Assembly (NCBI GenBank): GCA_049273945.1
Contig: JBASRS010000029.1
Location: 1,241 to 65,240 of the forward strand
Source of the DNA: Terriglobales bacterium
GTDB taxonomy: Bacteria; Acidobacteriota; Terriglobia; Terriglobales; Acidobacteriaceae
Length of the DNA: 64,000 nt
Direction: 5' to 3'
The position numbers and the translations under genes are program-made. The notes below the pieces were generated by a model. The model had not been told where the DNA came from, did no database searches, and was given only the letters and a program-made list of their open reading frames with translations. Positions 1 to 64,000 of the stretch are shown here, one piece after another (position 1 is the first letter of the stretch; the number at the start of each line of letters is the position of its first letter).

Positions 1-174
1 TACGAGAGAGGCATCCTTTCTTTCTCCTTTCAACCAAACTACGATGTCAGCCCGGACGGGCAACGGTTCCTGATGATTAAGGCAAGTGAGCAGGAATCGA
101 TGGCGACACAACTGAATGTTGTGCTCAACTGGTCCGACGAAGTCCGCCAGCTTGCACCAGCGGGAAAACGGTAA
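1..174 (+). CDS. 3' end of a gene entering from the left edge; TolB/WD40-like beta-propeller tail of the kind that ends acidobacterial Ser/Thr kinases
   Basis: Frame 1 is open from nt 1 to TAA 172-174: ...FQPNYDVSPDGQRFLMIKASEQESMATQLNVVLNWSDEVRQLAPAGKR*. It has a YDVSPDG-x-x-F blade motif and an NVVLNW tail. It is absent from the ORF track only because no start codon lies in the window. Confidence 0.5.
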   Translation, partial: YERGILSFSFQPNYDVSPDGQRFLMIKASEQESMATQLNVVLNWSDEVRQLAPAGKR

Positions 175-358
175 CGCTCACCGCACCACCGAAGCTCGAC
201 CACACGAAATCCTCGCGTCGCCCGCCGAACTTGCAGCAGCTCGAAGAGGAGACAAGGAAAGTCGATGTACAAATCCCACTCGCTCAGTCGGCAAGCTGCA
301 GGACCTGGCAGTCTGCGCGCCGTGGAATCCTGTTGTTTTTCTGTCGCGCCGGCGGTTT

Positions 359-600
359 CTAGGCCGCCGCGCTGCTGTGATCTTCTACAGGCACAAAGTC
401 CCGTTGCCCTCGATCCACAGCGAGCAGATATGCGACCATCTTCCGAGCAACCGCAAGAGTCGCCCGATTGACATTCCCTTTTCCCTTCTCTCGTTGGTAG
501 ACCAGGGCCAGCTCATGGTCCTGTCGGGGCGAACTCCGCGTCAAGCATGCAGTGGCAGTTCGCACCGTGCAGGAGGGGCAGGTTGCCGCAACACGAAGAG
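359..600 (-). pseudogene. IS110-family transposase, C-terminal fragment only
   Basis: Minus-strand translation ...LVYQREKGKGNVNRATLAVARKMVAYLLAVDRGQRDFVP* resembles the conserved IS110 C-terminus. No N-terminal catalytic domain is readable upstream. Confidence 0.45.
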
Positions 601-779
601 TCGGCGTAGACCTAAAGTCGAGGAGGTAGCCTGTGATGGCAATCTCCCATCTGCGATTCAGACAATAAGGGCATGGGCTCTGAGTTGCCGATCAAGGGCT
701 TTCGGCTTCTTGGCTTAATTGCCACACCCTTGGGTTATACTCGACGCTGTTCTGAAGGCAGATGGCTGGAGGAAAAAGT

Positions 780-1055
780 ATGTTTCACGTAATCTGGTAC
801 ATTTTTATCGGGCTAATCTCGGGCGTTATCGCGAAATCGGTGATGCACGTGCACATGACGATCTTCTGGACGATCGTCCTCGGCATCATTGGATCGATCG
901 TCGGCGGCGGCGTTACCCACATGTTTTCGCGCCCGACAAATGAAAAATATCATCCCGCCGGCCTCATTTTCTCCACATTGGGCGCGATCCTGGTTCTGTT
1001 CATTTGTTATAAGCTGAAGATTCATTTTCCCGACTTAAACCTCGGGCGGAATTAG
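780..1055 (+). CDS. GlsB/YeaQ/YmgE family (transglycosylase-associated) small stress membrane protein
   Basis: MFHVIWYIFIGLISGVIAKSVM...TIVLGIIGSIVGG... shows glycine-rich TM helices typical of the family. GGAGGA at 768-773 precedes ATG 780, so the ORF-track start at 762 lies upstream of the RBS. Confidence 0.85.
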   Translation: MFHVIWYIFIGLISGVIAKSVMHVHMTIFWTIVLGIIGSIVGGGVTHMFSRPTNEKYHPAGLIFSTLGAILVLFICYKLKIHFPDLNLGRN

Positions 1056-1379
1056 TTGCGACGCCTGTGGAGTACGTCCATCTGTTTCATGGTTTCTTCC
1101 AATCAGTCACGCACTTTAATTCGTCCATAATCTGCCTCAGCCTCTGTTCGCGCCTCGCCTGATCGGTTATTTCCGTTGACTGGGTCGGTCGAGCTGCTTT
1201 GGCGGGATGCCGTAGCTAGAGATCTGTCGAGATGCTGTGCAATGTTGACCAGTTTTGCCGCCACATATCGTCGATCATCGTCATCTGGGGCTCGCCGAAG
1301 TTTCAGACGTGAGCTCCGTACCTTAATGAGGAACTGGTCCAGGTACCAACGACTGTGGAAAGGAAAGAGGTACCCCTGG

Positions 1380-1622
1380 GTGTGGAGATCTTTCCAGCAG
1401 GCAGCTGTGAAGGCCGGCGTCCCGCGGTTCGGAACGCATTCGCTGCGGCACAGCTATCGTTCTCGGCTGGACGCCGCAGGAACTCCGATTGCCGTGCAAC
1501 AGAAGCTCATGCGGCATTCGGACATTCGCACGACGCTCAACATCTATGGGGACGTGGTCACGGACGAGATGGCCGAGGCCAACTCCAAAGTGGCCAAGAT
1601 GGCTCTTTCAAGAGCCAACTGA
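1380..1622 (+). pseudogene. tyrosine recombinase (phage-type integrase), C-terminal catalytic fragment
   Basis: ...FQQAAVKAGVPRFGTHSLRHSYRSRLDAAGTPIAVQQKLMRHSDIRTTLNIYGDVV... carries the HxLRH box and the H...Y box. The upstream part of ORF 1176-1622 is not integrase-like. The fragment ends 40 nt from the 3' end of tRNA-Ser. Confidence 0.6.
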
Positions 1623-1661
1623 TTTCCGAGTGATTTCGTGGTCTGTAACTGATTGAAAATA

Positions 1662-1751
1662 TGGCGGAGAGAGTGGGATTCGAACCCACGTTACCCTTTC
1701 GAGTAAACACGCTTTCCAAGCGTGCGCCTTCAGCCACTCGGCCATCTCTCC
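1662..1751 (-). tRNA. tRNA-Ser (anticodon GGA), CCA encoded
   Basis: The reverse complement gives acceptor GGAGAGA/TCTCTCC followed by G-CCA. The anticodon stem is CACGC/GCGTG with loop TT-GGA-AA. It has a long variable arm and T-arm GTGGGTTCGAATCCCAC. Confidence 0.9.
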
Positions 1752-1835
1752 GGTGCCGTACGAAGCTGCCGTTGTGATTTTAGCAGCTAGCCCGCGCCGC
1801 CTACGGCAGGCACCGCACTCCGCTCTGAGTCTTGA

Positions 1836-1887
1836 AAACTGGCAACTGGCTACCGGCAACTGAGAACTGGGAACCGAGAACTGAGAA
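1836..1887. repeat. heptanucleotide array (AAACTGG CAACTGG CTACCGG CAACTGA GAACTGG GAACCGA GAACTGA GAAC) abutting the bfr stop codon
   Basis: Strict period 7 read directly from the sequence. It ends at CTA 1888-1890, which is the TAG of bfr. Nt 1858-1884 are identical to 26842-26868. Confidence 0.85.
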
Positions 1888-2361
1888 CTACTCTTCGCCA
1901 AGTTGCTGCGCCAGATAATTCTCGTACGTCATCTCTTCGATGGCGTGCAGCTGCCCTTCCAGGTAGTCGATGTGGTGTTCTTCATCCACCAGGATCTTCT
2001 CCAGCAGCTCGCGCGAACCGTTGTCGCCGACCGCGACGCACGCTTTGATCCCGTCGTTCAGCCGCTTCACCGCGGTGTACTCCAGCTGCAGGTCGTTCTC
2101 CAGCTGCTGCTTGAGGGTTTGCCCGATGTTGATCTTGAAATAGTCGCTCATGTTGGGAGCTCCATCGAGCAGCAGGATGCGCTCCATCAGAATTTCCGCG
2201 TGCTGCATCTCTTCGATGGATTCCTTGCGAGTGTGCTTGGCCATTTTTTGGTAGCCCCAGTTCTCGCACATCTCCCCGTGCAAGAAATACTGGTTGATGG
2301 CCGTCAGCTCCGCCTTGAGCACTTCATTCAAGATCGCAATGACTTTTGCGTCGCCTTTCAC
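1888..2361 (-). CDS. bfr: bacterioferritin
   Basis: 157 aa: MKGDAKVIAILNEVLKAELTAINQYFLHGEMCENWGY...EEMQHAE...DEEHHIDYLEGQL. Ferroxidase-centre E/H ligands sit in the expected spacing. Confidence 0.95.
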   Translation of the reverse strand: MKGDAKVIAILNEVLKAELTAINQYFLHGEMCENWGYQKMAKHTRKESIEEMQHAEILMERILLLDGAPNMSDYFKINIGQTLKQQLENDLQLEYTAVKRLNDGIKACVAVGDNGSRELLEKILVDEEHHIDYLEGQLHAIEEMTYENYLAQQLGEE

Positions 2362-2468
2362 GGTTCGCCTCTCGAGGATGGAAAATTAGCGCGCCTGAAC
2401 ACTCTGACGCTCACACGCAGGTGCGGCCTGGAGGATCAGTGGCGAACCGATTGTACTAGAAGAAGGAA

Positions 2469-3257
2469 TCAGGAATTGGATCCGGAAGCGGCGGCGGAGG
2501 CAGCCTCGGTCGCGCTTCCATTGGTTGGCTCGGCCGGTTTGGGCGGGGCCTCGCTATGCACCACGCGGTGATTCAGGCAATAGAGCGCCAGCTCCAACCG
2601 GTCCGCGACCCCCAGCTTGTCGTACACCTTGCGCAGATAATTCTTGACGACCTGCTCGGTCGTTCCCACGCGCAAAGCAATTTCTTTGTTCTTCATGCCT
2701 TGAGTGACGCAGGAAACGATCAGCGACTCCTTGGGCGTGAGCTGGACTTTGGGACGCGATCCTGCGGGGCGGAGACCCTGAGTACGAAATGCGTCCAACA
2801 CCCAGGCAATCGCCCGGCTTTCCAGCCACGGCTCACCCTGGGCAACTTTCCGGAGGCAATCCACCAGCATCTCCGGCTCCACTTCCCGAGACACGATGCC
2901 GTGGGCGCCGCGCCGGAACAGTTCCAGCGTCATCTCCTGGTCCGGCTCCTGCAGCACAACCACCAGGCGGCACTTCACGTTTTGCCGTAGCAGATCGGAA
3001 ACCGCATCGGCCGGGCTCGGATTCAGTGCCGCTTCGAAAATCAGAATGTCGGCTGAAAATTTTTGAATGGCGGTGATCGTCTGGGGCATGGTCTCGGCCT
3101 GGCCGACGACCCGGATGTCATCTTCAAGCGCGAAGATCTTGCGCAGCCCCGCGCGAAAAATGGCCTGGCTGTCGGCCACAATGACGCGGACCGTGCCCTT
3201 GCCGTCGTCGGGCGGCAAGACTTCGTTTTGCTCCACGCTTACCGGAGTGCTCCCCAT
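2469..3257 (-). CDS. LuxR/NarL-family regulator with a degenerate (Asp-less) receiver domain
   Basis: The C-terminal HTH reads LTPKESLIVSCVTQGMKNKEIALRVGTTEQVVKNYLRKVYDKLGV. The receiver is VRVIVADSQ...ADILIFEAAL...RLVVVLQ...GAHGIVSRE, so the phospho-acceptor position is Glu and the conserved Lys position is Arg. Confidence 0.85.
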   Translation of the reverse strand: MGSTPVSVEQNEVLPPDDGKGTVRVIVADSQAIFRAGLRKIFALEDDIRVVGQAETMPQTITAIQKFSADILIFEAALNPSPADAVSDLLRQNVKCRLVVVLQEPDQEMTLELFRRGAHGIVSREVEPEMLVDCLRKVAQGEPWLESRAIAWVLDAFRTQGLRPAGSRPKVQLTPKESLIVSCVTQGMKNKEIALRVGTTEQVVKNYLRKVYDKLGVADRLELALYCLNHRVVHSEAPPKPAEPTNGSATEAASAAASGSNS

Positions 3258-3272
3258 CGGTCCCCTTGCTTC

Positions 3273-3629
3273 CTACTTGCGCTCGAACCGGTACTCGTCA
3301 ATGACCACGCCCACGCCGCGCCGTCCACCGTCCTGAAAACTGCGTACCACGCGGCCTCGGCAGTCCACCTGGACATCGGCTTCCGCGCCGACAACGTCGG
3401 CGGGCAGCGAGATCGTGAAATCCACGGCCGAGCCCACCGGCACATCGGCGTCCATGTGGAACAGCACGCCGTTCGCAGAGATGTTTTCCGTCTCCACCGT
3501 TTTTCCGCCCGCTCCCGATTTCAATGCGACTGGAAGCTTGATGGGAAAGCGAGGCGCGCCCTGCACATCCGTGTAACCCTTGCGGCTCTTGCTGACTTCA
3601 CCCACGGTTTGTTTGCCTACGTCAGACAC
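3273..3629 (-). CDS. PilZ domain protein
   Basis: 118 aa. APRFPIKLPV (RxxxR-like) and ENISANGVLF (D/NxSxxG) motifs occur in a small beta-barrel-sized protein, 16 nt upstream of the LuxR regulator on the same strand. Confidence 0.65.
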   Translation of the reverse strand: MSDVGKQTVGEVSKSRKGYTDVQGAPRFPIKLPVALKSGAGGKTVETENISANGVLFHMDADVPVGSAVDFTISLPADVVGAEADVQVDCRGRVVRSFQDGGRRGVGVVIDEYRFERK

Positions 3630-3851
3630 GGTTGCGAGAACCTTCCTTCCCTCTGGTGCCGTTACGCCACCCGATCGAGCGCTGTGCCCATTTCAGGGCG
3701 AGATTACACCCCCGCATCTGACTCGCAAAGTTACGGAAGTCATGGAACGGAAGCAGCGAAGTGTCGGTGGTACAGGGACTTAGGGGCGATACGAAAGTGG
3801 CTGTGTTGGCCGTCACAGCGGGTTACTGGCCAGTGCAGTACATTCCCCAGT

Positions 3852-3886
3852 CAAGCATTCAGCGCTCAGCATTCAGCATTCAGTCT
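3852..3886. repeat. heptanucleotide array (CAAGCAT TCAGCGC TCAGCAT TCAGCAT TCAGTCT), left arm of the inverted pair around the four-helix-bundle gene
   Basis: Period 7 read directly. Nt 3854-3883 are complementary to 4312-4341 at 26 of 30 positions by hand alignment. Confidence 0.85.
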
Positions 3887-3926
3887 CTGAGAGGGTTTGG
3901 CATGGCGCTGGATAGGAGGCAGGATA

Positions 3927-4301
3927 ATGAAAGACTTCCGAGACTTGATCGTGTGGCAGAAAGCACACCAACTTACGTTAGCCGGCTATCGGGATACGGC
4001 GCGGTTTCCTAGAGAAGAGATCTACGGTCTGACCAGCCAGATTCGCAGGTGCTCCGCCTCAATAGCAGCAAACATTGCGGAGGGTTGCGGCAAGCGGGGC
4101 AACAATGAGTTCCAGCGCTTCCTGCACATCGCGACCGGATCCGCAAGCGAGCTTGAGTATCACTTCTTGCTCGCAAGGGACCTCGGCTTCCTCGCCGATG
4201 AAGCGTACCGGCACCTCGAGAGTTCGGTCACCGAGGTGAAGAAGATGCTGGCGGGACTCATCAAGAAGATCGAAGCGGACCGATTGAATGCGGAAGACTA
4301 A
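3927..4301 (+). CDS. four-helix-bundle protein (23S rRNA intervening-sequence protein / Avd-like family)
   Basis: MKDFRDLIVWQKAHQLTLAGYRDTARFPREEIYGLTSQIRRCSASIAANIAEGCGKRGNNEFQRFLHIATGSASELEYHFLLARDLGF... is the hallmark pattern of this family. The ORF-track start at 3897 is probably too early. Confidence 0.85.
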   Translation: MKDFRDLIVWQKAHQLTLAGYRDTARFPREEIYGLTSQIRRCSASIAANIAEGCGKRGNNEFQRFLHIATGSASELEYHFLLARDLGFLADEAYRHLESSVTEVKKMLAGLIKKIEADRLNAED

Positions 4302-4311
4302 ATGGCTCGTT

Positions 4312-4339
4312 CTGAATGCTGAGTGCTGACTGCTGACTG
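4312..4339. repeat. heptanucleotide array (CTGAATG CTGAGTG CTGACTG CTGACTG), right arm of the inverted pair; abuts the mrdA stop codon
   Basis: Period 7. It begins 10 nt after the TAA of the four-helix-bundle gene and ends at CTA 4340-4342 (TAG of mrdA). TGA occurs in all three frames (4313, 4320, 4327). Confidence 0.85.
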
Positions 4340-6301
4340 CTACCGTAGTCCCGGCGCCGCCACCGCCAGCGGAACCCTCTTCCGCGAAACATCCATTACA
4401 AACCGGCCACCGTGTAAATGATCTTCACCCTCGTCCCCATCGCCGGCATCCGTCCACAAGCCGCCGATCTCTACTTTCTTTGTCCCCGGCCCAGCCATCT
4501 TGGTAGGCGTCCGCCGCTGCTTGTCTACATACGCCTTGATGACCTGGGTCGCCAGCCGCGCCGCCAGCTTCCCGTGCTCGCCGCCTTCAAACAACACACA
4601 CACGATGATATCCGGATTGCGTCGCGGCGCGAATCCCACGAACCACCCGTTCTGCGCGAAATCTTCGTCGTTCTTATGCTTCGCGCGAAGTGCAAGCGAG
4701 ACGGTTTGCGCCGACCCGGTCTTGCCCGCAATGTCGATGCCGGGCACGTGCGCCGAGGGAGCTGTGCCCTCCGGCAGCACTACCCGCGCCAAGGCATTCG
4801 TGATCAGGTTCCATCCGTTCGAGTCGATGGGAATGTTCTTCACTTCCGTGTAGCGCAGAATCTCGACGTAGCCTTCCGGCAGGCCAGTCGGGTTGACCAC
4901 GTGCGGCACGACCAAGCGTCCGTCCATCGAGACCGCAGCCACCGCGCGCATCAACTGCACCGGCGTGATCGCGACCGCGCCCTGGCCGATGCCCACGGAA
5001 ATCGTTTCCCCGGCAAACCACTTCTGTTTGAAGTTGCGGATCTTCCACTCTTCCGAAGGCATCACGCCGCTCACTTCGTTCGGCAGATCAATCCCGGTCT
5101 TCTGCCCCAACCCCAGAGCGGTCGCGTATTTTGCGATGCGGTCGATGCCGAGTTTTTCCGCCAGCGTATAGAAGAAGACGTCGCAAGACTGATAGATCGC
5201 TTTCTCGATATCGACTGGTCCGTGACCGCTTTTCACCCAGCATCCGAATCGCCGGCCATAAAAAGTGGCGCCGCCATTGCAGTTCACATGGAGCGTCTGG
5301 GCAACGCCTTCCTGCCAGCCCGCGACCGACATGATGACTTTGAACGTCGAACCGGGCGCGAGTTGCGCCTGGATCGCTTTATTCAGCAGCGGCTTATCCG
5401 GATCGTTGATCAGCTTCGACCACTCTTCTTTCGAAATCTTCACCGCGAAGTGATTGGGATTGAACGTCGGCCGGCTCACCATCGCGAGAATTTCCCCAGT
5501 GCGCGGCTCCATGGCTACGATCGCGCCGTTCTTCCCCTCCAGCGCCTGTTCCGCCGCGATCTGCAAATCCAGATCCACCGACAGCTTCAACTGCTTGCCC
5601 GGTTCTGCCGGCGTCTCATCCAGTCGTCCCACCTCGCGGCCACGGCTGTCGACGATCGCGCGCCGCGACCCGTTCTTCCCCATCAAAAGGTTGTTGTATT
5701 GCTTCTCCACGCCGCTCACGCCGACTACGTCTCCGGGGCTGTAGAGCTCGAACTGCGGCTGGTTGAGCATGTCTTCGCTGACTTCGCCCACGTAGCCAAT
5801 CATGTGCGCCATGAACCCGTTGCGCGGATACAAACGACGGTGCGCCATGATGGTGTCGAGTTCCGGCAATTCGTTCTTGTGCGACTCGATGAACGCCAAC
5901 TCGTCGGGTGTGATGTCTTCCTTCAGAAAAATCGGCTGGTAGCGCGGCAAGGAAGCAAAGCGGCGCACGCGTTGGCGCACTTCTTCCGCAGTCAGATGCA
6001 GACCCTGCGCAATCAGGTCCGCGTCCGCGTTCAGGTCGCGCGACGAATCGCGCAACAGCAGCGCCGAGAACGACGGATAGTTGTCAACGATGACGCGCCC
6101 TTCGCGGTCCAGAATCTTTCCGCGCGGGGCAAGAATCGGCACGTTGCGGATGCGGTTCATCTCCGCCAGCAGCGCGTACTTGTCGCTCTGCATGACCTGA
6201 AGGCGCCACAACCCGTAGGCCAGCACCAGGAAAATAGCCAAGATGATGTACTGCACGGCGGTGAGCCGGATGGCGGAGACTTTTTCTTCGCGGCCGAACA
6301 T
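4340..6301 (-). CDS. mrdA: penicillin-binding protein 2 (elongation-specific transpeptidase)
   Basis: N-terminal TM anchor, then the motifs GSTFKV (SxxK), SCD (SxD/N) and KTGSAQ (KTG) in order. Size is about 650 aa. ATG at 6301 is preferred over TTG at 6304. Confidence 0.95.
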   Translation of the reverse strand: MFGREEKVSAIRLTAVQYIILAIFLVLAYGLWRLQVMQSDKYALLAEMNRIRNVPILAPRGKILDREGRVIVDNYPSFSALLLRDSSRDLNADADLIAQGLHLTAEEVRQRVRRFASLPRYQPIFLKEDITPDELAFIESHKNELPELDTIMAHRRLYPRNGFMAHMIGYVGEVSEDMLNQPQFELYSPGDVVGVSGVEKQYNNLLMGKNGSRRAIVDSRGREVGRLDETPAEPGKQLKLSVDLDLQIAAEQALEGKNGAIVAMEPRTGEILAMVSRPTFNPNHFAVKISKEEWSKLINDPDKPLLNKAIQAQLAPGSTFKVIMSVAGWQEGVAQTLHVNCNGGATFYGRRFGCWVKSGHGPVDIEKAIYQSCDVFFYTLAEKLGIDRIAKYATALGLGQKTGIDLPNEVSGVMPSEEWKIRNFKQKWFAGETISVGIGQGAVAITPVQLMRAVAAVSMDGRLVVPHVVNPTGLPEGYVEILRYTEVKNIPIDSNGWNLITNALARVVLPEGTAPSAHVPGIDIAGKTGSAQTVSLALRAKHKNDEDFAQNGWFVGFAPRRNPDIIVCVLFEGGEHGKLAARLATQVIKAYVDKQRRTPTKMAGPGTKKVEIGGLWTDAGDGDEGEDHLHGGRFVMDVSRKRVPLAVAAPGLR

Positions 6302-6550
6302 CAATCCTCAGATCCCAGGCGCGCGCGGCCCTGTGCGGCAGCGAGCGAAACCGATTGTTCCCGGAGGGTTAACTGCATTGTAACGCGGTTCCTGGCCTGC
6401 CCGAAAGATTGCAGCGATAACGAAAGTTTGCCACTCCAATCACTTACAGTCGAAAGTGGCTGCGCCCTCCGGCCATGTCCGAAGGTTGATTGCAACGGGT
6501 ATCCCCGCAAGCAACAATTAAGGCAAGACTCACGTCTTACCTAACGAACG

Positions 6551-7198
6551 ATGCGGATTCGCTCCTTCATCATCGCTTACGCGCTCGTGCTCGCCATCCT
6601 GCTGTTCGCCGACCGCCGTCCCGGTCCAACGCAGCAGAATCGCTATTCGCGCGTGGTCGATCTCACCGGAGCGCAGAACCCGGATCAGGCTGCCAACGCG
6701 CCGTCTGCTTCAACCCGCATCATCGCCCCTGCCGCGCTCATCCCCGGAACCTGGTCGGCCGGCCAGATTCCCGCCGAGCGCCTCATCGCGCCGCTGGTAG
6801 TCATGGATCTGAAGACGGATCAGACCTCGCAGATCACTCTCGACGAAATCGCCGCCTGGGAATCGCGCCACAACGTAGTTCCGCAGGGAGCCATAGTCGC
6901 CATCCGCCGGATCGGCCCCGCGAACGCGATCTCTGCAACCCCGCTTCCCATCACCGCCGAGGCTGCCCAGTTCCTCATGGACGCCCGCTACGTTCTCGGC
7001 TTCGCGATCGAATCATCCGCAGACCTCACCTCGGACCGCGCACTCGCCCGCCAACTCGCTCTCCACGGAAATTACGTGGTGGACGGCGCAACCCGTTTCT
7101 CGGCTCTCCCTGAAACCGGCTCGCTCGTGATCGTAGCCCCCGTCAAGAACAAGAACGCCGCCGAAGCCCCCGTCCGCATCCTCGCCATGGTGCGGTAA
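6551..7198 (+). CDS. cyclase-family (kynurenine-formamidase-like fold) protein, signal/TM N-terminus, metal motif apparently degenerate
   Basis: RVVDLTG..., ITLDEIAAWE...GAIVAIRR, ITAEAAQFL...LGFAIESSADL and APVRILAMV follow the order of cyclase-family blocks. No His occurs in the first ~105 residues, where HxGTHxDxPxH would sit. Confidence 0.5.
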   Translation: MRIRSFIIAYALVLAILLFADRRPGPTQQNRYSRVVDLTGAQNPDQAANAPSASTRIIAPAALIPGTWSAGQIPAERLIAPLVVMDLKTDQTSQITLDEIAAWESRHNVVPQGAIVAIRRIGPANAISATPLPITAEAAQFLMDARYVLGFAIESSADLTSDRALARQLALHGNYVVDGATRFSALPETGSLVIVAPVKNKNAAEAPVRILAMVR

Positions 7199-7295
7199 AG
7201 CCGTCGCCGCCTGTGCCCCGTTGCCGGTCACCGGTGACCATTTTTCCTGCACCGTCTTCTCTGCCGGAATCATCTACCCTCGCGGAGGCGACCCG

Positions 7296-7820
7296 ATGAC
7301 CGATCCGCGCTACCCCATCGGCAAATTTTCTTTCGACGGACCCCTGACCGCAGAACAGAAACAGCAATACCTCAACGATATCGAGCAGACGCCCGCCCGC
7401 CTACGCGCCGCCGTCAGTGGGCTTTCCGATTCGCAGTTGAATACGCCCTACCGTGAAGGCGGTTGGACCGTGCGCCAACTCGCCCATCACGTTCCCGACA
7501 GCCACATGAATGCCTACATCCGCTTCAAGCTCGCCTTGACCGAGGATGACCCGACGATCAGACCTTACATGGAAGACCGCTGGGCCGAATTGCCGGAATC
7601 GAGGCAGGCTCCGATCGAGATCTCGCTCGCCCTGCTGGAGTCGCTGCACCGGCGCTGGATTATGGTTTTGCGAAATATCAAAGAGTCCGATTGGAAGCGC
7701 ACCTTCCGTCATCCTGACCTAGGCCCCATGACTCTGGAGAAAAACCTCGCCCTCTATGCCTGGCACGGACGCCATCACGTAGCGCATGTCACGACCTTGC
7801 GGGAGAAGATGGGATGGTAG
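7296..7820 (+). CDS. DinB/YfiT-family metal-dependent hydrolase (bacillithiol-transferase-like)
   Basis: MTDPRYPIGKFSFDGPLTAEQ...WTVRQLAHHVPDSHMNAYIRFK...LYAWHGRHHVAHV has the His triad spacing typical of YfiT. GGAGG at 7284-7288 precedes ATG 7296. Confidence 0.8.
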   Translation: MTDPRYPIGKFSFDGPLTAEQKQQYLNDIEQTPARLRAAVSGLSDSQLNTPYREGGWTVRQLAHHVPDSHMNAYIRFKLALTEDDPTIRPYMEDRWAELPESRQAPIEISLALLESLHRRWIMVLRNIKESDWKRTFRHPDLGPMTLEKNLALYAWHGRHHVAHVTTLREKMGW

Positions 7821-7826
7821 GAAGGG

Positions 7827-7930
7827 CAGCTGCCAGCTACGAGCCGCGAGCTTCGAGCAACCCAGTTGTGACACGCTTGCGTTCTTGTGCCTGGGTTGCT
7901 CGAAGCCTGAAGCTCGTGGCTCGAAGCCTG
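7827..7930. repeat. inverted pair of heptanucleotide arrays forming a long hairpin between convergent genes (probable bidirectional terminator)
   Basis: Left array: CAGCTGC CAGCTAC GAGCCGC GAGCTTC GAGCAAC. Right array: GGGTTGC TCGAAGC CTGAAGC TCGTGGC TCGAAGC. GCTTCGAGCAACCC (7850-7863) pairs perfectly with GGGTTGCTCGAAGC (7893-7906), leaving a 29-nt loop. It lies between TAG 7818-7820 and CTA 7931-7933. Confidence 0.85.
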
Positions 7931-8560
7931 CTAAGTGAGGCCTACCTCCCACAGCAGATAGCTCATCGCCTCCCGCATCACCGCCGTAAATCTCTGCCAG
8001 AGCGATCGCGGCCGCGATTCTGGACGTGGCGCCACTTCCGCCCGCACTCCCTCATGTTCGAGCAAGGCGCGGATGCGGAACACATGGTAGGCATCGCTTA
8101 CCGCGATGCACGTGTGCATGCCATTCTTGCGCATGATATTCGCCACGCGCGCCGCCGATTGCGCCGTGTCCGAACTCTGCGTCTCGGCAATCAGATCCTT
8201 TTCCGGAATACCGCGCCGCGAAAGGTGGTCGCGTCCGACGCCGCCCTCGCTGAAGTCCGGATCCTGCCCCGCGCCGCCGGTCGTGATCACCACCGGAGCC
8301 ATGCCTTTCTGAAACAAATCAAAAGCATGATCCAGCCGGGCTTTGTACACGGGCGACGGGCGTCCGGCATATTCCGCCGCGCCGAAGACGACAATCGCAT
8401 CCGCCGGGTGCGCTGGTGTTTCGCCGGCCGCGCGGGCAATGCGAAATCCGGTCACGCCCAGAAACAGCAAAAACGCACCCGCCGCAGCCAGCAAGAACAG
8501 CAACCAGGGATGCCGCGGTGAGGATTTTTCTTCGTGAGGTGAGGTGCGGTCTTCCAACAT
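7931..8560 (-). CDS. YdcF/ElyC-like DUF218 family protein
   Basis: N-terminal TM segment, then ADAIVVFGAAEY..RPSPVYKARLDHAFDLFQKGMAPVVITTGG...AQSAARVANIM...IAVSDAYHVFR, which is the DUF218 pattern. Confidence 0.8.
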   Translation of the reverse strand: MLEDRTSPHEEKSSPRHPWLLFLLAAAGAFLLFLGVTGFRIARAAGETPAHPADAIVVFGAAEYAGRPSPVYKARLDHAFDLFQKGMAPVVITTGGAGQDPDFSEGGVGRDHLSRRGIPEKDLIAETQSSDTAQSAARVANIMRKNGMHTCIAVSDAYHVFRIRALLEHEGVRAEVAPRPESRPRSLWQRFTAVMREAMSYLLWEVGLT

Positions 8561-8564
8561 TCGC

Positions 8565-9248
8565 TCAGGACAGAGCTTCTACAATTTCTTTCGCGGGGAT
8601 GGCACCTTCCCGCAGGATTTGCCAGGAGTCGTCGTTATTGAAGTGCACAATCGTGGATAAGGCCGTCCGCGGCGACGCGCCTCCGTCAACGATGAGCGAA
8701 ATGCGATCCTGTAGCTGTTCGCGCACCTGCTCCGCCGTGGAGCATTCCGCCGCCCCGCTCAGGTTCGCGGAAGTCGCCGTGATCGGAATTTTCGCCGCCC
8801 GCACCACCGCCAGCGGAATCTCTGCCGCCGGTACGCGGAGCGCCACGTTCCCGGTATTCGCCGTCACCTTCAACGGCAGGTGCGACGCCGCCGGCACAAT
8901 CATGGTCAGCGGCCCGGGCCAGAAGCGCCGAGCCAAAATCTGGAAATCCTCCGGCAGAGGACGCGCAAATTCCTCCGCCTGATCCACGTTCTCGATCAAC
9001 AATGAGAGCGGCTTGTGCCGCGACCGCGACTTGATCTCATACACCCGTTCCACCGCGCGCAGATTGAAGGGATCGGCGGCCAGCCCGTAAAAAGTGTCGG
9101 TGGGCATGCCCAGCACCTTCCCCGCCTGAATCTGTTCGGCCGCGTATTTGACCAGCGATGCTTCGGGGCTGTCGGGGTGAATTTTCAGGATTTCCGCGCG
9201 CACTCGGTTCCCTTCCTGATTGTGTGGGTAAATAGTGCAATGTACCAT
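8565..9248 (-). CDS. tsaC: L-threonylcarbamoyladenylate synthase (YrdC/Sua5 domain)
   Basis: ...GKVLGMPTDTFYGLAADPFN..AVERVYEIKSRSRHKPLSLLI...FWPGPLTMIVP...VALRVP...PITATSANLSG... The ORF-track N-terminal extension to 9617 is low-complexity and overlaps the divergent gene, so ATG 9248 is used. Confidence 0.85.
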   Translation of the reverse strand: MVHCTIYPHNQEGNRVRAEILKIHPDSPEASLVKYAAEQIQAGKVLGMPTDTFYGLAADPFNLRAVERVYEIKSRSRHKPLSLLIENVDQAEEFARPLPEDFQILARRFWPGPLTMIVPAASHLPLKVTANTGNVALRVPAAEIPLAVVRAAKIPITATSANLSGAAECSTAEQVREQLQDRISLIVDGGASPRTALSTIVHFNNDDSWQILREGAIPAKEIVEALS

Positions 9249-9321
9249 ACCACGACTGGGCTGCCGAGACGGAGCCGATTCCAACCCAAGACGCGTATTA
9301 TCCTGATCTTGGAACCAACCC

Positions 9322-10170
9322 ATGAAGCAAGACGCGAAATCTGCCGTGGACGTCGCTGACCGCTCCCGATTGCGCCGCCTCTCCGGCCGCCACAACCCGC
9401 GCCTCAAGGAGTTGCGGCAGGCGTTCCGCCGTGGCGAACTGACGCCCCAAGGCGAATGCGCCATCGAAGGAATCAAGCTGCTCGACGAAGCGATTCGCAG
9501 CAGCCAGCGCCTGGGTGGAGTGTTCTTCAGCGAATCAGCGCGCCCCCTGGCCGAAAAGCTGCTGCCCCAGATCAACGCCCGCGTCGAAACCCTGCTCCTG
9601 CCCGACGCTCTCTTCAACTCGATCGTCCCCAGCGACGCTCCTCAAGGGGTGGCGGCTCTGGTCAAGATTCGCGCCGTCTCGGCGAATCAGTTACTCGAGG
9701 GCTCCGACGTTGGGCCCATCGTAGTCGCTGCTGGTCTTCAAGACCCGGGAAACCTGGGCACGATTCTTCGCTCCGCTGAAGCTTTCGGCGCGGCTGGCGT
9801 ATTTCTGACTGAAGGTACCGCCAGTCCGTACAATGCAAAAGTCCTGCGCGGCTCGGCAGGATCTATCTTTCGCCTGCCCGTCGTCCAGATCGCCTCGGGC
9901 GAACTGATTTCGCTCCTGCGCCAGCGCGGCGCGCGCCTGGTTGCGACTTCCTCGCACAAAGGAACTCCGCTACCCCAAGCTACCTGGACTCTGCCCCTGG
10001 CCATCTTCATCGGCAACGAGGGCGCCGGTCTGTCACGCGATCTCTTGCGTCAAATGGACGAGACCATCGTCATCCCGCAGGCTGCGCCGGTTGAATCACT
10101 GAACGCTGGAGTCGCTGCCAGCATCGTGCTCTATGAATGGGCACGTCCCCGATCCGGGACCTCTTCATGA
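9322..10170 (+). CDS. TrmH/SpoU-family RNA 2'-O-methyltransferase
   Basis: LQDPGNLGTILRSAEAFGAAGVFL, IFIGNEGAGLS and IPQAAPVESLNAGVAASIVLYE are the three SpoU motifs. Confidence 0.85.
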   Translation: MKQDAKSAVDVADRSRLRRLSGRHNPRLKELRQAFRRGELTPQGECAIEGIKLLDEAIRSSQRLGGVFFSESARPLAEKLLPQINARVETLLLPDALFNSIVPSDAPQGVAALVKIRAVSANQLLEGSDVGPIVVAAGLQDPGNLGTILRSAEAFGAAGVFLTEGTASPYNAKVLRGSAGSIFRLPVVQIASGELISLLRQRGARLVATSSHKGTPLPQATWTLPLAIFIGNEGAGLSRDLLRQMDETIVIPQAAPVESLNAGVAASIVLYEWARPRSGTSS

Positions 10171-11525
10171 GCCTATTCGCGCCCATCCCGAACCAGGATT
10201 CTTCCGCACCAGGCGCGCGCCCACTCGCCGACCGCATGCGTCCCCGCACGCTCGACGAATTCGTCGGCCAGGAGCACCTCGTCGGCCCTGGCAAGCCCCT
10301 GCGCGTGCAAATCGAGCGCGACGACCCTGGCTCGATGATCTTCTGGGGCCCGCCCGGCACCGGCAAGACCACGCTCGCCAAAATCATCGCCAGTGTCACG
10401 AAAGCGGAGTTCATCGAGTTCTCTGCCGTCCTCGCGGGCATCAAGGAAATCAAGCAGGTCATGGCCGACGCTGACCGCGCACGCCAGTACGGTACTCGCA
10501 CGATCGTCTTCGTGGACGAGATTCACCGCTTCAATAAGGCCCAGCAGGACGCCTTCTTGCCCCACGTCGAGAAAGGCAGCATCCGCCTGATCGGCGCCAC
10601 TACGGAGAATCCATCCTTCGAAATCATCTCCGCGCTGCTCTCGCGAACTCGCGTGTACGTGCTGAAGCAACTCACCGAAGACCAGATCGTGGTTCTTCTG
10701 CGCCGCGCCATCGCCGATGCAGAACGCGGCCTCGGCTCATTGCGTCTCGAAACATCCGAAGAAGCGCTAAGGAAAATCGCCGCCTACTCCAGCGGCGACG
10801 CCCGCAGCGCCTACAACGTGCTCGAGGTCGCGGCCTCGTTGGCCCAGCAGGCCAGAACGACCGTGATTTCCGACGACATGGTCCAGGAGGCCGTACAGAA
10901 GCGCGTTCTGCTCTATGACAAAGCTGGAGAAGAGCACTACAACCTGATCTCGGCGCTGCACAAATCCGTCCGCAACAGCGATCCCGACGCCGCCCTCTAC
11001 TGGCTGGCCCGCATGCTCGAAGCCGGAGAAGACCCGCTCTACATCGCGCGCCGCGTCGTTCGCATGGCCGTCGAAGATATCGGCCTCGCCGAGCCCGGAG
11101 CTCTCGCTCTCTGCATGGCCGCTCGCGACGCGGTGGACTTCATCGGCATGCCCGAAGGCAACCTGGCTCTCGCTCAGGCTGTCGTTTATCTGTCGCTGGC
11201 GCCGAAGTCGAACGCGCTCTACACCGCCTACGCCGCGGTTCAGGAAGACGTTGAACGCACCGCCGCGGAACCCGTCCCGCTCCACCTGCGTAACGCCCCC
11301 ACCGGGCTAATGAAAGGCCTAGGTTACGGCAAGGACTACCAGTACGCCCACGATGTGGAGGGCAAAGTCGCGGGCATGCAATGTCTTCCCGACAGCCTGC
11401 GCAATCGCACCTATTACCAGCCCACCAGCGAGGGTATGGAGAAGAGAGTTCGCGAGCGCCTGGAAGAAATCAAAAGGCTCCGGCAGACGAAATCTAATCG
11501 AACAAAAAGAGAATCGGAAGGCTGA
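10167..11525 (+). CDS. rarA: replication-associated recombination protein A (AAA+ ATPase)
   Basis: [15 protein letters not shown]...[19 protein letters not shown]...[23 protein letters not shown]...[11 protein letters not shown], plus the MgsA C-terminal domain. ATG 10167 overlaps the upstream TGA as ATGA. Confidence 0.95.
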
Positions 11526-11548
11526 TTCTCGCAATCTGACACGTATAC
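11526..11548. repeat. short heptad-type tail after the rarA stop (TTCTCGC AATCTGA CACGTAT), contains the GCAATCTGAC word
   Basis: It directly follows TGA 11523-11525. The word GCAATCTGAC recurs at 30541 and 31149. Confidence 0.6.
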
Positions 11549-11591
11549 GTAGGGACAGCCGCCTCGGCTGTCCAGCCGAGCGCAGCTCGGC
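11549..11591 (+). repeat. REP-like double hairpin, GTAGGGAC family (copy R3)
   Basis: GTAGGGACAGCCG-CCT-CGGCTGTCC (9-bp stem) is followed by GCCGAGC-GCA-GCTCGGC (7-bp stem). Confidence 0.8.
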
Positions 11592-11611
11592 AAGATCGGC
11601 GGATTAGGAGG

Positions 11612-12895
11612 GTGGCCTTGGCTACAACCGCACGCGCGAATTTCGAATTTTCCGGTCCGCCCTCACTGGAACCCCCCGCTCACCGAATTGCGGAACTCGT
11701 GCGCCTTCAGAAGTTCGCACAGCGGATCACCGCCAGCCTGGACCTGGACGAGATCGTCCAGCGAATCACCGACGAAGTAGCCGCCTCGCTCGGTTGTGTC
11801 GAAATCAACATCTATCTTCACGACCAGCCGAACAGCGAATTGGTTCTCACCGGCACTCGCGGCTGCTCCATCCACGGCAAAGGCCACCGGATGAAGGTTG
11901 GCACGGAAGGGATGGTGGGATACGTAGCCGCCACCCGTCAGATGCGTTACGCCCCCGACGTAACTCGCGATCCCTATTACAAGGCCTGCGAGCCCGACAT
12001 CCGCTCAGAAGTCGCCATCCCGCTCCACGTAGAGGGCGATCTGATCGGAGTCTTCACCGCGTCACATTGCGAACTCGACGCCTTTTCGGAAGCGCAATTG
12101 CGATTGCTGCAAGGCCTCTGCTCTCACGTAGCCGTCGCCGTGCAAAACGCGCGCCGCTTTCACGATGAACGCGAGCAGCGCGAACTCATGACCCGCGAGG
12201 CCAATGAGGCCCGCTCGATTCAGCAGGCTCTTCTGCCGCGCAGTTCTCCGCTGATTCCCGGCTTTCGTGTGTCCGGGCTCTCGATTCCCGCCGGTGCCAT
12301 CGGCGGCGACTGGTATGACTTCATCCCGCTCTCCGACGGGCGCTGGGGCCTGGTTCTTGCCGACGTTTCCGGCAAAGGCACCGCCGCCGCGCTGCTCATG
12401 TCCGCCACCCGCGGCATGTTGCGTTCGCTCGCCCAAACCGGCTCTGGGCCGGGCGAGGTGCTGACGCGCCTCAACAACATGATGGTGGAAGATTTCCCCT
12501 GCGGACGCTTCGTCACCATGGCGTACGCGGAGTTCGATCCCTCAACTCGCAAGCTGCGCCTGGCCAGCGCCGGCCATCTGCCTCCGCTGCTCGTCGAACC
12601 TGACAGCCATCGCTGGATCGCGACTCAAGACGGCCTGCCGCTCGGGATCGCTACCAGCAAATTCTCCGAGACGGAAGTCACGCTCGGCCCTCACACCCGC
12701 CTCGCCATCTACTCCGACGGCATCACCGAAGCCGCCCTCGACTCCGGCGAAGAGTACGGCCCGGAGAGGCTCCTGGCTCAGATGCAATCGCCAGACGTTT
12801 CCCTCGAGAGCCTACTACTCGACGTGAGAAGGTTTGTGAACGGAACCGGCCTGCGCGACGACGCCACCGCGATTCTGATCGGCGCACGGCCCTGA
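11612..12895 (+). CDS. GAF domain + PP2C/SpoIIE-type serine phosphatase (RsbU-like)
   Basis: N-terminal GAF-like region (LDLDEIVQRITDEVAASLG...). The C-terminal part reads SIPAGAIGGDWYDFIPLSDGRWGLVLADVSGKGTAAALLMS...YSDGITEA. GTG start. Confidence 0.85.
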   Translation: MALATTARANFEFSGPPSLEPPAHRIAELVRLQKFAQRITASLDLDEIVQRITDEVAASLGCVEINIYLHDQPNSELVLTGTRGCSIHGKGHRMKVGTEGMVGYVAATRQMRYAPDVTRDPYYKACEPDIRSEVAIPLHVEGDLIGVFTASHCELDAFSEAQLRLLQGLCSHVAVAVQNARRFHDEREQRELMTREANEARSIQQALLPRSSPLIPGFRVSGLSIPAGAIGGDWYDFIPLSDGRWGLVLADVSGKGTAAALLMSATRGMLRSLAQTGSGPGEVLTRLNNMMVEDFPCGRFVTMAYAEFDPSTRKLRLASAGHLPPLLVEPDSHRWIATQDGLPLGIATSKFSETEVTLGPHTRLAIYSDGITEAALDSGEEYGPERLLAQMQSPDVSLESLLLDVRRFVNGTGLRDDATAILIGARP

Positions 12896-13056
12896 GGGTA
12901 GAGCTCCTCATAAGCCTCGCAGTGGCCGAGTCGTCCACATACCCGCTATTAGTCAACTGAAGCAAGGATCAATCGCGGATCACCGCGTTGCAACTCTCTT
13001 GAGACAGCCTTGGCTGGCACCCTGCACCATTTTTGGAAAATCGGTAACAAACCCCT

Positions 13057-13083
13057 GTAACCTTCGCCCCCTCCGCGCCGTAA
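13057..13083 (+). promoter_or_regulatory. possible ECF-type promoter (GTAACC-N16-CGTAA) upstream of the ECF sigma gene
   Basis: tGTAACCttcgccccctccgcgcCGTAAg has an AAC/CGT arrangement and spacing like ECF autoregulated promoters. It lies about 22 nt before ATG 13105. Confidence 0.3.
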
Positions 13084-13104
13084 GCGTATATAGAAGGGGA
13101 GAAG

Positions 13105-13644
13105 ATGCCAGTGCTGGAACAGCCTTCCGACGTGCTGCGGCAGTTCTGTCACGGCGACCTCGACGCCTTCGAGGTGCTGTTCCGCCGGCATCAGAGCGAG
13201 GTCTATGGCTGGATCGTTCGCATCGTCCGCGATCCGGCCGCCGCCGAGGACCTCACCGTCGAAACCTTCTGGCGCATCTATCGTGCGCACGCCCGCTTTG
13301 ACCCTAGCCGCAGCTTCGGGGCGTGGTCGCGCCGCATCGCCACCAACGCGGCGCTCGATCATCTGAGGAGCCCTTGGCCTGAAACTGACCTCCGCAACGA
13401 CCCGCCGTCGCCGCCGTTGCCAGACCCCGGCATCTCCGAGGAGATTCGCCGGAAAACGGCGCGTGCGTTCCGCCGGCTACCGCCTAAGCTGCAGGTCGCG
13501 GCCACGCTGGCGCTGATCGAAGAGCAGCCATACAAAGAAATCGCCGAGGCGCTGGGCATTTCAACCGGGGCCGTTAAGTTGCGCGTCTTCCGCGCCCTCC
13601 GCCTCCTTAGAAAAGAATTGCAGCAACAAGGAATCGAACCATGA
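13105..13644 (+). CDS. ECF (sigma-70 family, group IV) RNA polymerase sigma factor
   Basis: Region 2 reads DLTVETFWRIYRAHARFDPSRSFGAWSRRIATNAALDHLR. Region 4 reads EQPYKEIAEALGISTGAVKLRVFRALRLLRKEL. Confidence 0.9.
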   Translation: MPVLEQPSDVLRQFCHGDLDAFEVLFRRHQSEVYGWIVRIVRDPAAAEDLTVETFWRIYRAHARFDPSRSFGAWSRRIATNAALDHLRSPWPETDLRNDPPSPPLPDPGISEEIRRKTARAFRRLPPKLQVAATLALIEEQPYKEIAEALGISTGAVKLRVFRALRLLRKELQQQGIEP

Positions 13645-13871
13645 ATGAACACGAGCAGGAACGAATCAAGCAATCGCTTAAGAAGTCATTTCCACCGATG
13701 AACGCCAGAGTTGGCGCGGAACTGCAGCGCGACCTCTGGCCCGCGATGCTGAAGCGCCTCGAAGCGCGTGCCACCGCGGTTCCGTGGTTTGACTGGGCTC
13801 TGCTGGCGGCGGTGGCCGCGTGCCTGGCATTTTTCCCGGGAGCGATTCCGGTGCTGCTTTATCACTTGTAA
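13641..13871 (+). CDS. putative anti-sigma factor (small single-pass membrane protein)
   Basis: ATGA overlap with the sigma-gene stop. It is 76 aa with a C-terminal TM helix (WFDWALLAAVAACLAFFPGAIPVLL). The call rests on position only. Confidence 0.45.
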   Translation: MNEHEQERIKQSLKKSFPPMNARVGAELQRDLWPAMLKRLEARATAVPWFDWALLAAVAACLAFFPGAIPVLLYHL

Positions 13872-13883
13872 TTGGAGGACAGT

Positions 13884-14330
13884 ATGAACACTCACCCCTA
13901 TCTTCGTGCCTACATGGCCGGCATTGTCGTGCCCAGCCTGGGTCTGCTGGTCGCGCTGACGGTATTCATCCTGACGCGGCTCGTGTTCCACGTTCCTATT
14001 CCCATTGAGCGCGTCATCGTTTTCCCGATGGCACTGGTACCCAATGCGTTCGGCCTCTGGAACATTTTCTACGTGTGGTCCCGGCCGCACCGCCATTTGC
14101 CCATCGGTCTGCATGGCGCGCTGCTGCCGCCGGTTCTGGCAGCGATAGGAGCAGTCTCTGCCACTTATGGTGGATTTCTGACGGTCGGCGCGCACGGCGT
14201 CACTTGGTTCCAGACTATCAGCGTCCCGTACTTTCTAATCGCGCTCTGGTTCCTCGCCGGCGTGGTGGTCTACTACCTCGTGTGGAAGCATGTGGTGGGA
14301 TTCTTCAACCAGGTGTTGGGAATCGCGTGA
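13884..14330 (+). CDS. hypothetical integral membrane protein (about 4 TM)
   Basis: GGAGGA at 13874-13879 precedes ATG 13884. The protein has hydrophobic helices throughout and is the third gene of the ECF cluster. Confidence 0.5.
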   Translation: MNTHPYLRAYMAGIVVPSLGLLVALTVFILTRLVFHVPIPIERVIVFPMALVPNAFGLWNIFYVWSRPHRHLPIGLHGALLPPVLAAIGAVSATYGGFLTVGAHGVTWFQTISVPYFLIALWFLAGVVVYYLVWKHVVGFFNQVLGIA

Positions 14331-14373
14331 AGGGCAGCCTCCGCGTGGCAGTTGCCCGGCGAGAAGCCTCTCC

Positions 14374-14778
14374 CTACCCGAACCGCGCTCGGTGCTCTCT
14401 CAGAACGCACCGGTCCATTACGACCAACATCCCCGCCTTGCGCGCTTTTTCGGCGGCCCGCTCGTTGATGACGTCTTCCTGCAACCAGATTGCCGGGATC
14501 TTCAACCGGATCGCCTGCTCCACGATCTCATCCACGTATTCCGGCCGACGGAACACATCCACCAGGTCAATCTTGTCCGGAACGTCGAGCAGAGAAGGAT
14601 AAGAATTCTCTCCCAGCGCCTCAGTAATCTGCGGATTCACCGGAATAATCCGGTATCCCTGCAACTGCAGGTATGCCGAAACGCCATGACTGGGCCGTAA
14701 GGGACTACCCGATAGCCCAACCACAGCGATGGTCTTGACCCGCGACAGCAGTTCGTAAATAGGATCCGATTGCTTCAA
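14374..14778 (-). CDS. CoA-binding domain protein (YccU/YneT-like)
   Basis: ...KTIAVVGLSGSPLRPSHGVSAYLQLQGYRIIPVNP....LGENSYPSLLDVPDKIDLVDVFRRPEYV..IVEQAI..KIPAIWLQ... TTG 14778, preceded by GAGGG, gives about 134 aa. The ORF-track start at 14862 would run through the heptad hairpin. Confidence 0.8.
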   Translation of the reverse strand: MKQSDPIYELLSRVKTIAVVGLSGSPLRPSHGVSAYLQLQGYRIIPVNPQITEALGENSYPSLLDVPDKIDLVDVFRRPEYVDEIVEQAIRLKIPAIWLQEDVINERAAEKARKAGMLVVMDRCVLREHRARFG

Positions 14779-14787
14779 ACGATGGCC

Positions 14788-14873
14788 CTCGCAGTTGCGA
14801 GTAGCGAGACACGAGCAGCGATCCAGAATTGCGGTAACCCTGCCACACTCGCTACTCGCCACTTGCTACTCTC
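14788..14873. repeat. inverted pair of heptanucleotide arrays (NNGCGAG / YACTYGC) forming a hairpin
   Basis: Left array: CTCGCAG TTGCGAG TAGCGAG ACACGAG CAGCGAT. Right array: CACTCGC TACTCGC CACTTGC TACTCTC. GCGAGTAGCGAG (14797-14808) pairs perfectly with CTCGCTACTCGC (14848-14859), loop 39 nt. The right arm overlaps TAG 14866-14868 of the upstream gene. Confidence 0.85.
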
Positions 14874-16194
14874 TCTTCTTGTCCGCCTTCTGCTTAAACA
14901 TCCGCAGCGCCAGTTTGCGAATCGTGTCTGCGACCTCCTTGTTCCCCGACAGATTCTTCAGGTCGTGAACCAACAGGTTTTTCATCAAACCCAGCGATAG
15001 ATCGAGCGGCGTGCGGGGGTTAAATACCAGGTTGCGCGTGATGGCGTAATTCTTCGCAAAGCGCCGCCTGAGCGGGATGGCGCGCAGCACCGCCTCCAGC
15101 ACATTCTTCTGCTGGGCAAAGTTCTCCACTTCCCCATCCGAGACCTTCGGCGAGTCGAGCACCGCGAGCGCGACCAGCTTCGTGCCATCTCGGATGAGCA
15201 GCGAGCGTTCTTCCTTGCTTCCTCGAATCGCCAGCGCGATTCGTCCCTTGATGTCGAGCTTGGCGATCCTCATCAGCGTGGTATCGCGTCTTTCCTCTCC
15301 TGACGGATGTGAGGGTTTCTTTGCATGTTTGACGCCAGCCGCGGCGGGTCTGGCAGCGGCCGCGGCGGGCTTAGCTTGATTCTCCGGCGCCGAAGCGGCA
15401 TGAGCTTCTGTCGCGGGCACCGGCTCAGCCTCCGCTTTCGCTCCGGCGTCCTCCGTCCCTTCATGCAGCACGCGAACCGGCTGGAACGGCTTGTCGGCTT
15501 CGACCGCCAACTCCGCTGAGTTCTCCTGAAGATAGTGCGCAATCGCCTGCGCAAGAACCTCGTTGTCGGCCGCTTCTGAATCCGTTTCCGACGATTGCAC
15601 CGGCACTTCAGTCTCGGGGGCCTCCGGATCCGTCGTGGGCTGTGGGACGGCGGTCGCGTCCAGATCCGCTGCCGTCCCCGAGTCTTCCGCAACCTCGGTT
15701 GGGGGCGCTGGTTCAGGGACCGCGATTCCAGCCGGCTTGTCAATTGCCATCATCTCATTGGGCCGCAAGCGCGGATTGGACCCCAGCGCTTCCCTCAAAG
15801 TAGGACTGCTTTTCACGCGCTGACTGACCAGCATGGCCTCGACCACGGTGCGTGAGCCCGACGCCGCCAGTTCCGCCAGCTCTTCTTCACTGACGGAAGG
15901 GTTCTCCAGCAGGGCGGGAAGCAACACCGGCCGAAGGTTCTTGGGCGAGATCAGATACCCGAGCACCTCCTTGCTTGTCGCCGGATCGCCCGCCACTCCC
16001 GCCGAAGCTTTCTCATCCCAGCCCGCCAGGGTCATCCGCGCCTGTTCCGCGAACACTTTGTTATGCAGCGCCAGATGCACTAGGATCTCCATCATCTCGC
16101 GCGGTTGCACTGCCAGAGCCCCGCGCGCTGCCGCCTGCATCATTTGCGACGACATTTGCGATTTGCGGACTAGATCAATCATCCGGTGCTGCAT
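14866..16194 (-). CDS. hypothetical protein with helical (HEAT/ARM-like) repeats and an acidic Pro/Ala-rich linker
   Basis: 442-aa ORF. It has recurrent L-x-N-P-x-x-x turns (LLENPSVSEEEL, LGSNPRLRPNE, LVFNPRTPLDLS) and a central PEPAPPTEVAED...AEAEPVPATEAHAASAPEN linker. I do not recognise a named family. Confidence 0.55.
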   Translation of the reverse strand: MQHRMIDLVRKSQMSSQMMQAAARGALAVQPREMMEILVHLALHNKVFAEQARMTLAGWDEKASAGVAGDPATSKEVLGYLISPKNLRPVLLPALLENPSVSEEELAELAASGSRTVVEAMLVSQRVKSSPTLREALGSNPRLRPNEMMAIDKPAGIAVPEPAPPTEVAEDSGTAADLDATAVPQPTTDPEAPETEVPVQSSETDSEAADNEVLAQAIAHYLQENSAELAVEADKPFQPVRVLHEGTEDAGAKAEAEPVPATEAHAASAPENQAKPAAAAARPAAAGVKHAKKPSHPSGEERRDTTLMRIAKLDIKGRIALAIRGSKEERSLLIRDGTKLVALAVLDSPKVSDGEVENFAQQKNVLEAVLRAIPLRRRFAKNYAITRNLVFNPRTPLDLSLGLMKNLLVHDLKNLSGNKEVADTIRKLALRMFKQKADKKRE

Positions 16195-16210
16195 GATTCA
16201 TCTCCCTCGC

Positions 16211-16852
16211 TCATCCCTGAACCCGGCCCGCACGTCCCTTTCGCGCCGCGCGTCGCGGTTTGACGCCCACCGCCTTCTCCAGTTCTTGAACGGCAATCGC
16301 CAGTTCCCGAGTAATCCGATTTGGTTTCCGCCGCTGAAATTCGTCGCTTAACGCGCGATAGTACCAGAGCGTCCCTTCCCGCCCGCCGCTGAATCGTTTC
16401 CAGATTGATTCCCCATCTTGACGATAATCGGCAACCACGGTCCGGACGTTATGCAGCTTGTCGGAGGCCGAAACCAGTCGCGTCTCGTGGTCTTCGTGCT
16501 TCAGCCTCTGCAGATACTCATTCTTGCGTACCACCCACTCCAGTTTCGGATTGCTGAACGAATCCGTGCAGCCCTCGACAATCTTCGCCACCCGCGCCCC
16601 AAACAATCGGCGGACTTCCCGCAACCTCGGCATGCCTCCGCAATCCTCCACTACATCATGCAAAAGTGCGGCGATGGCCATGTCTTCATCACCCCCGCCC
16701 TCCAGCACCAGGGACGCTACCGCCATCAGATGCGAAAGATAGGGCACCGCCGACTGCTTCCGCGTCTGCCCCGCGTGCTTCTCCGCGGCATAGCGAAACG
16801 CCCGCTGCAGCCCAGGACCAAGATGCGGAGGTGGTGCGCCCGCCCGGCTCAC
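16211..16852 (-). CDS. HD-domain phosphohydrolase (RelA/SpoT-hydrolase-like, small alarmone hydrolase candidate)
   Basis: FRYAAEKHAGQTRKQSAVPYLSHLMAVASLVL....DMAIAALLHDVVEDC is the HD motif of (p)ppGpp hydrolase-type domains. Its start overlaps the prfB stop. Confidence 0.8.
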   Translation of the reverse strand: MSRAGAPPPHLGPGLQRAFRYAAEKHAGQTRKQSAVPYLSHLMAVASLVLEGGGDEDMAIAALLHDVVEDCGGMPRLREVRRLFGARVAKIVEGCTDSFSNPKLEWVVRKNEYLQRLKHEDHETRLVSASDKLHNVRTVVADYRQDGESIWKRFSGGREGTLWYYRALSDEFQRRKPNRITRELAIAVQELEKAVGVKPRRAARKGRAGRVQG

Positions 16853-17953
16853 GATTTCCTCTCACCCCTGCGCATCCGCAGATAAGCCTGCATAAATGGC
16901 CGGAGATCCCCGTCCAGCAAGCGATCCACGTCGCCCACTTCCAGCTTCGTGCGGTGATCCTTGATCAGCCGGTAAGGTTGCAACACGTACGAGCGAATCT
17001 GCGACCCGAAATCGATATCCAGCTTGGAGTCCTCGATCTGCTTCGTGACCTCGCGCTTCTTCTCCATCTCGAACTCATAGAGCTTCGAGCGCAGCATGCT
17101 CATCGCCTTTTCCTTGTTCTTGTGCTGCGAGCGCTCATTTTGGCAACTGGCCACGAGCCCGGTGGGCAGATGCGTGATCCGCACCGCCGAATCGGTCGTA
17201 TTCACGTGCTGCCCGCCCTTACCGCTTGAGCGGTAGGTATCCACCCTCAAATCTTCCGGCTTGATGACGACCTCAATGGTCTCGTCAATTTCCGGCGAGA
17301 CAAAGACGCTGGCAAACGAAGTGTGGCGCCGCTTCGCCTGATCGAACGGCGAAATCCGCACTAGGCGATGTACGCCAATCTCGCTCGTCAGATAACCGAA
17401 GGCATACTCGCCGTTGACCGCAAACGTCGCCGACTTGATGCCCGCCTCTTCCCCCGGCTGGTAGTCATACATTTCCGTCTTGAAGCCCTGCCGCTCCGCC
17501 CACCGCAGATACATTCGCAACAGCATCTCAGCCCAGTCTTGCGACTCGGTTCCTCCCGCTCCCGGATGGATCGTCACAATGGCGTTTCTTGCGTCGTTCT
17601 CCCCGGAGAGCAATGTCTCGGTCTCAACCCGGTCCACCAGTTCGCGCAGGGCGTCCAGTTCGCGCTGCAAGTCGGTTATGACGTTTTCGCCTTCGCCTGC
17701 CAGGTCGAAGTAGGCACCGATGTCTTGGGTTCGCCGCACCAGATCGCCCTCCAGCGACAACACTTCTTCCAGGCGCTTGCGCTCCCGCATCACTTGTTGA
17801 GATCTTGCCGGATTCGACCAGAGATTCGGATCGGCTGCCTGCTTCTCGATCTCGGCGAACTGCTGGCGCAGTTTGCCCGCGTCAAAGATACTCCCGGAGG
17901 TCGTGTACTTTGGTCTTGAGAGCCGCGTATTGCTGTTCGAGTTCGTCCAACAT
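16849..17953 (-). CDS. prfB: peptide chain release factor 2, made by a programmed +1 frameshift (segments 17953..17885 and 17883..16849)
   Basis: ORF0 reads MLDELEQQYAALKTKVHDLREYL, then in-frame TGA. The +1 frame continues DAGKLRQQFAEIEKQAADPNLWSNP...GGTESQDWAEML...RSSGKGGQHVNTTDSAVRITH (SPF-region and GGQ motifs). The total is about 367 aa. Confidence 0.95.
17881..17896 (-). promoter_or_regulatory. RF2 autoregulatory +1 frameshift site
   Basis: The minus strand reads CGGGAG-TAT-CTT-TGA-C. This is an SD-like GGGAG three nt before the CUU UGA C slippery/stop context, almost the same as the classical E. coli site. Confidence 0.9.
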
Positions 17954-18007
17954 AGTAGCCAGTAGTCGGTGCCGATTCTGATTGCTGGCTACGGAATACT
18001 GGCTACT
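17954..18007. repeat. heptad-array hairpin joining the lnt stop codon to the prfB start codon
   Basis: The arrays read AGTAGCC AGTAGTC ... ATACTGG CTACTGA. AGTAGCCAGTA (17954-17964, immediately next to the prfB ATG) pairs with TACTGGCTACT (17997-18007, which contains the lnt TAG at 18003-18005). Confidence 0.8.
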
Positions 18008-19667
18008 GACTACCAGCCTTCAAGAATCGCGCAACCATCGCGCCCATAGAAATTATCGCACACAGATATGGGAACCAATCCCCGTGCCGCGTGTAGAACG
18101 TGGTACCGGATAGCAGCGCGTAGGGCGCTGCCAGCGCAGTCCGCATCTGGCGCCCGGTGGCCGCCACGATACGACCATATGGATCAACCGACGCCGTCAT
18201 CCCGGTATTGGTCCCCACCAGCAGCCAGCGCCCGTTCTCAACGGCGCGCATCTGCGTCATCTGCAGGTGTTGCTTCCAGGCGCCGCTGTCGCCATACCAG
18301 CCGTCGTTGGTGATGTTCACCAGCACATCGGCCCCGCGCAGCGCATACTCGCGCACCTCATCGGGGAAGATCGACTCGTAGCAGATAACAACTCCGAGCC
18401 GTTGTCCGCCGGCGTCCAGCGGTTCCCGCGAATGCCCCCACGCGAAGTTCCCAACCTGCTGCGTCAACATGTCCATGAACGGAAACGCGCGTTTGAAGGG
18501 CACATACTCGCCAAATGGCACCAAGTGCACTTTGTCGTAGCGCGCCGTCAGCTCGCCCTCCGGGTTGATCAACCCCGCCGAGTTGAAGAGCTCGCTGACG
18601 TGCTGCGGCGACGCTGAAGCGCTCTCCACTCCGATACTTCCGATCAGCAGCCAGGTCCGGCTCTGCCGCGCCAGCGCCGCCACCACCTCGCGGAAACTGG
18701 CGTCATTCAGGAAAAACGGCGACGGCGACTCCGGCCACACGATCAGGTCGAATGGCTGCCCTTCTTTTCCTCCCGGTGGATGCAGGCTAATCCACGTCAA
18801 GTCTCGCAGCGTCCCCTGAAAGTAATCGGTGGTCCAGCCCTCCTGTACGGGGATATTCGGCTGGACGAGCAGCGCCGTGTGATCCGCAGGCACCGCGGGT
18901 GGCGCCAGCCACTGCCCTGCCTGCAGGAGAATCGCCGCCGCAGAAGCCGCCGCCAGCAGCCACTTCCGCCGCTCTTTCGCCATCAGAAACGCCGCCGCGA
19001 ACACGCCGTTCACGAGCATGATTTCAAACGAGAGCCCGTACACCCCGGTCAGGGTCGCAAGCCGCGTGAGCGTCCAATTCCCCGTCTCCGCGTAGCCGAG
19101 CAGATTCCATGGAAACGCCGAGATTCGCGTCCGTGCCAGTTCCAGCACCACCCAGACGAACGGAGCCACCAGCAGCGCACGCCGCTGGCTAGCCTTGCCT
19201 CCGCCGACCACTGCCACGAACAGTCCAAAAAGTCCGTGATAGAGGCCGACATACATGCAGCCTGCCAGCTGGACCAGCAGCGCAACGGGAATCGCCAGCC
19301 CGCCATACCGATGCATTGCGTCAAACACCCAGTAGCAGCTTCCCGCATACCAGAGAATCCCGCACGCGTAAGCCAGCAGAAATCCCTGCCACGGACTGGC
19401 GGGCGCCAGCCGCACCGGTGCGTCCACGTGCAACGTTTCTGGAACTCGGGCACGTAGCAGCGCAATCAGCAGCGGCGCCACCGCAACCCAGCAGAGCCAG
19501 TACAATCCGGGCAAGGGAAAAATCAGAACCTGCAGGACGGCCGAGAGCAGCACCAGGCGCCAGGCACTGGAATGGATCTTTCGCACGCCGCAAGAATAGC
19601 AAACTCGAATCGCTTCCCGGCATGCCTCCGCTCCCGTCTGTTCTCCAACTCTCGTATCAGATAACAT
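18003..19667 (-). CDS. lnt: apolipoprotein N-acyltransferase
   Basis: Multi-TM N-terminal half. The CN-hydrolase half carries the E-K-C triad contexts LIVWPESP, YDKVHLVPFGEYVP and VVICYESIFP. ATG 19667 is chosen; the first 50 codons of the ORF-track version look non-coding. Confidence 0.85.
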   Translation of the reverse strand: MLSDTRVGEQTGAEACREAIRVCYSCGVRKIHSSAWRLVLLSAVLQVLIFPLPGLYWLCWVAVAPLLIALLRARVPETLHVDAPVRLAPASPWQGFLLAYACGILWYAGSCYWVFDAMHRYGGLAIPVALLVQLAGCMYVGLYHGLFGLFVAVVGGGKASQRRALLVAPFVWVVLELARTRISAFPWNLLGYAETGNWTLTRLATLTGVYGLSFEIMLVNGVFAAAFLMAKERRKWLLAAASAAAILLQAGQWLAPPAVPADHTALLVQPNIPVQEGWTTDYFQGTLRDLTWISLHPPGGKEGQPFDLIVWPESPSPFFLNDASFREVVAALARQSRTWLLIGSIGVESASASPQHVSELFNSAGLINPEGELTARYDKVHLVPFGEYVPFKRAFPFMDMLTQQVGNFAWGHSREPLDAGGQRLGVVICYESIFPDEVREYALRGADVLVNITNDGWYGDSGAWKQHLQMTQMRAVENGRWLLVGTNTGMTASVDPYGRIVAATGRQMRTALAAPYALLSGTTFYTRHGDWFPYLCAIISMGAMVARFLKAGSQ

Positions 19668-19838
19668 GTTGTGCTTATGTCCCTGTTGCTTCTGCTGCTG
19701 GTGCGCATCCTGGAAGGCATGTTTATCGTCGGCTCCATCGGTTCGCTTGTGGTGCTGGTGCTCAGCGCTATCGATGATCTGAAAACGCTGTTTGGTATGG
19801 AGGAAGACGCGAACCACCCCTAGGGGCGCCGATCCTGA

Positions 19839-22220
19839 ATGTCCTCACCCATCCAGCCCGCATCGCCGGGTTCGAACCGCGTTCGAATCGTGGTCGCCAC
19901 CTCGGTGATGCTGACCTTCATCTCCTACTGGCGCGCCGCCGCCATCGTGCTCAACGACCTGGGGTCGTCCGCCTTTTATGCCTGCGGCATCGCCGAGCAG
20001 GCGGTCGGCAAGGCGGCGCCCTGGTTCATCGTCGGCGTCATGCTCTTCTCATTCACGGTGCGCGCGGTCTACGTGGAGAGCTGCTCGATGTTTGTTCGCG
20101 GCGGCGTCTACCGCGTCGTCAAAGAGGCGCTCGGCGGCACCCTGGCTAAGATCAGCGTCTCGGCCCTGATGTTCGATTACATTCTCACCGGGCCCATTTC
20201 GGGTGTGTCGGCCGGCCAGTACATCGCCGGGCTGATCAACGAAACCCTCGCCACGGCCGACGCTCACGGCTGGATCCCGGGCGCTGTCCACAACATTTTT
20301 CACGGTACGCCCCACTTCAACGTCAATTGGACTTCGGTGGTGTTTGCCCTGGCCGTCACCCTCTATTTCTGGTGGGAAAACATCAAGGGCATCCACGAGT
20401 CCAGCGAAAAAGCACTTCGCGTCATGCAGATCACTACCGTCATGGTGGTGATTCTCCTGGCGTGGTCCGCACTGACGCTGGCCAAGTCGGGATACCAGAA
20501 CGTTCCTCTGCCCACCCCCGAGAATCTCCATTTCAGCAAAGAATCGCTCGGCTTCCTGAGCCACAGCTTCCCCGAGCAGAGTCTGGCACGCATGTTCGGC
20601 GTGCTCGGCATTCTGATGGCCTTCGGCCACTCCGTTCTGGCCATGAGCGGGGAAGAATCGCTCGCCCAGGTCAATCGGGAACTGGCGCATCCCAAGTTGA
20701 AGAACCTGAAGCGCGCCGCGATCATCATCGCGATCTACAGCTTCGTCTTCACCGGCCTGACGGCGCTGCTTTTCGTGATGCTGATTCCGGACTCGGTCCG
20801 GGTTTCGGTCTACAAGGACAATCTCATCGCCGGCCTCGCCATGTATCTGTGGGGCCCGCCCATCCTGCGCCTGCTTTTCCGCGGATTTGTCGTGGTGGTC
20901 GGCTTCCTGATCCTCTCCGGCGCCGTCAACACCGCCATCATCGGCTCCAACGGAGTTCTGAACCGCGTTTCCGAAGACGGCGTTTTGGCCGACTGGTTCC
21001 GATTTCCCCATCGTAAGTACGGCACCAGCCACCGCATCATCAATCTGGTCGTCCTGCTCCAGATCTTTACCATTCTCGCCAGCCGCGGCGACGTTTACGT
21101 CCTCGGCGAAGCCTATGCCTTTGGCGTGATCTGGAGCTTTACCTTCAAAAGCCTCGCCATGCTGGTTCTGCGCTTCAAATACAAGGGAGAGCGCGGCTGG
21201 AAGGTTCCGGTGAATATCTCCATCGCCGGATACGAAATCCCCATCGGCCTGGCTTCGGTCTTCCTTGTTCTCTTTGCGACTGCTCTCATCAACTTGTTTA
21301 CTAAGTCCGTCGCGACCGTTGCCGGCGTCGCTTTCTCCATCATCTTCTTCGTGATCTTCACGGCGTCCGAACATTTGAACCGGAAAAAACACGCGCTCGT
21401 CCAGCAGCAGATGAATGATCAGTTCCAGCTCCTGCAGCGCGACACGGTGGAGCGGAGCGCTCTCAACATTCGCCCGGGCAATGTGCTGGTTCCGGTGCGC
21501 GACTACAACACGCTGAACCATCTCCGCTGGGCGCTGGAGAGGATCGACACCCGCGAACAGGACGTGGTGGTGATGTCCGCCCGCGTCAGCCGCTTTGGCG
21601 CCGCCGCCTACGATCTCTCCATGGAGCAGATCTTCAGCGATTACGAGCAGACCCTCTTCACCCGCGCCGTGGCGGTGGCCGAGGGCGTGGGGAAACACGT
21701 TTCTCTGCTGGTAGTTCCCGCCGGAGATGTCTGGTCGGCGATCGTGCAGACGGCCAACAACCTCGAGTCCTCGGCGGTGGTCGCGGGTCTATCCAGCAAG
21801 ATGACAACTGCGGAGCAGGCCTTTGCTATGGGCCACGCCTGGGAGGCTTTGCCCGAGCCCAAGCGGCAGTTCGTGCTGCAGATCGTTCGCCCGGACGGCC
21901 AAGTCGACTCTTTCCGTATCGGCCCCCACACTCCCACCATGAAGAATGAGGATGTCCTGCTGCTGCATCGCTTGTGGCTGAACATCACCCGCGAACCGGG
22001 CTTAGAGAATGTGCACCACCACGAAATCCTGACCGAAGCCCTCACCCGCTTCGCCCACGATTATGCCGCCCGCGACCGCGAGGACATCGTCAAGGAACTT
22101 CGCCGGATCACCGGCGAGGGCAGTACTTCCACACCGCGCCGCAGCGCTGGTCAGACCCGCCCCGTGCAGAAGGAGCCCACCCACCCCGGCCCCGATGACG
22201 GTCCGCCGGTGGGACCGTAG
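19839..22220 (+). CDS. APC-superfamily amino-acid/polyamine permease fused to a C-terminal universal-stress-protein-like domain
   Basis: About 12 TM helices over the first ~520 aa. A soluble domain follows (VLVPVRDYNTLNHLRWALERIDTREQDVVVMSARV...HVSLLVVPAGDVWSAIVQTANNLESSAVVAG) resembling USP/adenine-nucleotide alpha-hydrolase folds. Confidence 0.8.
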   Translation: MSSPIQPASPGSNRVRIVVATSVMLTFISYWRAAAIVLNDLGSSAFYACGIAEQAVGKAAPWFIVGVMLFSFTVRAVYVESCSMFVRGGVYRVVKEALGGTLAKISVSALMFDYILTGPISGVSAGQYIAGLINETLATADAHGWIPGAVHNIFHGTPHFNVNWTSVVFALAVTLYFWWENIKGIHESSEKALRVMQITTVMVVILLAWSALTLAKSGYQNVPLPTPENLHFSKESLGFLSHSFPEQSLARMFGVLGILMAFGHSVLAMSGEESLAQVNRELAHPKLKNLKRAAIIIAIYSFVFTGLTALLFVMLIPDSVRVSVYKDNLIAGLAMYLWGPPILRLLFRGFVVVVGFLILSGAVNTAIIGSNGVLNRVSEDGVLADWFRFPHRKYGTSHRIINLVVLLQIFTILASRGDVYVLGEAYAFGVIWSFTFKSLAMLVLRFKYKGERGWKVPVNISIAGYEIPIGLASVFLVLFATALINLFTKSVATVAGVAFSIIFFVIFTASEHLNRKKHALVQQQMNDQFQLLQRDTVERSALNIRPGNVLVPVRDYNTLNHLRWALERIDTREQDVVVMSARVSRFGAAAYDLSMEQIFSDYEQTLFTRAVAVAEGVGKHVSLLVVPAGDVWSAIVQTANNLESSAVVAGLSSKMTTAEQAFAMGHAWEALPEPKRQFVLQIVRPDGQVDSFRIGPHTPTMKNEDVLLLHRLWLNITREPGLENVHHHEILTEALTRFAHDYAARDREDIVKELRRITGEGSTSTPRRSAGQTRPVQKEPTHPGPDDGPPVGP

Positions 22221-22277
22221 TTCGTGGCTCGTGAATTCCGGTTGCACCCGCGCGTGCGAACTGCGAACTACGAACTA
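22218..22277. repeat. heptad-array hairpin between convergent genes whose stem includes both stop codons
   Basis: TAG-TTCGTGG CTCGTGA ... GCGAACT GCGAACT ACGAACT-A. TAGTTCGT (22218-22225) pairs with ACGAACTA (22270-22277). Confidence 0.8.
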
Positions 22278-22793
22278 CTTGATCTTCGGTGAACTCTCGT
22301 CCGCCGCCTTCTGATCGTCGTCGTGAATCCCTCCATCCTCTTCCGCGTAGAACGACCGGTGCTCGTTGTCCATCTGCTTGGGAGTCATTGTCAATATGAA
22401 GCCATCCTTCTGGGAACGGAAACCCACGGTGTAGTCCCCGCGCTCGGTCGAGCGCGCCATGCGCTTGGTTAACGACCCCGTCCCCGCCAAGGCAGGCAGT
22501 GATTCTGCGAACTTGTTATGCCGCTTCTTATATTCCTTCTGCGCGCGCAGCACTACTCGCATGTAGCCCAGCGCCTGCGCCTCCGCTTCCGAGCGCGCCG
22601 GATCCCCCGGGAACTTCGGCTGATACGTCACCGGAGCCGGAGCCGGCGCTGTAGCGGGGGCCGGGGGCGCGGCCTCCTGTGTCTGAACCGGCTGCGTACC
22701 CGGTGCCGGAGCCTGTCCGCTCGCCAGCATTGCTCCCGCCAGGCACACCGCAACTGCCCCTGCCCAAAATCGCTGAATCCGCCTCTGGCTCAC
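22275..22793 (-). CDS. hypothetical secreted protein (weak resemblance to pilin-like globular domains)
   Basis: GGAGGA lies 7 nt before GTG 22793. Signal peptide RRIQRFWAGAVAVCLAGAMLASGQA, then a Pro/Ala linker, then ALGYMRVVLRAQKEYKKRHNKFAESLPALAG...GDYTVGF...GFILTMTP. Confidence 0.5.
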   Translation of the reverse strand: MSQRRIQRFWAGAVAVCLAGAMLASGQAPAPGTQPVQTQEAAPPAPATAPAPAPVTYQPKFPGDPARSEAEAQALGYMRVVLRAQKEYKKRHNKFAESLPALAGTGSLTKRMARSTERGDYTVGFRSQKDGFILTMTPKQMDNEHRSFYAEEDGGIHDDDQKAADESSPKIK

Positions 22794-22920
22794 CGAGAAT
22801 TCCTCCTGCAGACCGCCTGGTTGGACGTTACCCACGTAATTTCCGTTTAGTACCAATCGTTCCAATTCCATTCCAAATCAGGCAATCTTCTATTTGGATG
22901 CAATCCTAACAGGGAAACCA

Positions 22921-23577
22921 ATGAAAGCTGCAGTCGCGAGAAAGCCGCTCATTCGTATCGCCGTTGTGGAAAGCGATCCACTTCGGTTCGTGGGATTCCG
23001 CGCACTCTTCGATTCCGAGCCCGATCTGGAATTGGTCTCCGCCTCGCTCGCCGACCTGGGCCAGCTTCCCAACATTGATCTTGTCCTGCTCGGGAACCGC
23101 TCCGGCCAGAATCTGTTCGACATCATGGCCAGCCTGAAGGCCGTCCGACCCGACCTGCGCATCATCGTCACCGGCTCGGGCATGGATGATGAAAGCGTCC
23201 TCAAGGCCATCGCTGCGGGCGCCAAGGGCTATGTGGACGAAGCCGCTTCGCCCACTGAATTTGTGCAGGCTTTACGCGTAGTGAACCAAGGTTCCGTCTG
23301 GGCCCCACGCCGCGTGCTCTCGACCTTCATCGAACGCGTGACTGCTTCACCCGGCCGCATCTTCCCCGCCGGCCGCGTCACCTTCACGGATCGCGAAAAG
23401 GAAGTTCTCGAAATGCTGGTGGCTGGCCGCTCCAACAAAGAAATCGGAGCCGCGCTCGGTATCGAAGAGCGAACGGTCAAGGCCCATGTGGCCAAACTGA
23501 TGCGAAAAGTAGGCGTGCAAAACCGTATCGCCCTCTCGGTCCACGCCATCACCCATTCGCTGGTGACTGCGAAGTAG
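22921..23577 (+). CDS. LuxR/NarL-family regulator with a degenerate (Asp-less) receiver domain
   Basis: HTH: FTDREKEVLEMLVAGRSNKEIGAALGIEERTVKAHVAKLMRKVGV. Receiver: IRIAVVESDP...IDLVLLGNRS...IIVTGSG...GAKGYVDEA, so the phospho-acceptor position is Gly. Confidence 0.8.
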   Translation: MKAAVARKPLIRIAVVESDPLRFVGFRALFDSEPDLELVSASLADLGQLPNIDLVLLGNRSGQNLFDIMASLKAVRPDLRIIVTGSGMDDESVLKAIAAGAKGYVDEAASPTEFVQALRVVNQGSVWAPRRVLSTFIERVTASPGRIFPAGRVTFTDREKEVLEMLVAGRSNKEIGAALGIEERTVKAHVAKLMRKVGVQNRIALSVHAITHSLVTAK

Positions 23578-23909
23578 TTGTAGCGCCGACGCCCTTACCG
23601 GAGGAGTGTCCGGCCGGCGCCGCGCCGGTCGTAGTCCCTGATCGCGACTACCTCCTGTCCTTCCGCCCTTTCCAAAGTTACTCGAGGACAGTGACCCTCG
23701 TAATCTTGCCGCCCCTATCCGCCTGCCGCATACTCGCCTCACCTACCACAGAACCTGGGAGACGGGGTTGGGAGTGGAGATTAGGGTCGCCACTGTCAGC
23801 CCCGATTTTTTTGCTTTCATAATCCCGGCTCACTCTGACTACTAGTCGCCTGCCTCTCACCTCGCATCCTATAGAATTAGGACAGTTCCAATCTCCCAAG
23901 TGAGGCATC

Positions 23910-24599
23910 ATGCGAAAGCTCCTGGCTCTGGCGTTAGCTCTCTGTTTGCTGACCACAGTTCTCTCCGCTTCTGACGAAGACACCAAGGCTGTCAAGCGCG
24001 TAGAGTCGGCAGCCACCGTTCTCGACGAAATCCAGTCCGCGCCCGACAAGGGCATGCCCGAAGAAGTGCTCGGTTCCGCGGAATGTGTGGCCGTAATTCC
24101 TACACTGCTGAAAGGCGGCTTTATTTTCGGCGCGCGCTACGGCAAAGGCGTAGCCAGTTGCCGCACCCCCAAAGGCTGGAGCGCTCCTGCCTTCTTCACC
24201 ATCGGTGGCGGCAGCTTCGGCCTGCAGATTGGCGCCGAAGCCGTAGATCTCGTAATGTTGATCATGAACAAAGAAGGCATGAAGAACCTGCTTTCCAGCA
24301 ACTTCAAGCTGGGCGCTGACGCCAGCGCCGCCGCCGGCCCGGTAGGACGCCACGCCTCCGCCGACACTGACTGGAAATTGAAAGCCCAGATCCTCACCTA
24401 CTCCCGCGCCCGCGGCGCCTTCGCCGGCCTGGAACTCACCGGCGCCGTCGTCAAGCAAGACAAAGACAGCACCCGCGACTTCTACGGCCGCATGGTCCCG
24501 TTCAAGACGTCACTGGAAGGAAACATCGACCCGCCCCAGTCCGCCTATCCGTTCCTGAACACCTTGGCCAAGTGGGCGAAAGCAGCCGAAGCTAGGTGA
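23910..24599 (+). CDS. SYLF (Ysc84/DUF500) lipid-binding domain protein, secreted
   Basis: Signal peptide MRKLLALALALCLLTTVLSA. Then ECVAVIPTLLKGGFIFGARYGKGVASCRT..GWSAPAFFTIGGGSFGLQIGAEAVDLVMLIMN, typical of SYLF. Confidence 0.85.
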   Translation: MRKLLALALALCLLTTVLSASDEDTKAVKRVESAATVLDEIQSAPDKGMPEEVLGSAECVAVIPTLLKGGFIFGARYGKGVASCRTPKGWSAPAFFTIGGGSFGLQIGAEAVDLVMLIMNKEGMKNLLSSNFKLGADASAAAGPVGRHASADTDWKLKAQILTYSRARGAFAGLELTGAVVKQDKDSTRDFYGRMVPFKTSLEGNIDPPQSAYPFLNTLAKWAKAAEAR

Positions 24600-24613
24600 C
24601 CTGCCTGTGCTTG

Positions 24614-24640
24614 TGTGGGGGCGGGTCTCTGACCCGCCCG
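24614..24640 (+). repeat. REP-like hairpin, variant of the GTAGGGAC family (first hairpin only, copy R4)
   Basis: GTGGGGGCGGGT-CTCTG-ACCCGCCC. It has the same loop (CTCTG) and stem core (GGGT/ACCC) as the copy at 32339. Confidence 0.6.
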
Positions 24641-24708
24641 GCTTGGTCAAAGGACCCGGCCCACACCCACCTTGCAGAGTGCGCCTCCAACCCCTAAACT
24701 CCCGCACA

Positions 24709-25608
24709 GTGCGTGAACGTCTCGAATACTGGATTGTCTGGCTGTGGGTAAAGACGGTTGGCCTCCTTCCCCGCCCACTGGCCCGCGCCCAAGGCATCAC
24801 TCTCGGCCTCATCGTTTACCTCCTCCACGGACGCCTGCGCCGCGTCGGTATGCGCAATCTCGCTCTGGCTTTTCCCCAGATGTCCCCCCGTGACCGCCGC
24901 CGCATTCTCCGAGGCACGTACGTCTCCCTGGGACGCCAGCTCGCCGAAGTCTGCCTCTTCCCTCACTACACTCGCGAAAACGTCAGCCGCATCGTCGTGT
25001 ACGACGGCTTCAAGAACTTCGAGCGCGCCTTTGCGAGTGGCAAGGGCGTTCTTTTCCTCACGGCTCATCTCGGCGCCTGGGAACTCTCCGCCTTCGCCCA
25101 TTCCCTGCAGGGCCACCCGCTCTCGATCGTCATGCGCTCGCTGGACAACCCCCGAGTCGACCGCTTGATCGAGGGCTACCGCACCCTGCACGGCAACCGC
25201 ACCGTGGACAAAGACGACTTCGTCCGCGGCCTTCTCGCCGCCATGCGTAATGGAGAAACCGTAGGCATCCTGATGGACACCAACATGACTCCGCCGCAGG
25301 GCGTCTTCGTAGATTTTTTCGGCATCCCCGCCTGCACCGCTAGCGGCCTTGCCCGTATCGCTCTGCGCACCGACGCCGCCGTCGTCCCCGGCTTCACGGT
25401 CTGGGATGCAAAGCTCCGCAAATACATCCTGCGCTTCGACCCCGCCGTCGAACTCGTCCGCACCGGGGACGATCAAGCTGACGTGGTCGCCAACACGGCA
25501 AAATTCACAAAAATCATCGAGGATTATGCCCGCCGCTACCCCGACCAGTGGCTCTGGGTCCACCGCCGCTGGAAAACGCGGCCCGAAGGCGAGCCGCCGC
25601 TGTATTAA
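24709..25608 (+). CDS. LpxL/HtrB-family lysophospholipid (lipid A late) acyltransferase
   Basis: ...GKGVLFLTAHLGAWELSA (H-x4-E acyltransferase motif) ...GILMDTN....GVFVDFFG.PA.T..G.ARIAL... GTG 24709 is chosen because the ORF-track start at 24607 would translate through a REP hairpin. Confidence 0.75.
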   Translation: MRERLEYWIVWLWVKTVGLLPRPLARAQGITLGLIVYLLHGRLRRVGMRNLALAFPQMSPRDRRRILRGTYVSLGRQLAEVCLFPHYTRENVSRIVVYDGFKNFERAFASGKGVLFLTAHLGAWELSAFAHSLQGHPLSIVMRSLDNPRVDRLIEGYRTLHGNRTVDKDDFVRGLLAAMRNGETVGILMDTNMTPPQGVFVDFFGIPACTASGLARIALRTDAAVVPGFTVWDAKLRKYILRFDPAVELVRTGDDQADVVANTAKFTKIIEDYARRYPDQWLWVHRRWKTRPEGEPPLY

Positions 25609-25836
25609 TGGTTTCAAGACTGGCTCTCGCAGCAAAAACCCATCTGACCCCAGATAGTCCATACCTTTCACATGCTGCGATGAACCATGTTCGACCTGGC
25701 CTTTGGGTGGCGCAGCGCTTGGAAGCGCTGCGGTAAGGGAGTTCCTTCCAACGATGGCTTCAGCCGCTGAGGTCCATGCAGGTCCGACCTGCCCTCTCCA
25801 TTGCGGACCCTGCCCGCTAACGCGACAATAAGGACC

Positions 25837-26847
25837 ATGAAACAAACTCTCGGTGTTCTAGCTGAAAAGCTGGGAGGTCGCGTACTCGGCGATCAGGCGA
25901 TCGCCATAGCCAACGTGGCCAGTATTACTTCCGCTGCTCCAGATTCATTGGTCTTCGTCGAGGACCTGAAGAATCTGGAGCGCTCTCTCGGCTCCCCCGC
26001 CGCCGCCATCATTGCGGGAGAGTTCGCCGCGAATGCCGCTGCCTCCAAACCGCTCTTGATCTCTTCCCAGCCTCGTCTGACCTTCGCCCGAGCCGCGAAA
26101 CTCCTCTACGACACTGGCAAAGTGCAAAGCGCCATCCATGCCTCCGCCATCGTTCCCGCCTCCGCCCGCGTCGGTAAGAACGTCGCGATCGGCCCGGGTG
26201 CCGTCATCGGAGAGCGCGTCAAAATCGGCGATGGGAGCTCAATCGGCCCTGGTTGCGTGATCGGCGACGCCGTGCAAATCGGCGCCAACTGCCGCTTCGA
26301 CGCCAACGTCACAATCTATTCCGGCACGACGCTCGGCGACCGTGTCGTCGTCCAAGCCGGCGCCGTTTTGGGCAGCGAAGGCTTCGGCTACGTCCGCGAC
26401 TCCCAGACCGGACGTTACGAGCAATTTCCCCAAATCGGACGCCTGGTCATCGAGGACGACGTCGAGATCGGCGCAAATTCCACCATCGACCGCGGCGCGC
26501 TCGACGAAACCCGCATCCGCCGTGGCACCAAAATCGACAACCTGGTGCACGTAGGCCATAACGTGCAGATCGGCGAGGATGTAGTCATCGCCGCCCAGAC
26601 CGGCCTCTCCGGCAGCGCCGTGGTCGAAGACAACGTCATCATCGGCGGCCAGGTCGGCATCGCCGATCACGTCCGTATCGAAGCCGGCGCGATCCTCGGC
26701 GCACAAAGCGGCATCCCATCGAAGAAGGTGATCCGCGGCAAAGGCATCGTTTTCTGGGGAACTCCGGCCCGCCCCATCCGGGAGTACCTTAAGGAGTTGG
26801 CGTTCCTATCGCGAGCGGCCCGCAAGCATCGTGGAACTGAGAACTGA
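25837..26847 (+). CDS. lpxD: UDP-3-O-acylglucosamine N-acyltransferase
   Basis: MKQTLGVLAEKLGGRVLGD...SLVFVEDLKNL..., followed by a long run of hexapeptide (left-handed beta-helix) repeats and a C-terminal helix. Confidence 0.9.
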   Translation: MKQTLGVLAEKLGGRVLGDQAIAIANVASITSAAPDSLVFVEDLKNLERSLGSPAAAIIAGEFAANAAASKPLLISSQPRLTFARAAKLLYDTGKVQSAIHASAIVPASARVGKNVAIGPGAVIGERVKIGDGSSIGPGCVIGDAVQIGANCRFDANVTIYSGTTLGDRVVVQAGAVLGSEGFGYVRDSQTGRYEQFPQIGRLVIEDDVEIGANSTIDRGALDETRIRRGTKIDNLVHVGHNVQIGEDVVIAAQTGLSGSAVVEDNVIIGGQVGIADHVRIEAGAILGAQSGIPSKKVIRGKGIVFWGTPARPIREYLKELAFLSRAARKHRGTEN

Positions 26848-26868
26848 GAACTGGGAACCGAGAACTGA
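26834..26868. repeat. heptanucleotide array (GAACTGA GAACTGA GAACTGG GAACCGA GAACTGA) spanning the lpxD stop and ending 3 nt before the next ATG
   Basis: Period 7. The lpxD TGA at 26845-26847 is inside unit 2. Nt 26842-26868 are identical to 1858-1884. Confidence 0.85.
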
Positions 26869-26871
26869 TTC

Positions 26872-27483
26872 ATGTCCATCGTCGTCATCGGCGGCCACTC
26901 CCGCAGCGTCGGCAAAACCAGCGTCGTCGCCGGCCTGATCTCTGCCCTGCCCGCCTTCCGCTGGACCGCCCTAAAAATCACCCAATACGGACACGGCATC
27001 TGCTCCGCCAACGGCGAAGCCTGCGACTGCGCCACCGCCGACCATGCCTGGGCCGCCTCCGAAGAAAAGAACCGCGACGGCACATCCGACACTTCCCGTT
27101 TCCTGGTCGCCGGCGCCGCGCACTCCTGGTGGGTCCGCACCGAGCAGGGACGCCTCGCCGAAGCCATGCCCCGCGTCCGCCAGATTCTGGCTGGAACACA
27201 AAACGCCATCATCGAATCGAACAGCGTGCTCCGTTTTCTAAAGCCCGACCTCTATCTGACCGTGCTCGACCCGCAGACCGCCGACTTCAAGACCTCTGCG
27301 CAAACTTTTCTCGACCGCGCCGACGCCGTCCTGCTCCACACTGCCGACAACGCCGAGATCCCCGCTTGGGAGCGCGTCTCACTGAAACCCGTGGCAGACC
27401 GCCCGATCTTCGCGTTCCACCCACCGCAATACGTCACACCCGAAGTAACAGACTTCGTCCGCCAACGCCTAAACAAGTCCTAA
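26872..27483 (+). CDS. hypothetical P-loop protein, MobB-like
   Basis: MSIVVIGGHSRSVGKTSVVAGLISAL (Walker-A-like GxxxxGKT/S) ...ALKITQYGH...SDTSRFLVAGAAHSWWV...AIIESNS has the layout of small MobB-type NTPases. Family assignment is tentative. Confidence 0.45.
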   Translation: MSIVVIGGHSRSVGKTSVVAGLISALPAFRWTALKITQYGHGICSANGEACDCATADHAWAASEEKNRDGTSDTSRFLVAGAAHSWWVRTEQGRLAEAMPRVRQILAGTQNAIIESNSVLRFLKPDLYLTVLDPQTADFKTSAQTFLDRADAVLLHTADNAEIPAWERVSLKPVADRPIFAFHPPQYVTPEVTDFVRQRLNKS

Positions 27484-27521
27484 GGTCTTTCTCTGCGAAC
27501 TCCGCGTCTCGGCGGTGAGAC

Positions 27522-28913
27522 TCACCCCGCATACATCCCGATTACTCGCTCAATCGCCCGCCGGCACACCGCGCAGAACGCGTTATGCCGCGTGAACATG
27601 ATGCAGTCCACCTCGGGACGGTAATACCCCTTGGCTGCGTAATTCGCCCCTTCGAAAGCGCCCACCTTGCCGGCATATTTCTCGAACCGAAACAGGGCCT
27701 CCTCCTTTTCGCGCTCTTTGCGGAAGAGTTCTTCCATCTCCGACTCAGGTTTTCCCGCGGCCCGCAGTTCCCTGCGCTGCTTCTGAATTTCTGTCTCGAA
27801 GCGCTCGAACTCGTCTTTCGCCCACGGCGTAGGAAGCGGCGTTCCGGGCGCGACCAGGTCTTTCCATTTCAGGTTCGCGGGATCAAGCAAGGCGGTCGCA
27901 TTCGGCTCCCAAGGCTCCGTTTTTTTCTCCGCCGGCAGGTACGCCACATCCGACGTGTAGTACTCATCCGCCAGGGCCGCAAAATGATGCCCGAATTCAT
28001 GCACGCCGACATATCCCGCCCATCCGTTATCGATGGCGACGGTCGCGTATTGGTTGAAGATTCCTCCGCCACCGTAGGTTTTGCCGTTGACCAGGATCTC
28101 AATGAACTCATACGGCGCAAACGAGGCCACATCGCGCAGCGTCCGGTTCTCCATGGTCAGCACGTAGCGCTCGCTGTCGAACGTGTCGTAGGTAGCGCCC
28201 AGCGGCGAGCGACGGTAGATTCCGCTCGAAGGACGCGCGATCCCCGATTCTTCCGCCGGAGGACACAGTCCCCACACGTTGAAATCTTTCTGGTGCTCGC
28301 GGAACGGTGAAGTCGAGAAGAGCTTCTCCAGAAATCGGCGAGCATCTTTCTCGAACTTGCTGCGCTCCGCCGCCGTGTAGCCATCGCCCATCACCAGCAG
28401 GTCAACCTTGGTTGCCGGATCACCCATCTCTTGCAGCTCAATCAGCGGCCCCGGCGCGGGCGGACGTGAGCGGTCCACGAACTTGTCCTTCGGGTCGACC
28501 ACCGTCTTCCAGACTTCCTGGAAGCTCCCACCCTTGCGCGCTTTCAGCGAGACGTCCACCGCAACCGCGGGGCTGGGAAAACGGAGCGACTCGGAAAACG
28601 TCCGGTTCGCGTGCAGCGCTTCTTCGGTATCGCGCCACTCGGCAAAGGCGGAATTGAATCCGCGCGAGTACACCAGCTTCCCGCTCTGTTTCTCGCGAAC
28701 CTCGAACAGGTAGTTGCCGAGCCCACTGTCATCGATCGCTTTCGCCGGATTTCCCGGCCACTCCAGCGGTTCGAGCACAGTCCGATCCAGGCTGAACCAT
28801 TCCTGCTGCGCATTGCCGGTGTGGTAGTAGTCCACGCGCAGGGTGCGTGGCGCGGCAAAACTCAGGGGAGAAAACAGCAGACAGAAAAACACAACGCGAA
28901 GCATTGGGCTCAT
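27522..28913 (-). CDS. peptidase M64 (IgA-peptidase-like) family zinc metalloprotease, secreted
   Basis: Signal peptide MSPMLRVVFFCLLFSPLSFA. Then DLLVMGDGYTAAE..KF..D......LFS..PF, and the zinc site VHEFGHHFAALADEYY. Confidence 0.85.
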   Translation of the reverse strand: MSPMLRVVFFCLLFSPLSFAAPRTLRVDYYHTGNAQQEWFSLDRTVLEPLEWPGNPAKAIDDSGLGNYLFEVREKQSGKLVYSRGFNSAFAEWRDTEEALHANRTFSESLRFPSPAVAVDVSLKARKGGSFQEVWKTVVDPKDKFVDRSRPPAPGPLIELQEMGDPATKVDLLVMGDGYTAAERSKFEKDARRFLEKLFSTSPFREHQKDFNVWGLCPPAEESGIARPSSGIYRRSPLGATYDTFDSERYVLTMENRTLRDVASFAPYEFIEILVNGKTYGGGGIFNQYATVAIDNGWAGYVGVHEFGHHFAALADEYYTSDVAYLPAEKKTEPWEPNATALLDPANLKWKDLVAPGTPLPTPWAKDEFERFETEIQKQRRELRAAGKPESEMEELFRKEREKEEALFRFEKYAGKVGAFEGANYAAKGYYRPEVDCIMFTRHNAFCAVCRRAIERVIGMYAG

Positions 28914-28959
28914 GGAGCGTGTCCTACCGTCGGGATGTAGCGTCACAGTCAAGACGTGG

Positions 28960-29500
28960 AATCATCGGCTCAGCGGATTTGGGAGCACGCGGCTGGAGGC
29001 GAAGTCGCAATCAAGATTCTGCCCGCCGCCTTCGCGTCCGACACCGAACGCCTTTCTCGCTTCGACCGTGAGGCGAAGCTGCTGGCTTCACTTAACCACC
29101 CCAGCATCGCCCACCTCTACGGGTTCGAAAGTGCCCACGCTCGGGGACGGTACCACTGCCCACCTCCTCGCCATGGAACTCGCCGAGCGAGGACCTGGCG
29201 GCACGGCTGAATCGCGGGCCGATCCCGGTCGACGAGACAATCGGCATTGCCTGCCAGATCGCTGAGGCGCTGGAGGCCGCACACGAGAAGGGTATCGTCC
29301 ACCGCCACCTTAAACCTGTCAACATCAAACTCAACCCCGACGGCAAGGTGAAAGTGCTGGACTTCGGGCTCGCCAAGGCCATGGACTCAGTGACTCGTTC
29401 CGCGCCCGACCTCGCGCACTCCCCAACCATGACGCCCAGAGCACGCAGGCCGGCGGGATCCTCGGTCCCGCGGCCCCCAGCTTTTACAAACTCAACTAGT
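28960..29500 (+). pseudogene. Ser/Thr protein kinase, decayed (both ends truncated, at least three frameshifts, catalytic Asp replaced)
   Basis: Pieces lie in three frames: EVAIKILPAAFASDTERLSRFDREAKLLASLNHPSIAHLYGFE / HLLAMELAER / DLAARLNRGPIPVDETIGIACQIAEALEAAHEKGIVHRHLKPVNIKLNPDGKVKVLDFGLAKA / STQAGGILGPAAP. There is no G-loop and no C-lobe. HRHLKP replaces HRDLKP. Confidence 0.75.
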
Positions 29501-29522
29501 AACCGAAAATGTCCTGCGGAAC

Positions 29523-29559
29523 CCCCACCCTTTGCGCGTGTTTCCGGTGAAGGGTGGGG
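29523..29559. repeat. REP-like hairpin, CCCAC...GTGGG family (copy H1)
   Basis: CCCCACCCTT-17 nt-AAGGGTGGGG, a 10-bp perfect stem. Confidence 0.75.
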
Positions 29560-29646
29560 ATTTGAATTAGCCAGATCATCTGCGACCCGAGCCGCGCGAG
29601 TATGCATCCCCGACTTCTGAGCTCTTACCCTGACCTCTGCATTCCC

Positions 29647-30027
29647 TCATTCGCCGACCAGAAACTTGCATTGCGCTGGAGTCAGCGGCACGACGCTCAG
29701 TCTTCCCTGACGCACGAGAGGCGAGTCCGCAAACAACTTTTGCTCCTTGATCTCCGCCAGCGTCTTTGGCTTTGCAATCGCCTTCCCCGCCTGGATCCTC
29801 ACGAGCGGACTTCTCGGATCACTAACCTCGACCGACTCGACGGTCGCCGTCCCCATCGCGCTCTTCTCATCGCCGGTGTGATAGATCACCAGACGGTCGC
29901 CCGGCTTCATGGCACGGAGGTTCTTCAGGGCCACGGGATTCGTCACTCCGTCCCAGATGGTCGCCCTCTCCCTTTGCAAGTCTGCAAAGGAATATACGGA
30001 CGGCTCGGTTTTCAGAAGGTAGTCCAT
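29647..30027 (-). CDS. EVE (PUA-like) domain protein
   Basis: MDYLLKTEPSVYSFADLQRERATIWDGVTNPVALKNLRAMKPGDRLVIYHTGDEKSAMGTATV..., typical EVE pattern. The ATG is at 30027. Confidence 0.85.
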   Translation of the reverse strand: MDYLLKTEPSVYSFADLQRERATIWDGVTNPVALKNLRAMKPGDRLVIYHTGDEKSAMGTATVESVEVSDPRSPLVRIQAGKAIAKPKTLAEIKEQKLFADSPLVRQGRLSVVPLTPAQCKFLVGE

Positions 30028-30534
30028 GGCAAGATTGTAAACACCCCGAACGCATACCGCGAGCCCCAGGCGATCCAAGCACACCAGCGGCGCGGGGTTT
30101 CACTCGCTTTCAACACAGAGACAGCTGCTGGCAGTCTGTATTGAGACGAAAAGCGCCCAGTTGCACAAGACAGTGACGCACATAGATGGCCTGCGATCGC
30201 TTGTGAGTAGCGACCAATCTAGCCAGCGATGAAATCCAGTAGGGCAGACCAAAGAGCAGTTCCATAATTCATAACTCGCCGCATCCTCACGGTTGTAACC
30301 TCCCGTCCCGCAACGAGTATTTCTCCATGGCCAGGAGTGGTGTAATTCGTGCCTTGTTACAGAGTGTCTGACCAAGATCAATACGGGGAGACAGTTAACA
30401 ACATTTTGTCTCAACCACTTAGGTCTTGAGGGGAGGTTCGATCTTGAGCGCGAAGTCAATCCACAAAGTTGTCAGTACATTACCGTCTGTTTTGTTTTTC
30501 GCCGGGTTAAGCACAGGCCAAACAACCAAGGGCA

Positions 30535-30570
30535 CAATCTGCAATCTGACCTCTAACCTCTGCACTTGAA
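30535..30570. repeat. heptad-type tail (CACAATC TGCAATC TGACCTC TAACCTC TGCACTT) abutting the frame-corrected STAS stop codon
   Basis: Period 7. It contains GCAATCTGAC and ends at TCA 30571-30573. Confidence 0.65.
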
Positions 30571-30934
30571 TCACGCTGTCCCCGTGTTGGCCAGTGCTTC
30601 CACTGCTTCCCAGGTGGTGGGAAAAGTCATGAAAAAGTTGTGCACTTTCGTGATCTGCAAAACCTTTTAGGACTCTGGGTGTCACGCCGGTCAGAACCAG
30701 GCACCTTCCCGTTTTCTGATGCGACACATAGGCGGCAACCAGCGAGCCCAGCCCCACCGAGTCGATGTAAGGCACATCGGACAGGTCGAGAATGATGGTC
30801 TCTGCGTTCTCGTTGCGAACCGCCCGTTCGAACTGAGGCGTGGTTTCAACGGTCAACGGGCCACGCAGCAGCAACACCCGCTGCTCGTCGGTCACGCCCG
30901 CATATCGCTCGACTGTCAGTTCCTGGGCAACCAT
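30571..30934 (-). CDS. STAS-domain anti-sigma-factor antagonist (SpoIIAA/RsbV-like), interrupted by a 1-nt frameshift near 30663-30664
   Basis: Frame A reads ...IILDLSDVPYIDSVGLGSLVAAYVSHQKTGRCLVLTGVTPRVLK. After dropping one G in AAAAGGTTTT, the +1 frame reads VLQITKVHNFFMTFPTTWEAVEALANTGTA*, the expected STAS C-terminus. The uncorrected 171-aa ORF tail is not protein-like. Confidence 0.7.
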
Positions 30935-31138
30935 GGCAGGCGATTGTAGGTCACTCGGCCCTGTCTGTCATCTCGCTCCCGGCCGAAACAGGCGTTAGAC
31001 CGGCCTTCTAGACCAAATTGCGAAGCCCGGAAAAAGAACGTTGGCATGCCGGCGGGCGCGAATCCCTACGTCAACCGGAACTCAATTGTAGCAGGGTATC
31101 GGGGCCGCCGAGGCGACGGGCTGGTAGGCGGAGTCGCT

Positions 31139-31174
31139 CTTACTTCCGCAATCTGACTTCTTACGTCTGCAATC
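31139..31174. repeat. heptad-type array (CTTACTT CCGCAAT CTGACTT CTTACGT CTGCAAT) abutting a stop codon
   Basis: Period 7. It ends at CTA 31175-31177 (TAG of the downstream minus-strand gene) and contains GCAATCTGAC. Confidence 0.7.
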
Positions 31175-31639
31175 CTACTGGGGCTTCTGCTCGGTAGGCT
31201 TCTGCTCGGGCTTCTGTTCTGCCGGTTTCCGCTCGTCTTTCTTCGCCTCCGGATGATCCTCGTAAATCGAGTACTGTCCCTGCGGACGCTTCAGTCGAAT
31301 GGTGATCTCTATCTCCGGCTTGTTAACGTCATAGTCTTCCCCAAAAGTCTGGAAGCCCTGCGCCAGTACCTGCACCCGCAGCGGGCCATACGGGATGCCG
31401 TCGAAACTGGTCCGCCCCTCGGTGTTGGTCTTCAGCTGAAAGCCCGTGTTCTTCTGCTTGCCCTTCTTATTCACCGGATGCATGATCACGCTCGCGTTCT
31501 TAACCGGCTTGCCGTTGTAATCCCGCAAAACGACAAACGCCAAAGCCGCGTATTGCTCATCATCCTGCGCCACCGCCACGTTCATCCCGAATCCAACCAG
31601 CAGAAGCAACCCCATCACAACCGAGAGACTTCTTCTCAT
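31175..31639 (-). CDS. secreted carboxypeptidase-regulatory-like (transthyretin-like beta-sandwich) domain protein with a Lys/Pro/Glu-rich tail
   Basis: Signal peptide MRRSLSVVMGLLLLVGFGMNVAVA. Then FVVLRDYNGKPVKNASVIMHPV....GFQLKTNTEGRTSFDGIPYGPLRVQVLAQGF, and the tail KKDERKPAEQKPEQKPTEQKPQ. Confidence 0.6.
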   Translation of the reverse strand: MRRSLSVVMGLLLLVGFGMNVAVAQDDEQYAALAFVVLRDYNGKPVKNASVIMHPVNKKGKQKNTGFQLKTNTEGRTSFDGIPYGPLRVQVLAQGFQTFGEDYDVNKPEIEITIRLKRPQGQYSIYEDHPEAKKDERKPAEQKPEQKPTEQKPQ

Positions 31640-31879
31640 GGTTCCCTCATTTTAAGCAGGACCCCGCCTCCTGTCACGGAGCCACCGAAGTCCATCACGC
31701 AAAAGCTCCGCGGGCCGATCCGCCCCAGCCCAGCGCTCTTAGTGCTTGCTAGGGGCGAGAGAGGTCAAAGACCCAAGAGGAGATCTCCCATCGCCGCATT
31801 GGCATGCCATAAACATCGTCCTTGCAATGACTTAAGGATTGTCACGGACAACCAAGCCTAGCTGCAAGAAGGCATCCAC

Positions 31880-31909
31880 TTGACAGCCTGCCACTCATAT
31901 TTCTATAAT
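31880..31909 (+). promoter_or_regulatory. sigma-70-type promoter of groES-groEL
   Basis: TTGACA (31880-31885) - 18 nt - TATAAT (31904-31909). Both hexamers match the consensus exactly. Confidence 0.7.
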
Positions 31910-31935
31910 TAGCACTCAACGGTCTTAAGTGCTAA
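31909..31935 (+). promoter_or_regulatory. CIRCE operator (HrcA binding site)
   Basis: TTAGCACTC-AACGGTCTT-AAGTGCTAA versus consensus TTAGCACTC-N9-GAGTGCTAA (one mismatch). It overlaps the -10 box by 1 nt. Confidence 0.9.
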
Positions 31936-32005
31936 CAGACCGTAGAATTCCTGGGAAACCCCAGCATTCAAACCCGCTCAACCTCACTGAAAGGAGTACG
32001 CAAGC

Positions 32006-32335
32006 ATGGCTACGAAGTTTACCCCGCTGCATGACCGCATCCTGGTCCGTCGCGTGGAAGAAGCCGAAACCACCCGCGGCGGGATCATCATCCCCGACTC
32101 CGCGAAAGACAAGCCGCAGGAGGGCGAAGTCATCTCCGTCGGCAAGGGCAAGATCAGCGAAGAAGGCAAGGTTCGTCCTCTCGATGTGAAGGACGGCGAC
32201 CGCATCCTGTTCGGCAAGTATTCCGGCACCGAAATCAAAATCGATGGCGAAGATTTCGTCATCATGCGCGAAGAGGAAGTTCTAGGAGTCCTCTCCGGCG
32301 CCGCCAAGAGAGAAACTGCCGGATCGCGCAAGTAA
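32006..32335 (+). CDS. groES: co-chaperonin GroES
   Basis: [47 protein letters not shown].....G...[39 protein letters not shown]. Confidence 0.97.
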
Positions 32336-32338
32336 CGT

Positions 32339-32388
32339 GTAGGACCGGGTCTCTGACCCGGTCGCCGAGCGCAGCGAGGCCCGGTCTT
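32339..32388 (+). repeat. REP-like element, GTAGGGAC family (copy R1) in the groES-groEL spacer
   Basis: GTAGGACCGGGT-CTCTG-ACCCGGTC followed by GCCGAGCGCAGCGAGGC. The second hairpin is degenerate. Confidence 0.7.
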
Positions 32389-32408
32389 AGGTTGTTCCTG
32401 AGACCTGA

Positions 32409-34133
<1,725 letters not shown>

Positions 34134-34175
34134 GGACAGCGATTAGCACTTAGCATTTAGCTGTTAGCTTGAAAC
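34134..34175. repeat. heptanucleotide array (GGACAGC GATTAGC ACTTAGC ATTTAGC TGTTAGC TTGAAAC) abutting the groEL TAA
   Basis: Period 7. TAG occurs at 34144, 34151 and 34158, so it falls in all three frames. Confidence 0.85.
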
Positions 34176-34177
34176 GA

Positions 34178-34207
34178 AGCCCCGCTCACAGAGCGGGGCT
34201 TTTTGTT
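34178..34207. terminator. rho-independent terminator, usable from both sides
   Basis: AGCCCCGCT-CACAG-AGCGGGGCT followed by TTTTGTT. It is preceded by an A-rich run for the convergent minus-strand gene. Confidence 0.8.
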
Positions 34208-34253
34208 GGGCGAAACAGAGTCCGGACTCCACCGCCTGCAGGAAACCCCGGGC

Positions 34254-35000
34254 TTAGGCCGCCCGCGCCCGCCGGGCTGCGGAGCGCTGCCACTTCGGCT
34301 TCGGCTTGGCACGTTGTTCGCTCCGATGTTGCTCGCGGTCTTCGCGCGCGAAGCTCTTCTTCTTTGCCTCGGAACCGAAGATCTGTTGCCACTTCCCATT
34401 CTTGAAGATGATCTGGTAACCACCCGAAAGAATCTGAAATGGTTTGGTGACCTTGTCTAGTTGGTCGAAGCGCACCGACCCGGGCTTGTGGAAATCCTCG
34501 AAATACGACGGGTACACGAAGTCACTCATCTCGATACCATCGACCGCGAAGCTCAACGCCTCAACCGGGTCCGCACTCTCGTAGGCATAGACGGTCTTCG
34601 GATTGGGCCCCGTCGTCATTAGATTAATGGCCGGATCGACCAGCATCTCCACGAGTTCGTGCGATGCCGAGACACTCACCAACTGCTTGTCGTCGAGTGT
34701 GGTCTTGACGAAGACCTTGGAGATCGGCAACCCGTCCGGAGTCAGCTCATGATAGGCCAGTGCGCCCGCTTGATCGGCATTGTCCAGAAACACCACCGCC
34801 CACGCGCCCTTTTCGAAGTCGGTAGTTTTGATCAGCTTCGCGGGTGTGCCCCACACGGGCGCGACAAAGTTATCCACATAGGCCTGCATGGCGGTGATCA
34901 GATTGTCAAAGTCGACCTCGAGATCCGTGGTCGCCTTGTTGAAACAAGCAATAGTCGGAACTTCACCCTGGTTAAATGCGCCAAATACCGTGGTATTCAT
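34254..35000 (-). CDS. hypothetical protein (248 aa) with a basic C-terminal tail
   Basis: GGGAGG precedes ATG 35000. MNTTVFGAFNQGEVPTIACFNKATTDLEVDFDNL...GALAYHELTPDGLPISKVFV...SASHELVEMLVDP...; the tail is KKKSFAREDREQHRSEQRAKPKPKWQRSAARRARAA. I do not recognise a family. Confidence 0.6.
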   Translation of the reverse strand: MNTTVFGAFNQGEVPTIACFNKATTDLEVDFDNLITAMQAYVDNFVAPVWGTPAKLIKTTDFEKGAWAVVFLDNADQAGALAYHELTPDGLPISKVFVKTTLDDKQLVSVSASHELVEMLVDPAINLMTTGPNPKTVYAYESADPVEALSFAVDGIEMSDFVYPSYFEDFHKPGSVRFDQLDKVTKPFQILSGGYQIIFKNGKWQQIFGSEAKKKSFAREDREQHRSEQRAKPKPKWQRSAARRARAA

Positions 35001-35154
35001 GAAAACCTCCCTTTTCAAGAGTCTTCGCAAGTGTTAGTTGATTACTACCGTGGGAAGGGGCCCTGGGCCGAGGAAGTGACTGCAAGTATGCGCGTGTGCC
35101 CGACCGCTGTCAACACTACCGTCCAACGTATCCCCGTGTTGCAGCAATGCACGC

Positions 35155-35191
35155 GTAGGGACCGCCGCCCCCGGCTGTCCGCGAGCGCGAC
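35155..35191 (+). repeat. REP-like element, GTAGGGAC family (degenerate copy R5)
   Basis: GTAGGGACCGCCGCCCCCGGCTGTCC-GCGAGCGCGAC. It shares GTAGGGAC...GGCTGTCC with the copy at 11549. Confidence 0.55.
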
Positions 35192-35217
35192 ACGGCGGCA
35201 TGGGAGACCTGTACTAA
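35191..35217 (+). pseudogene. relic 3' end (last ~8 codons) of a second groEL-like gene
   Basis: CAC GGC GGC ATG GGA GAC CTG TAC TAA encodes HGGMGDLY*, versus the groEL end HGGGMGDMY* (CACGGCGGCGGCATGGGGGACATGTACTAA). It is followed by the same heptad-array-plus-terminator layout as groEL. Confidence 0.55.
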
Positions 35218-35266
35218 GAGCAGCTACGAGCTTCGAGCTACGAGCTGTGAGCTTGAACCTGAGCCC
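35218..35266. repeat. heptanucleotide array (GAGCAGC TACGAGC TTCGAGC TACGAGC TGTGAGC TTGAACC TGAGCCC)
   Basis: Period 7. It abuts the relic TAA and shares CGAGCTTCGAGC with the array at 7841-7860. Confidence 0.85.
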
Positions 35267-35290
35267 CGCCGCGAGGCGGAGCTTTGGTTT
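35262..35290. terminator. rho-independent terminator-like hairpin
   Basis: AGCCCCGCC-GCGA-GGCGGAGCT followed by TTGGTTT. It has one mismatch and is related to the groEL terminator stem AGCCCCGC. Confidence 0.55.
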
Positions 35291-35323
35291 CGACACAATT
35301 CACTAAGAGCCGCAATCTGCGTA

Positions 35324-35854
35324 TTATTCTCCGCCGCTCGAATTCCCGGGCTTAGCTTTTCCTCGTTTCTTCGGTTTAACCTTGCTGTCAGTGGCGCAAT
35401 CCGCGGTCCCCTCTTGCTGAACCGCCACGATAATCATTTCGTACGGCAGACGAGTCGTTGCCGGTTCTTCGGTCGCCATCACCGCGACTTCGGATAGGTT
35501 TACGCGAGGTATGCCAAGGACCTGAATGCGGTCTCCCGTGGACAGTTTGGCCACCTCGCACGCCGGTCTGGTGCCCTTCACGAACACCATGCGACGTGCG
35601 TCTTGGGTGACCGCTTGCTCGTCATCGTCGGTGTCGAACACGTTGGCCAGCACGAACAACCCGTCGTCCCCTTCCTGGACAGCACCGGCCAGCTCAATCA
35701 CAAACTCCGCGTAGTTGTACTTGCCTATACAACTGATGGTTGGTTTGGTAAAGGTAATCCTGTAACCCCACGCGACCGCGCTGGGGCTTTTCTTGCAGCG
35801 CCGGTGTAGGGACGGGTGTCCGACCCGTCCCGCCGAGCGCAAGCTCGGCACCAT
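35324..35854 (-). CDS. hypothetical protein; N-terminus uncertain because the first in-frame ATG lies inside a REP element
   Basis: The protein-like part is ...ISCIGKYNYAEFVIELAGAVQEGDDGLFVLANVFDTDDDEQAVTQDARRMVFVKGTRPACEVAKLSTGDRIQVLGIPRVNLSEV... There is no ATG/GTG/TTG between codon 19 of the ORF-track model and this region. Confidence 0.4.
   Translation of the reverse strand: MVPSLRSAGRVGHPSLHRRCKKSPSAVAWGYRITFTKPTISCIGKYNYAEFVIELAGAVQEGDDGLFVLANVFDTDDDEQAVTQDARRMVFVKGTRPACEVAKLSTGDRIQVLGIPRVNLSEVAVMATEEPATTRLPYEMIIVAVQQEGTADCATDSKVKPKKRGKAKPGNSSGGE
35806..35849 (+). repeat. REP-like double hairpin, GTAGGGAC family (copy R2)
   Basis: GTAGGGACGGGT-GTCCG-ACCCGTCCC (9-bp stem) followed by GCCGAGC-GCAA-GCTCGGC (7-bp stem). 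Confidence 0.8.
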
Positions 35855-36007
35855 GGACGTATTTCCTCTCGTAGACTTTTTCCCAGGTTGATAACCAACC
35901 ACCTGCAACGTCTATTGCCGCATGTGGGAGGACCCTGTGATGAATCGCCAACTCTCGTCGTTCCCACGCTTCTTTTCGCTTTGTGCGGTATGAGCATCGG
36001 CGGGTGG

Positions 36008-36038
36008 CCCACCTCTCGCCCGCCTTTCGAGAGGTGGG
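36008..36038. repeat. REP-like hairpin, CCCAC...GTGGG family (copy H2)
   Basis: CCCACCTCTCG-CCCGCCTTT-CGAGAGGTGGG, an 11-bp perfect stem. It is preceded by GGCGGGTGG, as at 36957. Confidence 0.8.
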
Positions 36039-36065
36039 ATTCCACGTCCCTGTCCGGCCTCGGGC

Positions 36066-36851
36066 TTAACGTTTGATTGAGAAGGTCACATTTACGTGGG
36101 TGCCGTCATCCTCGGTTCCGAGGCTTACCACGACGGTGCGCTTGCTGGCTTTGTCTTCACCGGAGACCATGCCTCCGACTTTTCCATCGGAGTTGCTGGT
36201 CATGTTGGACACGGCAAAGCCCGCCGATTTCATAGAGTCCCCATAGAACGATATGACCTTGTCGGCCGCGTCCTTGGTCACAAACGTGTAGGAACCGGTC
36301 TGCTCCTCGCCGCTGCTGGTTGAGAATGTGTTTTGCGGAGATGATCCGGGATACACGGGCACCCAATCGGGCGCTTTGTCCGCGCCGCTGCCCATCTTCA
36401 TGGTGCCTTCGGAGGTTTTCATCTCCATGCTGGCGTTTGCCCCCTCACCCGTGGTTGTGAGTGAGGCGGTTTTGCCGTTCTCGTCGGTAATGACCATGGC
36501 CTTCTTCTGCGGGTCGAACTTCATGGTGACGACCTTGCCGGTTTTCTTGTCGCGGACGACGATGGTTCCGGCACTGTCGTCGCTCGAAACGATCTCCGCG
36601 TCAGGGTTCATGGCAACGGCCATCTTCGCGCCGGCGAGACCGGGGTTCTTCTTCATCAAATCCGAATCGAAGCCGGCCTGCTTCATCTTGTGCATGGCAT
36701 AGAAGCCGATTACGGCGCAACTGGCAAAAGAAATCAGGATGAGCCCCACTACGATGCCGGCAATCCACAGAAGTACTTTGGCTCCTGAACTCTTCTGAGG
36801 TGCGGGCGGGGTGCCACCGGGTGTTTGCGGACTGGACGGGGTACTGGACAT
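36066..36851 (-). CDS. hypothetical membrane-anchored protein (N-terminal Pro-rich segment, one TM, Ser/Thr/Gly-rich ectodomain)
   Basis: MSSTPSSPQTPGGTPPAPQKSSGAKVLLWIAGIVVGLILISFASCAVIGFYAM... is followed by a soluble domain. The codon usage looks coding and the ORF is 261 aa. Confidence 0.6.
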   Translation of the reverse strand: MSSTPSSPQTPGGTPPAPQKSSGAKVLLWIAGIVVGLILISFASCAVIGFYAMHKMKQAGFDSDLMKKNPGLAGAKMAVAMNPDAEIVSSDDSAGTIVVRDKKTGKVVTMKFDPQKKAMVITDENGKTASLTTTGEGANASMEMKTSEGTMKMGSGADKAPDWVPVYPGSSPQNTFSTSSGEEQTGSYTFVTKDAADKVISFYGDSMKSAGFAVSNMTSNSDGKVGGMVSGEDKASKRTVVVSLGTEDDGTHVNVTFSIKR

Positions 36852-36954
36852 ACGAGTCTCCTCGGAAAATGGCTGGAAAGCTGCGACGGACGGAAAGAAG
36901 CCGCGCCTCTGAAGAAGGCGCCATTATACGCGAAGGGACCTGTACCCGCTCATC

Positions 36955-37210
36955 TAGGCGGGTGGCCCACATCTCCGTAGCCTGAGAAGAGTACGATTCT
37001 CCTCGTGTGGACAGAGAATACCGCTCGGGGTGCCCGACTTCTCGTGGTTTTCGAGAAGTGGGAAGCAGAGCCGCTGGCATCGGAGTGGTTTGCTTCCTGC
37101 GGCCTCCGTTCCGGTTCAAAGGACTGCGAAGAAAAGGTCGTCGCCAGCCGATGACACGCATGCAACCCAAGGCCCCACTTCTCGCAAAGAACGCGAGAAA
37201 TGGGGCAACC
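36955..37210. repeat. cluster of three CCCAC...GTGGG-family hairpin units filling a 394-bp intergenic gap
   Basis: GGCGGGTGGCCCACATCTCC... (36957, degenerate). CCCGACTTCTCG-TGGTTTT-CGAGAAGTGGG (37033-37062). CCCCACTTCTCGC-AAAGAAC-GCGAGAAATGGGG (37173-37205, 12 of 13 bp). Confidence 0.75.
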
Positions 37211-37245
37211 CGATGCTTTATTATGCCGGAGAAGTGAGCACCCGC

Positions 37246-38085
37246 CTATGCGGCGACCGCTCCCGTGTGGCGCCGCAAGAACTGTAAGGTCTTCTGGTTG
37301 AACTCCTCGACCTTTTCATAGATCGGCGCGTGCGCACATCCTTCAAAGATCAGCAGCTCGGAATCGCGAATACTACCGGTCATCCGATCCGCGAAGCGAG
37401 TGGAGGTCGCCAGATCGTGACGTCCGAACGTGATCTGCGTCGGCGCCGTAATCCTGCCAAGCTGCGCCTCCACGTCATGGGCTATCACGGCATTCGACTG
37501 CTGGAGGAACGCCGCGAGAGGCTGCGCGGGCCGGCTCAGAACGAAGTCTGCCAAGGACTGGAGGTAGTCCGGCTTGGCGGCATAGAGCTCGGGCGTAAGG
37601 CACCAGGGAAAGATTGCGCGAATGACCATCTGGGGAACGCTCTGCAACGCTTTGGCTATTACCTGCCAACCTTCGACTAGGGTTTTTATGAAGGGGTCCG
37701 TCTTCGGCCAGCCACTATGCAGCGACAACGACTGAACCTTGTCGGGATGCTTCGCCGACAGCCACATGCCGATTGCCGCGCCCAGGGATAGACCGGAGAT
37801 ATGCGCCTTGCGGATGCCCGCGGCTTGCATGAAAGCGGCAACATCGTCCGCGAGAAGCTCGGTGGAATAGGCGCCATCGGGTTTGTCCGTTTCACCGGTC
37901 CCTCGGAGGTCGAGCGAGATGCAGGTAAAGTGCTTGGCGTACTCTGCCACTTGGAAGGCGTAACAGGCGTGATCGGCGGCCAAATAAGGAATCAGAATGA
38001 GGGGCTCTCCGGTTCCTTGTTGCTCATAGCTCATTGTGATGTTGTTGGCTTTGACCTTAGGCATGGGAGTCGAATCCTTCCGCAT
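37246..38085 (-). CDS. alpha/beta-fold hydrolase (3-oxoadipate enol-lactonase-like)
   Basis: ...GTGEPLILIPYL...HFTCISLDLRGTGETDKP...KAHISGLSLGAAIGMWLSAKHPDKVQSLSLHS (GxSxG nucleophile elbow) ...FEGCAHAPIYE (His). An alternative start is ATG 38064. Confidence 0.85.
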   Translation of the reverse strand: MRKDSTPMPKVKANNITMSYEQQGTGEPLILIPYLAADHACYAFQVAEYAKHFTCISLDLRGTGETDKPDGAYSTELLADDVAAFMQAAGIRKAHISGLSLGAAIGMWLSAKHPDKVQSLSLHSGWPKTDPFIKTLVEGWQVIAKALQSVPQMVIRAIFPWCLTPELYAAKPDYLQSLADFVLSRPAQPLAAFLQQSNAVIAHDVEAQLGRITAPTQITFGRHDLATSTRFADRMTGSIRDSELLIFEGCAHAPIYEKVEEFNQKTLQFLRRHTGAVAA

Positions 38086-38300
38086 GTGCCGGACACAGCG
38101 CCCTACACGCGGCGCCCATTATCGTGGTCTCCGGGCCTTCTTGTCCACACCACCGCGCGCGGTTGGCACGCGCTATCCGGTTTCTCCTCACGCTCAAAGG
38201 TACCCGCGGATGCAGTCCCCCTTGACCGCAGCCTCCCGGCTGGCGTAGCCTCGCCTGCGAAATCTCTGCATTTGTCCTCGCACCCTTAAGGAGGCTGCGC

Positions 38301-38858
38301 ATGGTTCCTCTCGCCGCTCTGTGGCTGCCGATCCTGCTGTCGGCGGTCATCATCTTCGTCGCCAGTTCCGTCATGCACATGCTGCTGAAGTACCATCAAA
38401 GCGACTACCGCCAGCTTCCCGACGAGGACAAGCTCCTGGCCGCGCTGCGCTCCGCCAACCTCACGCGGGGTCTCTACGTTTTCCCCTTCTGCACCCACAA
38501 GGACATGAAGTCGCCCGCCCTGATCGAAAAGTACAAGCAGGGACCGGTCGGGTTTCTGAACATTGTCCCCAATGGCCCGCCCGCCATGCCAAAGTTTCTG
38601 ATCCAGTGGTTCGCCTTTTGCCTGCTGATCGGATTCTTTGTCGCCTATCTCGCCGCCCACACGCTGGCACCCGGAGCGCCCTATTTAACCGTGTTTCGCG
38701 TCGTCGGTACCGCCGCATTCCTCGCTTACGGTCTGGGACACCTGGCCAGCGGCATCTGGAAGGGTCAGACCTGGTCGGCAACGATTAAAGAGGTCATCGA
38801 CGGACTCGTTTACGGCTTGCTGACCGCAGGGACGTTCGGCTGGCTCTGGCCGCGCTAG
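38301..38858 (+). CDS. hypothetical integral membrane protein (about 4 TM)
   Basis: AAGGAGG at 38288-38294 precedes ATG 38301. MVPLAALWLPILLSAVIIFVASSVMHMLL..., with three more hydrophobic helices. Confidence 0.6.
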   Translation: MVPLAALWLPILLSAVIIFVASSVMHMLLKYHQSDYRQLPDEDKLLAALRSANLTRGLYVFPFCTHKDMKSPALIEKYKQGPVGFLNIVPNGPPAMPKFLIQWFAFCLLIGFFVAYLAAHTLAPGAPYLTVFRVVGTAAFLAYGLGHLASGIWKGQTWSATIKEVIDGLVYGLLTAGTFGWLWPR

Positions 38859-38894
38859 CACTCCAAGCTGTTCCAGTACACGTCAGGAAAAGAC

Positions 38895-38929
38895 GAGGCC
38901 CTCTCTTTGGAGAGGGCCTCTTTCTTTCT
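38895..38929. terminator. bidirectional rho-independent terminator
   Basis: GAGGCCCTCTC-TTTG-GAGAGGGCCTC (11-bp perfect stem) followed by TTTCTTTCT. An A-rich run on the other side serves the convergent repeat-protein gene. Confidence 0.8.
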
Positions 38930-38959
38930 GGCTAGATTGAAGTTACCACTTCGCCCACA

Positions 38960-41900
38960 CTACGGCGATTCCCCAGCGGTCGCTGCTGCCGGCTCGTCCG
39001 CCGCCGCGGAGATGTTGAGAATTACCTGGATGGTCATCGACTTAGCAGGATTGGCGAACTCGATGACGTTGATTTGTCCGACGTAAGTTCCGGCCGCCAA
39101 CGCGCTGGCGTTCGCGCTGACGGTGACGTTTGTCGGCGTGAAGCAGCAGCCGTTGTTCGACGGAGTAACCGACAGCCAGTTGCCGCCCTTGCCCGACGAC
39201 GCGATGGGCGTGAAGCGTATGGCTGCTCCGGTGCTGGCAACACTGATGACCTGGTTCGCAGGGTTTACTCCCCTGGTCGTGTTGAAAGTGACCGTCGGGA
39301 GCTGGACAAAGACAGGATCGCCTACCGTCACCACGACAGGAATGGTGACGTTGCCGGTCTTGGTCTTGACTAGTTGTTGTCCGAGGAAGGTGCCTGCGAT
39401 CAGTCCCTTGCCAGGCAGCTTCGCTGTGATGACCGACACGGTGTACGTCCCGGCGTCAACGCCCTTGACCGGAAGCACCTTGATCCAGGTGCCGAAGTCG
39501 GCCGTGTTTTTCGAAACGCTCCAGTTCAGGGGCGTCCCCGTTCCGCCATTGCCAATTTGAATGGTTTGGGCCGGCGGATTAGCGCTGGATGGCTTAAACG
39601 AGAAACTCGTTTGTCCGGGAAGGTTGTCGAAGAACGCCTTGCTGGGAGCGACGACGTTGAGAGTCACCGCGACGGTCGCAGACTTTCCGGGATTTGCGAA
39701 TTCATTGATGATGATTTCTCCCTCGTAGGTTCCCGCCTTGAGCCCAGCGCCGTTGATGCTGACGATCACCGGGAAAGGCGTGAAGCAGCAGCCATTGTTG
39801 GACGGAGACACCGACAGCCACGCACCACCCTTTCCAGTCGCCGCGACCGGAGTAAAGCGAATGCTGGTGGCCGCGTCGATGCCGGCAACGGTCAGGATCT
39901 GCGGCAATGGGTTGGCGCCGCCGAACGGCATGACGAAGTTGAGGGGATTCAGCTGGGTAAAGCCCGTATCTGACACCGTGACAGTTACCGGGACAGTGGC
40001 GGAATTGCCCGCGGCTTCCAGGAGCAGTTGACCAACAAAGGTTCCGGCCTGCAAGCCCCCTCCGGGCAATGCCGTCTGAATAATCGAGACAGTTACGATC
40101 TTGGGAGCGTTGCCGAGGAGGATCGAGGGCTTCAGCCAGGCGCCGCCATCGGAGGTGCTGGGCGTGATCGTAAACGCCAGCTTTCCGGCTCCGCCATTGC
40201 TGATCTGCAGAGTCTGCGGTGAGGCCTTGCCTCCCTTTTTCATTGAGAAGCTCATCCCGCCCGGAAGGTTATTGAAGAATGCGCCCGAGGCGGCGATGGT
40301 CAGCGTGACGGGCACGGTCATCGACTTGGCAGGATTGGCGAATTCAAGAACGGTGACTTCTCCGGTGTAGACGCCCGCCGGCAGCGTGCCGGCGTTGACC
40401 GTGACCGTAACCGGGAAGGGCGCGAAGCAGCAGCCGTTGTTGGACGGAGAAACCGACAGCCAGTTGCCACCCTTGGCAGTCGCCGCGACCGGGGTAAAGC
40501 GAATAGCGGAATTGTCTGTGCTGGAGACGGTCAGGGTCTGAGGCAGCGGATTCGCGCCGCCGAATGGCATGGTGAAGCTCATCGGGTTGACCTGCTCAAA
40601 GACCGCATCGCCGACCATGACGGCTACGGGAATGCTGGTCATGTCGCCGGCAGTTTGCACGAGCAGGTGACCGACAAAGGTCCCGGCAATCAGCCCGTTA
40701 TTTGGCAACAGAGCGGCGTTCACGTTGACGTTTACGAGCGAAGGTGAAGTCCCGCTGGCGGGAGTGGTAGTTAACCAGTTGCCGCCATCGGAAGTGCTTG
40801 CGGCTATAGTCCAGTTCAAGGTCCCGGTTCCGCCGTTTCCGATTTGGATTCTCTGCGACGTTGCAACGCCGCCCTTCTTGAGTGAGAAGCTGAGCTGGCC
40901 GGGGAGGTTATCGAAGAACGCACCCGAGGCGGCAATGGTCAGGGTCACCGGCACGGTGAGCGATCGGCCCGGATTTGCGAACTCGAAGAAAGTGATTTCT
41001 CCGGTGTAGGTTCCTGCCGCAAGCGTGCTGGCGTTGACGGTGACCGTCACCGGGAAGGGCGCAAAGCAGCAGCCATTGTTGTTGGGAGCAACCGACAGCC
41101 AGTTGCCGCCTTTGGCGGTGGCCGCTACCGGAGTAAAGCGGAGAGCAGAGTTATCGGTGCTCTCGATGGTCAGGATCTGGGGCAGCGGGTTCGCTCCGCC
41201 GAATGGCATGGTGAAGTTGATTGGATTGACCTGCTCGAAGACCGGGCTTCCTACCGTGACTGCGACCGGAATGGTGGTGGTGTCTCCGGGCGTTTGGAAG
41301 AGCAGTTGTCCGACGAAAGTTCCTGGGACTGCGCCTCCACCGGGCAGTTGGGCGGCGGTGACCCCGATCGTGACTACAGATGGAGCAGTTCCACTGGATG
41401 AAGAAATCGTCAGCCACGGGGTTGCGTCGGAGGTGTTGGGTGCGACGGTCCAGTTCAACGTGCCGGAACCGCCGTTCCCGATCTGTATGACCTGCGAAGT
41501 CGCGCTGCCGTTGGTCTTGAAGGAGAAGCTGAGCCCGCCGGGAAGGTCATCGAAGAAGGCGCCCGAGCCGGCGATCGTCAAGGTTACCGGGACGGTCATT
41601 GACATGCCGGGATTGGCGAACTCGAAGAAGGTAATTTCTCCGGTATAAGTCCCGGCGGGCATGGTGCCGACGTTGACGCTAACCGTGACCGGGAAGGGCG
41701 CGAAGCAGCAGCCATTGTTGCTCGGAGAAACCGAGAGCCAGTTGCCGCCCTTGGCGGTTGCCGCCACGGGAGTAAAGCGGAGGGCGGAGTTGTCGGTGCT
41801 CTCAATGGTCAGGATCTGGGGCAGCGGGTTCGCGCCGCCGAAGGGCGTGGTGAAGCTGATTGGATTCACCTGCTCGAAAACCGTTGGTCCCACCGTAACT

Positions 41901-42604
41901 GCTACCGGAATGGTGGTCTTGTCACCTGAGGTCTGGAGGAGCAGCTGTCCGATGAAGGTACCGGGAGTCGAGCCTCCTCCAGGAAGCTGAGCTTTATTAA
42001 TGCTGATGGTGATGGTGGATGGCGCAGTCCCGCTGGCAGCAGACGCGGTCAACCAATTGCCGCCGATGCCGGTGCTGGCGGTCAGGGTCCAGTTCAGGGT
42101 GCCCGACCCGCCGTTGCGGATCTGAATCGGCTGCGAAGTGGCGTTGCCATTGGTCTTGAAGGAAAAACTCAGCTTGCCGGGAAGGTCGTCGAAGAATGTC
42201 GCACCCGAGGCAGCGACGGTCAGAGTGACGGGCACAGTGAGCTTGTTGCTGGCATTGGCGAAGTCGGTGAAGACAACTTGCCCTTGATAGGTTCCGGCGG
42301 CCAGCCCGGCGGCGGTCACGCTGACCGTAACCGGAAAGGGCGCGAAGCAGCAACCGTTGTTGGCCGGAGATACCACCAGCCAGTTGCCGCCCGAGGTTGT
42401 GCTGGCAACGGGTGTGAAGCGAAGCGCCCCGCTGGTACTGGCGATGGTCACGATCTGCGGCAGCGGGTTGGCGCCCGCGAAGGGCATGGTGAAAGACATC
42501 GCGGGGACCGTTTGGAAGGTCTGGGCGTGGAGCGCCGCGGATAGGAAGAAGACGGCAAACAGGGCGAACAGGACTCTGGCGGCTTTTGAGCTATGAGTAG
42601 GCAT
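38960..42604 (-). CDS. large secreted tandem-repeat protein: 11 alternating Ig-like/BACON-like beta domains (A-B x5 + A)
   Basis: Signal peptide MPTHSSKAARVLFALFAVFFLSAALHA. Five 213-aa units plus a half unit follow. The A domain reads FTMPFGGANPLPQ..RFTPVA...GGNWLSVSPSNNGCCFAPFPVTV....AGTYTGEI..FEFANP...TVPVTLT. The B domain reads FFD.LPG.LSFS.K..G.ATSQ.IQIGNGG.GTLNW....TSDGGNWL...P.SGT.PS.V.V......GTFVGQLL.Q.....IPVAV.VG. Confidence 0.8.
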   Translation of the reverse strand: MPTHSSKAARVLFALFAVFFLSAALHAQTFQTVPAMSFTMPFAGANPLPQIVTIASTSGALRFTPVASTTSGGNWLVVSPANNGCCFAPFPVTVSVTAAGLAAGTYQGQVVFTDFANASNKLTVPVTLTVAASGATFFDDLPGKLSFSFKTNGNATSQPIQIRNGGSGTLNWTLTASTGIGGNWLTASAASGTAPSTITISINKAQLPGGGSTPGTFIGQLLLQTSGDKTTIPVAVTVGPTVFEQVNPISFTTPFGGANPLPQILTIESTDNSALRFTPVAATAKGGNWLSVSPSNNGCCFAPFPVTVSVNVGTMPAGTYTGEITFFEFANPGMSMTVPVTLTIAGSGAFFDDLPGGLSFSFKTNGSATSQVIQIGNGGSGTLNWTVAPNTSDATPWLTISSSSGTAPSVVTIGVTAAQLPGGGAVPGTFVGQLLFQTPGDTTTIPVAVTVGSPVFEQVNPINFTMPFGGANPLPQILTIESTDNSALRFTPVAATAKGGNWLSVAPNNNGCCFAPFPVTVTVNASTLAAGTYTGEITFFEFANPGRSLTVPVTLTIAASGAFFDNLPGQLSFSLKKGGVATSQRIQIGNGGTGTLNWTIAASTSDGGNWLTTTPASGTSPSLVNVNVNAALLPNNGLIAGTFVGHLLVQTAGDMTSIPVAVMVGDAVFEQVNPMSFTMPFGGANPLPQTLTVSSTDNSAIRFTPVAATAKGGNWLSVSPSNNGCCFAPFPVTVTVNAGTLPAGVYTGEVTVLEFANPAKSMTVPVTLTIAASGAFFNNLPGGMSFSMKKGGKASPQTLQISNGGAGKLAFTITPSTSDGGAWLKPSILLGNAPKIVTVSIIQTALPGGGLQAGTFVGQLLLEAAGNSATVPVTVTVSDTGFTQLNPLNFVMPFGGANPLPQILTVAGIDAATSIRFTPVAATGKGGAWLSVSPSNNGCCFTPFPVIVSINGAGLKAGTYEGEIIINEFANPGKSATVAVTLNVVAPSKAFFDNLPGQTSFSFKPSSANPPAQTIQIGNGGTGTPLNWSVSKNTADFGTWIKVLPVKGVDAGTYTVSVITAKLPGKGLIAGTFLGQQLVKTKTGNVTIPVVVTVGDPVFVQLPTVTFNTTRGVNPANQVISVASTGAAIRFTPIASSGKGGNWLSVTPSNNGCCFTPTNVTVSANASALAAGTYVGQINVIEFANPAKSMTIQVILNISAAADEPAAATAGESP

Positions 42605-42793
42605 ATTGCGCTCCATGGGCAGACGGTTTCCTCTTGTGCCGGGCGCGACGGTCCGAGGACCGACCACGGGCAGTTCCCGGATTCATTTCGCAATGCGTAA
42701 TCGGGCGGGAAAAACCGTCAGAGTTTCGGAAAAGGTTTAGGGAGTGCGATATTCGGAAAGCCGGTCGCGACGTTAGGCTGCTGAAAGAATCCC

Positions 42794-43315
42794 TTACTTG
42801 ACGGTCCCGCACGCCCGGCCGAGCCACTTGGCGGTGAAGTTGGAGTTTATCTTCACGGGCTGCCCGGGGTCGGTAGAAGACACCTGAACCGTGCCCTTCA
42901 CGTTCTCGGAGTTGATGACGTCAAGACGGAAGGTGCCATCCATCTTGTGGCCTTCATGGACGCATTGGATCTTCATCTCGAGCTTGCTGCCGGATGAACT
43001 CACGACGGTGCGGGTACATTCTTTGCTGTCGGTGTCAAAGATGGAGTTTTTGTCCATCTTTTCCTTCGTCATGCATTCTTTTTCGGCGGTCGGCCGCAGG
43101 TTGGATTGCTTCCTCATGGTCGCCTCCATCATGGCCCGCTGCTCGGGTGTCATATTGGCCAGCGCCTCGGGAGGGAGGGACGGCATTCCGGTCATGGCGC
43201 TGGTGTGGGTGACTTCCCACAGGCCCATTTTCACGTCGAGGGGTTGGATCTTTCCGGCAGCCCAAACTGCAGAAGAGCACAGAATAATTAGCGTCAGTAG
43301 AATTCTTGTCCGCAT
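42794..43315 (-). CDS. DUF3617-like secreted protein/lipoprotein
   Basis: Signal peptide MRTRILLTLIILCSSAVWA. Then GKIQPLDVKMGLWEVTHTSAMTG...EKECMTKEKMDK...CTRTVVSSSGSKLEMKIQC....MDGTFRLDV....VKGT matches the DUF3617 pattern as I remember it. Confidence 0.6.
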   Translation of the reverse strand: MRTRILLTLIILCSSAVWAAGKIQPLDVKMGLWEVTHTSAMTGMPSLPPEALANMTPEQRAMMEATMRKQSNLRPTAEKECMTKEKMDKNSIFDTDSKECTRTVVSSSGSKLEMKIQCVHEGHKMDGTFRLDVINSENVKGTVQVSSTDPGQPVKINSNFTAKWLGRACGTVK

Positions 43316-43818
43316 AGAGACCTCCGCTCAGGGATCGCGGCCGCCTGCTTTGTCGCCGTAGCGGCGCGCGCCCGACAGAATGGCACAAGGGGGAGGTCCC
43401 CTGCAAATCCGAAGGTCGAGAGCGAATTCCGGCCGGAGATATGCTGACCAGATCAGCGGCCCTGGCTCACGACGATCTTGGGGTTGGCGGCAGCGCCCAC
43501 GCAAGGAGTTCCCCCTGCCGACCGGGTGTAGGTGACGGTGATTGGGTAGCTAGTGATCCCAGCGTTGGTGGGCAAATTGATCGTCAGCGTCTGGCTGTTT
43601 CCGTAGGGGTACGGACAGCATCGTGCATGTCAGACATGGAGAGGCTAGGTCACCCTCGTCGTCGTTGAGAATCGCCCCTATCGTACTAACAACTAAGTGG
43701 CGAAACAATGATAGAGATTGAACACGAAAGGAGTAGGCGCCGTAAGGCATGGATTGCTGACGGAGTAGCCGCTGTCGCCCTTGCTCCAGTCTGGGAAAGG
43801 ATCAACGGGCGGCGCGGG

Positions 43819-45465
43819 CTATTTCCCGGCTGGTTTCTGTTTTCCGACATGATTGAGGATTCGGCGGACCTTCTTGGGCGACATCGAGAGACGCGTTGCG
43901 ACGCGAGAGACTTTGCGCCCTTCCCTTTCCCAGACCTTGGGGACGATTAACTCGGCGAACTCTTCGGTGATCTGCTGAAAGGTTTTGTCGCCGACCGAGC
44001 CTTGCGACCAGGCTCGCAGGGTCGGGTTGACGCTGCCGGCGCGCAGGATCTTTGCCTTCAGCGCGTGGATGTCTTCCCAGCTGTCGTCGGGCTGATGGTC
44101 TTTCGAGAAAGTCATCGCCTGGTCGTAGCAATGGCGCGCGGCTTCGATGTCGTCGAAGAAGCGGTTCGAATAAATCAGTCCCTGCCAGATGTAGGCATCG
44201 GCGAGGAGCCGGCGGTTCTGGGTATGCTTGGCCAACTCGATGGCTTCTTTCGCGCAGTCCTGAGCCATGCGAGCGTGGCCGCCGGGCTCGGTGCTTTCGC
44301 CGATTTCCTCTTCGACTCGAGCGTTCTCGCTCATGCATTGCAGGAGGCGGGCCCGCGCCATCAAGATGTAGTCACGTTTTTCTTCGCCCAGGCGGAATGC
44401 GGCTTTGGCTTCGGTGTCGGCGAGTTCCAAGTCCCCGTCGTCGAGATGGAGGTAGCCGTAATTCAGGTGCACGCTGCCGAGCCCGTGGTGGTTGCGATAC
44501 TGCTCATAGATGGTGGCGGCCTCGGCCAGCTCGGCGCGCGCTTCCTGACGCAGTTGTTCGAAGCGACTGCGATAGTGCGGCCTGCCCGGACTAGCGCTGG
44601 CCCGGCCGCGTGCAACGGCTTTCCGGCGCCGCGCGACGTCGGCATCCATCTTTCTTCCCAACTGCAGGGCTACGAGCCGCTTGGCGGACGCCATGTTGTT
44701 GAGCGAGCGGGCCACGTTGCGGTGCTGAGGATCGCGCTTTTTGTACTCGACGATGGCGGCGGTGAAGTGCTCGATGGCGTGCTGGAAGCGTCCCTGGTGG
44801 CGCGCGATGCGGCCGTAGGAAGAATGGATATTGCCCAGGGTCAAATAATCATCCGTCTTGCCCAGGATGGCCTCCGCTTCCTGTAGGATCGCTACTGCCT
44901 GCTTCGGATTTCCTTTCTGGAAGAAGAGCCAGCTCTCCAGCACGCGCATGACGGCAGCCATGGGCTGGTGGCCGAGTTCGGCGGCGAGTTCTCTGCCTTT
45001 GACCGCGTAGGCCAGCGCCTGATCGTAGTCGCCTTTCATACGTAGGCCGCGGCCCTTCCAGAAATTGGCGACGGATAGAAGTTCCTGGTCGCTGGTTTCT
45101 TCGCCAAGACTTAGAACAACATCCAAGTGGCGGATAGCTTCCTCGGTGGCTTCCCCGGTGAGGGCCACCATACCCTCGGCCAGGCGCAGGTACATGTAGT
45201 CGTGCAGCGGCAAGCGGGAACGCACCGGTTTGGGAAAGCGGGCGACTACCTCTTTGACCAGGCTGGGACGCTGAAAGCCGATGTCCACCCACTGCGCGAG
45301 GTATCCCGCAAAGCGGCCGGCGTTTTTCTGTTCGGGATCAAGCGAAGTGAGCAGATGCCGGTGATCATCCAGCCGGGCCATGCCACGGCCAACTCGCCGG
45401 CGCACAAGATCTTCCTTGAGTTGGGCGAGGAACTCGTCGGAGATTTCAGATGATCGTTGGTTCAT
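43819..45465 (-). CDS. TPR-like helical-repeat protein with a C-terminal Fis-type helix-turn-helix
   Basis: 548 aa of TPR-like repeats (e.g. GDYDQALAYAVKGRELAAELG, GNPKQAVAILQEAEAILG, GRFQHAIEHFTAAIVEY). It ends in REGRKVSRVATRLSMSPKKVRRILNHVG. It starts 25 nt downstream of aceB on the same strand. Confidence 0.7.
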   Translation of the reverse strand: MNQRSSEISDEFLAQLKEDLVRRRVGRGMARLDDHRHLLTSLDPEQKNAGRFAGYLAQWVDIGFQRPSLVKEVVARFPKPVRSRLPLHDYMYLRLAEGMVALTGEATEEAIRHLDVVLSLGEETSDQELLSVANFWKGRGLRMKGDYDQALAYAVKGRELAAELGHQPMAAVMRVLESWLFFQKGNPKQAVAILQEAEAILGKTDDYLTLGNIHSSYGRIARHQGRFQHAIEHFTAAIVEYKKRDPQHRNVARSLNNMASAKRLVALQLGRKMDADVARRRKAVARGRASASPGRPHYRSRFEQLRQEARAELAEAATIYEQYRNHHGLGSVHLNYGYLHLDDGDLELADTEAKAAFRLGEEKRDYILMARARLLQCMSENARVEEEIGESTEPGGHARMAQDCAKEAIELAKHTQNRRLLADAYIWQGLIYSNRFFDDIEAARHCYDQAMTFSKDHQPDDSWEDIHALKAKILRAGSVNPTLRAWSQGSVGDKTFQQITEEFAELIVPKVWEREGRKVSRVATRLSMSPKKVRRILNHVGKQKPAGK

Positions 45466-45490
45466 CGTCTGGACGCGCGTTCAACCTGTC

Positions 45491-47071
45491 CTAGTCGATG
45501 TAATCATAAGCGACCAGGGTCAGGAATTCCGCGAAATCCGGATCGGTCATCATCTGTTCGTAGATTTGGGCAGCCTCGGCCATGCGTGTTCCGGGGAGCC
45601 GGCTTTTTTGGTCGGCGATCACGCTGCGGACTAGTTCCTGCGTGACGCGGCCCCCACCCTGTCGCACAGAACGCGACAAGGATGGGGCACCCTCACTGAG
45701 AGTGGCGCCATGCCGCAGCCATTGCCATACCTGAGCTCGGCAGATTTCGGCGGTGGCGGCGTCTTCCATCAGGTTGTAGATCGGAACACAGCCGGACCCG
45801 CGCAGCCACGCTTCCAGGTATTGCAGGCCGACGTCGATGTTCCAGCGCAGACCGTCTTCGGTGATTTCGCCTTTGGTGACGTCGAGAAGATCGGCAGCCG
45901 TGATGCGCACTTCATCGCGACGGCGCTGGATCTGGTTGGCTTCTTTCATGTGCGCGTCGAAGATTTCTTTCGCGACAGGTACCAGGCCCGGGTGAGCCAC
46001 CCAGGTGCCGTCATGACCGGCATGCACTTCGCGGAGCTTGTCCTGACGCACTTTGTCGAGGGCGCGCTCGTTGGCAACGGAGTCGTTCTTGATCGGAATC
46101 TGCGCGGCCATTCCTCCCATGGCGTGAATGCCGCGGCGATGGCAGGTTTGAATCAGCAACTCGACATAGGACTTCAGGAAATGCTTGTCCATGGTCAGGA
46201 GGGAGCGGTCAGGCAAAATGAAATCCGGACGATTTCTGAATTTCTTGATGAAACTGAAAATGTAGTCCCAGCGGCCGCAGTTCAAGCCGGAAGAGTGGTC
46301 GCGCAATTCGTACAGGATCTCGTCCATCTCGAAGGCGGCGAGGACGGTCTCGATCAGAACGGTGGCGCGAATCGTGCCTCTGGGTATGCCGAGTTCGTCC
46401 TGGGCGACGCAGAACACGTCGTTCCAGAGGCGGGCTTCGAGATGACTCTCCAGTTTGGGGAGGTAGAAATATGGACCTGTTCCCTTGGCGATCAGTTGGC
46501 GCGCGTTGTGAAAGAAGTAGACTCCGAAATCGAACAGCGATGCTGAAATCGGCTCGCCGTCCACTTCGAAATGCTTTTCGTCAAGATGCCAGCCGCGCGG
46601 GCGAACCAGCAAGGTTGCCACTCGGGAGTTGAGCCGGTAGTTCTTCCCTTCCGGACTGGTGTAGCTGATGGTGCCGGCGACGGTGTCGCGAAGATTGGCT
46701 TGCCCCTCAAGGTTGTTTTGCCAGGTGGGCGAGTTCGAGTCCTCAAAATCGGCCATGAAGACGTTGGCGCCGGAGTTCAAGGCGTTGATGATCATCTTGC
46801 GGTCCACCGGACCGGTTATTTCGACGCGGCGGTCGAGCAGATCGGACGGGATGGGGGCAACCGTCCACGCCTGCTCGCGGATAGACGCGGTCTCAGGCAA
46901 GAAATCGGGCAACTGGCCGGCGTCAATCTGCTGCTGGCGGATACGCCGGCGAGCCATCAGTTCCTGGCGACGCGACTCGAATTTTCTTGCCAGCTTGGAG
47001 AGAAATGCCTGGGCTTCGGGCATGAGGATCCGGGACTCGACTTCATTGCGAGGCAGGGTGGCAGTACTCAT
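45491..47071 (-). CDS. aceB: malate synthase A
   Basis: ...[45 protein letters not shown]...RPRGWHL.EKH...[17 protein letters not shown]... Size is 526 aa. Confidence 0.95.
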
Positions 47072-47218
47072 AGACCCCCTATGGTAACGCTACGGCAGGA
47101 TTATAGCCCGTGACTAGGACAAAACGGACTACTTGCCCGATACGGACGACCTGGTTTGATGCCTCACCGCGGATGCGGTCTAATGCTGGCAGACGGCGCC
47201 CTGGAGGACGTCTCACAC

Positions 47219-48631
47219 ATGCGCACCTTAACCGCCTCAGAAATGAACAACCACTGGAATTCGGACGACCGCTGGCAGGGTGTCGAGCGGCCTTACAGCA
47301 GTGAAGATGTGGTCAGGCTACGCGGATCGATCCAGGTGGAACATACGCTGGCGCGCCTCGGCGCGGAGCGTCTCTGGTGGCTGCTCAATCATGAGGCTTA
47401 CGTGCCAGCTCTCGGCGCGCTGACCGGCAATCAAGCGGTCCAGCAGGTGAAGGCAGGGCTGAAGGCTATCTATCTTAGCGGCTGGCAGGTGGCGGCGGAC
47501 GCGAACGACGCGGGCCAGATGTATCCCGATCAGAGCCTGTACCCGGCCGACAGCGTTCCCAATGTTGTGCGCAAGATCAACAACGCGCTGATGCGCGCCG
47601 ACCAGATCCATCACATGGACGGGAACGGCGACACCTACTGGTTTGCTCCGATTGTGGCCGACGCCGAGGCGGGCTTTGGCGGCACCTTGAATGCTTACGA
47701 ACTGATGAAGGCGATGATCGAAGCGGGCGCGGCGTGCGTGCACTTCGAAGATCAGCTTTCTTCGGCCAAGAAGTGTGGACATCTCGGCGGCAAAGTCCTG
47801 GTGCCGACTTCAGAAGCGATTCAGAAACTCGTCGCCGCGCGGCTGGCGGCCGACGTGCTCGGTGTGCCCGCGCTCATCATGGCCCGCACCGACGCGCAAA
47901 GCGCCCACTTGCTGACCAGCGACATCGACCCGCGGGATAAAGAGTTCACGACCGGCGAGCGCACTCCAGAAGGCTTCTACAAGATTCGCGGTGGTCTGAA
48001 GTCCGCTATTGCGCGCGGGCTGGCCTATGCACCTTATGCCGACCTAATCTGGTGCGAGACCTCGGAACCGAACCTGGAAGAGGCGCGCCAGTTTGCGGAA
48101 GCGATTCATGCCAAGTATCCCGGCAAACTGCTGGCTTACAACTGCTCGCCTTCCTTCAACTGGAAGAAGAAGCTGGACGACGTTACCATCGCCCGTTTCC
48201 AGCCCGAGCTGGCCAAGATGGGTTACAGGTTCCAATTTGTGACGCTGGCCGGCTTCCACGCTCTCAACCTGAGCATGTTCGAGTTGGCGCGCGGCTACGA
48301 GGAACAGGGAATGACTGCTTACTCCCGCCTGCAGGAAAAAGAGTTCAGCCGGGAGACCAGCCATGGATACGAGGCCGTGAAGCACCAGCGCTTCGTGGGC
48401 ACCGGGTATTTCGACGCGCTCACGCAAGTCATCGCAAGCGGCCTGGCCTCGACGACTGCGCTCGAAGGTTCGACCGAGCTGGAGCAGTTCGCGGAAATGA
48501 AGGCGTTGCTGCGCCCCAAGCATGGCCCGGATGCAGCCTGCCAGCCGATCCTGGGCGAGTGCCCGTCCACACCCTTTGTGCCGGAGATCATTCCGGCCAA
48601 TGAGGAATCGCTTCTGCCTTCCGGAGACTAA
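47219..48631 (+). CDS. aceA: isocitrate lyase with a 46-aa C-terminal extension
   Basis: [37 protein letters not shown]...[10 protein letters not shown]...[21 protein letters not shown] (K-K-C-G-H signature) ...[12 protein letters not shown], then an extra tail. GGAGGA lies upstream of ATG 47219. Confidence 0.95.
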
Positions 48632-48944
48632 CGGACCGGCAGTCATAAGACGATCTCCATCAAAGAGCGCCCAGGTCTGAAAACAAGCGGACCCGGGCCG
48701 CAACCCCCTTTCTTCTACGAGTAAAGCACCGGGCCAAGGTGCTTAGCCGTGCAGAAACAATCAAGGTGATGTAATCAGAGAAACTTTCTGCTACACTTCC
48801 GGGCAGCCGTAGTGGGGTGCACCTGTAACTCGTGCCCTGCCTTGAATCATTTTGGCAAAAAAGTGTTAGTTGGATCTTCGGAGTCCTGCAAGCGATTTGG
48901 CTGGACATCACAAGCTCCTCCGTCTGGCCCGGAAGGGGTGAGCC

Positions 48945-51491
48945 ATGGCATTGCACCCTGCGGAACGTGTGCGCTATTTCCCGGAGAAAGCGCCCGTTGA
49001 GTTGGACCCGATCCAGAGGGCCCTGGGGGACAACGAGGACTGGTATCGGGACCTTGTCGAACACAGCCAGGATCTGCTGTGCATCCACGATCTGCAAGGC
49101 CGGCTCCTATCGGTGAATCCAGCACCGGCGCGCGTGCTGGGTTACAGTGTCGAAGAGCTGCTGCAGATTCCGCTGCGGGAGGTGATCGCTCCCGAGTTCC
49201 GCGACCAGTTCGATGCCTATCTGAGCCAGATTAAGCAGACCGGCGAGTCTCGCGGCCTGATGGCCGTGGTGACGCGATCGGGTGAGCGGCGGATCTGGGA
49301 ATACCACAACACCCTGCGCACCGAGGGCGTAGCTTCGCCGATCGTGCGGGGCCTGGCCCACGATGTCACCGAGCAGAGGCGGGCGGAGCGGCGGCTGCGC
49401 GAGGCCAGCGAATTCAACCGTCAAATCATTGCCAGCGCAAGTGAAGGGGTGGCGGCCTATGACTGCAATTTGCGCTGCCTCGCGTGGAACGCATTCATGG
49501 AAGAGTTAACCGGGCTCACGGCCGGCATGGCGCTGGGCAAGCCGCACCACGACCTATGTCACGAAGTGACGTCCGCGCTGGAAAGGGCTTTGCAAGGGGA
49601 ACCCATTACCTTGCCCGACCTCAAGCCTGCGGGTCGGGACAGTCAGAGATGGATCTCTTGCCGGATCAGCCCGCTGCGTAACCCGGAGCGCGAAATCACG
49701 GGCGCAATCGTGATGGTGGGCGATGTCACGGAACGAAAGCGGACTGAAAAGAGGCTGCAAGAGTACGCGAGAGTAGTGGAAGGTTTGGATGAAATGATCG
49801 CGGTTTTGGACCGGGAATACCGCTACCTGATCGCGAATCATGCGTTCTTGAAATATAAGGGATTGTCACGAGAACGAGTCATAGGGCATTCCGTCGGGGA
49901 CGTCTTGGGTCAGGAGGCCTTTGAGACCAACGTCAAGCCAAAACTGGATGAGTGTTTTCAAGGCAAGGTCGTTCGATACGAGATGCGGGACAGGTACCCT
50001 CAATTGGGCGAAAGGGATCTGCTCCTGTCCTACTTTCCGATCGCAGGTTCCACCGGCATTGATCGCGTGGCCGCTATCTTGCAGGACATCACCGAGCGCA
50101 AGCGGGCGGAGGAGAGACTCCGCGAATACGAGAAAGTCGTGGAAGGGTTGGAAGAGATGATCGTGGTGGTGGACCGGGACTACCGCTACCTGATCGCGAA
50201 TCATGCGTTCTTGAAGTATCGAGAAATGGAGAGGGAGCAAGTCGTTGGGCATCTCGTCGCGGAAGTCGTGAGCACGGAGATCTTTGAAACGGTCATCAAG
50301 AACAAGATGGATGAGTGTTTCGAGGGCCAGGTGGTCCGGTACGAACTGCGGTATACGTTTCCCAATCTTGGCGAAAGGGACATATTCGCATCGTATTTTC
50401 CCATCGAAGGTCCTAACGGCGTCGAGCGCCTGGCCCTCGTCCTGCAAGACGTCACAGAGCGCAAGCGGGCCGAGGAGGAGTTGCGGCTGGCCCGGGAGAA
50501 ACTGGCGGAAGAGAAGATTTATCTCGAGGAGGAGATCGACACGGAACTGGGTTTCGGGGAGATCATTGGTCAGAGCAAAGCTCTGCGCGCCGTTATGGAG
50601 CAGGTCACAAAGGTGGCTGCGAGCGATGCTGCGGTGCTCATACTCGGGGAGACCGGTACGGGGAAGGAGTTGGTGGCCCGGGCGATCCACCGCATGAGCA
50701 CGCGCCAGCGTAACAGCTTCATCAAGATGAACTGCGCGGCCATCCCGTCGGGCCTGCTCGAGAGTGAATTGTTCGGACACGAAAAAGGGGCCTTCACTGG
50801 GGCCGTTTCCAAGAAAATTGGCCGCCTGGAGCTGGCGGACCGGGGAACGCTGTTTCTCGATGAAATCGGGGAGGTTCCGCTGGCCTTGCAGCCCAAGCTG
50901 CTTCGCGTTCTGCAGGATCAGGAGTTCGAACGGCTGGGCAGCACACACACTTTGAAGGTCAACTTCCGCCTGATCGCGGCCACCAACCAGGACTTGTCGC
51001 AAAGGGTCAGTGAACGGCAGTTTCGCAGCGACTTGTACTACCGGCTCAACGTGTTTCCGGTGCGTGTGCCTCCCTTGCGCGAGCGGCCCGAGGACATTCC
51101 GCTGCTGACCGAGCACTTCGTTCGGAAATGTGCCACCCGGATGAACAAGTCCATCACCAGCATCCCCAAGAAGACGATGGACGCGCTGAAGCAGTGGACC
51201 TGGCCTGGCAATGTCCGCGAACTGGAGAACTTCGTGGAACGCTCGGTGATTCTGACTTACGGCTCGGTCTTGCTGGCGCCGCTGAAGGAATTAGAGGCCG
51301 TCACCACCGACAACGGCACCGACGACACCCTGGAGGCGGTCGCACGCGAACACATCCTCCGTGCTCTGCAGCAAAGCCACGGCCGGCTGAGCGGACCGAG
51401 CGGTGCGGCCGCCCGGCTGGGCATGAACCGCACCACGCTTCAATCCAAACTCAAGCGACTAGGTATTGATCATCAGCAGTATCGGGATTAA
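48945..51491 (+). CDS. sigma-54-dependent transcriptional activator with multiple N-terminal PAS domains (Fis-family HTH)
   Basis: PAS repeats, then IIGQSKALRAVMEQV...VLILGETGTGKELVARAIH...ESELFGHEKGAFTGA...FLDEIGE... and a C-terminal AAARLGMNRTTLQSKLKRLGI. Confidence 0.9.
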   Translation: MALHPAERVRYFPEKAPVELDPIQRALGDNEDWYRDLVEHSQDLLCIHDLQGRLLSVNPAPARVLGYSVEELLQIPLREVIAPEFRDQFDAYLSQIKQTGESRGLMAVVTRSGERRIWEYHNTLRTEGVASPIVRGLAHDVTEQRRAERRLREASEFNRQIIASASEGVAAYDCNLRCLAWNAFMEELTGLTAGMALGKPHHDLCHEVTSALERALQGEPITLPDLKPAGRDSQRWISCRISPLRNPEREITGAIVMVGDVTERKRTEKRLQEYARVVEGLDEMIAVLDREYRYLIANHAFLKYKGLSRERVIGHSVGDVLGQEAFETNVKPKLDECFQGKVVRYEMRDRYPQLGERDLLLSYFPIAGSTGIDRVAAILQDITERKRAEERLREYEKVVEGLEEMIVVVDRDYRYLIANHAFLKYREMEREQVVGHLVAEVVSTEIFETVIKNKMDECFEGQVVRYELRYTFPNLGERDIFASYFPIEGPNGVERLALVLQDVTERKRAEEELRLAREKLAEEKIYLEEEIDTELGFGEIIGQSKALRAVMEQVTKVAASDAAVLILGETGTGKELVARAIHRMSTRQRNSFIKMNCAAIPSGLLESELFGHEKGAFTGAVSKKIGRLELADRGTLFLDEIGEVPLALQPKLLRVLQDQEFERLGSTHTLKVNFRLIAATNQDLSQRVSERQFRSDLYYRLNVFPVRVPPLRERPEDIPLLTEHFVRKCATRMNKSITSIPKKTMDALKQWTWPGNVRELENFVERSVILTYGSVLLAPLKELEAVTTDNGTDDTLEAVAREHILRALQQSHGRLSGPSGAAARLGMNRTTLQSKLKRLGIDHQQYRD

Positions 51492-51576
51492 CTCGGCGCG
51501 ACAGGGCGTAATGAAACTTCGATCTCATCCTTTGCCAACGATCACCTTAAACGGCGCAGGAAAAATGCCGGGCACC

Positions 51577-52980
51577 TCACGCCGTCCTTCGTTTCGGAGT
51601 GTCTTCTTCAGAGGCTACCGGCTTCACATCGTCCATCAGGAAAAACAGTCCCTCGGCCAGCGTCGGATGAATGTAAACAGCTCCTTTCAGCAGGGTGTAG
51701 GGCAGGCCGGCCAGCATAAGGGTGTAGAGCACATGGACGGTCTCGCCGCCATCGGTGGACAGGATCGTCGCGCCCAGAATGCGGTCGTTACTGGCGTCCA
51801 CGATGAGCTTCATCAGGCCGGCGGTTTCGTCCCGCTCGCGGGCCCGCGCCACCCCGGACATCGGAACCTTGCCGATCTTGAGTTGATATCCCTGGGCGCG
51901 GGCTTCTTTCTCGGTCAGACCGACGCCGCCCAGTTGCGGATCGGTGAAGACGCAATAGGGAACGATTCGCTGGTCAATGCTCAGATTCTTACCTTCGATC
52001 AGGTTGGCATAAACGATCTGAAAATCGTTGTACGAGATGTGCGTGAAGGCGGGCCCGCCTTTCACGTCTCCCAGGGCCCAGACGCCAGGGACATTGGTTT
52101 CGAGTTTGCTGTTGACCCGGATTGAGCCGTCTTTGCTGGTTTCGATTCCTGCTTTGTCCAGGCCAAGCTCGTCGGTATTGGGACGGCGTCCGGTGGCCAC
52201 CAGTAGATGCGAGCCCGACACCGTGGAGGTACCGCCGGCCTGTTCCATCGTTAGGACGATGGCTTTATCTTCTTCTTGCGCCCGCGTCGTGCGAGCATTC
52301 AACAGAAAGTGAACTCCTTCCGACTCGAGAGTCTTGTGCAGTTCGGCTGCGACTTCCGGATCCTCGCGCGGGACGATTTGGCCACTGCTGTGAATTACCG
52401 TGACGCGGCTGCCAAAACGGGCAAACATCTGTCCAAATTCCAGTCCGATGTAGCCGCCGCCCAGGACGACAAGATGCTCCGGCAGCGCGGTCAAGTCCAT
52501 GATGCTTTCGTTGGTCAGGTAGCGGATCGTGTCCAGGCCGGGAATCGGAGGAATCGCGGCGCGCCCGCCCGTATTGATGAAGATGCGCTGGCTCTCGAGT
52601 GCTTCGTCTCCGACCTTGATCTGGTGCGGCCCGGTAAACTGTGCTTTCCCGCGATACAAGCGCACGTTTGGACGCCGATCAATATTTTTCTGCTGGCCGT
52701 CGCGGCTGCCTTGGACAACCTGGTTCTTCTGCGCGACGATCTTGGGCAAGTCGACGCCGACCTCGCGAGCCAGCACCCCCCAGCGTGCCGCATTGCGGGC
52801 ATAGTGGGCGACCTGGGCGCGATGCACCATGGTTTTTGTCGGGGTACATCCGGTGTTAATGCAAGTGCCGCCGAGATTGCCTTTCTCCACCAGGGCCACT
52901 GTCCATCCGTGGTCGGCCAGCGCAAAGGCCAGCGGGCTCCCGGCTTGGCCGGTGCCGATAATGATCGCGTCGTAGTTCAT
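51577..52980 (-). CDS. class I pyridine-nucleotide-disulfide oxidoreductase (mercuric-reductase/dihydrolipoamide-dehydrogenase-like, no metal-binding N-domain)
   Basis: MNYDAIIIGTGQAGSPLA (FAD GxGxxG) ...GGTCINTGCTPTK (redox CxxxxC) ...VVLGGGYIGLEFGQMF (NAD(P)) ...HPTLAEG (dimer interface). ATG 52980 is used; the ORF-track extension to 53376 is not protein-like. Confidence 0.85.
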   Translation of the reverse strand: MNYDAIIIGTGQAGSPLAFALADHGWTVALVEKGNLGGTCINTGCTPTKTMVHRAQVAHYARNAARWGVLAREVGVDLPKIVAQKNQVVQGSRDGQQKNIDRRPNVRLYRGKAQFTGPHQIKVGDEALESQRIFINTGGRAAIPPIPGLDTIRYLTNESIMDLTALPEHLVVLGGGYIGLEFGQMFARFGSRVTVIHSSGQIVPREDPEVAAELHKTLESEGVHFLLNARTTRAQEEDKAIVLTMEQAGGTSTVSGSHLLVATGRRPNTDELGLDKAGIETSKDGSIRVNSKLETNVPGVWALGDVKGGPAFTHISYNDFQIVYANLIEGKNLSIDQRIVPYCVFTDPQLGGVGLTEKEARAQGYQLKIGKVPMSGVARARERDETAGLMKLIVDASNDRILGATILSTDGGETVHVLYTLMLAGLPYTLLKGAVYIHPTLAEGLFFLMDDVKPVASEEDTPKRRTA

Positions 52981-53054
52981 GGGTAGGAATCTCCCGCGCG
53001 GTAAGGTTGGCCGCTCGACGCAGGATAACTGAAGACGCCCGTCCCGGCGCCGGT

Positions 53055-53261
53055 TCAGCAGCCGTTTTTCAGCAGGAGAGCCATGCCATCGGCGCTCGCC
53101 AGGTTCAGGTTGGTTCCGCCCATGAACTTCGGGCAGTGTTCGACGGCTTTCGCGAAACTCTGAACCAGCTTTACGACATGCTCTTCGGCGAATGCTTCCT
53201 GATAGTGCCCTGCCATGCCGATCAGCAGATCTTTGACCACCGCGTACAGGACACACATCAC
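53055..53261 (-). CDS. hypothetical small protein upstream of the oxidoreductase; the frame stays open and protein-like up to ~53354 without a canonical start
   Basis: ...FLENYLVNHVFRTRFPYGVDSQGRLNDPLTEYL-VMCVLYAVVKDLLIGMAGHYQEAFAEEHVVKLVQSFAKAVEHCPKFMGGTNLNLASADGMALLLKNGC*. GAGGTGA lies just upstream of a CTG codon near 53352. The minimal GTG-start model is given. Confidence 0.35.
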   Translation of the reverse strand: MMCVLYAVVKDLLIGMAGHYQEAFAEEHVVKLVQSFAKAVEHCPKFMGGTNLNLASADGMALLLKNGC

Positions 53262-53387
53262 AAGGTATTCGGTCAGAGGATCGTTGAGTCTTCCCTGGGA
53301 ATCGACGCCGTAAGGAAAGCGGGTGCGGAAGACATGGTTGACAAGGTAGTTTTCCAGGAATCTTCACCTCGCCCAATCAGTAACTAG

Positions 53388-53405
53388 CAAAAGTGTGCAC
53401 TTTTG
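53388..53405. promoter_or_regulatory. operator-like palindrome
   Basis: CAAAAGTG-TG-CACTTTTG has 8-bp perfect inverted half-sites. It sits in the divergent region just upstream of the small ORF/oxidoreductase pair. Confidence 0.3.
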
Positions 53406-53607
53406 AACAGACAGGGCCCGAGGCGTGTCCGCAGAATACCAGGGAATCTCCACACGGCGATCTTTGTGCACACGCGATTCGCAGAGTCGGATGGTCCGAA
53501 ATTTGAAGCTGCAAAACGGGAGATTTCAAAAAAAGCGCCCTGAGCTAAGCACGTCGGACGCATCCGCTTTTGTTTGCGAAAAATACAGGCCTTTGTAAAG
53601 GGTGGTA

Positions 53608-53832
53608 ATGAACAATATTGGACAGCACAAACAACCCGCAGAGCCGAACAGGGACCTTGTAGAACGCGCCATCGTTAAAGTGTTGGAGATCGCCCATCGC
53701 CAAGGTATCAGCGCTGCTGATTTTATTCAAATGCTGGACTCCGGCATGCGAATATCAGACTTCTTGAACGCGATCGACGTGTTTACAAATGCCGGCCATT
53801 CCGTCGATGGCGATACCGTCAATTGGGATTGA
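53608..53832 (+). CDS. hypothetical small protein (74 aa) in a lower-GC patch
   Basis: MNNIGQHKQPAEPNRDLVERAIVKVLEIAHRQGISAADFIQMLDSGMRISDFLNAIDVFTNAGHSVDGDTVNWD is helical-looking. I do not recognise a family. Confidence 0.35.
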   Translation: MNNIGQHKQPAEPNRDLVERAIVKVLEIAHRQGISAADFIQMLDSGMRISDFLNAIDVFTNAGHSVDGDTVNWD

Positions 53833-54064
53833 TGTTCTGTAATCAGGCGTTTACGCAAGTCATAGATGAACCGCGAAGTCTGAGGGCAACATGTTACGCG
53901 CTACCGTAATGCCCCGACTGTGGCGAGTCGTTAAAGGACGGTCTAGGCACGGTCCCTGCCCGCTTCCCACACGGCGAGTGGTGCACCGCGCGGCAGAACT
54001 GAAGCATGTCTTTGGCCGCTGGTCATGCCGAGATCCCCTCCCTGCATCCGAAGCGTTATCGTTC

Positions 54065-54472
54065 TTACAGTTTCAGCAGTCTGTCAAAAAATGAACGATA
54101 GCGCTGGAGGGCAACCCGCAGGTCCTCCGTGGACACGCTGTCGCCGTGGTCCCACTGCTTTTCCAAGCCCCATCGCTCGTTGGCAAAGCCTTCGGCGAGC
54201 CGTTGCATTATCGAAGCGACCAGCTTGTCTGCGTCTTCGACCGCCCGGCGCGGCTCGTCCACGAAACCAGTCTGCAGGTTGCTCCACTGCGATCGGAAAT
54301 CTTTCATCAGCGATTCAGAAAACAAGGGCATGGGCTCTGAGACTGCAGCTGCCGTATCCCGAGTTTCCGGCTCTTGGCCTTTTACCAGCATGGGTCCGTC
54401 AGGCTGCTTGGGCGGAGTGCTCGCCACTTCGGCCGTGATCACACCCTCCTCTTTTGTCATCAGTTCCGCCAT
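54065..54472 (-). CDS. hypothetical protein, paralog B of a tandem pair
   Basis: ...FRSQWSNLQTGFVDEPRRAVEDADKLVASIMQRLAEGF...STEDLRVALQRYRSFFDRLL shares W..Q..FVD.P..AV..AD.LV and TEDLR.A...YRS.F..L blocks with the upstream gene. The TAATG junction overlaps it by 1 nt. Confidence 0.6.
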   Translation of the reverse strand: MAELMTKEEGVITAEVASTPPKQPDGPMLVKGQEPETRDTAAAVSEPMPLFSESLMKDFRSQWSNLQTGFVDEPRRAVEDADKLVASIMQRLAEGFANERWGLEKQWDHGDSVSTEDLRVALQRYRSFFDRLLKL

Positions 54473-55050
54473 TACGCCACCTCTTTCCTTTCAACAGCTG
54501 TTGGAACCTGTACCAGTTCCTCAAATAGAGAGCGGTAGTGAATCATCGCCGATCTCAGATCTTCCGTCGTGGCTGCGTCTTTCCCAACCCGCAGCGCAAT
54601 CTCATGCGCAGCCCGGTAGTTCTCCACCACCCGGGGATGGGCGACAGAAATGTCGGCGGCACGTTGATCGAAATCGGATACGGGATAACCACGAGTCTTC
54701 ATTAAAGAGGACACCAGGTCATCGGCCTCTGCGACTGCCCCCTTGGGGGAGTCGACAAAACGAGACTGTACAGACTCCCACCGTTTCGAAAAACGTTCGT
54801 GCTCCATCGGATCAAGATCGCGAATGTTGAGCTTTTCGACCCGCTTCTCTCGATCCGCTAATTTCGCTTCTGCTTTTCGTTCTGACCCATGCTCCCGCAC
54901 GGCCAGCTCGTACTCGCGCCCAAATTTTTGCCGCAGGTTCGAAGTCGTACTCCTGCGTTTGCGCATGTACACCCAAGCAAGCACTGCGATGACCAGAATC
55001 ACCACGGCGGCGAGCACAATCAGCTTCGGATCCATCAGATTTAGATTCAT
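54472..55050 (-). CDS. hypothetical membrane-anchored protein, paralog A of a tandem pair
   Basis: TM helix KLIVLAAVVILVIAVLAWVYM. Then ...FSKRWESVQSRFVDSPKGAVAEADDLVSSLMKTRGY...TTEDLRSAMIHYRSLFEELV. Confidence 0.6.
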   Translation of the reverse strand: MNLNLMDPKLIVLAAVVILVIAVLAWVYMRKRRSTTSNLRQKFGREYELAVREHGSERKAEAKLADREKRVEKLNIRDLDPMEHERFSKRWESVQSRFVDSPKGAVAEADDLVSSLMKTRGYPVSDFDQRAADISVAHPRVVENYRAAHEIALRVGKDAATTEDLRSAMIHYRSLFEELVQVPTAVERKEVA

Positions 55051-55333
55051 TGAGATCTCCGTGCATCAAGAATGTCTACAAAACGAAATTTGTTTACGAA
55101 ATTCCCTGTGCGTCAGAACCTTGTGAATCGCCAGTATCAAACTCTAGGCTCGGGAAAACTGTTCAGAATTGATCGTCTTGTAAATAACTACTATGGCGCC
55201 TAGCCGAAAGTGTGTGCGGAGTGCAGAGCGGGAATCACTCGAGCTACACATCCAGTTATGTACAGGCTTGGGCGATCGCAGCCCACGTGGATCTGGCGGC
55301 GACTCGTTGACTTGTCAATGCTAACGTCCTACC

Positions 55334-55520
55334 ATGCTCACGCGATCGGGCGAAGTCCGCCCATGGTCGGTCACACACTTTCGCACTTACCGTCTCGTCG
55401 AGCAGATCGGCGCTGGTGGCATGGGTGTCGGCTACTGTGCGCAGGGACGAACAACTGGGTCGCGAAGGTCGCCCTTGAGGTTCTCCCTCCGGGAAAGCTG
55501 TCGGGCCACGTTGGACAACT
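55334..55520 (+). pseudogene. Ser/Thr protein kinase, N-terminal stub (about 60 codons) with a frameshift
   Basis: MLTRSGEVRPWSVTHFRTYRLVEQIGAGGMGV (G-loop) is followed in another frame by YCAQDEQLGR-KVALEVLPPGKL (VAIK-type Lys strand). The rest of the kinase is missing and the next gene starts at 55521. Confidence 0.55.
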
Positions 55521-56153
55521 GTGAGACTTCTCGAAACACTCACGGACTTCGTTAGACCAGCAGTACCACAGCAGCCAGGGCTCGCGGCGGTCCTGCGGCA
55601 CTTAGGAGCATTCGGGCTACTCCTTCTCGCGATCGCCGACGGCTCTCCAATCCCAACATTCGCCGGCCCTGACATTCTTACCGCCATACTCGCTGCGCGG
55701 CAGCGCGAACCCTGGTACTACTACGCCGGCGTCGCCACGGTAGGCTCGGTCATCGGCGCCTACATGATGTTCCGAATGGCGCGTAAGGCCGGTTTGGACT
55801 ATCTCAACCGCAAGTTTGGACAGCGCAAGGTCGCCAGACTGTTGAAGTACTTCGAGCGGTGGGGTACGGGCGCTCTGGTCTTTTCTACCGTGGTGCCTTT
55901 TCCCTTCCCTACGAGCGCGTTTTTCGCCGTCGCCGGGGTGTTGGATTATCCTCTTCGGACATTCATCGTGGTCGTGACTTTGGGGCGGGCGGCGCGTTAC
56001 GGCGCCATTGCCGCAATTGCCTCCCACTACGGCCGCCGTTTCGTGGTCGGTCTGCAACATCCTGGGCAACATTCCGGGTGGTTGCTCGCGATTGCCGCCA
56101 CCGTGGTCATGGCGATCGCCGTGGCGCTCGTGCTAAGAAAGAGACTCGAATAG
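55521..56153 (+). CDS. DedA/YqaA-type (VTT/SNARE-associated domain) membrane protein
   Basis: ...GLLLLAIADGSPIPTFAGPDILTAILAAR......YYAGVATVGSVIGAYMMFRMARKAG...LLKYFERWGTGALVFSTVVPFPFPTSAFFAVAGVLDYP. GTG start. Confidence 0.7.
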   Translation: MRLLETLTDFVRPAVPQQPGLAAVLRHLGAFGLLLLAIADGSPIPTFAGPDILTAILAARQREPWYYYAGVATVGSVIGAYMMFRMARKAGLDYLNRKFGQRKVARLLKYFERWGTGALVFSTVVPFPFPTSAFFAVAGVLDYPLRTFIVVVTLGRAARYGAIAAIASHYGRRFVVGLQHPGQHSGWLLAIAATVVMAIAVALVLRKRLE

Positions 56154-56660
56154 ATCTTCCGGCTCACGAATGCGAGGGGTAAATGGCGCGTCGCTCGTCG
56201 TGTGTAAAACCGTCCGAAGAAAACATGGCGCAGCTCTGCTGCTGCTGCGCCACCAGAGGAACAAGCGACCCCGGCGACCTTCTGGGACCGCATAGTTCCT
56301 TCAACGTTCGTCGTTGGAAAGCCAACTTACCAACGGTGCGAATTGGGTGTCTGTTCAACATTGCACACTCTGATCAGATAACGGTGTCGGCTGCTTTCCT
56401 TAGAGCCTTGGTTTGTTTGAGCGCTACCAAATCCATCCTCTTTCCCCACCACCGGGAACCGATGAGACGCATGCTCGAAGTGAGCTTTTTTGCTCAGACT
56501 TCGCCATCTCCGAAATGAGAAAGTTTGCGCCAGAACGATTTGCGAACGAGACGGAGTCTTCAGTACGTTTCGTCCGGAAATCGAACCCTTTCAATCCGCG
56601 CAACCCGCAGCGGTAAGCAACACCGGGCCAGCGAAGGATCATCGGGCAAGAGGAAGCGCA

Positions 56661-57836
56661 ATGCGTATCATCTCCTCCATTCGTTCGACGCTGTTCGCAC
56701 TCGTACTGCTGGCCATGTCGGCAGCAGCCTACGCGCAAATCGGCATATCGATCAGCTTCGCCCCGCCTGAACTGCCCGTCTATGAGCAGCCTCTTTGTCC
56801 TGGCGATGGCTATCTCTGGACGCCCGGGTACTGGGCGTACGCCGACGACGATTACTACTGGGTGCCGGGGACATGGGTGATGGCTCCGGAAGTTGGTTTC
56901 CTGTGGACGCCAGCCTATTGGGGTTGGGGCGGCAACGGTTATGTCTTCTATGACGGCTACTGGGGTCCGCGTGTCGGTTTCTATGGCGGGATCAATTACG
57001 GCTACGGATACTTCGGTGAGGGCTACGAAGGCGGACGTTGGGACCACGACCGGTTTTTCTACAACCGCTCGGTGAACAACGTGAATGTCACTATCATCCA
57101 CAACGTTTACAACACCACCGTTGTCAACCGGACGGTGACCCGGGTCAGCTACAACGGGGGCAATGGCGGGATCAGCGCGCGTCCGAGGCCTGAAGAAGAG
57201 GCGGCGGCACGCGAGAGGCATATCCCGGCGGTAGCCGCTCAAACTCAACATGCACAGGCAGCTCGCACAAACCCGGAGCAGCGGGCTTCCAGGAATCATG
57301 GCACACCGCCAGTCGCTGCTACTCCGAAGCCTGGAGCTCTGAACGACCGGGAAGTCGTCCCCGCCAAAGCGTCAGGGAAGCCTTATAACCCGCCAGCCAA
57401 TCGGTCCGAGGCTCAGCCAGCAGCCAATACTCCGGCGGCGCATCCAGTGAACAGCGGCGCTCACCCAGAGCGGCCTGTGCCGAACGATCAGCCGGAATCG
57501 AAGCGTCCGCCGACAGCCGAGCCGAACACCCGGCCGGACCCCAAGCGTCCGCCGCCAGTTGAGCCGAACAGTCGTCCGGATCGCCCGGACCCCAACCGTG
57601 CGCCGGCAGCGCAGCGGAACGATCGGCCGGAGCCCAATCGGAATGCGCCTGCCGAGCGCCCGCAAGCTTCTCCGAGGAACGAGCCTTTGCCGCCCCAGCA
57701 CGCTCCTTCTACTCCCCCTGCGGAAACGCGGAGTGCGCCGCAGGAACAACAGCGCCCGAAGCCCGCGGCGCGGACGCCGGAAGAGAAGAAGCATCAGGAC
57801 GAACAGCCGAAGAAGGATGAGAAGCCGCCGCAGTAG
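56661..57836 (+). CDS. YXWGXW-repeat secreted protein with a long Pro-rich disordered tail
   Basis: Signal peptide MRIISSIRSTLFALVLLAMSAAAYA. Repeats GYLWTPGYWAY, YYWVPGTWV, GFLWTPAYWGW and YVFYDGYWG. The tail is rich in RP(D/E)PN/K-R-P units. Confidence 0.75.
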   Translation: MRIISSIRSTLFALVLLAMSAAAYAQIGISISFAPPELPVYEQPLCPGDGYLWTPGYWAYADDDYYWVPGTWVMAPEVGFLWTPAYWGWGGNGYVFYDGYWGPRVGFYGGINYGYGYFGEGYEGGRWDHDRFFYNRSVNNVNVTIIHNVYNTTVVNRTVTRVSYNGGNGGISARPRPEEEAAARERHIPAVAAQTQHAQAARTNPEQRASRNHGTPPVAATPKPGALNDREVVPAKASGKPYNPPANRSEAQPAANTPAAHPVNSGAHPERPVPNDQPESKRPPTAEPNTRPDPKRPPPVEPNSRPDRPDPNRAPAAQRNDRPEPNRNAPAERPQASPRNEPLPPQHAPSTPPAETRSAPQEQQRPKPAARTPEEKKHQDEQPKKDEKPPQ

Positions 57837-57854
57837 CGGCTCGGGGTTCCGACT

Positions 57855-58028
57855 ATGTCATTTGGACTTTACGCGATAGGGTTCGCCATCTTGATCGGCG
57901 GACTGACTTACGGCGCGTACCTGTTGCATGTGCCCGCCCAGTGGATTGTCGTGGGCGCGATCGAACTATTGGGAATCGGAATTCTGACCGGCGTAAAGGC
58001 CACGCGTCAGCGAGATCCGGCGAAATAA
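57855..58028 (+). CDS. possible small (57 aa) two-TM membrane protein
   Basis: MSFGLYAIGFAILIGGLTYGAYLLHVPAQWIVVGAIELLGIGILTGVKATRQRDPAK*. It is below the ORF-track size cut-off and starts 19 nt after the upstream stop. Confidence 0.35.
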   Translation: MSFGLYAIGFAILIGGLTYGAYLLHVPAQWIVVGAIELLGIGILTGVKATRQRDPAK

Positions 58029-58042
58029 CGCCCCCGCTTAGA

Positions 58043-58078
58043 GCCCACTCATTCGCACGGGAACACGAATGAGTGGGC
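58043..58078. repeat. REP-like hairpin, CCCAC...GTGGG family (copy H5) at a duplication junction
   Basis: GCCCACTCATTCG-CACGGGAACA-CGAATGAGTGGGC, a 13-bp perfect stem. Confidence 0.8.
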
Positions 58079-58112
58079 CACCACGCACTCCGAGCTCACC
58101 TGGGCCACCCGC

Positions 58113-58472
58113 CGGCCTGTGCCGAACGATCAGCCGGAATCGAAGCGTCCGCCGACAGCCGAGCCGAACACCCGGCCGGAGCCCAAGCGTCCGCCGGCAG
58201 TTGAGCCGAACAGTCGTCCGGATCGCCCGGACCCCAACCGTGCGCCGGCAGCGCAGCCAAACAATCGGCCGGAGCCCAATCGGAATGAGCCTGCTACGCG
58301 GCCGCAAGCTCCTCCGAGGAGCGAGCCTGCGCAGCCCCAGCACACCCCTCCTCCAGCGGAAACGCGGCGCGCGCCGCAGGAACAACAGCACCCGCAGCCC
58401 ACGACGCGGAAGCCGGAAGAGAAGAAGAAGCAGGACGAACAGCCGAAGCGGGACGAGAAGCCGCCACAGTAA
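58113..58472 (+). repeat. direct duplicate of the 3' ~365 bp of the YXWGXW gene (57471-57836); retains the parental frame as ORF 58119-58472
   Basis: Hand alignment gives long identical runs (e.g. CGGCCTGTGCCGAACGATCAGCCGGAATCGAAGCGTCCGCCGACAGCCGAGCCGAACACCCGGCCGGA) with scattered substitutions and in-frame length differences. The copy encodes PNDQPESKRPPTAEPNTRPEPKRPP...EEKKKQDEQPKRDEKPPQ*. Confidence 0.85.
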
Positions 58473-58516
58473 CGGCCTGGTTTTAGACAGAGTTTAATAC
58501 AACGGCATCTGTGAGG

Positions 58517-60355
58517 TTAGGGGACCGACTTCAAGGCCAACTGTGCTGGGGAATACTTTTGCGCTGCCGCCTTCCTAAGCCACCGCGCTCCGACCTCCTG
58601 ATTGACCGACTCTCCGTCGCCCTGCCGATAGCGCAGGCCAAGGTTGTATTGGGCAGCGGCGTTGCCCTCATTTGCCGACTTCGTAACCCACTCTCCGGCT
58701 CTTACGCAGTTTTGCGGAACCAGATGGCCAGTTTCATAGGCCATCCCCAGTAAAAGGGCCGCCGCATCGTCCCCGTACACCGCTCGGCGCCGCAGCCCGG
58801 CAATTTCGTAGCGGCTTAAGGTGTACAGGGCAGACGACACGGCGGGGTCAGTTACCTGCATGTGACTCAATTGGTGCGCAGGAACTGCACCAGAATGCTG
58901 CTGTAAACCTTGGAAGGGTACGCTCGCCGTCGCCAGCTTCACCGCAGCGCTCGTCTCAGAAGTTGCCGCTGCGGCCTTGGAGGGCTGGCTTTCTGTTGTT
59001 CTCAAGAACACAATGACTAGCATGATCAGGAGTGCTGCCACTGGCGCAGCCGCTACGGATAGCGCCCGTCGCTTCAACCTGAGTCCAGCGGGAATGGAGC
59101 TACGCAACGGATTCGTAGCAATGCTAATACCGGGGAGGCGCTCCAAGGTATGCTCCATCGTACTCGACAACCAAAATCTCGCTTTACTAAGGTGTCTGCG
59201 CGCTACATCCGTCAGACCGATCGTTGCCCCAAATGGAGAGTTCTTCTCAATTCTAACGGCGGCAGCCCGTACTCCAACGCGAACCGTCGCAACGATCGCC
59301 GGAGCTGGAATAGGGGTTGATTCTCGTGCAGCGATTGGCTCCGTTCCCAGAGAAGCCGATGGCGACGAATTGTCGCCTGCATCGAGTGGTTGCCCCTTCT
59401 CCTCCCGCACCATTGGATAGACACACGGGTTAAGGTCAGTTCCGTCAATTAATACTTTGAGTGCCGTGGTGCGGTGAAAGTTTTCTAGTACGCCGTCGCC
59501 AGGCGCTTGCGAAATGACTCCCTGGGCCTGGACTGTTGTTAGCTCGGATCCGGGCTCAAGTTCAGTGGCGGGAGAGGGGAGTCCGTTGGGCGACCCATGG
59601 GATTCTCGTTTCTCGCCCTCCGCCAGCACTCTGAGTACGGGCATGAGCTGACCAATTGCCTGCAGCATGGTTGCGCGTTCCAGGCTGACTCTCTGCTTAA
59701 GCTCAGCCTCCGCTGCTTTGCCTAGTGCGTGCGTGATCAATCCAGACAGCAAACGAGCCTGGGTGGCGTCGCGCTCCGCGAACGCATTGAACTCTACGGA
59801 GAACACCGCTAATGCCCCCGCGATGCTCCGCCCGTGATATATGGGTGCAACCAGCAAAGACTTAACAGAGCCTGGATAATGAATGGCGTCATGTGCTGGA
59901 CTCCAATCGTTTGACTCCCGATCGTAAAATGAGTGGTCGTTGGGACCACAGATGGACGCCAGCTTTGATAGCACCTGCTGTCGCAATCCCTCATCGTGGT
60001 CCCCATTCCCCATCCCGGCACGGTAAACAAACTCAGGGCCGGCGAACAGCCACGTGGCGGCTCCGGTGGCTCGGTTCAGTTTCACAGCCAGGCCTACGAC
60101 TCGATTCAAGGCCGCCTCCAAATCAATGGTTCCGGTTTCAATCGCCAGTTGGGCTTCGACAAAATCAGAGAGAGGCTCGGCGTCATCCTGCTCGGGGGCG
60201 AGACCATTCCGGACCTTCTTATTCAGTTGTTGAATGAGCGATGTTGCGGACAAAACCTGCTCGAAAGAGGGCCGATCGAGGGTGATTCGCTGACTCATGT
60301 CGAGACTACCCAGAATTTCAGCGCGCGCCGTTTGTTCTGAACCGGAGTCATCCAA
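58517..60355 (-). CDS. GAF-like N-terminal domain / TM / C-terminal Sel1-repeat protein
   Basis: N-terminal region ...LNRVVGLAVKLNRATGAATWLFAG.EFVYRAGMG...SLLVAPIYHGRSIAGALAVFS (GAF-like). TM helix VAAAPVAALLIMLVIVFL. C-terminal part AALLLGMAYETGHLVPQNCVRAGEWVTKSANEGNAAAQYNLGLRYRQGDG...ARWLRKAAAQ (Sel1 repeats). Confidence 0.65.
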   Translation of the reverse strand: MDDSGSEQTARAEILGSLDMSQRITLDRPSFEQVLSATSLIQQLNKKVRNGLAPEQDDAEPLSDFVEAQLAIETGTIDLEAALNRVVGLAVKLNRATGAATWLFAGPEFVYRAGMGNGDHDEGLRQQVLSKLASICGPNDHSFYDRESNDWSPAHDAIHYPGSVKSLLVAPIYHGRSIAGALAVFSVEFNAFAERDATQARLLSGLITHALGKAAEAELKQRVSLERATMLQAIGQLMPVLRVLAEGEKRESHGSPNGLPSPATELEPGSELTTVQAQGVISQAPGDGVLENFHRTTALKVLIDGTDLNPCVYPMVREEKGQPLDAGDNSSPSASLGTEPIAARESTPIPAPAIVATVRVGVRAAAVRIEKNSPFGATIGLTDVARRHLSKARFWLSSTMEHTLERLPGISIATNPLRSSIPAGLRLKRRALSVAAAPVAALLIMLVIVFLRTTESQPSKAAAATSETSAAVKLATASVPFQGLQQHSGAVPAHQLSHMQVTDPAVSSALYTLSRYEIAGLRRRAVYGDDAAALLLGMAYETGHLVPQNCVRAGEWVTKSANEGNAAAQYNLGLRYRQGDGESVNQEVGARWLRKAAAQKYSPAQLALKSVP

Positions 60356-60921
60356 TTGGCACCTCCTGAATTTCCTTCATCGAAATGGCTCGCGAATTAG
60401 CGGTTTTGAGCGGACAGCAACCCAATTCTGCAAGCAACCTTACCCCAGTTGTTTTACTGACTACTCTGCGCGGAAACACGGTGCGTTCTAGATGCCTCCC
60501 CGTCCCCGTGTTGGTCCCTGGAGTGTTCCAGTTCTCGGAGTCGTTCTGTGATCGCCTCACGCGCCCAGACAATCCGCACCCGCCTTTTATGCATGTCCAA
60601 TTCCACAATGGCAATTATGTCTGTGGCGGACCACTTTTCGTGTCGGCTGGTAAACATGGAATACGCTCGCTGGCACTTCGAAGAAGCTTCCAACAATACA
60701 AACACGCATTCTGACGAGTCTGTTCAATATTGAACACTTACCAGAGCTCCGAAAGTCTCTGACACCAGCGCCCCAAGAAGGACCGCGGGGCGGGTGTTGA
60801 CGCTCTTGCTCGTGAAATTGATCTATTCTGCACAGTATTCCGAAAGGAATTGAGCCAACCTAATTGATGCCGTCCAGACAGAGGACGCAAGATTCCAAAG
60901 AGAGAGTCGGGCCTTTTGTTT

Positions 60922-62253
60922 ATGACGTTCAAGCAGAGAGCTTCATCGCCAGGCGCGATAGCCAAGGGTTGGCAGCGCCTGCTCTTTTTCCGTGTGGCGG
61001 CACTTCTTTTCGTCGTGCTGATGTGCAGCGGTGGTTCGTCCGCCTACTCCGTTCTGACGCACGAGCAAATCGTGGACCTGGCATGGACCGATCAGATCCG
61101 ACCCCTCCTGCTCAAACGCTATCCCGGACTTTCGGAAGAACAGATCCGGGAGGCGCATGCCTACGCTTACGGAGGCGCCGTCATCCAGGATCTCGGCTAC
61201 TACCCATTCGGGAGCACGGAATTCAGCAACCTGGTGCATTACGTCCGCAGCGGAGACTTCGTTCGCGAGCTGCTGCTCGAAAGCCAGGATGTCAACGAGT
61301 ATGCCTTCGCCCTGGGAGCCCTGTCGCACTATGCGTCGGATATCGCCGGCCACCCGGCCGTCAACCAGGCCGTTGCCATTCAATATCCGAAGCTACGCGC
61401 GAAGTTTGGCCAGTCCGTTCGGTATGCCCAGAACAAGACGGCGCATTTGAAGACCGAGTTTGGGTTCGACACGGTGCAGGTCGCGAAGAATCGTTATGCG
61501 TCCGAGCAGTACCACGATTTCATCGGATTCAAAGTGTCCAAGGACCTGCTGGAGCGGGCCTTTCCGGTCGTATATGGAGTGGAGTTGAAAGATGTCCTTA
61601 CCCATGAGGATCTCGCGATCGGCTCGTATCGATTTGCTGTGAGCGAGCTGATTCCACGAATGACCCAGGTCGCGCTGCAAATCCATAAGAAGGAGCTGAT
61701 GCGCGAGACGCCGAATTTTGCGAAGCAGAAGTTCCTCTATCGTCTTTCCCGCTCCAATTATGAAAAGGAGTGGGGAAAGGACTACGTGAAACCGGGTTGG
61801 GGCACGCGGATTTTGTCAACGCTCCTGCGATACATGCCGAAATTTGGTCCCTTTAAAGGGTTAGCGTTCAATCACCCGACTCCGCAAACCGAGGACCTGT
61901 ATATCAAGAGCATCAATACCACCGTCGATCAATACCGCATCTTTCTCGAACAAGTGCGCACGGACACACTGGTGCTGCCCAACTGCGACTTTGACAGCGG
62001 CAAGCCGACCAAGGCAGCGGAATACTCCCTCACGGACGACACCTATGCCAAGTTGCTGGGTCAGCTGTCCGACCGGAAGTTCGAACGGACCTCGCCGGAG
62101 CTGCGCGCCAACATTCTCGACTTTTATTCCGATCTCTCGGCTCTGATCGAGACCAAAAAGGACCAGGATGATTGGAAAAGCGTACTGAGCGAGCTGGACC
62201 AGTTGAAGGCCATGGCGCCGGTGCCGACGGTGGCGGGCAGTCCCGCGCAGTGA
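60922..62253 (+). CDS. zinc-dependent phospholipase C-like family protein, secreted
   Basis: Signal/TM segment LLFFRVAALLFVVLMCSGGSSA. Then YSVLTHEQIVDLAW...AYAYGGAVIQDLGYYPFG...ALGALSHYASDIAGHPAVN has the His/Asp pattern of the Zn-PLC-like superfamily. Assignment is tentative. Confidence 0.6.
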   Translation: MTFKQRASSPGAIAKGWQRLLFFRVAALLFVVLMCSGGSSAYSVLTHEQIVDLAWTDQIRPLLLKRYPGLSEEQIREAHAYAYGGAVIQDLGYYPFGSTEFSNLVHYVRSGDFVRELLLESQDVNEYAFALGALSHYASDIAGHPAVNQAVAIQYPKLRAKFGQSVRYAQNKTAHLKTEFGFDTVQVAKNRYASEQYHDFIGFKVSKDLLERAFPVVYGVELKDVLTHEDLAIGSYRFAVSELIPRMTQVALQIHKKELMRETPNFAKQKFLYRLSRSNYEKEWGKDYVKPGWGTRILSTLLRYMPKFGPFKGLAFNHPTPQTEDLYIKSINTTVDQYRIFLEQVRTDTLVLPNCDFDSGKPTKAAEYSLTDDTYAKLLGQLSDRKFERTSPELRANILDFYSDLSALIETKKDQDDWKSVLSELDQLKAMAPVPTVAGSPAQ

Positions 62254-62385
62254 GAAGCCGCACGCCCTCCCGGACATCTGGTGTCGGCATGTGGACTAAG
62301 CCGTTCACGCGCAACAGATCGACAAACACGGGAACCACCCGGTAGAGCAAACACAACCATGCGCATCGATAGTCTTTCTATCCCG

Positions 62386-63192
62386 ATGAATTTACGACGG
62401 TTCACAATCGCACTCGTGTTGGCAGTTTGCATGGGCGCTGGCGCGCGAGATCAAAGTGTCTCGCTGTCTGCTGCCGACCTCATGAATGAGGTTGTGGCAA
62501 ACGAACTGACGGACCGTGCGCAGCAGCGGAAGTGGATGTATCTGATCGACAAGCGAGCAGGGAGGCAGACCCTCACGCAACAGCAGGTGGACACTAAAGA
62601 CGGCCCCTTTTACCGTTTGATTGCAATTGACGGCACACCGCTCAGCCCGGACCAGCGGCAGCAGGACAACGTGCGCATGGATCGCTTTTTACACGATCCG
62701 AGTCAGCAGTTGAAGAACAAACGAGGATATGACGAAGACGAGCAGAAACTCGAGACGCTGATGCGCCTGATGCCGGAAGCATTTCTTTACGACTACGACG
62801 GCGTCGAGGGAAATCTTGTCAGGCTCAAATTCCGCCCCAACTCCAACTACAATCCACCGACCTACGAAGCCCGGGTGGCGCATAGCCTGGCCGGAACTAT
62901 TCTGATCGATTCGCAGCAGAAACGCCTGGCAAAGCTCTCGGGCCAACTCATAAGCAGGGTGGAATTCGGGTTTGGGTTCTTCGGGCACATCGACAACGGC
63001 GGCACAATGGAGATTGGGCGTATACAGGTCGGACCCTCACAATGGAAGACTGCCCTGATCAATATTCAATTGTCAGGACGTCTGGTGTTCTTCAAGACCA
63101 TCAACAAACAGCAATACGAGACCCGGTCGGATTTCCGTGCGGTTTCCGGGGATCTCAGCCTCTTGGAAGCAAGCCAGCTTCTTGCTCCCTAG
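62386..63192 (+). CDS. hypothetical secreted protein
   Basis: Signal peptide MNLRRFTIALVLAVCMGAGA. The 268-aa soluble domain matches no family I recognise. An alternative start is ATG 62359. Confidence 0.55.
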   Translation: MNLRRFTIALVLAVCMGAGARDQSVSLSAADLMNEVVANELTDRAQQRKWMYLIDKRAGRQTLTQQQVDTKDGPFYRLIAIDGTPLSPDQRQQDNVRMDRFLHDPSQQLKNKRGYDEDEQKLETLMRLMPEAFLYDYDGVEGNLVRLKFRPNSNYNPPTYEARVAHSLAGTILIDSQQKRLAKLSGQLISRVEFGFGFFGHIDNGGTMEIGRIQVGPSQWKTALINIQLSGRLVFFKTINKQQYETRSDFRAVSGDLSLLEASQLLAP

Positions 63193-63287
63193 ATTATTCT
63201 AAAAAATGTGCAAATTTGACCAGTCAGGCCATTATGAGCAGGTCGTACCATCCCGACCGTGAGGCAGTTCTCAACTATTGGAGGCTA

Positions 63288-63680
63288 ATGGTGAATCTCA
63301 AAATTGTGACGGGGATTATTGCATTGTTCATGTTTGCGGGCGCGGCCGGACTGGCTATGGCACAGGACACAACAAAAACCACCCACAAGAAAACGCGGAC
63401 GCTCACGGGCTGTCTTCAGAAAGGCGAGGATGCCAATGAGTACAATCTTACCGCGAAGGGCGGCGGCACCTGGGAGATCAAGAGCGACAGCGTGAAACTC
63501 GACGAACACGTCGGCCATACCGTGAAGATTGTCGGCGTAGTGTCCAATGCCACAGCGCACGGGATGAAGGAAGACGCGAAGGAGGAGATGAAAGAGCACG
63601 GCATGGATAAACACGCCACCGAGCGCGGTCATATGACGGTCACGGATTTGACCATGGTCAGTGACACCTGCAAGAAGTAA
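63288..63680 (+). CDS. hypothetical small secreted protein (His/Lys/Glu-rich C-terminal part)
   Basis: GGAGG at 63280-63284 precedes ATG 63288. Signal peptide MVNLKIVTGIIALFMFAGAAGLAMA. Then ...LTGCLQKGEDANEYNLTAKGGGTWEIKSDSVKLDEHVGHTVKIVGVV... Confidence 0.55.
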   Translation: MVNLKIVTGIIALFMFAGAAGLAMAQDTTKTTHKKTRTLTGCLQKGEDANEYNLTAKGGGTWEIKSDSVKLDEHVGHTVKIVGVVSNATAHGMKEDAKEEMKEHGMDKHATERGHMTVTDLTMVSDTCKK

Positions 63681-64000
63681 CGCAGCACACACGCTCGCAG
63701 AAAATTCGTGTTCCCGATGAAGCGCTTCCATCATGGCGGCGGAATTTGTGTCTGGTGGCTCACGACATGAGCCATTCGGCACAGTATTCTGAGAGCAAGT
63801 GAGCGAATCTATAGGTGTCTCAAAAGAGCAGTTTGCCCGCCAAACCAGACGGCCCACCTGCCCTGTTGAAACAGGGCCAGACCCAGACACAGTTTGCACG
63901 GCCGCACCGGTCGCCTTCATAAAGCTGCAATCGGCAACCGGTTGCGTTCGGATAAACGGCACTTCGTCAGGGCCGGCCCAAGGAAAAATCATGTTTCTTG

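Follow-up and report, generated by a model that had tools for sequence, protein, structure and literature searches.

Tandem repeats of seven nucleotides are known from several bacterial groups. TAACTGA repeats occur in Beggiatoaceae, Cyanobacteria and Bacteroidetes (MacGregor 2015, PMC4679880), Geobacter metallireducens carries heptanucleotide tandem repeats with the consensus MTYCTGA (PMC2700814), and cyanobacterial STRRs and heptanucleotide long simple sequence repeats were described by Mrazek (2007), as cited in PMC4679880. The rRNA IVSs that contain a PF05635 ORF (Leptospira, Coxiella) are closed by a terminal stem of 28 bp, which RNase III cuts, and the IVS protein is a homopentamer (PMC4990558). 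HutP, a ring-shaped oligomer whose sites flank a terminator stem, binds RNA 5′ to 3′ and reads XAG at U498, U505 and U512, recognizing the A and the G (PMC2425495). In the literature found, heptamer repeats are not reported from Acidobacteriota, nor are they linked to PF05635. A further point of comparison is provided by REP/REPIN elements, which are short repeats scattered over gene 3′ ends, many of them in inverted pairs that form hairpins, and by RAYT genes, which have inverted repeat copies on both sides.

Here we analysed a 64-kb window (the whole stretch of DNA) from a soil acidobacterial genome, in which heptamer tracts at gene ends are real. We tentatively regard these tracts as STRR/LSSR-type arrays serving as strand-specific cis elements of an IVS-like PF05635 cassette system, a reading that we consider a serious possibility. 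On the best reading of the sequences, the gene-end tracts may be the same element as the cassette's two inverted terminal arms, the cassette an IVS-like element placed between protein-coding genes instead of in rRNA, with the class also taking in the single arrays and the hairpins that lack an ORF. Such a system would tie together two long-unexplained features of bacterial genomes, heptamer repeats and the small PF05635 gene.

Period-7 arrays in the window

A match/mismatch scan of periods 2–21, controlled with dinucleotide shuffles, identified period 7 as the sole enriched non-triplet period in the window. Run on the window, the period-7 tandem-repeat scan called for by the original prediction gave 11 segments, compared with 0.9 in the shuffles; 10 of the 11 were intergenic. 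Periods 5, 8, 9, 10 and 13 gave 0–1 segments each, and intergenic enrichment was otherwise seen only at the period-7 multiples 14 and 21. TRF reported period-7 arrays at 1837, 3854, 4312, 14847, 17985, 22257, 26834, 32397, 34143 and 35222. Each previously listed tract was also given a lag-7 self-identity with an empirical P. Period 7 was confirmed in 15 of the 17 (identity 0.45–0.90, P < 0.03), those at 29611 and 31139 being periodic but weak, and was not supported at 11526–11548 (0.19, P = 0.81) or 35293–35323 (0.38, P = 0.13). The class had been called window-wide; neither TRF nor the match/mismatch scan found period-7 arrays in 36–64 kb, so that description does not hold. The features are as follows, with the strand where one is assigned.

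1837–1889, minus: single array of ∼7.5 units directly 3′ of the bfr stop (TAG 1888–1890); in gene sense TAGTTCT CAGTTCT CGGTTCC CAGTTCT CAGTTGC...
3854–3883, plus: cassette 5′ arm, AGCATTC AGCGCTC AGCATTC AGCATTC AG, YAG-type strand
3927–4301, plus: four-helix-bundle (4HB) gene, PF05635 23S_rRNA_IVP / TIGR02436, between both arms
4312–4341, plus: cassette 3′ arm, CTGAATG CTGAGTG CTGACTG CTGACTG CT
7827–7930: ORF-less hairpin between convergent DinB_2 (TAG 7818–7820) and DUF218 (CTA 7931–7933)
14788–14873: hairpin, from the stop of gene 14866–16194 (TAG, minus strand) to the CoA_binding_2 start
17954–18013: hairpin overlapping the lnt stop (CTA 18003–18005), upstream of prfB
22218–22278: hairpin taking up all 54 nt between the convergent permease gene and gene 22275–22871
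26834–26868, plus: single array (GAACTGA)x5, found by TRF and the period scan, lag-7 identity 0.86
29611–29646: borderline period-7 tract adjoining the stop of the EVE-domain gene (29647); identity 0.45, P = 0.03, under the array threshold
30535–30561, plus: weaker array CAATCTG CAATCTG ACCTCTA ACCTCT at or inside the STAS ORF 3′ end; identity 0.62, P = 0.003; the STAS domain (Pfam) covers residues 17–99 only
31139–31174: borderline period-7/14 tract adjoining the 31175–31618 gene stop; identity 0.48, P = 0.013, under the array threshold
32397–32421, plus: array CCTGAGA CCTGACC CCTGACA CCTG between groES and groEL
34140–34169, plus: single array 3′ of the groEL stop (TAA 34131–34133), CAGCGAT TAGCACT TAGCATT TAGCTGT TAGCTTG
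35196–35290, plus: relic duplicate of the 'groEL 3′ end, TAA, array, terminator' module

The array at 32397–32421 was absent from the earlier tract list. The array-free 36–64 kb is not accounted for by the cassette reading and counts against it.

The PF05635 cassette

The cassette is intergenic, with PilZ and mrdA genes on either side (mrdA assigned by Pfam Transpeptidase/PBP_dimer). Its arms form a 30-nt inverted repeat, 87% complementary, and the 3′ arm overlaps the mrdA stop (CTA 4340–4342), reading TAGCAGT CAGCAGT CAGCACT CAGCATT in mrdA sense. The encoded protein matches the family in Pfam (4.5e-38) and NCBIfam (TIGR02436, 3.7e-38) and shows weak Avd similarity; its PDB relatives, 2GSC and 2RLD, each have five chains.

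About 85% of 80 acidobacterial metagenomic homologues show the same arrangement of 5′ arm, ORF and complementary 3′ arm, with 5′ arms in 62/72 and 3′ arms in 59/73; the background rate is 0.027 per 130 nt. The modal arm has five cores in 30–31 nt. Polarity is strongly biased: AG exceeds CT in 71 versus 4 of the 5′ arms, and CT exceeds AG in 59 versus 12 of the 3′ arms. The same architecture was seen on plasmids of Nostoc, Calothrix, Anabaena, Geminocystis, Stanieria and Azospirillum, in Bacteroidota/Ignavibacteriota and in L068, so that in the sequences compared the cassette and its fixed polarity extend over four phyla. Arm complementarity was 18.8 within a locus, 12.9 between loci and 6.5 for shuffled arms; at the sequence level, the arms covary between loci. 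Mismatches in the cassette stems showed no significant G.U excess (G.U 65 versus A.C 49, p = 0.16), and the order of variant units was not mirrored between arms (6.23 versus 6.25 after permutation). Selection for pairing at each base is therefore unsupported, and the arms may simply have one motif in common.

Two further observations count against the cassette reading: no 4HB gene lies within 21 kb of array-rich loci such as L010, L015 and L062, and cyanobacterial arrays range from 3 to about 37 units, the five-unit length not being fixed outside Terriglobia.

Repeat units and their turnover

Class members are single arrays or inverted pairs that fold into long hairpins. Units had been described as differing freely between sites; instead, they have a common core and recurring types. 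Read in one orientation they are YAG-N4, with AG in all 15 units and YAG in 13 (expected fraction 0.38), and 11 array pairs have consensus units within one mismatch, compared with 2.1 for random heptamers. Since unit types differ by site, recognition would require either one loosely specific binder or several paralogues. The lpxD and groES–groEL arrays are oppositely oriented, another point against the cassette reading.

Among relatives, both arrays and whole cassettes are seen to turn over. The bfr array is kept in L119, L133, L140 and L162 with a copy number that varies, 7.5, 6, 3 or 0 units being counted in close relatives. Relatives about 86% identical to one another differ by gains and losses of arrays. 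This copy-number variation is what neutral slippage would give and weighs against the cassette reading. The arrays could thus be functionless by-products of replication machinery that favours 7-nt slips, an idea put forward for long simple sequence repeats, persisting only where harmless, just outside coding sequence; the L162 array 3′ of the cyclase stop looks derived from local sequence, and among long SSRs heptanucleotides form the most frequent class in many bacteria (Mrazek 2007, as cited in PMC4679880). Slippage, however, copies whole units, and what is kept here is the core. The orthologous comparison of period and sequence proposed originally bears this out at groEL: across L001, L002 and the relic copy the AGC cores never change and recur exactly every 7 nt, whereas the spacers differ, and the relic array (35219–35253, CAGCTAC GAGCTTC GAGCTAC GAGCTGT GAGCTTG) has changed T to G in concert across all units. 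Recurring unit types, polarity around the 4HB gene that is constant across phyla, a link to one gene family about 30-fold over background and identical arrays in the three independent assemblies L162–L164 likewise fit slippage poorly, and as a full explanation we think it unlikely. The earlier suggestion of slippage or insertion at gene ends survives as a plausible generator, given the differing copy numbers and the gain and loss after stops; it leaves the YAG core, fixed polarity and PF05635 link unexplained.

Alternatively, the tracts could be footprints of a REP/RAYT- or MITE-type mobile element, the 4HB cassette being the master copy and the solo arrays and hairpins non-autonomous or decayed copies spread by a putative enzyme. 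The 4HB gene lies between inverted copies of a dispersed repeat, as RAYT genes do, and the cassette allele is swapped at a fixed site: mrdA is 93–94% identical in relatives and the 4HB protein only 61–63%, with homology breaking at the outer edges of the arms. The L161 cassette contains a fragment of pmbA, a neighbour of another site, some relatives lack hairpins of about 100 nt that others have, and cyanobacterial cassettes lie within cas operons. However, to our knowledge PF05635, a 120-aa helical bundle, has no catalytic motif; no transposase or recombinase was found beside the cassette gene, target-site duplications were not seen at the compared sites, and the viral contigs searched held no copies. 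Cassettes also occupy the same sites (tldD/pmbA, mrdA, dprA) in many genomes, and mobility of this kind seems quite unlikely.

Hairpins and single arrays

The DinB_2/DUF218 hairpin has 37-nt arms of (G/C)AGCTNC type (7829–7865 and 7891–7927), 81% complementary, and 7815–7936 folds at −63.3 kcal/mol (z −4.97); in L162 and L161 it is the arms, not the loop, that are conserved. The 14788–14873 hairpin has TAGCGAG / CTCGCTA arms (lag-7 identity 0.57 and 0.71; 14775–14875 fold −41.7 kcal/mol, z −2.5), and that at lnt (assigned by Pfam) has arms AGTAGCC AGTAGTC / ACTGGCTACT (17940–18015, z −2.8). Between the permease gene and its convergent neighbour, both TAG stops form the stem base, either gene reading TAGTTCG..., and 22212–22283 folds into the stem UAGUUCGUGG...CUACGAACUA (z −2.9). 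Single arrays are unstructured, as at bfr (gene 1888–2361, Pfam Ferritin; lag-7 identity 0.76, z −0.35) and at lpxD (z +0.87), where the array is in CTR-type orientation.

These folds bear on whether the arrays are simply structural terminators or 3′-end stabilizers like REP/BIME, with no dedicated protein and an incidental period. At convergent or tandem gene ends, four inverted pairs do fold into strong stems, with arms kept and loops varying freely, which upholds in part the original idea of hairpin building blocks. The hairpins nevertheless lack U-tracts and variable positions show no compensatory covariation. About half of the arrays are single and unstructured (z −0.35 to +1.2), among them those at bfr, lpxD and groEL, the last having a separate canonical terminator 3′ of the array (34171–34205). 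With period 7 and the NAG core also left unexplained, this alternative is distinctly improbable.

Arrays and stop codons

The predicted adjacency to stop codons was borne out: a real stop was no more than 8 nt away for 10 of 15 arms, compared with 4.6 expected for uniform placement in their own gaps (P ∼ 3e-4, only approximate because arms of one hairpin are not independent). The tracts at 3852–3886 and 14788–14822 and the left arm at 17954 do not themselves abut stops, contrary to what had been claimed, but are partners of arms that do. In most cases a single-letter change in the outermost repeat unit yields the stop, and this explains why arrays abut stops. In pmbA of relatives the stop again varies the outermost unit (TGAGCAT versus TCAGCAT), and at lpxD (assigned by Pfam) the second GAACTGA unit supplies the stop (TGA 26845–26847), the array ending 3 nt before the next ATG (26872). 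TAG stops are found in 8/10 array-bearing versus 13/45 array-free genes (p = 0.004). After the first unit, most arrays give CAG/GAG rather than stops in the sense of the preceding gene.

The TGA triplets reported at 4313/4320/4327 and the TAG triplets at 34144/34151/34158 are correctly placed, and forward GAACTGA/CTGANTG and TTAGCNN units do offer a stop in each frame, as noted for TAACTGA repeats (PMC4679880). That arrays are all-frame stop pads, halting read-through or frameshifted ribosomes at gene ends, is nonetheless contradicted by our analysis and has next to no chance of being right: in the sense of the preceding gene only the groEL array, 1 of 10, puts a stop in both other frames within 45 nt, compared with 9% of 45 array-free genes, a second in-frame stop is not commoner with an array (0.30 versus 0.42), and no further stop occurs in the arrays that follow bfr, mrdA, DinB_2 and DUF218.

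Proposed mechanism

Returning to the cassette reading, we infer an action of the arrays at the transcript level. Pairing of the 5′ arm (YAG-N4)n with the 3′ arm (N4-CTR)n would give a stem of about 30 bp, the sort that RNase III cuts in rRNA IVSs; between convergent genes, such a stem may also work as a terminator-like or 3′-protective hairpin. The NAG triplet every 7 nt could set the register in which a ring-shaped protein binds RNA, each subunit taking one unit. By analogy with HutP, which recognizes XAG triplets 7 nt apart beside a terminator, the arrays probably bind a ring-shaped protein, the candidate being most plausibly the cassette's own pentameric product. Units would be gained and lost in 7-nt steps through slippage, and gene boundaries may be the only space where arrays are tolerated, the frame closing within the first unit.

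Comparison with known systems

As with REP/RAYT, one protein gene is enclosed by inverted copies of a dispersed repeat; however, the repeat is a tandem heptamer array rather than a 20–35-nt palindrome, and the flanked gene is not a Y1 transposase. In HutP and TRAP targets, NAG triplets recur with constant spacing beside a terminator; similarly, (YAG-N4)n lies 5′ of a stem or canonical terminator, although the protein proposed to bind it, a pentameric helical bundle, is unrelated. The cassette has in common with 23S IVSs the S23p/PF05635 family and an ORF in the loop of an inverted-repeat stem of about 28–31 bp. It differs in lying between PilZ and mrdA rather than in 23S helix 25/45, in its intact, conserved ORF and, compared with the published description of IVS stems, in arms that are heptamer arrays of fixed YAG/CTR polarity.

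Compared with the STRR, TAACTGA and Geobacter repeats, many arrays here form inverted pairs, and most lie 3′ of stops in YAG orientation, not 5′ of starts. The lpxD array has the CTR-type orientation of Beggiatoaceae TAACTGA (PMC4679880), and its GAACTGA unit is one letter from TAACTGA and matches Geobacter MTYCTGA. In common with all three, the arrays consist of tandem 7-nt units in 2–8 copies or more, are intergenic with several unit families per genome, overlap stops or sit just before starts, and are sporadic by lineage.

Period-7 arrays in the window

Period 7 was assessed in three ways. By self-identity at lag 7, 15 of the 17 tracts listed in the original prediction are genuinely periodic (0.45-0.90, empirical P<0.03), those at 29611 and 31139 marginally; the remaining two, 11526-11548 and 35293-35323, have no periodicity. 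Tandem Repeats Finder called period-7 arrays at 1837, 3854, 4312, 14847, 17985, 22257, 26834, 32397, 34143 and 35222. A uniform match/mismatch scan of periods 2-21, with dinucleotide-preserving shuffles as the control, gave 11 period-7 segments in the window against 0.9 in the shuffles, and 10 of the 11 were intergenic. Periods 5, 8, 9, 10 and 13 gave 0-1 segments each, the only other periods enriched between genes were the multiples 14 and 21, and periods 6, 12 and 18 were enriched within genes only.

The arrays are not a window-wide class, as had been claimed, since 36-64 kb holds none by either Tandem Repeats Finder or the period scan; purely divergent (promoter-only) gaps in the window also hold none. 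Cumulative GC skew declines steadily, reaches its lowest point at ~34-38 kb (region ~32000-38000) and rises afterwards, which suggests a replication origin or terminus there, and all of the heptamer arrays are on the falling side. Near-identical blocks of 42- and 51-nt tandem repeats (GCCGAACAACC.../CCGGACCCCAACCG...) at 57491-57631 and 58121-58273, ~630 nt apart, are probably proline-rich coding repeats in duplicated genes.

The tracts are heptanucleotide repeats of the STRR/LSSR kind: an exact 7-nt unit repeated head to tail, above chance length, non-coding and in several unit families. No Rfam family matches any array, and Rfam finds in the window just one tRNA and two sub-threshold chance hits. 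The original prediction had noted that the unit differs between sites at constant period, but AG is present in 15/15 units and YAG in 13/15 (expected fraction 0.38). At least six unit types occur in the window, and 11 array pairs have consensus units no more than one mismatch apart, compared with 2.1 for random heptamers. A dispersed motif common to the weak tracts, GCAATCTG, had 5 matches against 2.7 expected, which is not significant.

Arrays and stop codons

Genes were modelled from codon usage and checked with Pfam, which recovered bfr, PilZ, mrdA, DinB_2, DUF218, rarA, prfB, lnt, lpxD, EVE, STAS, groES and groEL. The predicted abutment of stop codons holds: of 15 arms, 10 are no more than 8 nt from a stop, against 4.6 expected for uniform placement within the intergenic gaps (P~3e-4). 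The stop is TAG in 8/10 array-abutting genes and in 13/45 other genes (p=0.004), and the terminal TAG keeps the phase of the repeat, differing from the unit by one letter.

Gene ends in phase with the array
bfr: TAGTTCT CAGTTCT
mrdA: TAGCAGT CAGCAGT
gene 22275: TAGTTCG TAGTTCG CAGTTCG

In relatives, pmbA ends TGAGCAT TCAGCAA TCAGCAT. Since the stop is an in-phase variant of the unit, the array reaches the reading frame and the frame closes within the first unit; at such sites the repeat sets stop codons and C-termini. The proposal that the arrays act as all-frame stop pads was rejected. When they are read in the sense of the preceding gene there is no enrichment, the other two frames both being closed within 45 nt in 1/10 arrays, that of groEL, against 9% of 45 array-less genes.

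Three gene models in the window call for comment. The STAS-domain ORF (30419-30934) extends ~70 codons beyond the domain, straight across the 30535-30561 array, and its true stop may have been lost or shifted by that array. For rarA, the start as called gives a 34-nt overlap with the SpoU-methylase gene (10137-10170); comparison with the close relative L162, where a (TAATTKG)4 array is inserted exactly at the SpoU-methylase/rarA junction, suggests that the real start is the ATG of the ATGA stop/start overlap at 10167. The prfB (RF2) frame is split as expected for a programmed +1 frameshift (16849-17988), with the PCRF and RF-1 domains within 16849-17793 and the stop-to-stop ORF extending to 17988.

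Hairpins and single arrays

The arrays take two forms, inverted pairs that fold to long stems and single unstructured arrays.

Array forms in the window
7815-7936: inverted-pair stem, -63 kcal/mol, z -5.0
14775-14875: inverted-pair stem
17940-18015: inverted-pair stem
22212-22283: inverted-pair stem, its base formed by two convergent TAG stops
After bfr, across the lpxD stop and after groEL: single unstructured arrays, z from -0.35 to +1.2

As hairpin-terminator building blocks, another suggested role, the arrays fit in part. Four inverted pairs lacking an ORF do form long stems, but the hairpins have no U-tract and the single arrays are unstructured; with no T-run after the stem, the array hairpins were rejected as canonical intrinsic terminators. 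A separate canonical terminator (34171-34205) follows the groEL array. In the DinB_2/DUF218 hairpin, conservation covers the arms and does not extend to the loop, and RNAalifold on three orthologous hairpins found 1 compensatory pair in 38.

Two further observations concern groESL. Its promoter region (31880-31935) has a sigma-70-like promoter (TTGACA 31880-31885, TATAAT 31904-31909) and a CIRCE operator, TTAGCACTC-N9-AAGTGCTAA, at 31909-31935. The array downstream of groEL and many cassette arms have as their unit TTAGCAC, the very sequence of the CIRCE half-site; the match may be fortuitous or may reflect a genuine relationship. A module made up of the last 22 nt of groEL, the TAA, a heptamer array and a terminator occurs twice, at 34112-34205 and 35196-35290, the copies flanking a 258-aa minus-strand ORF (34254-35030) without a family match. 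The arrangement has the look of either an insertion that left a long target duplication or what remains of a second groEL.

A PF05635 cassette framed by inverted arrays

A fifth inverted pair encloses an ORF.

The cassette in the window
3854-3883 and 4312-4341: inverted arms, 30 nt, 87% complementary, 428 nt apart
Between the arms: ORF for a PF05635/TIGR02436 four-helix-bundle (4HB) ‘23S rRNA intervening-sequence protein’ (Pfam 4.5e-38, TIGR02436 3.7e-38)

The PDB relatives of the 4HB protein, 2GSC and 2RLD, have five chains each. A diversity-generating retroelement was rejected, the Avd models scoring below cut-off (26 bits against 40 and 80) and the neighbours being PilZ and mrdA. PADLOC anti-phage models gave no match for the 4HB protein or the neighbouring unknown proteins, and no relative of the 4HB protein was found in viral contigs.

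When metagenomes were scanned with the protein, 80 loci of 57-83% identity were recovered. A heptamer array ends ~20 nt before the start codon in 62 of the 72 testable loci and an inverted array starts within a few nt of the stop in 59/73, against a background of 0.027 arrays per 130 nt. Most often an arm measures 30-31 nt, or five cores, and the stems of 58 homologous cassettes have a median of 30 bp, 88% Watson-Crick. The two arms vary together in type.

Co-varying arm types
TCAGCAy with rTGCTGA
TTAGCAy with rTGCTAA
TTGGCAy with rTGCCAA
CTAGTAA with TTACTAG
AGCAACA with TGTTGCT

Arm complementarity (ungapped score) is 18.8 within a locus, 12.9 between loci and 6.5 for shuffled arms. Permuting the unit order of the 3′ arm did not lower complementarity, and variant units are not mirrored between arms, so there is no evidence here for base-by-base compensatory selection. 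As a test for RNA-specific pairing, mismatches in the 58 stems were counted as 65 G.U and 49 A.C, not a significant excess (p=0.16).

The arms have a fixed polarity. AG exceeds CT in the 5′ arm in 71 loci, with the reverse in 4, and CT exceeds AG in the 3′ arm in 59 loci, with the reverse in 12. Since this is unchanged on the other strand, RNA meets (YAG-N4)n first whichever strand is transcribed, which argues for a strand-specific role, in RNA or single-stranded DNA, over a symmetric duplex site.

The same architecture is present in one Bacteroidetes MAG and in four further Bacteroidota/Ignavibacteriota loci, in which (GTAGnnn)n directly follows the stop of the upstream gene and (nnnCTAC)n precedes the following start. 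A profile search for 4HB genes in 80 groEL loci had its only match in the Bacteroidetes MAG locus L068. Thirty plasmid records carry a PF05635 gene, 27 of them cyanobacterial. Among the 12 records examined for arms, eight have clear inverted period-7 arrays on both sides (covering Nostoc, Calothrix, Anabaena, Geminocystis, Stanieria, Pseudanabaena and Azospirillum), two have one arm, and two have inverted arms of irregular period. The Pseudanabaena arrangement is more complex, and array length varies widely in cyanobacteria.

On three cyanobacterial plasmids (L165 401-760, L169 395-763, L170 392-748) 4HB cassettes lie within CRISPR-cas operons, in the cas6-cas4 and cmr2-cmr3 intervals. A large clustering study lists ‘23S rRNA IVP’ as CRISPR-linked (PMC10910872), and cassettes inside cas and other operons may explain that flag. 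On a Melioribacteraceae contig (L182), a single CN_hydrolase gene has a 4HB cassette on either side (1001-1399 and 2390-2399), both with heptamer arms of their own.

Turnover and exchange

Turnover was read from the syntenic loci of close relatives (L119, L133, L140, L161-L164). The window itself belongs to a member of the Acidobacteriaceae/Terriglobia, with 93% and 90% GroEL identity to two MAGs of that group. Unit number in the bfr array is 7.5, about 6, about 3 or 0. Sites where one lineage has a hairpin or array that another lacks include the position just behind the cyclase stop, the gap from the SpoU stop to the rarA start, and the region downstream of the response-regulator gene. Three assemblies made independently for one species, in contrast, have the same arrays. 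Such gain, loss and variation in copy number make slippage or insertion at gene ends, which the original prediction had offered as an origin, a plausible generating process. In the orthologous groEL arrays, CAGC/AGC is kept at exact 7-nt spacing while the spacers vary, and the base before AGC (T, G or C by lineage) changes in concert over all units, which is more than slippage of whole units could produce by itself.

Genomes share 93-94% identity in mrdA itself at the mrdA site, whereas the enclosed 4HB protein is just 61-63% identical and the arm type differs; homology ends at the outer edge of each arm. The most similar 4HB alleles (78-91%) are found both at the mrdA site and beside pmbA. 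In the relative L161, the cassette at the PilZ site carries along a pmbA 3′ fragment, a 69-aa PmbA/TldD C-terminal piece (10366-10575) that adjoins the 3′ arm and is evidence of ectopic exchange between cassette sites. Between this fragment and a truncated mrdA are ~3 kb of extra genes. Allele replacement at mrdA, the pmbA-sited alleles and the L161 fragment together indicate that the cassette, arms plus ORF, is exchangeable as a unit.

A model for array function

It is quite likely that the tracts belong, as STRR-type (YAG-N4)n arrays, to the class that frames PF05635 cassettes. That they serve as cis elements of an IVS-like cassette system is a more tentative proposal, which we put slightly below an even chance. 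The arrays would be transcribed; inverted pairs would give IVS-like stems, acting as RNase III targets or terminator-like hairpins; and the NAG-every-7-nt register would be a protein-binding code. The most economical candidate reader is the cassette's own pentamer, the modal arm having five cores. Several points count against this explanation: the lpxD and groES-groEL arrays are in the opposite orientation, G.U mismatches are not significantly in excess of A.C, the two arms do not mirror each other's variant units, and cyanobacterial arrays differ widely in length.

A broader reading, which we regard as unlikely, would make the PF05635 pentamer a ring binding RNA or single-stranded DNA on (NAG-N4)n, one unit per subunit. 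The heptanucleotide repeats of Cyanobacteria (STRR), Bacteroidota, Beggiatoaceae, Acidobacteriota and others would then be an operator network that acts at gene boundaries on termination, processing or translation, and the cassette would be an exchangeable self-framed module. If true, it would give a function to both the ‘IVS protein’ and the STRR repeats, each unexplained for >30 years.

Heptanucleotide repeats (STRR, TAACTGA and others) and the IVS four-helix-bundle protein are both widespread. Inverted framing of fixed polarity in four phyla, arrays at gene ends genome-wide and the match of NAG every 7 nt to a known protein-RNA recognition mode make the question of their role directly testable.

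Comparison with known systems

Heptanucleotide repeats are known in Cyanobacteria, Beggiatoaceae, Bacteroidetes and Geobacter, with an origin by slippage proposed (PMC4679880, PMC2700814, 2022 Nostoc preprint). Neither heptamer repeats at gene boundaries nor IVS elements are new in themselves; literature searches found no paper linking the two. What looks new is the link between heptamers and the IVS cassette, the constant polarity of the arms, the placing of the stop codon within the first unit and the occurrence in Acidobacteriota.

Compared with the TAACTGA repeats (MacGregor 2015), the unit here, GAACTGA, has one mismatch and falls outside that class. Their placement, forward and ending a few nt before a start codon, is found here in 26834-26868 only, and the 1837-1889 array is reversed and follows a stop. 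REP/REPIN-RAYT systems differ in the gene that is flanked, here PF05635 only and not a Y1 (IS200/IS605-like) transposase.

The rRNA IVSs with this ORF have a 28-bp terminal stem that RNase III cleaves, and they encode a homopentameric protein (PMC4990558). The window element resembles an rRNA IVS with an S23p ORF in having a PF05635 ORF inside terminal inverted repeats able to form a ~28-bp stem, but it lies between the PilZ and mrdA genes and not in a 23S rRNA helix, and Rfam finds no rRNA in the window. HutP, a ring-shaped antiterminator, reads the A and G of XAG spaced 7 nt (U498/U505/U512) beside a terminator stem (PMC2425495). The candidate ring-shaped reader here is the putative PF05635 pentamer; what the arrays share with HutP/TRAP-type RNA repeats is NAG at a constant 7-nt spacing, with YAG in 13 of 15 units and AGC invariant in orthologues.

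Follow-up and report, generated by a model that had tools for sequence, protein, structure and literature searches.

Several bacteria carry intervening sequences (IVSs) in their 23S rRNA that contain an open reading frame (ORF). The ORF-containing IVSs of Leptospira, Coxiella, and the Xanthomonas type encode one protein family in their loop (PF05635/TIGR02436, "23S rRNA intervening-sequence protein") and are closed by terminal inverted repeats of ∼28 to 30 nt made of tandem heptamers, the gene being the loop of a long stem. In the Coxiella IVS, GACAGAT heptamers stand in tandem at the 5' end, the terminal inverted-repeat stem measures 28 bp, and RNase III cleaves at the first heptamer (PMC4990558); the ORF of this IVS has been described as decaying and untranslated. 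A locus from Azospirillum lipoferum (L087) belongs with these: it is a true 23S rRNA helix-45 IVS (Rfam LSU rRNA, 490 bits), and its family ORF is enclosed by inverted heptad arms of 30 nt. Heptanucleotide repeats are also described apart from rRNA. Cyanobacterial STRR, Xanthomonas GGGAATC, Beggiatoa TAACTGA, and the paired "global regulator sites" of Geobacter metallireducens are intergenic arrays of 2 to 6 or more units, often arranged as convergent pairs able to form hairpins and variable in length between strains. The papers that describe them draw no connection to PF05635 genes; we find a GGGAATC ×4 array at the annotated start of the family member XCC0516 (Protein Data Bank [PDB]: 2GSC), and this array appears in the literature in a supplementary table only, without comment.

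The locus analyzed here shares features with both of these systems. Within the window (the whole 64-kb stretch of Terriglobales DNA that was analyzed), a gene on the + strand at 3927 through 4301 (start ATG at 3927; stop codon at 4299 through 4301) encodes a predicted four-helix-bundle protein with 124 residues. It scores above the cutoffs of PF05635 (130.2 bits; cutoff 33.8), TIGR02436 (130.1 bits; cutoff 24), and NF008911 (141 bits; cutoff 137), and its sequence matches two proteins of known structure, 2GSC (XCC0516; E = 3e-17) and 2RLD, with five chains in each entry. The helix motif R-x3-S-x3-N-x2-E described for the family (PMC3936711) is present as R41, S45, N49, and E52; these residues and Q38 are invariant in an alignment of 14 sequences from several phyla (alignment A3). 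Purifying selection acts on the gene (dN/dS 0.03 to 0.17 for unsaturated pairs), which argues that the protein is functional. No further PF05635-family gene was found within the window, and no PADLOC defense-system model has a match. The gene lies between PilZ and mrdA (PBP2), with a LuxR-type regulator also in the neighborhood, and is antisense to both of its neighbors. Because of this orientation, and because a promoter scan of the locus found no sigma-70-like promoter for the gene, hitchhiking on read-through transcription fails to explain its expression in the window.

The predicted four-helix-bundle fold is homologous to that of Avd from diversity-generating retroelements (DGRs), and the protein appears by sequence comparison to be a distant relative of Avd, which is its only matching family in PHROGs. 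Weak matches to the bAvd and DGR Avd models would be compatible with an orphan Avd gene left behind by a retroelement, but they fall far below cutoff (NF033474, 26.4 bits, cutoff 80; PF22296, 26.7 bits, cutoff 40). The gene has PilZ, the LuxR-type regulator, and PBP2 around it rather than a reverse transcriptase, a template/variable repeat pair, or long direct repeats, and the locus is syntenic in many genomes without a DGR; we give a retroelement remnant practically no weight. To our knowledge, Avd genes have not been reported to carry heptad arms.

The two arrays that frame the gene are inverted with respect to each other. The 5' arm (3854 through 3883, + strand, within an array at 3852 through 3886) is built of AGCATTC/AGCGCTC heptads and the 3' arm (4312 through 4341, + strand) of CTGAATG/CTGAGTG/CTGACTG heptads; TRF gives a period of 7 and 4.3 copies in each arm. 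An inverted-repeat search pairs the 30-nt arms with 87% complementarity (26 of 30 positions) across an intervening 428 nt, which hold the gene and a 43-nt loop spacer (3884 through 3926, + strand) with GGAGG at 3915 through 3919, the ATG following 7 nt downstream. The original observation of a gene with its ribosome-binding site in the loop of a heptad stem is thus confirmed, as is its claim that the 11 pairs nearest the loop are perfect, since the mismatches read from the sequence are confined to arm positions 5, 11, 12, and 19. Mismatches 11 and 19 would be G·U pairs in sense RNA. Inverted-repeat matches also extend to the last codons of the gene (4285 through 4304, + strand), which look like degenerate heptads (TGAATGCGGAAGAC), and mrdA, which is convergent with the gene, shares 2 nt of its stop codon with the 3' arm. 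The minimum free energy and centroid folds of 3845 through 4350 both contain the terminal stem; the z-score of this stretch as a whole molecule (−1.5) is weak and uninformative because the 428-nt coding loop dominates the energy.

Such an arrangement could in principle be an accident of common heptamer microsatellites, and the window is indeed rich in heptads, with six strong period-7 arrays (0.05 expected) and four hairpins. The flank inverted-repeat score of the cassette, 18, was nevertheless reached by none of 1000 dinucleotide shuffles (mean 7.5, maximum 13) and by none of 1962 placements of the same geometry elsewhere in the window (maximum 14). At related loci a score of 13 was reached by 0 of 800 control intervals, and the arrangement recurs across several phyla with differing heptamers. 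The other ordinary reading, that the arms are terminator or promoter elements, is at odds with the 428 nt between them and with the absence of a following T-run; a terminator scan found no T-tailed terminator at the arms. Coincidence or ordinary signals are therefore a very improbable account, and one that the controls effectively refute.

The window cassette shows the defining anatomy of an IVS, a terminal stem of ∼25 to 30 bp that encloses an ORF and has tandem-heptamer arms. It is not in rRNA: a search of 3500 through 4450 against Rfam (E up to 1) gave no match, and over the 64-kb window a tRNA was the sole Rfam match, which places the cassette outside a 23S rRNA helix (25 or 45). Unlike the 23S rRNA IVSs it sits between PilZ and mrdA, and unlike the Coxiella IVS it has a strong ribosome-binding site in the loop and a gene under purifying selection. 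Judged by its sequence, the module appears identical in kind to the ORF-containing IVSs known inside 23S rRNA, here between protein-coding genes. The earlier proposal of an IVS-type cassette outside rRNA is backed by the anatomy of L087 and by the heptamers, stem, and RNase III cut of the Coxiella IVS (PMC4990558). We favor this reading with a probability of about 0.6; the arms would most likely be an RNase III-cleavable stem, by analogy with the rRNA copies, the only ones for which such cleavage is established. In any transcript crossing the cassette, the arms would pair as a duplex of ∼25 to 30 bp and close off the gene as a loop. Extrapolating from rRNA, this duplex would probably be an RNase III substrate, and cleavage would excise the cassette from the host transcript or insulate it. 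We propose that the gene could consequently reside harmlessly inside operons, rRNA helices, and gene ends, with gene ends keeping arms-only hairpins, and that the arms, as substrates for DNA recombination, would let arms and gene be inverted, exchanged, and relocated together.

Relatives of the gene show that the packaging is general: a PF05635 gene with its own ribosome-binding site is framed by two arrays of ∼4 to 5 heptanucleotides of the form AGY-NNNN, usually inverted. Flank inverted-repeat scores of at least 13 occur at 66% of 80 homologous loci, these being the best matches to one query and ∼28 of them orthologous positions, vs. 0 of 800 control intervals of the same size. The 80 loci cover Acidobacteriota, Chloroflexota, Poribacteria, Bacteroidota, and Deltaproteobacteria. 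The same flanking arrangement is found at 8 of 12 plasmid copies from cyanobacteria and Azospirillum and at ∼20 of 30 IMG/VR copies (35 to 60% identity) found by profile search; a single-sequence scan of viral contigs detected no relatives, and the profile was required to find them. In all, heptad packaging around family genes spans at least seven bacterial phyla plus one genuine rRNA IVS. Each lineage has its own heptamer while the arms match within each locus, indicating that complementarity is maintained as the sequence changes.

The arms of related loci (median length, 25 nt; median array length, 4.3 to 4.6 units) are tightly placed. Across 59 of these loci, the median distance from the end of the 5' arm to the start codon is 30 nt, and that from the stop codon to the beginning of the 3' arm is 1 nt; the 3' arm overlaps the stop codon in 27 of the 59. 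In relatives the ORF terminates within the array itself (...AEC, then stop), and L099, L098, L009, and L013 end in GCTGAATGCTGA. Among sense-strand mismatches in the arms, G·U outnumbers A·C (54 vs. 34, p = 0.04, at nonindependent loci), a weak hint of a stem at the RNA level. The expectation that other family copies would also be flanked by inverted heptad arrays holds for most relatives and fails for a minority (L064, L070, L081, and L088), in which the arrays are direct or one-sided and unable to form a stem. The association is therefore with heptad arrays generally, the stem being common and nonobligatory. Elsewhere the cassette is inserted within co-oriented gene pairs (tldD-pmbA, cas6-cas4, and cas10-cmr3). 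Both neighbors are co-oriented at 44 of 66 loci, a count given no weight because crude ORF calling mis-assigns the PilZ-side neighbor, the loci are nonindependent, and the proportion is near the bacterial background rate. A link between PF05635 genes and flanking heptad arrays was absent from the full-text literature searched, subscription-only papers being outside its reach; the module is apparently undescribed though widespread.

In related Terriglobales, the gene and its arms act together as a unit. Against the closest relative (L014), all flanking genes have 83 to 88% DNA identity, whereas the cassette forms an island of divergence (3823 through 4341, no strand assigned) with 35 to 60% identity. 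The four-helix-bundle gene has a pS of 0.85 and a dN of 0.28 in this comparison, and the flanks a dS of 0.49 to 0.58 and a dN of 0.02 to 0.08; L014 carries a deeply divergent allele, swapped in with breakpoints at the arms. In another relative (L003) the cassette is inverted in place. Across the set it occupies one of two neighboring spacers, site A or site B, with occupancy interleaved in the host tree, and the tree of the four-helix-bundle gene is incongruent with that of the hosts. Where related genomes carry the gene at this locus the arrays are present too, and the 5' arm is kept in L094 through L099; the arrays are hypervariable, both between the window and L014 and within L094 through L099. 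Mobility, as originally proposed, is borne out on an evolutionary scale by the arm-bounded swap, the in-place inversion, and the two alternative sites. Movement is rare, since close homologs (88 to 91% identity) all share the same locus.

The empty hairpin foreseen at the orthologous site exists as well: site A of L009, L015, and L055 has a gene-less heptad hairpin in place of the cassette. The heptads of the empty hairpins of L015 and L055 are unlike those of the resident cassette's arms. A candidate gene remnant in the loops of the three empty hairpins, a match to GGGCTAAATGCT, was rejected; this match is the heptad unit itself and gives no evidence of deletion.

Swap breakpoints at the arms, inversion in place, and two alternative sites would also follow if the arms were recombination or cruciform sites for integron-like cassette exchange with no role in RNA. 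ORFs and profiles at the locus link no recombinase to the cassette, however, the same arms in rRNA are demonstrably RNA-processing sites, and the arms are tightly placed, at the stop codon and ∼30 nt upstream of the start codon, which suggests a constraint at the transcript level; we consider a purely DNA-based role improbable. Like integron gene cassettes and the ORFs of group I/II introns, the cassette is a gene carried in a structured or inverted-repeat element able to reside in host transcripts and exchanged at a fixed site; unlike them, it has no ribozyme, homing endonuclease, maturase, integrase, or attC signature.

Four gene-less heptad hairpins had been listed elsewhere in the window, and all are present, with fold z-scores of −2.7 to −5.1 and convergent genes or ORFs on either side (no strand assigned). 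The first, at 7827 through 7930 (AGCTACG/AGCCGCG/AGCTTCG; −61.8 kcal/mol, z = −5.1), has its surrounding ORFs ending at 7820 and 7931. The others are at 14788 through 14873 (AGTAGCG type, z = −4.0), 17954 through 18013 (AGTAGCC type, z = −3.9), and 22217 through 22278 (AGTTCGT type, z = −2.7), the last between stops at 22220 and 22275. As intergenic tandem 7-nt units in few to several copies that vary among relatives, the window arrays fit an STRR-like definition. The heptad hairpin may predate the gene, which would then have been inserted into it; the gene-less hairpins may instead be arms-only derivatives of the cassette.

A single gene bracketed by a short repeat in inverted orientation, with the repeat also scattered through intergenic regions as hairpins that lack a gene, recalls REP/REPIN elements and RAYT, although the window protein is a predicted small helical bundle in which a profile search found no HUH (Y1) transposase domain, and its tandem heptads differ from site to site where REP elements have one conserved palindrome. 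An alternative is one in which, as with RAYT or TRAP, the protein is a trans-acting partner of the repeats: a putative pentamer would bind heptad arrays in RNA or DNA with about one subunit per AGY-NNNN unit, the gene-bearing hairpin would be the "autonomous" copy, and gene-less arrays or hairpins would be dependants or targets, for regulation, 3'-end formation, or their own spread. The repeat type that flanks the gene does recur gene-less in the same genome, the median of 4.3 to 4.6 units per array is close to the five chains in the entries of solved relatives, and XCC0516 has been described as a homopentamer. Avd belongs to a nucleic-acid-handling complex. The association also persists with direct arrays, where a stem is impossible, the protein is under purifying selection, and the literature on heptamer repeats is explicitly without a binding partner for them. 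On the other side, the gene-less arrays of the window (AGCTACG, AGTAGCG, AGTTCGT) and the empty hairpins of L015 and L055 differ in heptamer from the cassette arms (AGCATTC in the window), so one sequence-specific protein cannot serve all sites. We regard a partner protein as a serious alternative, though an unlikely one.

Slightly more doubtful is an extended form in which PF05635 proteins would be the missing partner of STRR, Xanthomonas GGGAATC, Geobacter "global regulator sites," and the acidobacterial arrays described here alike. A pentameric ring would read about five AGY-NNNN units, and gene and arrays would form a self-maintaining autonomous/nonautonomous system. In many phyla this system would shape operon spacers and 3' ends, and the ORF-containing rRNA IVSs would have arisen from it.

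Under the favored reading as an IVS-type cassette outside rRNA, three puzzles converge on one module: the purpose of the ORFs in rRNA IVSs, the role of heptamer repeats, and the function of PF05635 proteins outside retroelements, in a family of 22,901 clusters at 50% identity. Cassettes inside cas and other operons should be taken for working parts of those systems only with caution. Should the architecture hold throughout the family, a general gene cassette that dwells in loops would include rRNA IVSs as one special case and may have given rise to the gene-less heptad hairpins as derivatives that keep only the arms; RNase III processing and binding of heptads by the protein would then be testable in Nostoc PCC 7120, in Xanthomonas campestris (XCC0516), and in Geobacter.

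The four-helix-bundle (4HB) gene at 3927-4301 (ATG at 3927; 124 codons) occupies the loop of a long stem, and re-reading of the sequence agreed with the anatomy described in the original prediction. The repeat finder places 30-nt arms at 3854-3883 (5′) and 4312-4341 (3′), 87% complementary and separated by 428 nt; Tandem Repeats Finder (TRF) gives a period of 7 and 4.3 copies in each. Mismatches are confined to arm positions 5, 11, 12, and 19, so that the 11 pairs adjacent to the loop are perfect, as had been claimed, and G·U pairing is possible at two of the four in the sense RNA. The loop also contains the ribosome-binding site (GGAGG, 3915-3919). On its far side mrdA (4340-6304, minus strand) is convergent, and its stop codon shares 2 nt with the 3′ arm. 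The flanks have an inverted-repeat score of 18, reached by 0 of 1,000 dinucleotide shuffles (mean 7.5, maximum 13) and 0 of 1,962 placements of the same geometry elsewhere in the window (maximum 14). Strong period-7 arrays number six in the window against 0.05 expected, and the MFE and centroid folds of 3845-4350 both contain the long terminal stem.

Membership of PF05635 is clear (130 bits), as is the match to TIGR02436, “four helix bundle protein” (130 bits); Avd models give sub-threshold matches only. The solved Xanthomonas protein XCC0516 (PDB: 2GSC) is matched at E = 3e-17. The family comprises 22,901 clusters at 50% identity (E up to 1e-3), with no second member anywhere in the 64-kb window. 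Values of dN/dS (0.03 to 0.17 for pairs with unsaturated synonymous sites; 0.04 to 0.06 against the nearest relatives) indicate that the gene is under purifying selection. It is flanked by mrdA (PBP2) on one side and by genes for a PilZ-domain protein and a LuxR-type response regulator on the other. Upstream of PilZ (3273-3629) lies a noncoding block of ∼190 nt (3630-3822, minus strand), conserved in at least seven genomes (83% identity to the related locus L014) with long invariant stretches, e.g., CATTTCAGG..GAGATTACA and GTACAGGGACTTAGGGG; it has no Rfam match or sigma-70-like promoter and may be a 5′-UTR RNA element or regulatory region.

Other copies of the family were surveyed at 80 loci (numbered L) encoding relatives at 51 to 77% identity in species-representative genomes of Acidobacteriota, Chloroflexota, Poribacteria, Bacteroidota, Deltaproteobacteria, and others. 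Each gene was scored on the best gap-free inverted repeat formed by its two 150-nt flanks, with heptad arrays as the arms; the score was ≥13 at 66% of the 80 loci versus 0 of 800 random same-size intervals within them. As the loci are the best matches to a single query and ∼28 lie at orthologous positions, such percentages are not independent counts. Most loci scoring negative nonetheless show heptad arrays on inspection, in direct orientation in a few. The unit is lineage-specific (AGCATTC, AGCACTT, AGCAGTT, AGCTTCT, AGCTATC, AAGTTAT, GGTTGTC), and the arms match each other within each locus; complementarity is thus kept despite sequence change. Median arm length is 25 nt, with a median of 4.3 to 4.6 units per array, 30 nt from the 5′ arm to the start codon, and 1 nt from the stop codon to the 3′ arm, which overlaps the stop in 27 of 59 loci. 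Cyanobacterial plasmid copies have STRR-type heptamers (ACAGGTG, AGGGAAC, AAGGGAA, AGGAGAT, GCAGAGG) on both sides and often lie between co-oriented genes such as cas6-cas4 and cas10-cmr3, and IMG/VR contigs carry relatives at only 35 to 60% identity, also with inverted heptads of further sequences again. These two independent samples concur with the species-representative genomes: the architecture belongs to the family as a whole rather than to this one locus.

Several further observations concern these loci. Stops in all three frames occur in 33 of 58 3′ arms and 17 of 58 5′ arms, against a single case among 58 shuffled arms; whichever strand is read, symmetry means that all frames are closed by the distal arm. 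On cyanobacterial plasmids (L081, L084, L085), family genes are co-oriented within cas6/cas4 or cas10/cmr3 pairs, and the arrays of L081 are direct, (AAAGCTA)n upstream (∼15 units) and (AAAGCCA)n downstream. In L107 and L108 (IMG/VR; match 2501-2845) the 4HB region is in frame inside an ORF of at least 1,159 residues bearing an NPPY methyltransferase motif, with no heptad arms there; the family domain seems to occur here in fused form. A gene-less hairpin lies directly upstream of or beside the gene-bearing one at L002 (2830-3000), L006 (4780-5110), and the L023 flanks. Back-to-back arrays also occur at these loci, and the compound arrangements suggest local duplication or rearrangement of arrays. 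Many of the loci belong to metagenome-assembled genomes, and gene calls across all retrieved loci followed simple ORF logic. The family ORF at L010 (3001-3360) is interrupted by an in-frame stop following codon 29, yet the alignment spans residues 1 through 120; either the gene is a pseudogene or the assembly is in error here.

The ancestral order in related Terriglobales is tldD-pmbA-PilZ-LuxR-bfr. The cassette lies either between pmbA and the conserved block upstream of PilZ (site A) or between tldD and pmbA (site B), and genomes with the two arrangements are interleaved on the host tree. That of the window is at site A, pmbA being replaced by mrdA in its clade. The check for an empty hairpin at the orthologous position was positive in three site-B genomes (L009, L015, L055), where site A is a gene-less heptad hairpin touching the pmbA stop codon; the other site-B genomes have nothing at site A. 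In L003 the site-A cassette is inverted in place with neighbors unchanged. L014, among the closest genomes, is collinear with window 1655-7229, and its flanking genes have dS 0.49 to 0.58 and dN 0.02 to 0.08, whereas the cassette allele it carries is deeply divergent (pS 0.85, dN 0.28); DNA identity falls from 83 to 88% to 35 to 60% exactly between the arms. Two equally distant genomes, L094 and L099, have the window's allele (dN 0.05). The arm heptamer follows the gene class (AGCAYTC, class 1; AGCAYTT, class 2), and host and protein trees conflict, the neighboring hosts L002 and L024, for instance, bearing different classes; the trees are neighbor-joining trees of short proteins, but the class distinction is based on saturated synonymous divergence, not topology. 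Arms and gene thus evolve as one unit. Site occupancy, inversion, and allele exchange support the proposal of a mobile module on an evolutionary time scale, and since close homologs (88 to 91% identity) are all at the same locus, movement is rare but real.

All four gene-less heptad hairpins of the window (7827-7930, 14788-14873, 17954-18013, and 22217-22278) lie between convergent ORFs, touching or nearly touching stop codons on both sides; none has a T-tail, and they may be bidirectional 3′-end hairpins. Single-arm arrays at 1858-1889 and 26834-26868 share a near-identical 27-mer, AACTGAGAACTGGGAACCGAGAACTGA. The former has been kept in the orthologous tRNA-bfr spacer of L001 and L002; the latter overlaps the upstream ORF's stop and ends 3 nt before an ATG at 26872, similar to Beggiatoa TAACTGA arrays just upstream of start codons (PMC4679880). 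Arrays at 34142-34170 (TTAGCAC type), directly after a groEL-like ORF ending at 34133, and 35219-35254 (AGCTACG type) flank in the same orientation an unannotated minus-strand ORF (34254-35030, 258 aa). Tandem-repeat blocks at 57491-57631 and 58121-58273 (42- and 51-nt repeats; TRF scores 114 to 133), ∼630 nt apart, are nearly identical.

A direct counterpart in rRNA is L087 (Azospirillum lipoferum, plasmid match), which sits within an LSU rRNA gene (Rfam RF02541, 490 bits) at the position of a helix-45 intervening sequence (IVS). As in the window, a family ORF lies between 30-nt inverted heptad arms, here TCAGAGGACGGATGACAGAGGACGGAGGAC and its complement; unlike L087, the window's module lies outside rRNA. 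The Coxiella burnetii IVS has a 28-bp terminal stem and two or three tandem GACAGAT heptamers, strain-variable in copy number, upstream of the S23p ORF, and RNase III cuts where the first of these heptamers begins (PMC4990558). A four-heptamer GGGAATC array that overlaps the start annotated for XCC0516, which is the crystallized family member, is listed without the authors' comment in a supplementary table on Xanthomonas (PMC4692102). Together these identify the window's module as an IVS module placed outside rRNA, as originally predicted. Its elements have been described separately: IVS ORFs, PF05635 genes in cas loci and CPR rRNA insertions, and heptamer arrays and paired inverted arrays of Xanthomonas, Nostoc, Beggiatoa, and Geobacter. 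In the literature searchable without subscription, we found no paper linking PF05635 to flanking heptad arrays and no account of a non-rRNA cassette, although an earlier description may exist.

The best-supported reading applies IVS logic generally, with arms that would pair and RNase III that would process the non-rRNA cassette. Support for the RNA step is indirect, coming from rRNA precedents, arm length and placement, and a weak excess of G·U over A·C at sense-strand mismatches (54 versus 34). As the whole story it is weakened by relatives with direct or one-sided arrays and, in the window, by a 4HB gene antisense to both neighbors, for which no promoter was recognizable. The main rival is that the 4HB protein itself may be the partner of the arrays in a REP/RAYT-like or TRAP-like system, whose gene-bearing copies may be autonomous and gene-less copies nonautonomous. 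Array association independent of orientation, four to five units per array for a protein family whose solved members have five chains per entry, purifying selection on the protein, and several papers reporting bacterial heptamer repeats without a known binding partner all fit this model, but cassette heptamers differ from those of gene-less hairpins in the same genome.

Under RNase III processing, the arms of any transcript crossing the cassette would pair into a duplex of ∼25 to 30 bp, long enough for the enzyme, and cleavage would release or insulate the gene carried in the loop. As DNA, these inverted arrays would give inversion and allele exchange. Excision or insulation would explain the module's tolerance of rRNA helices, operons, and spots flush with stop codons.
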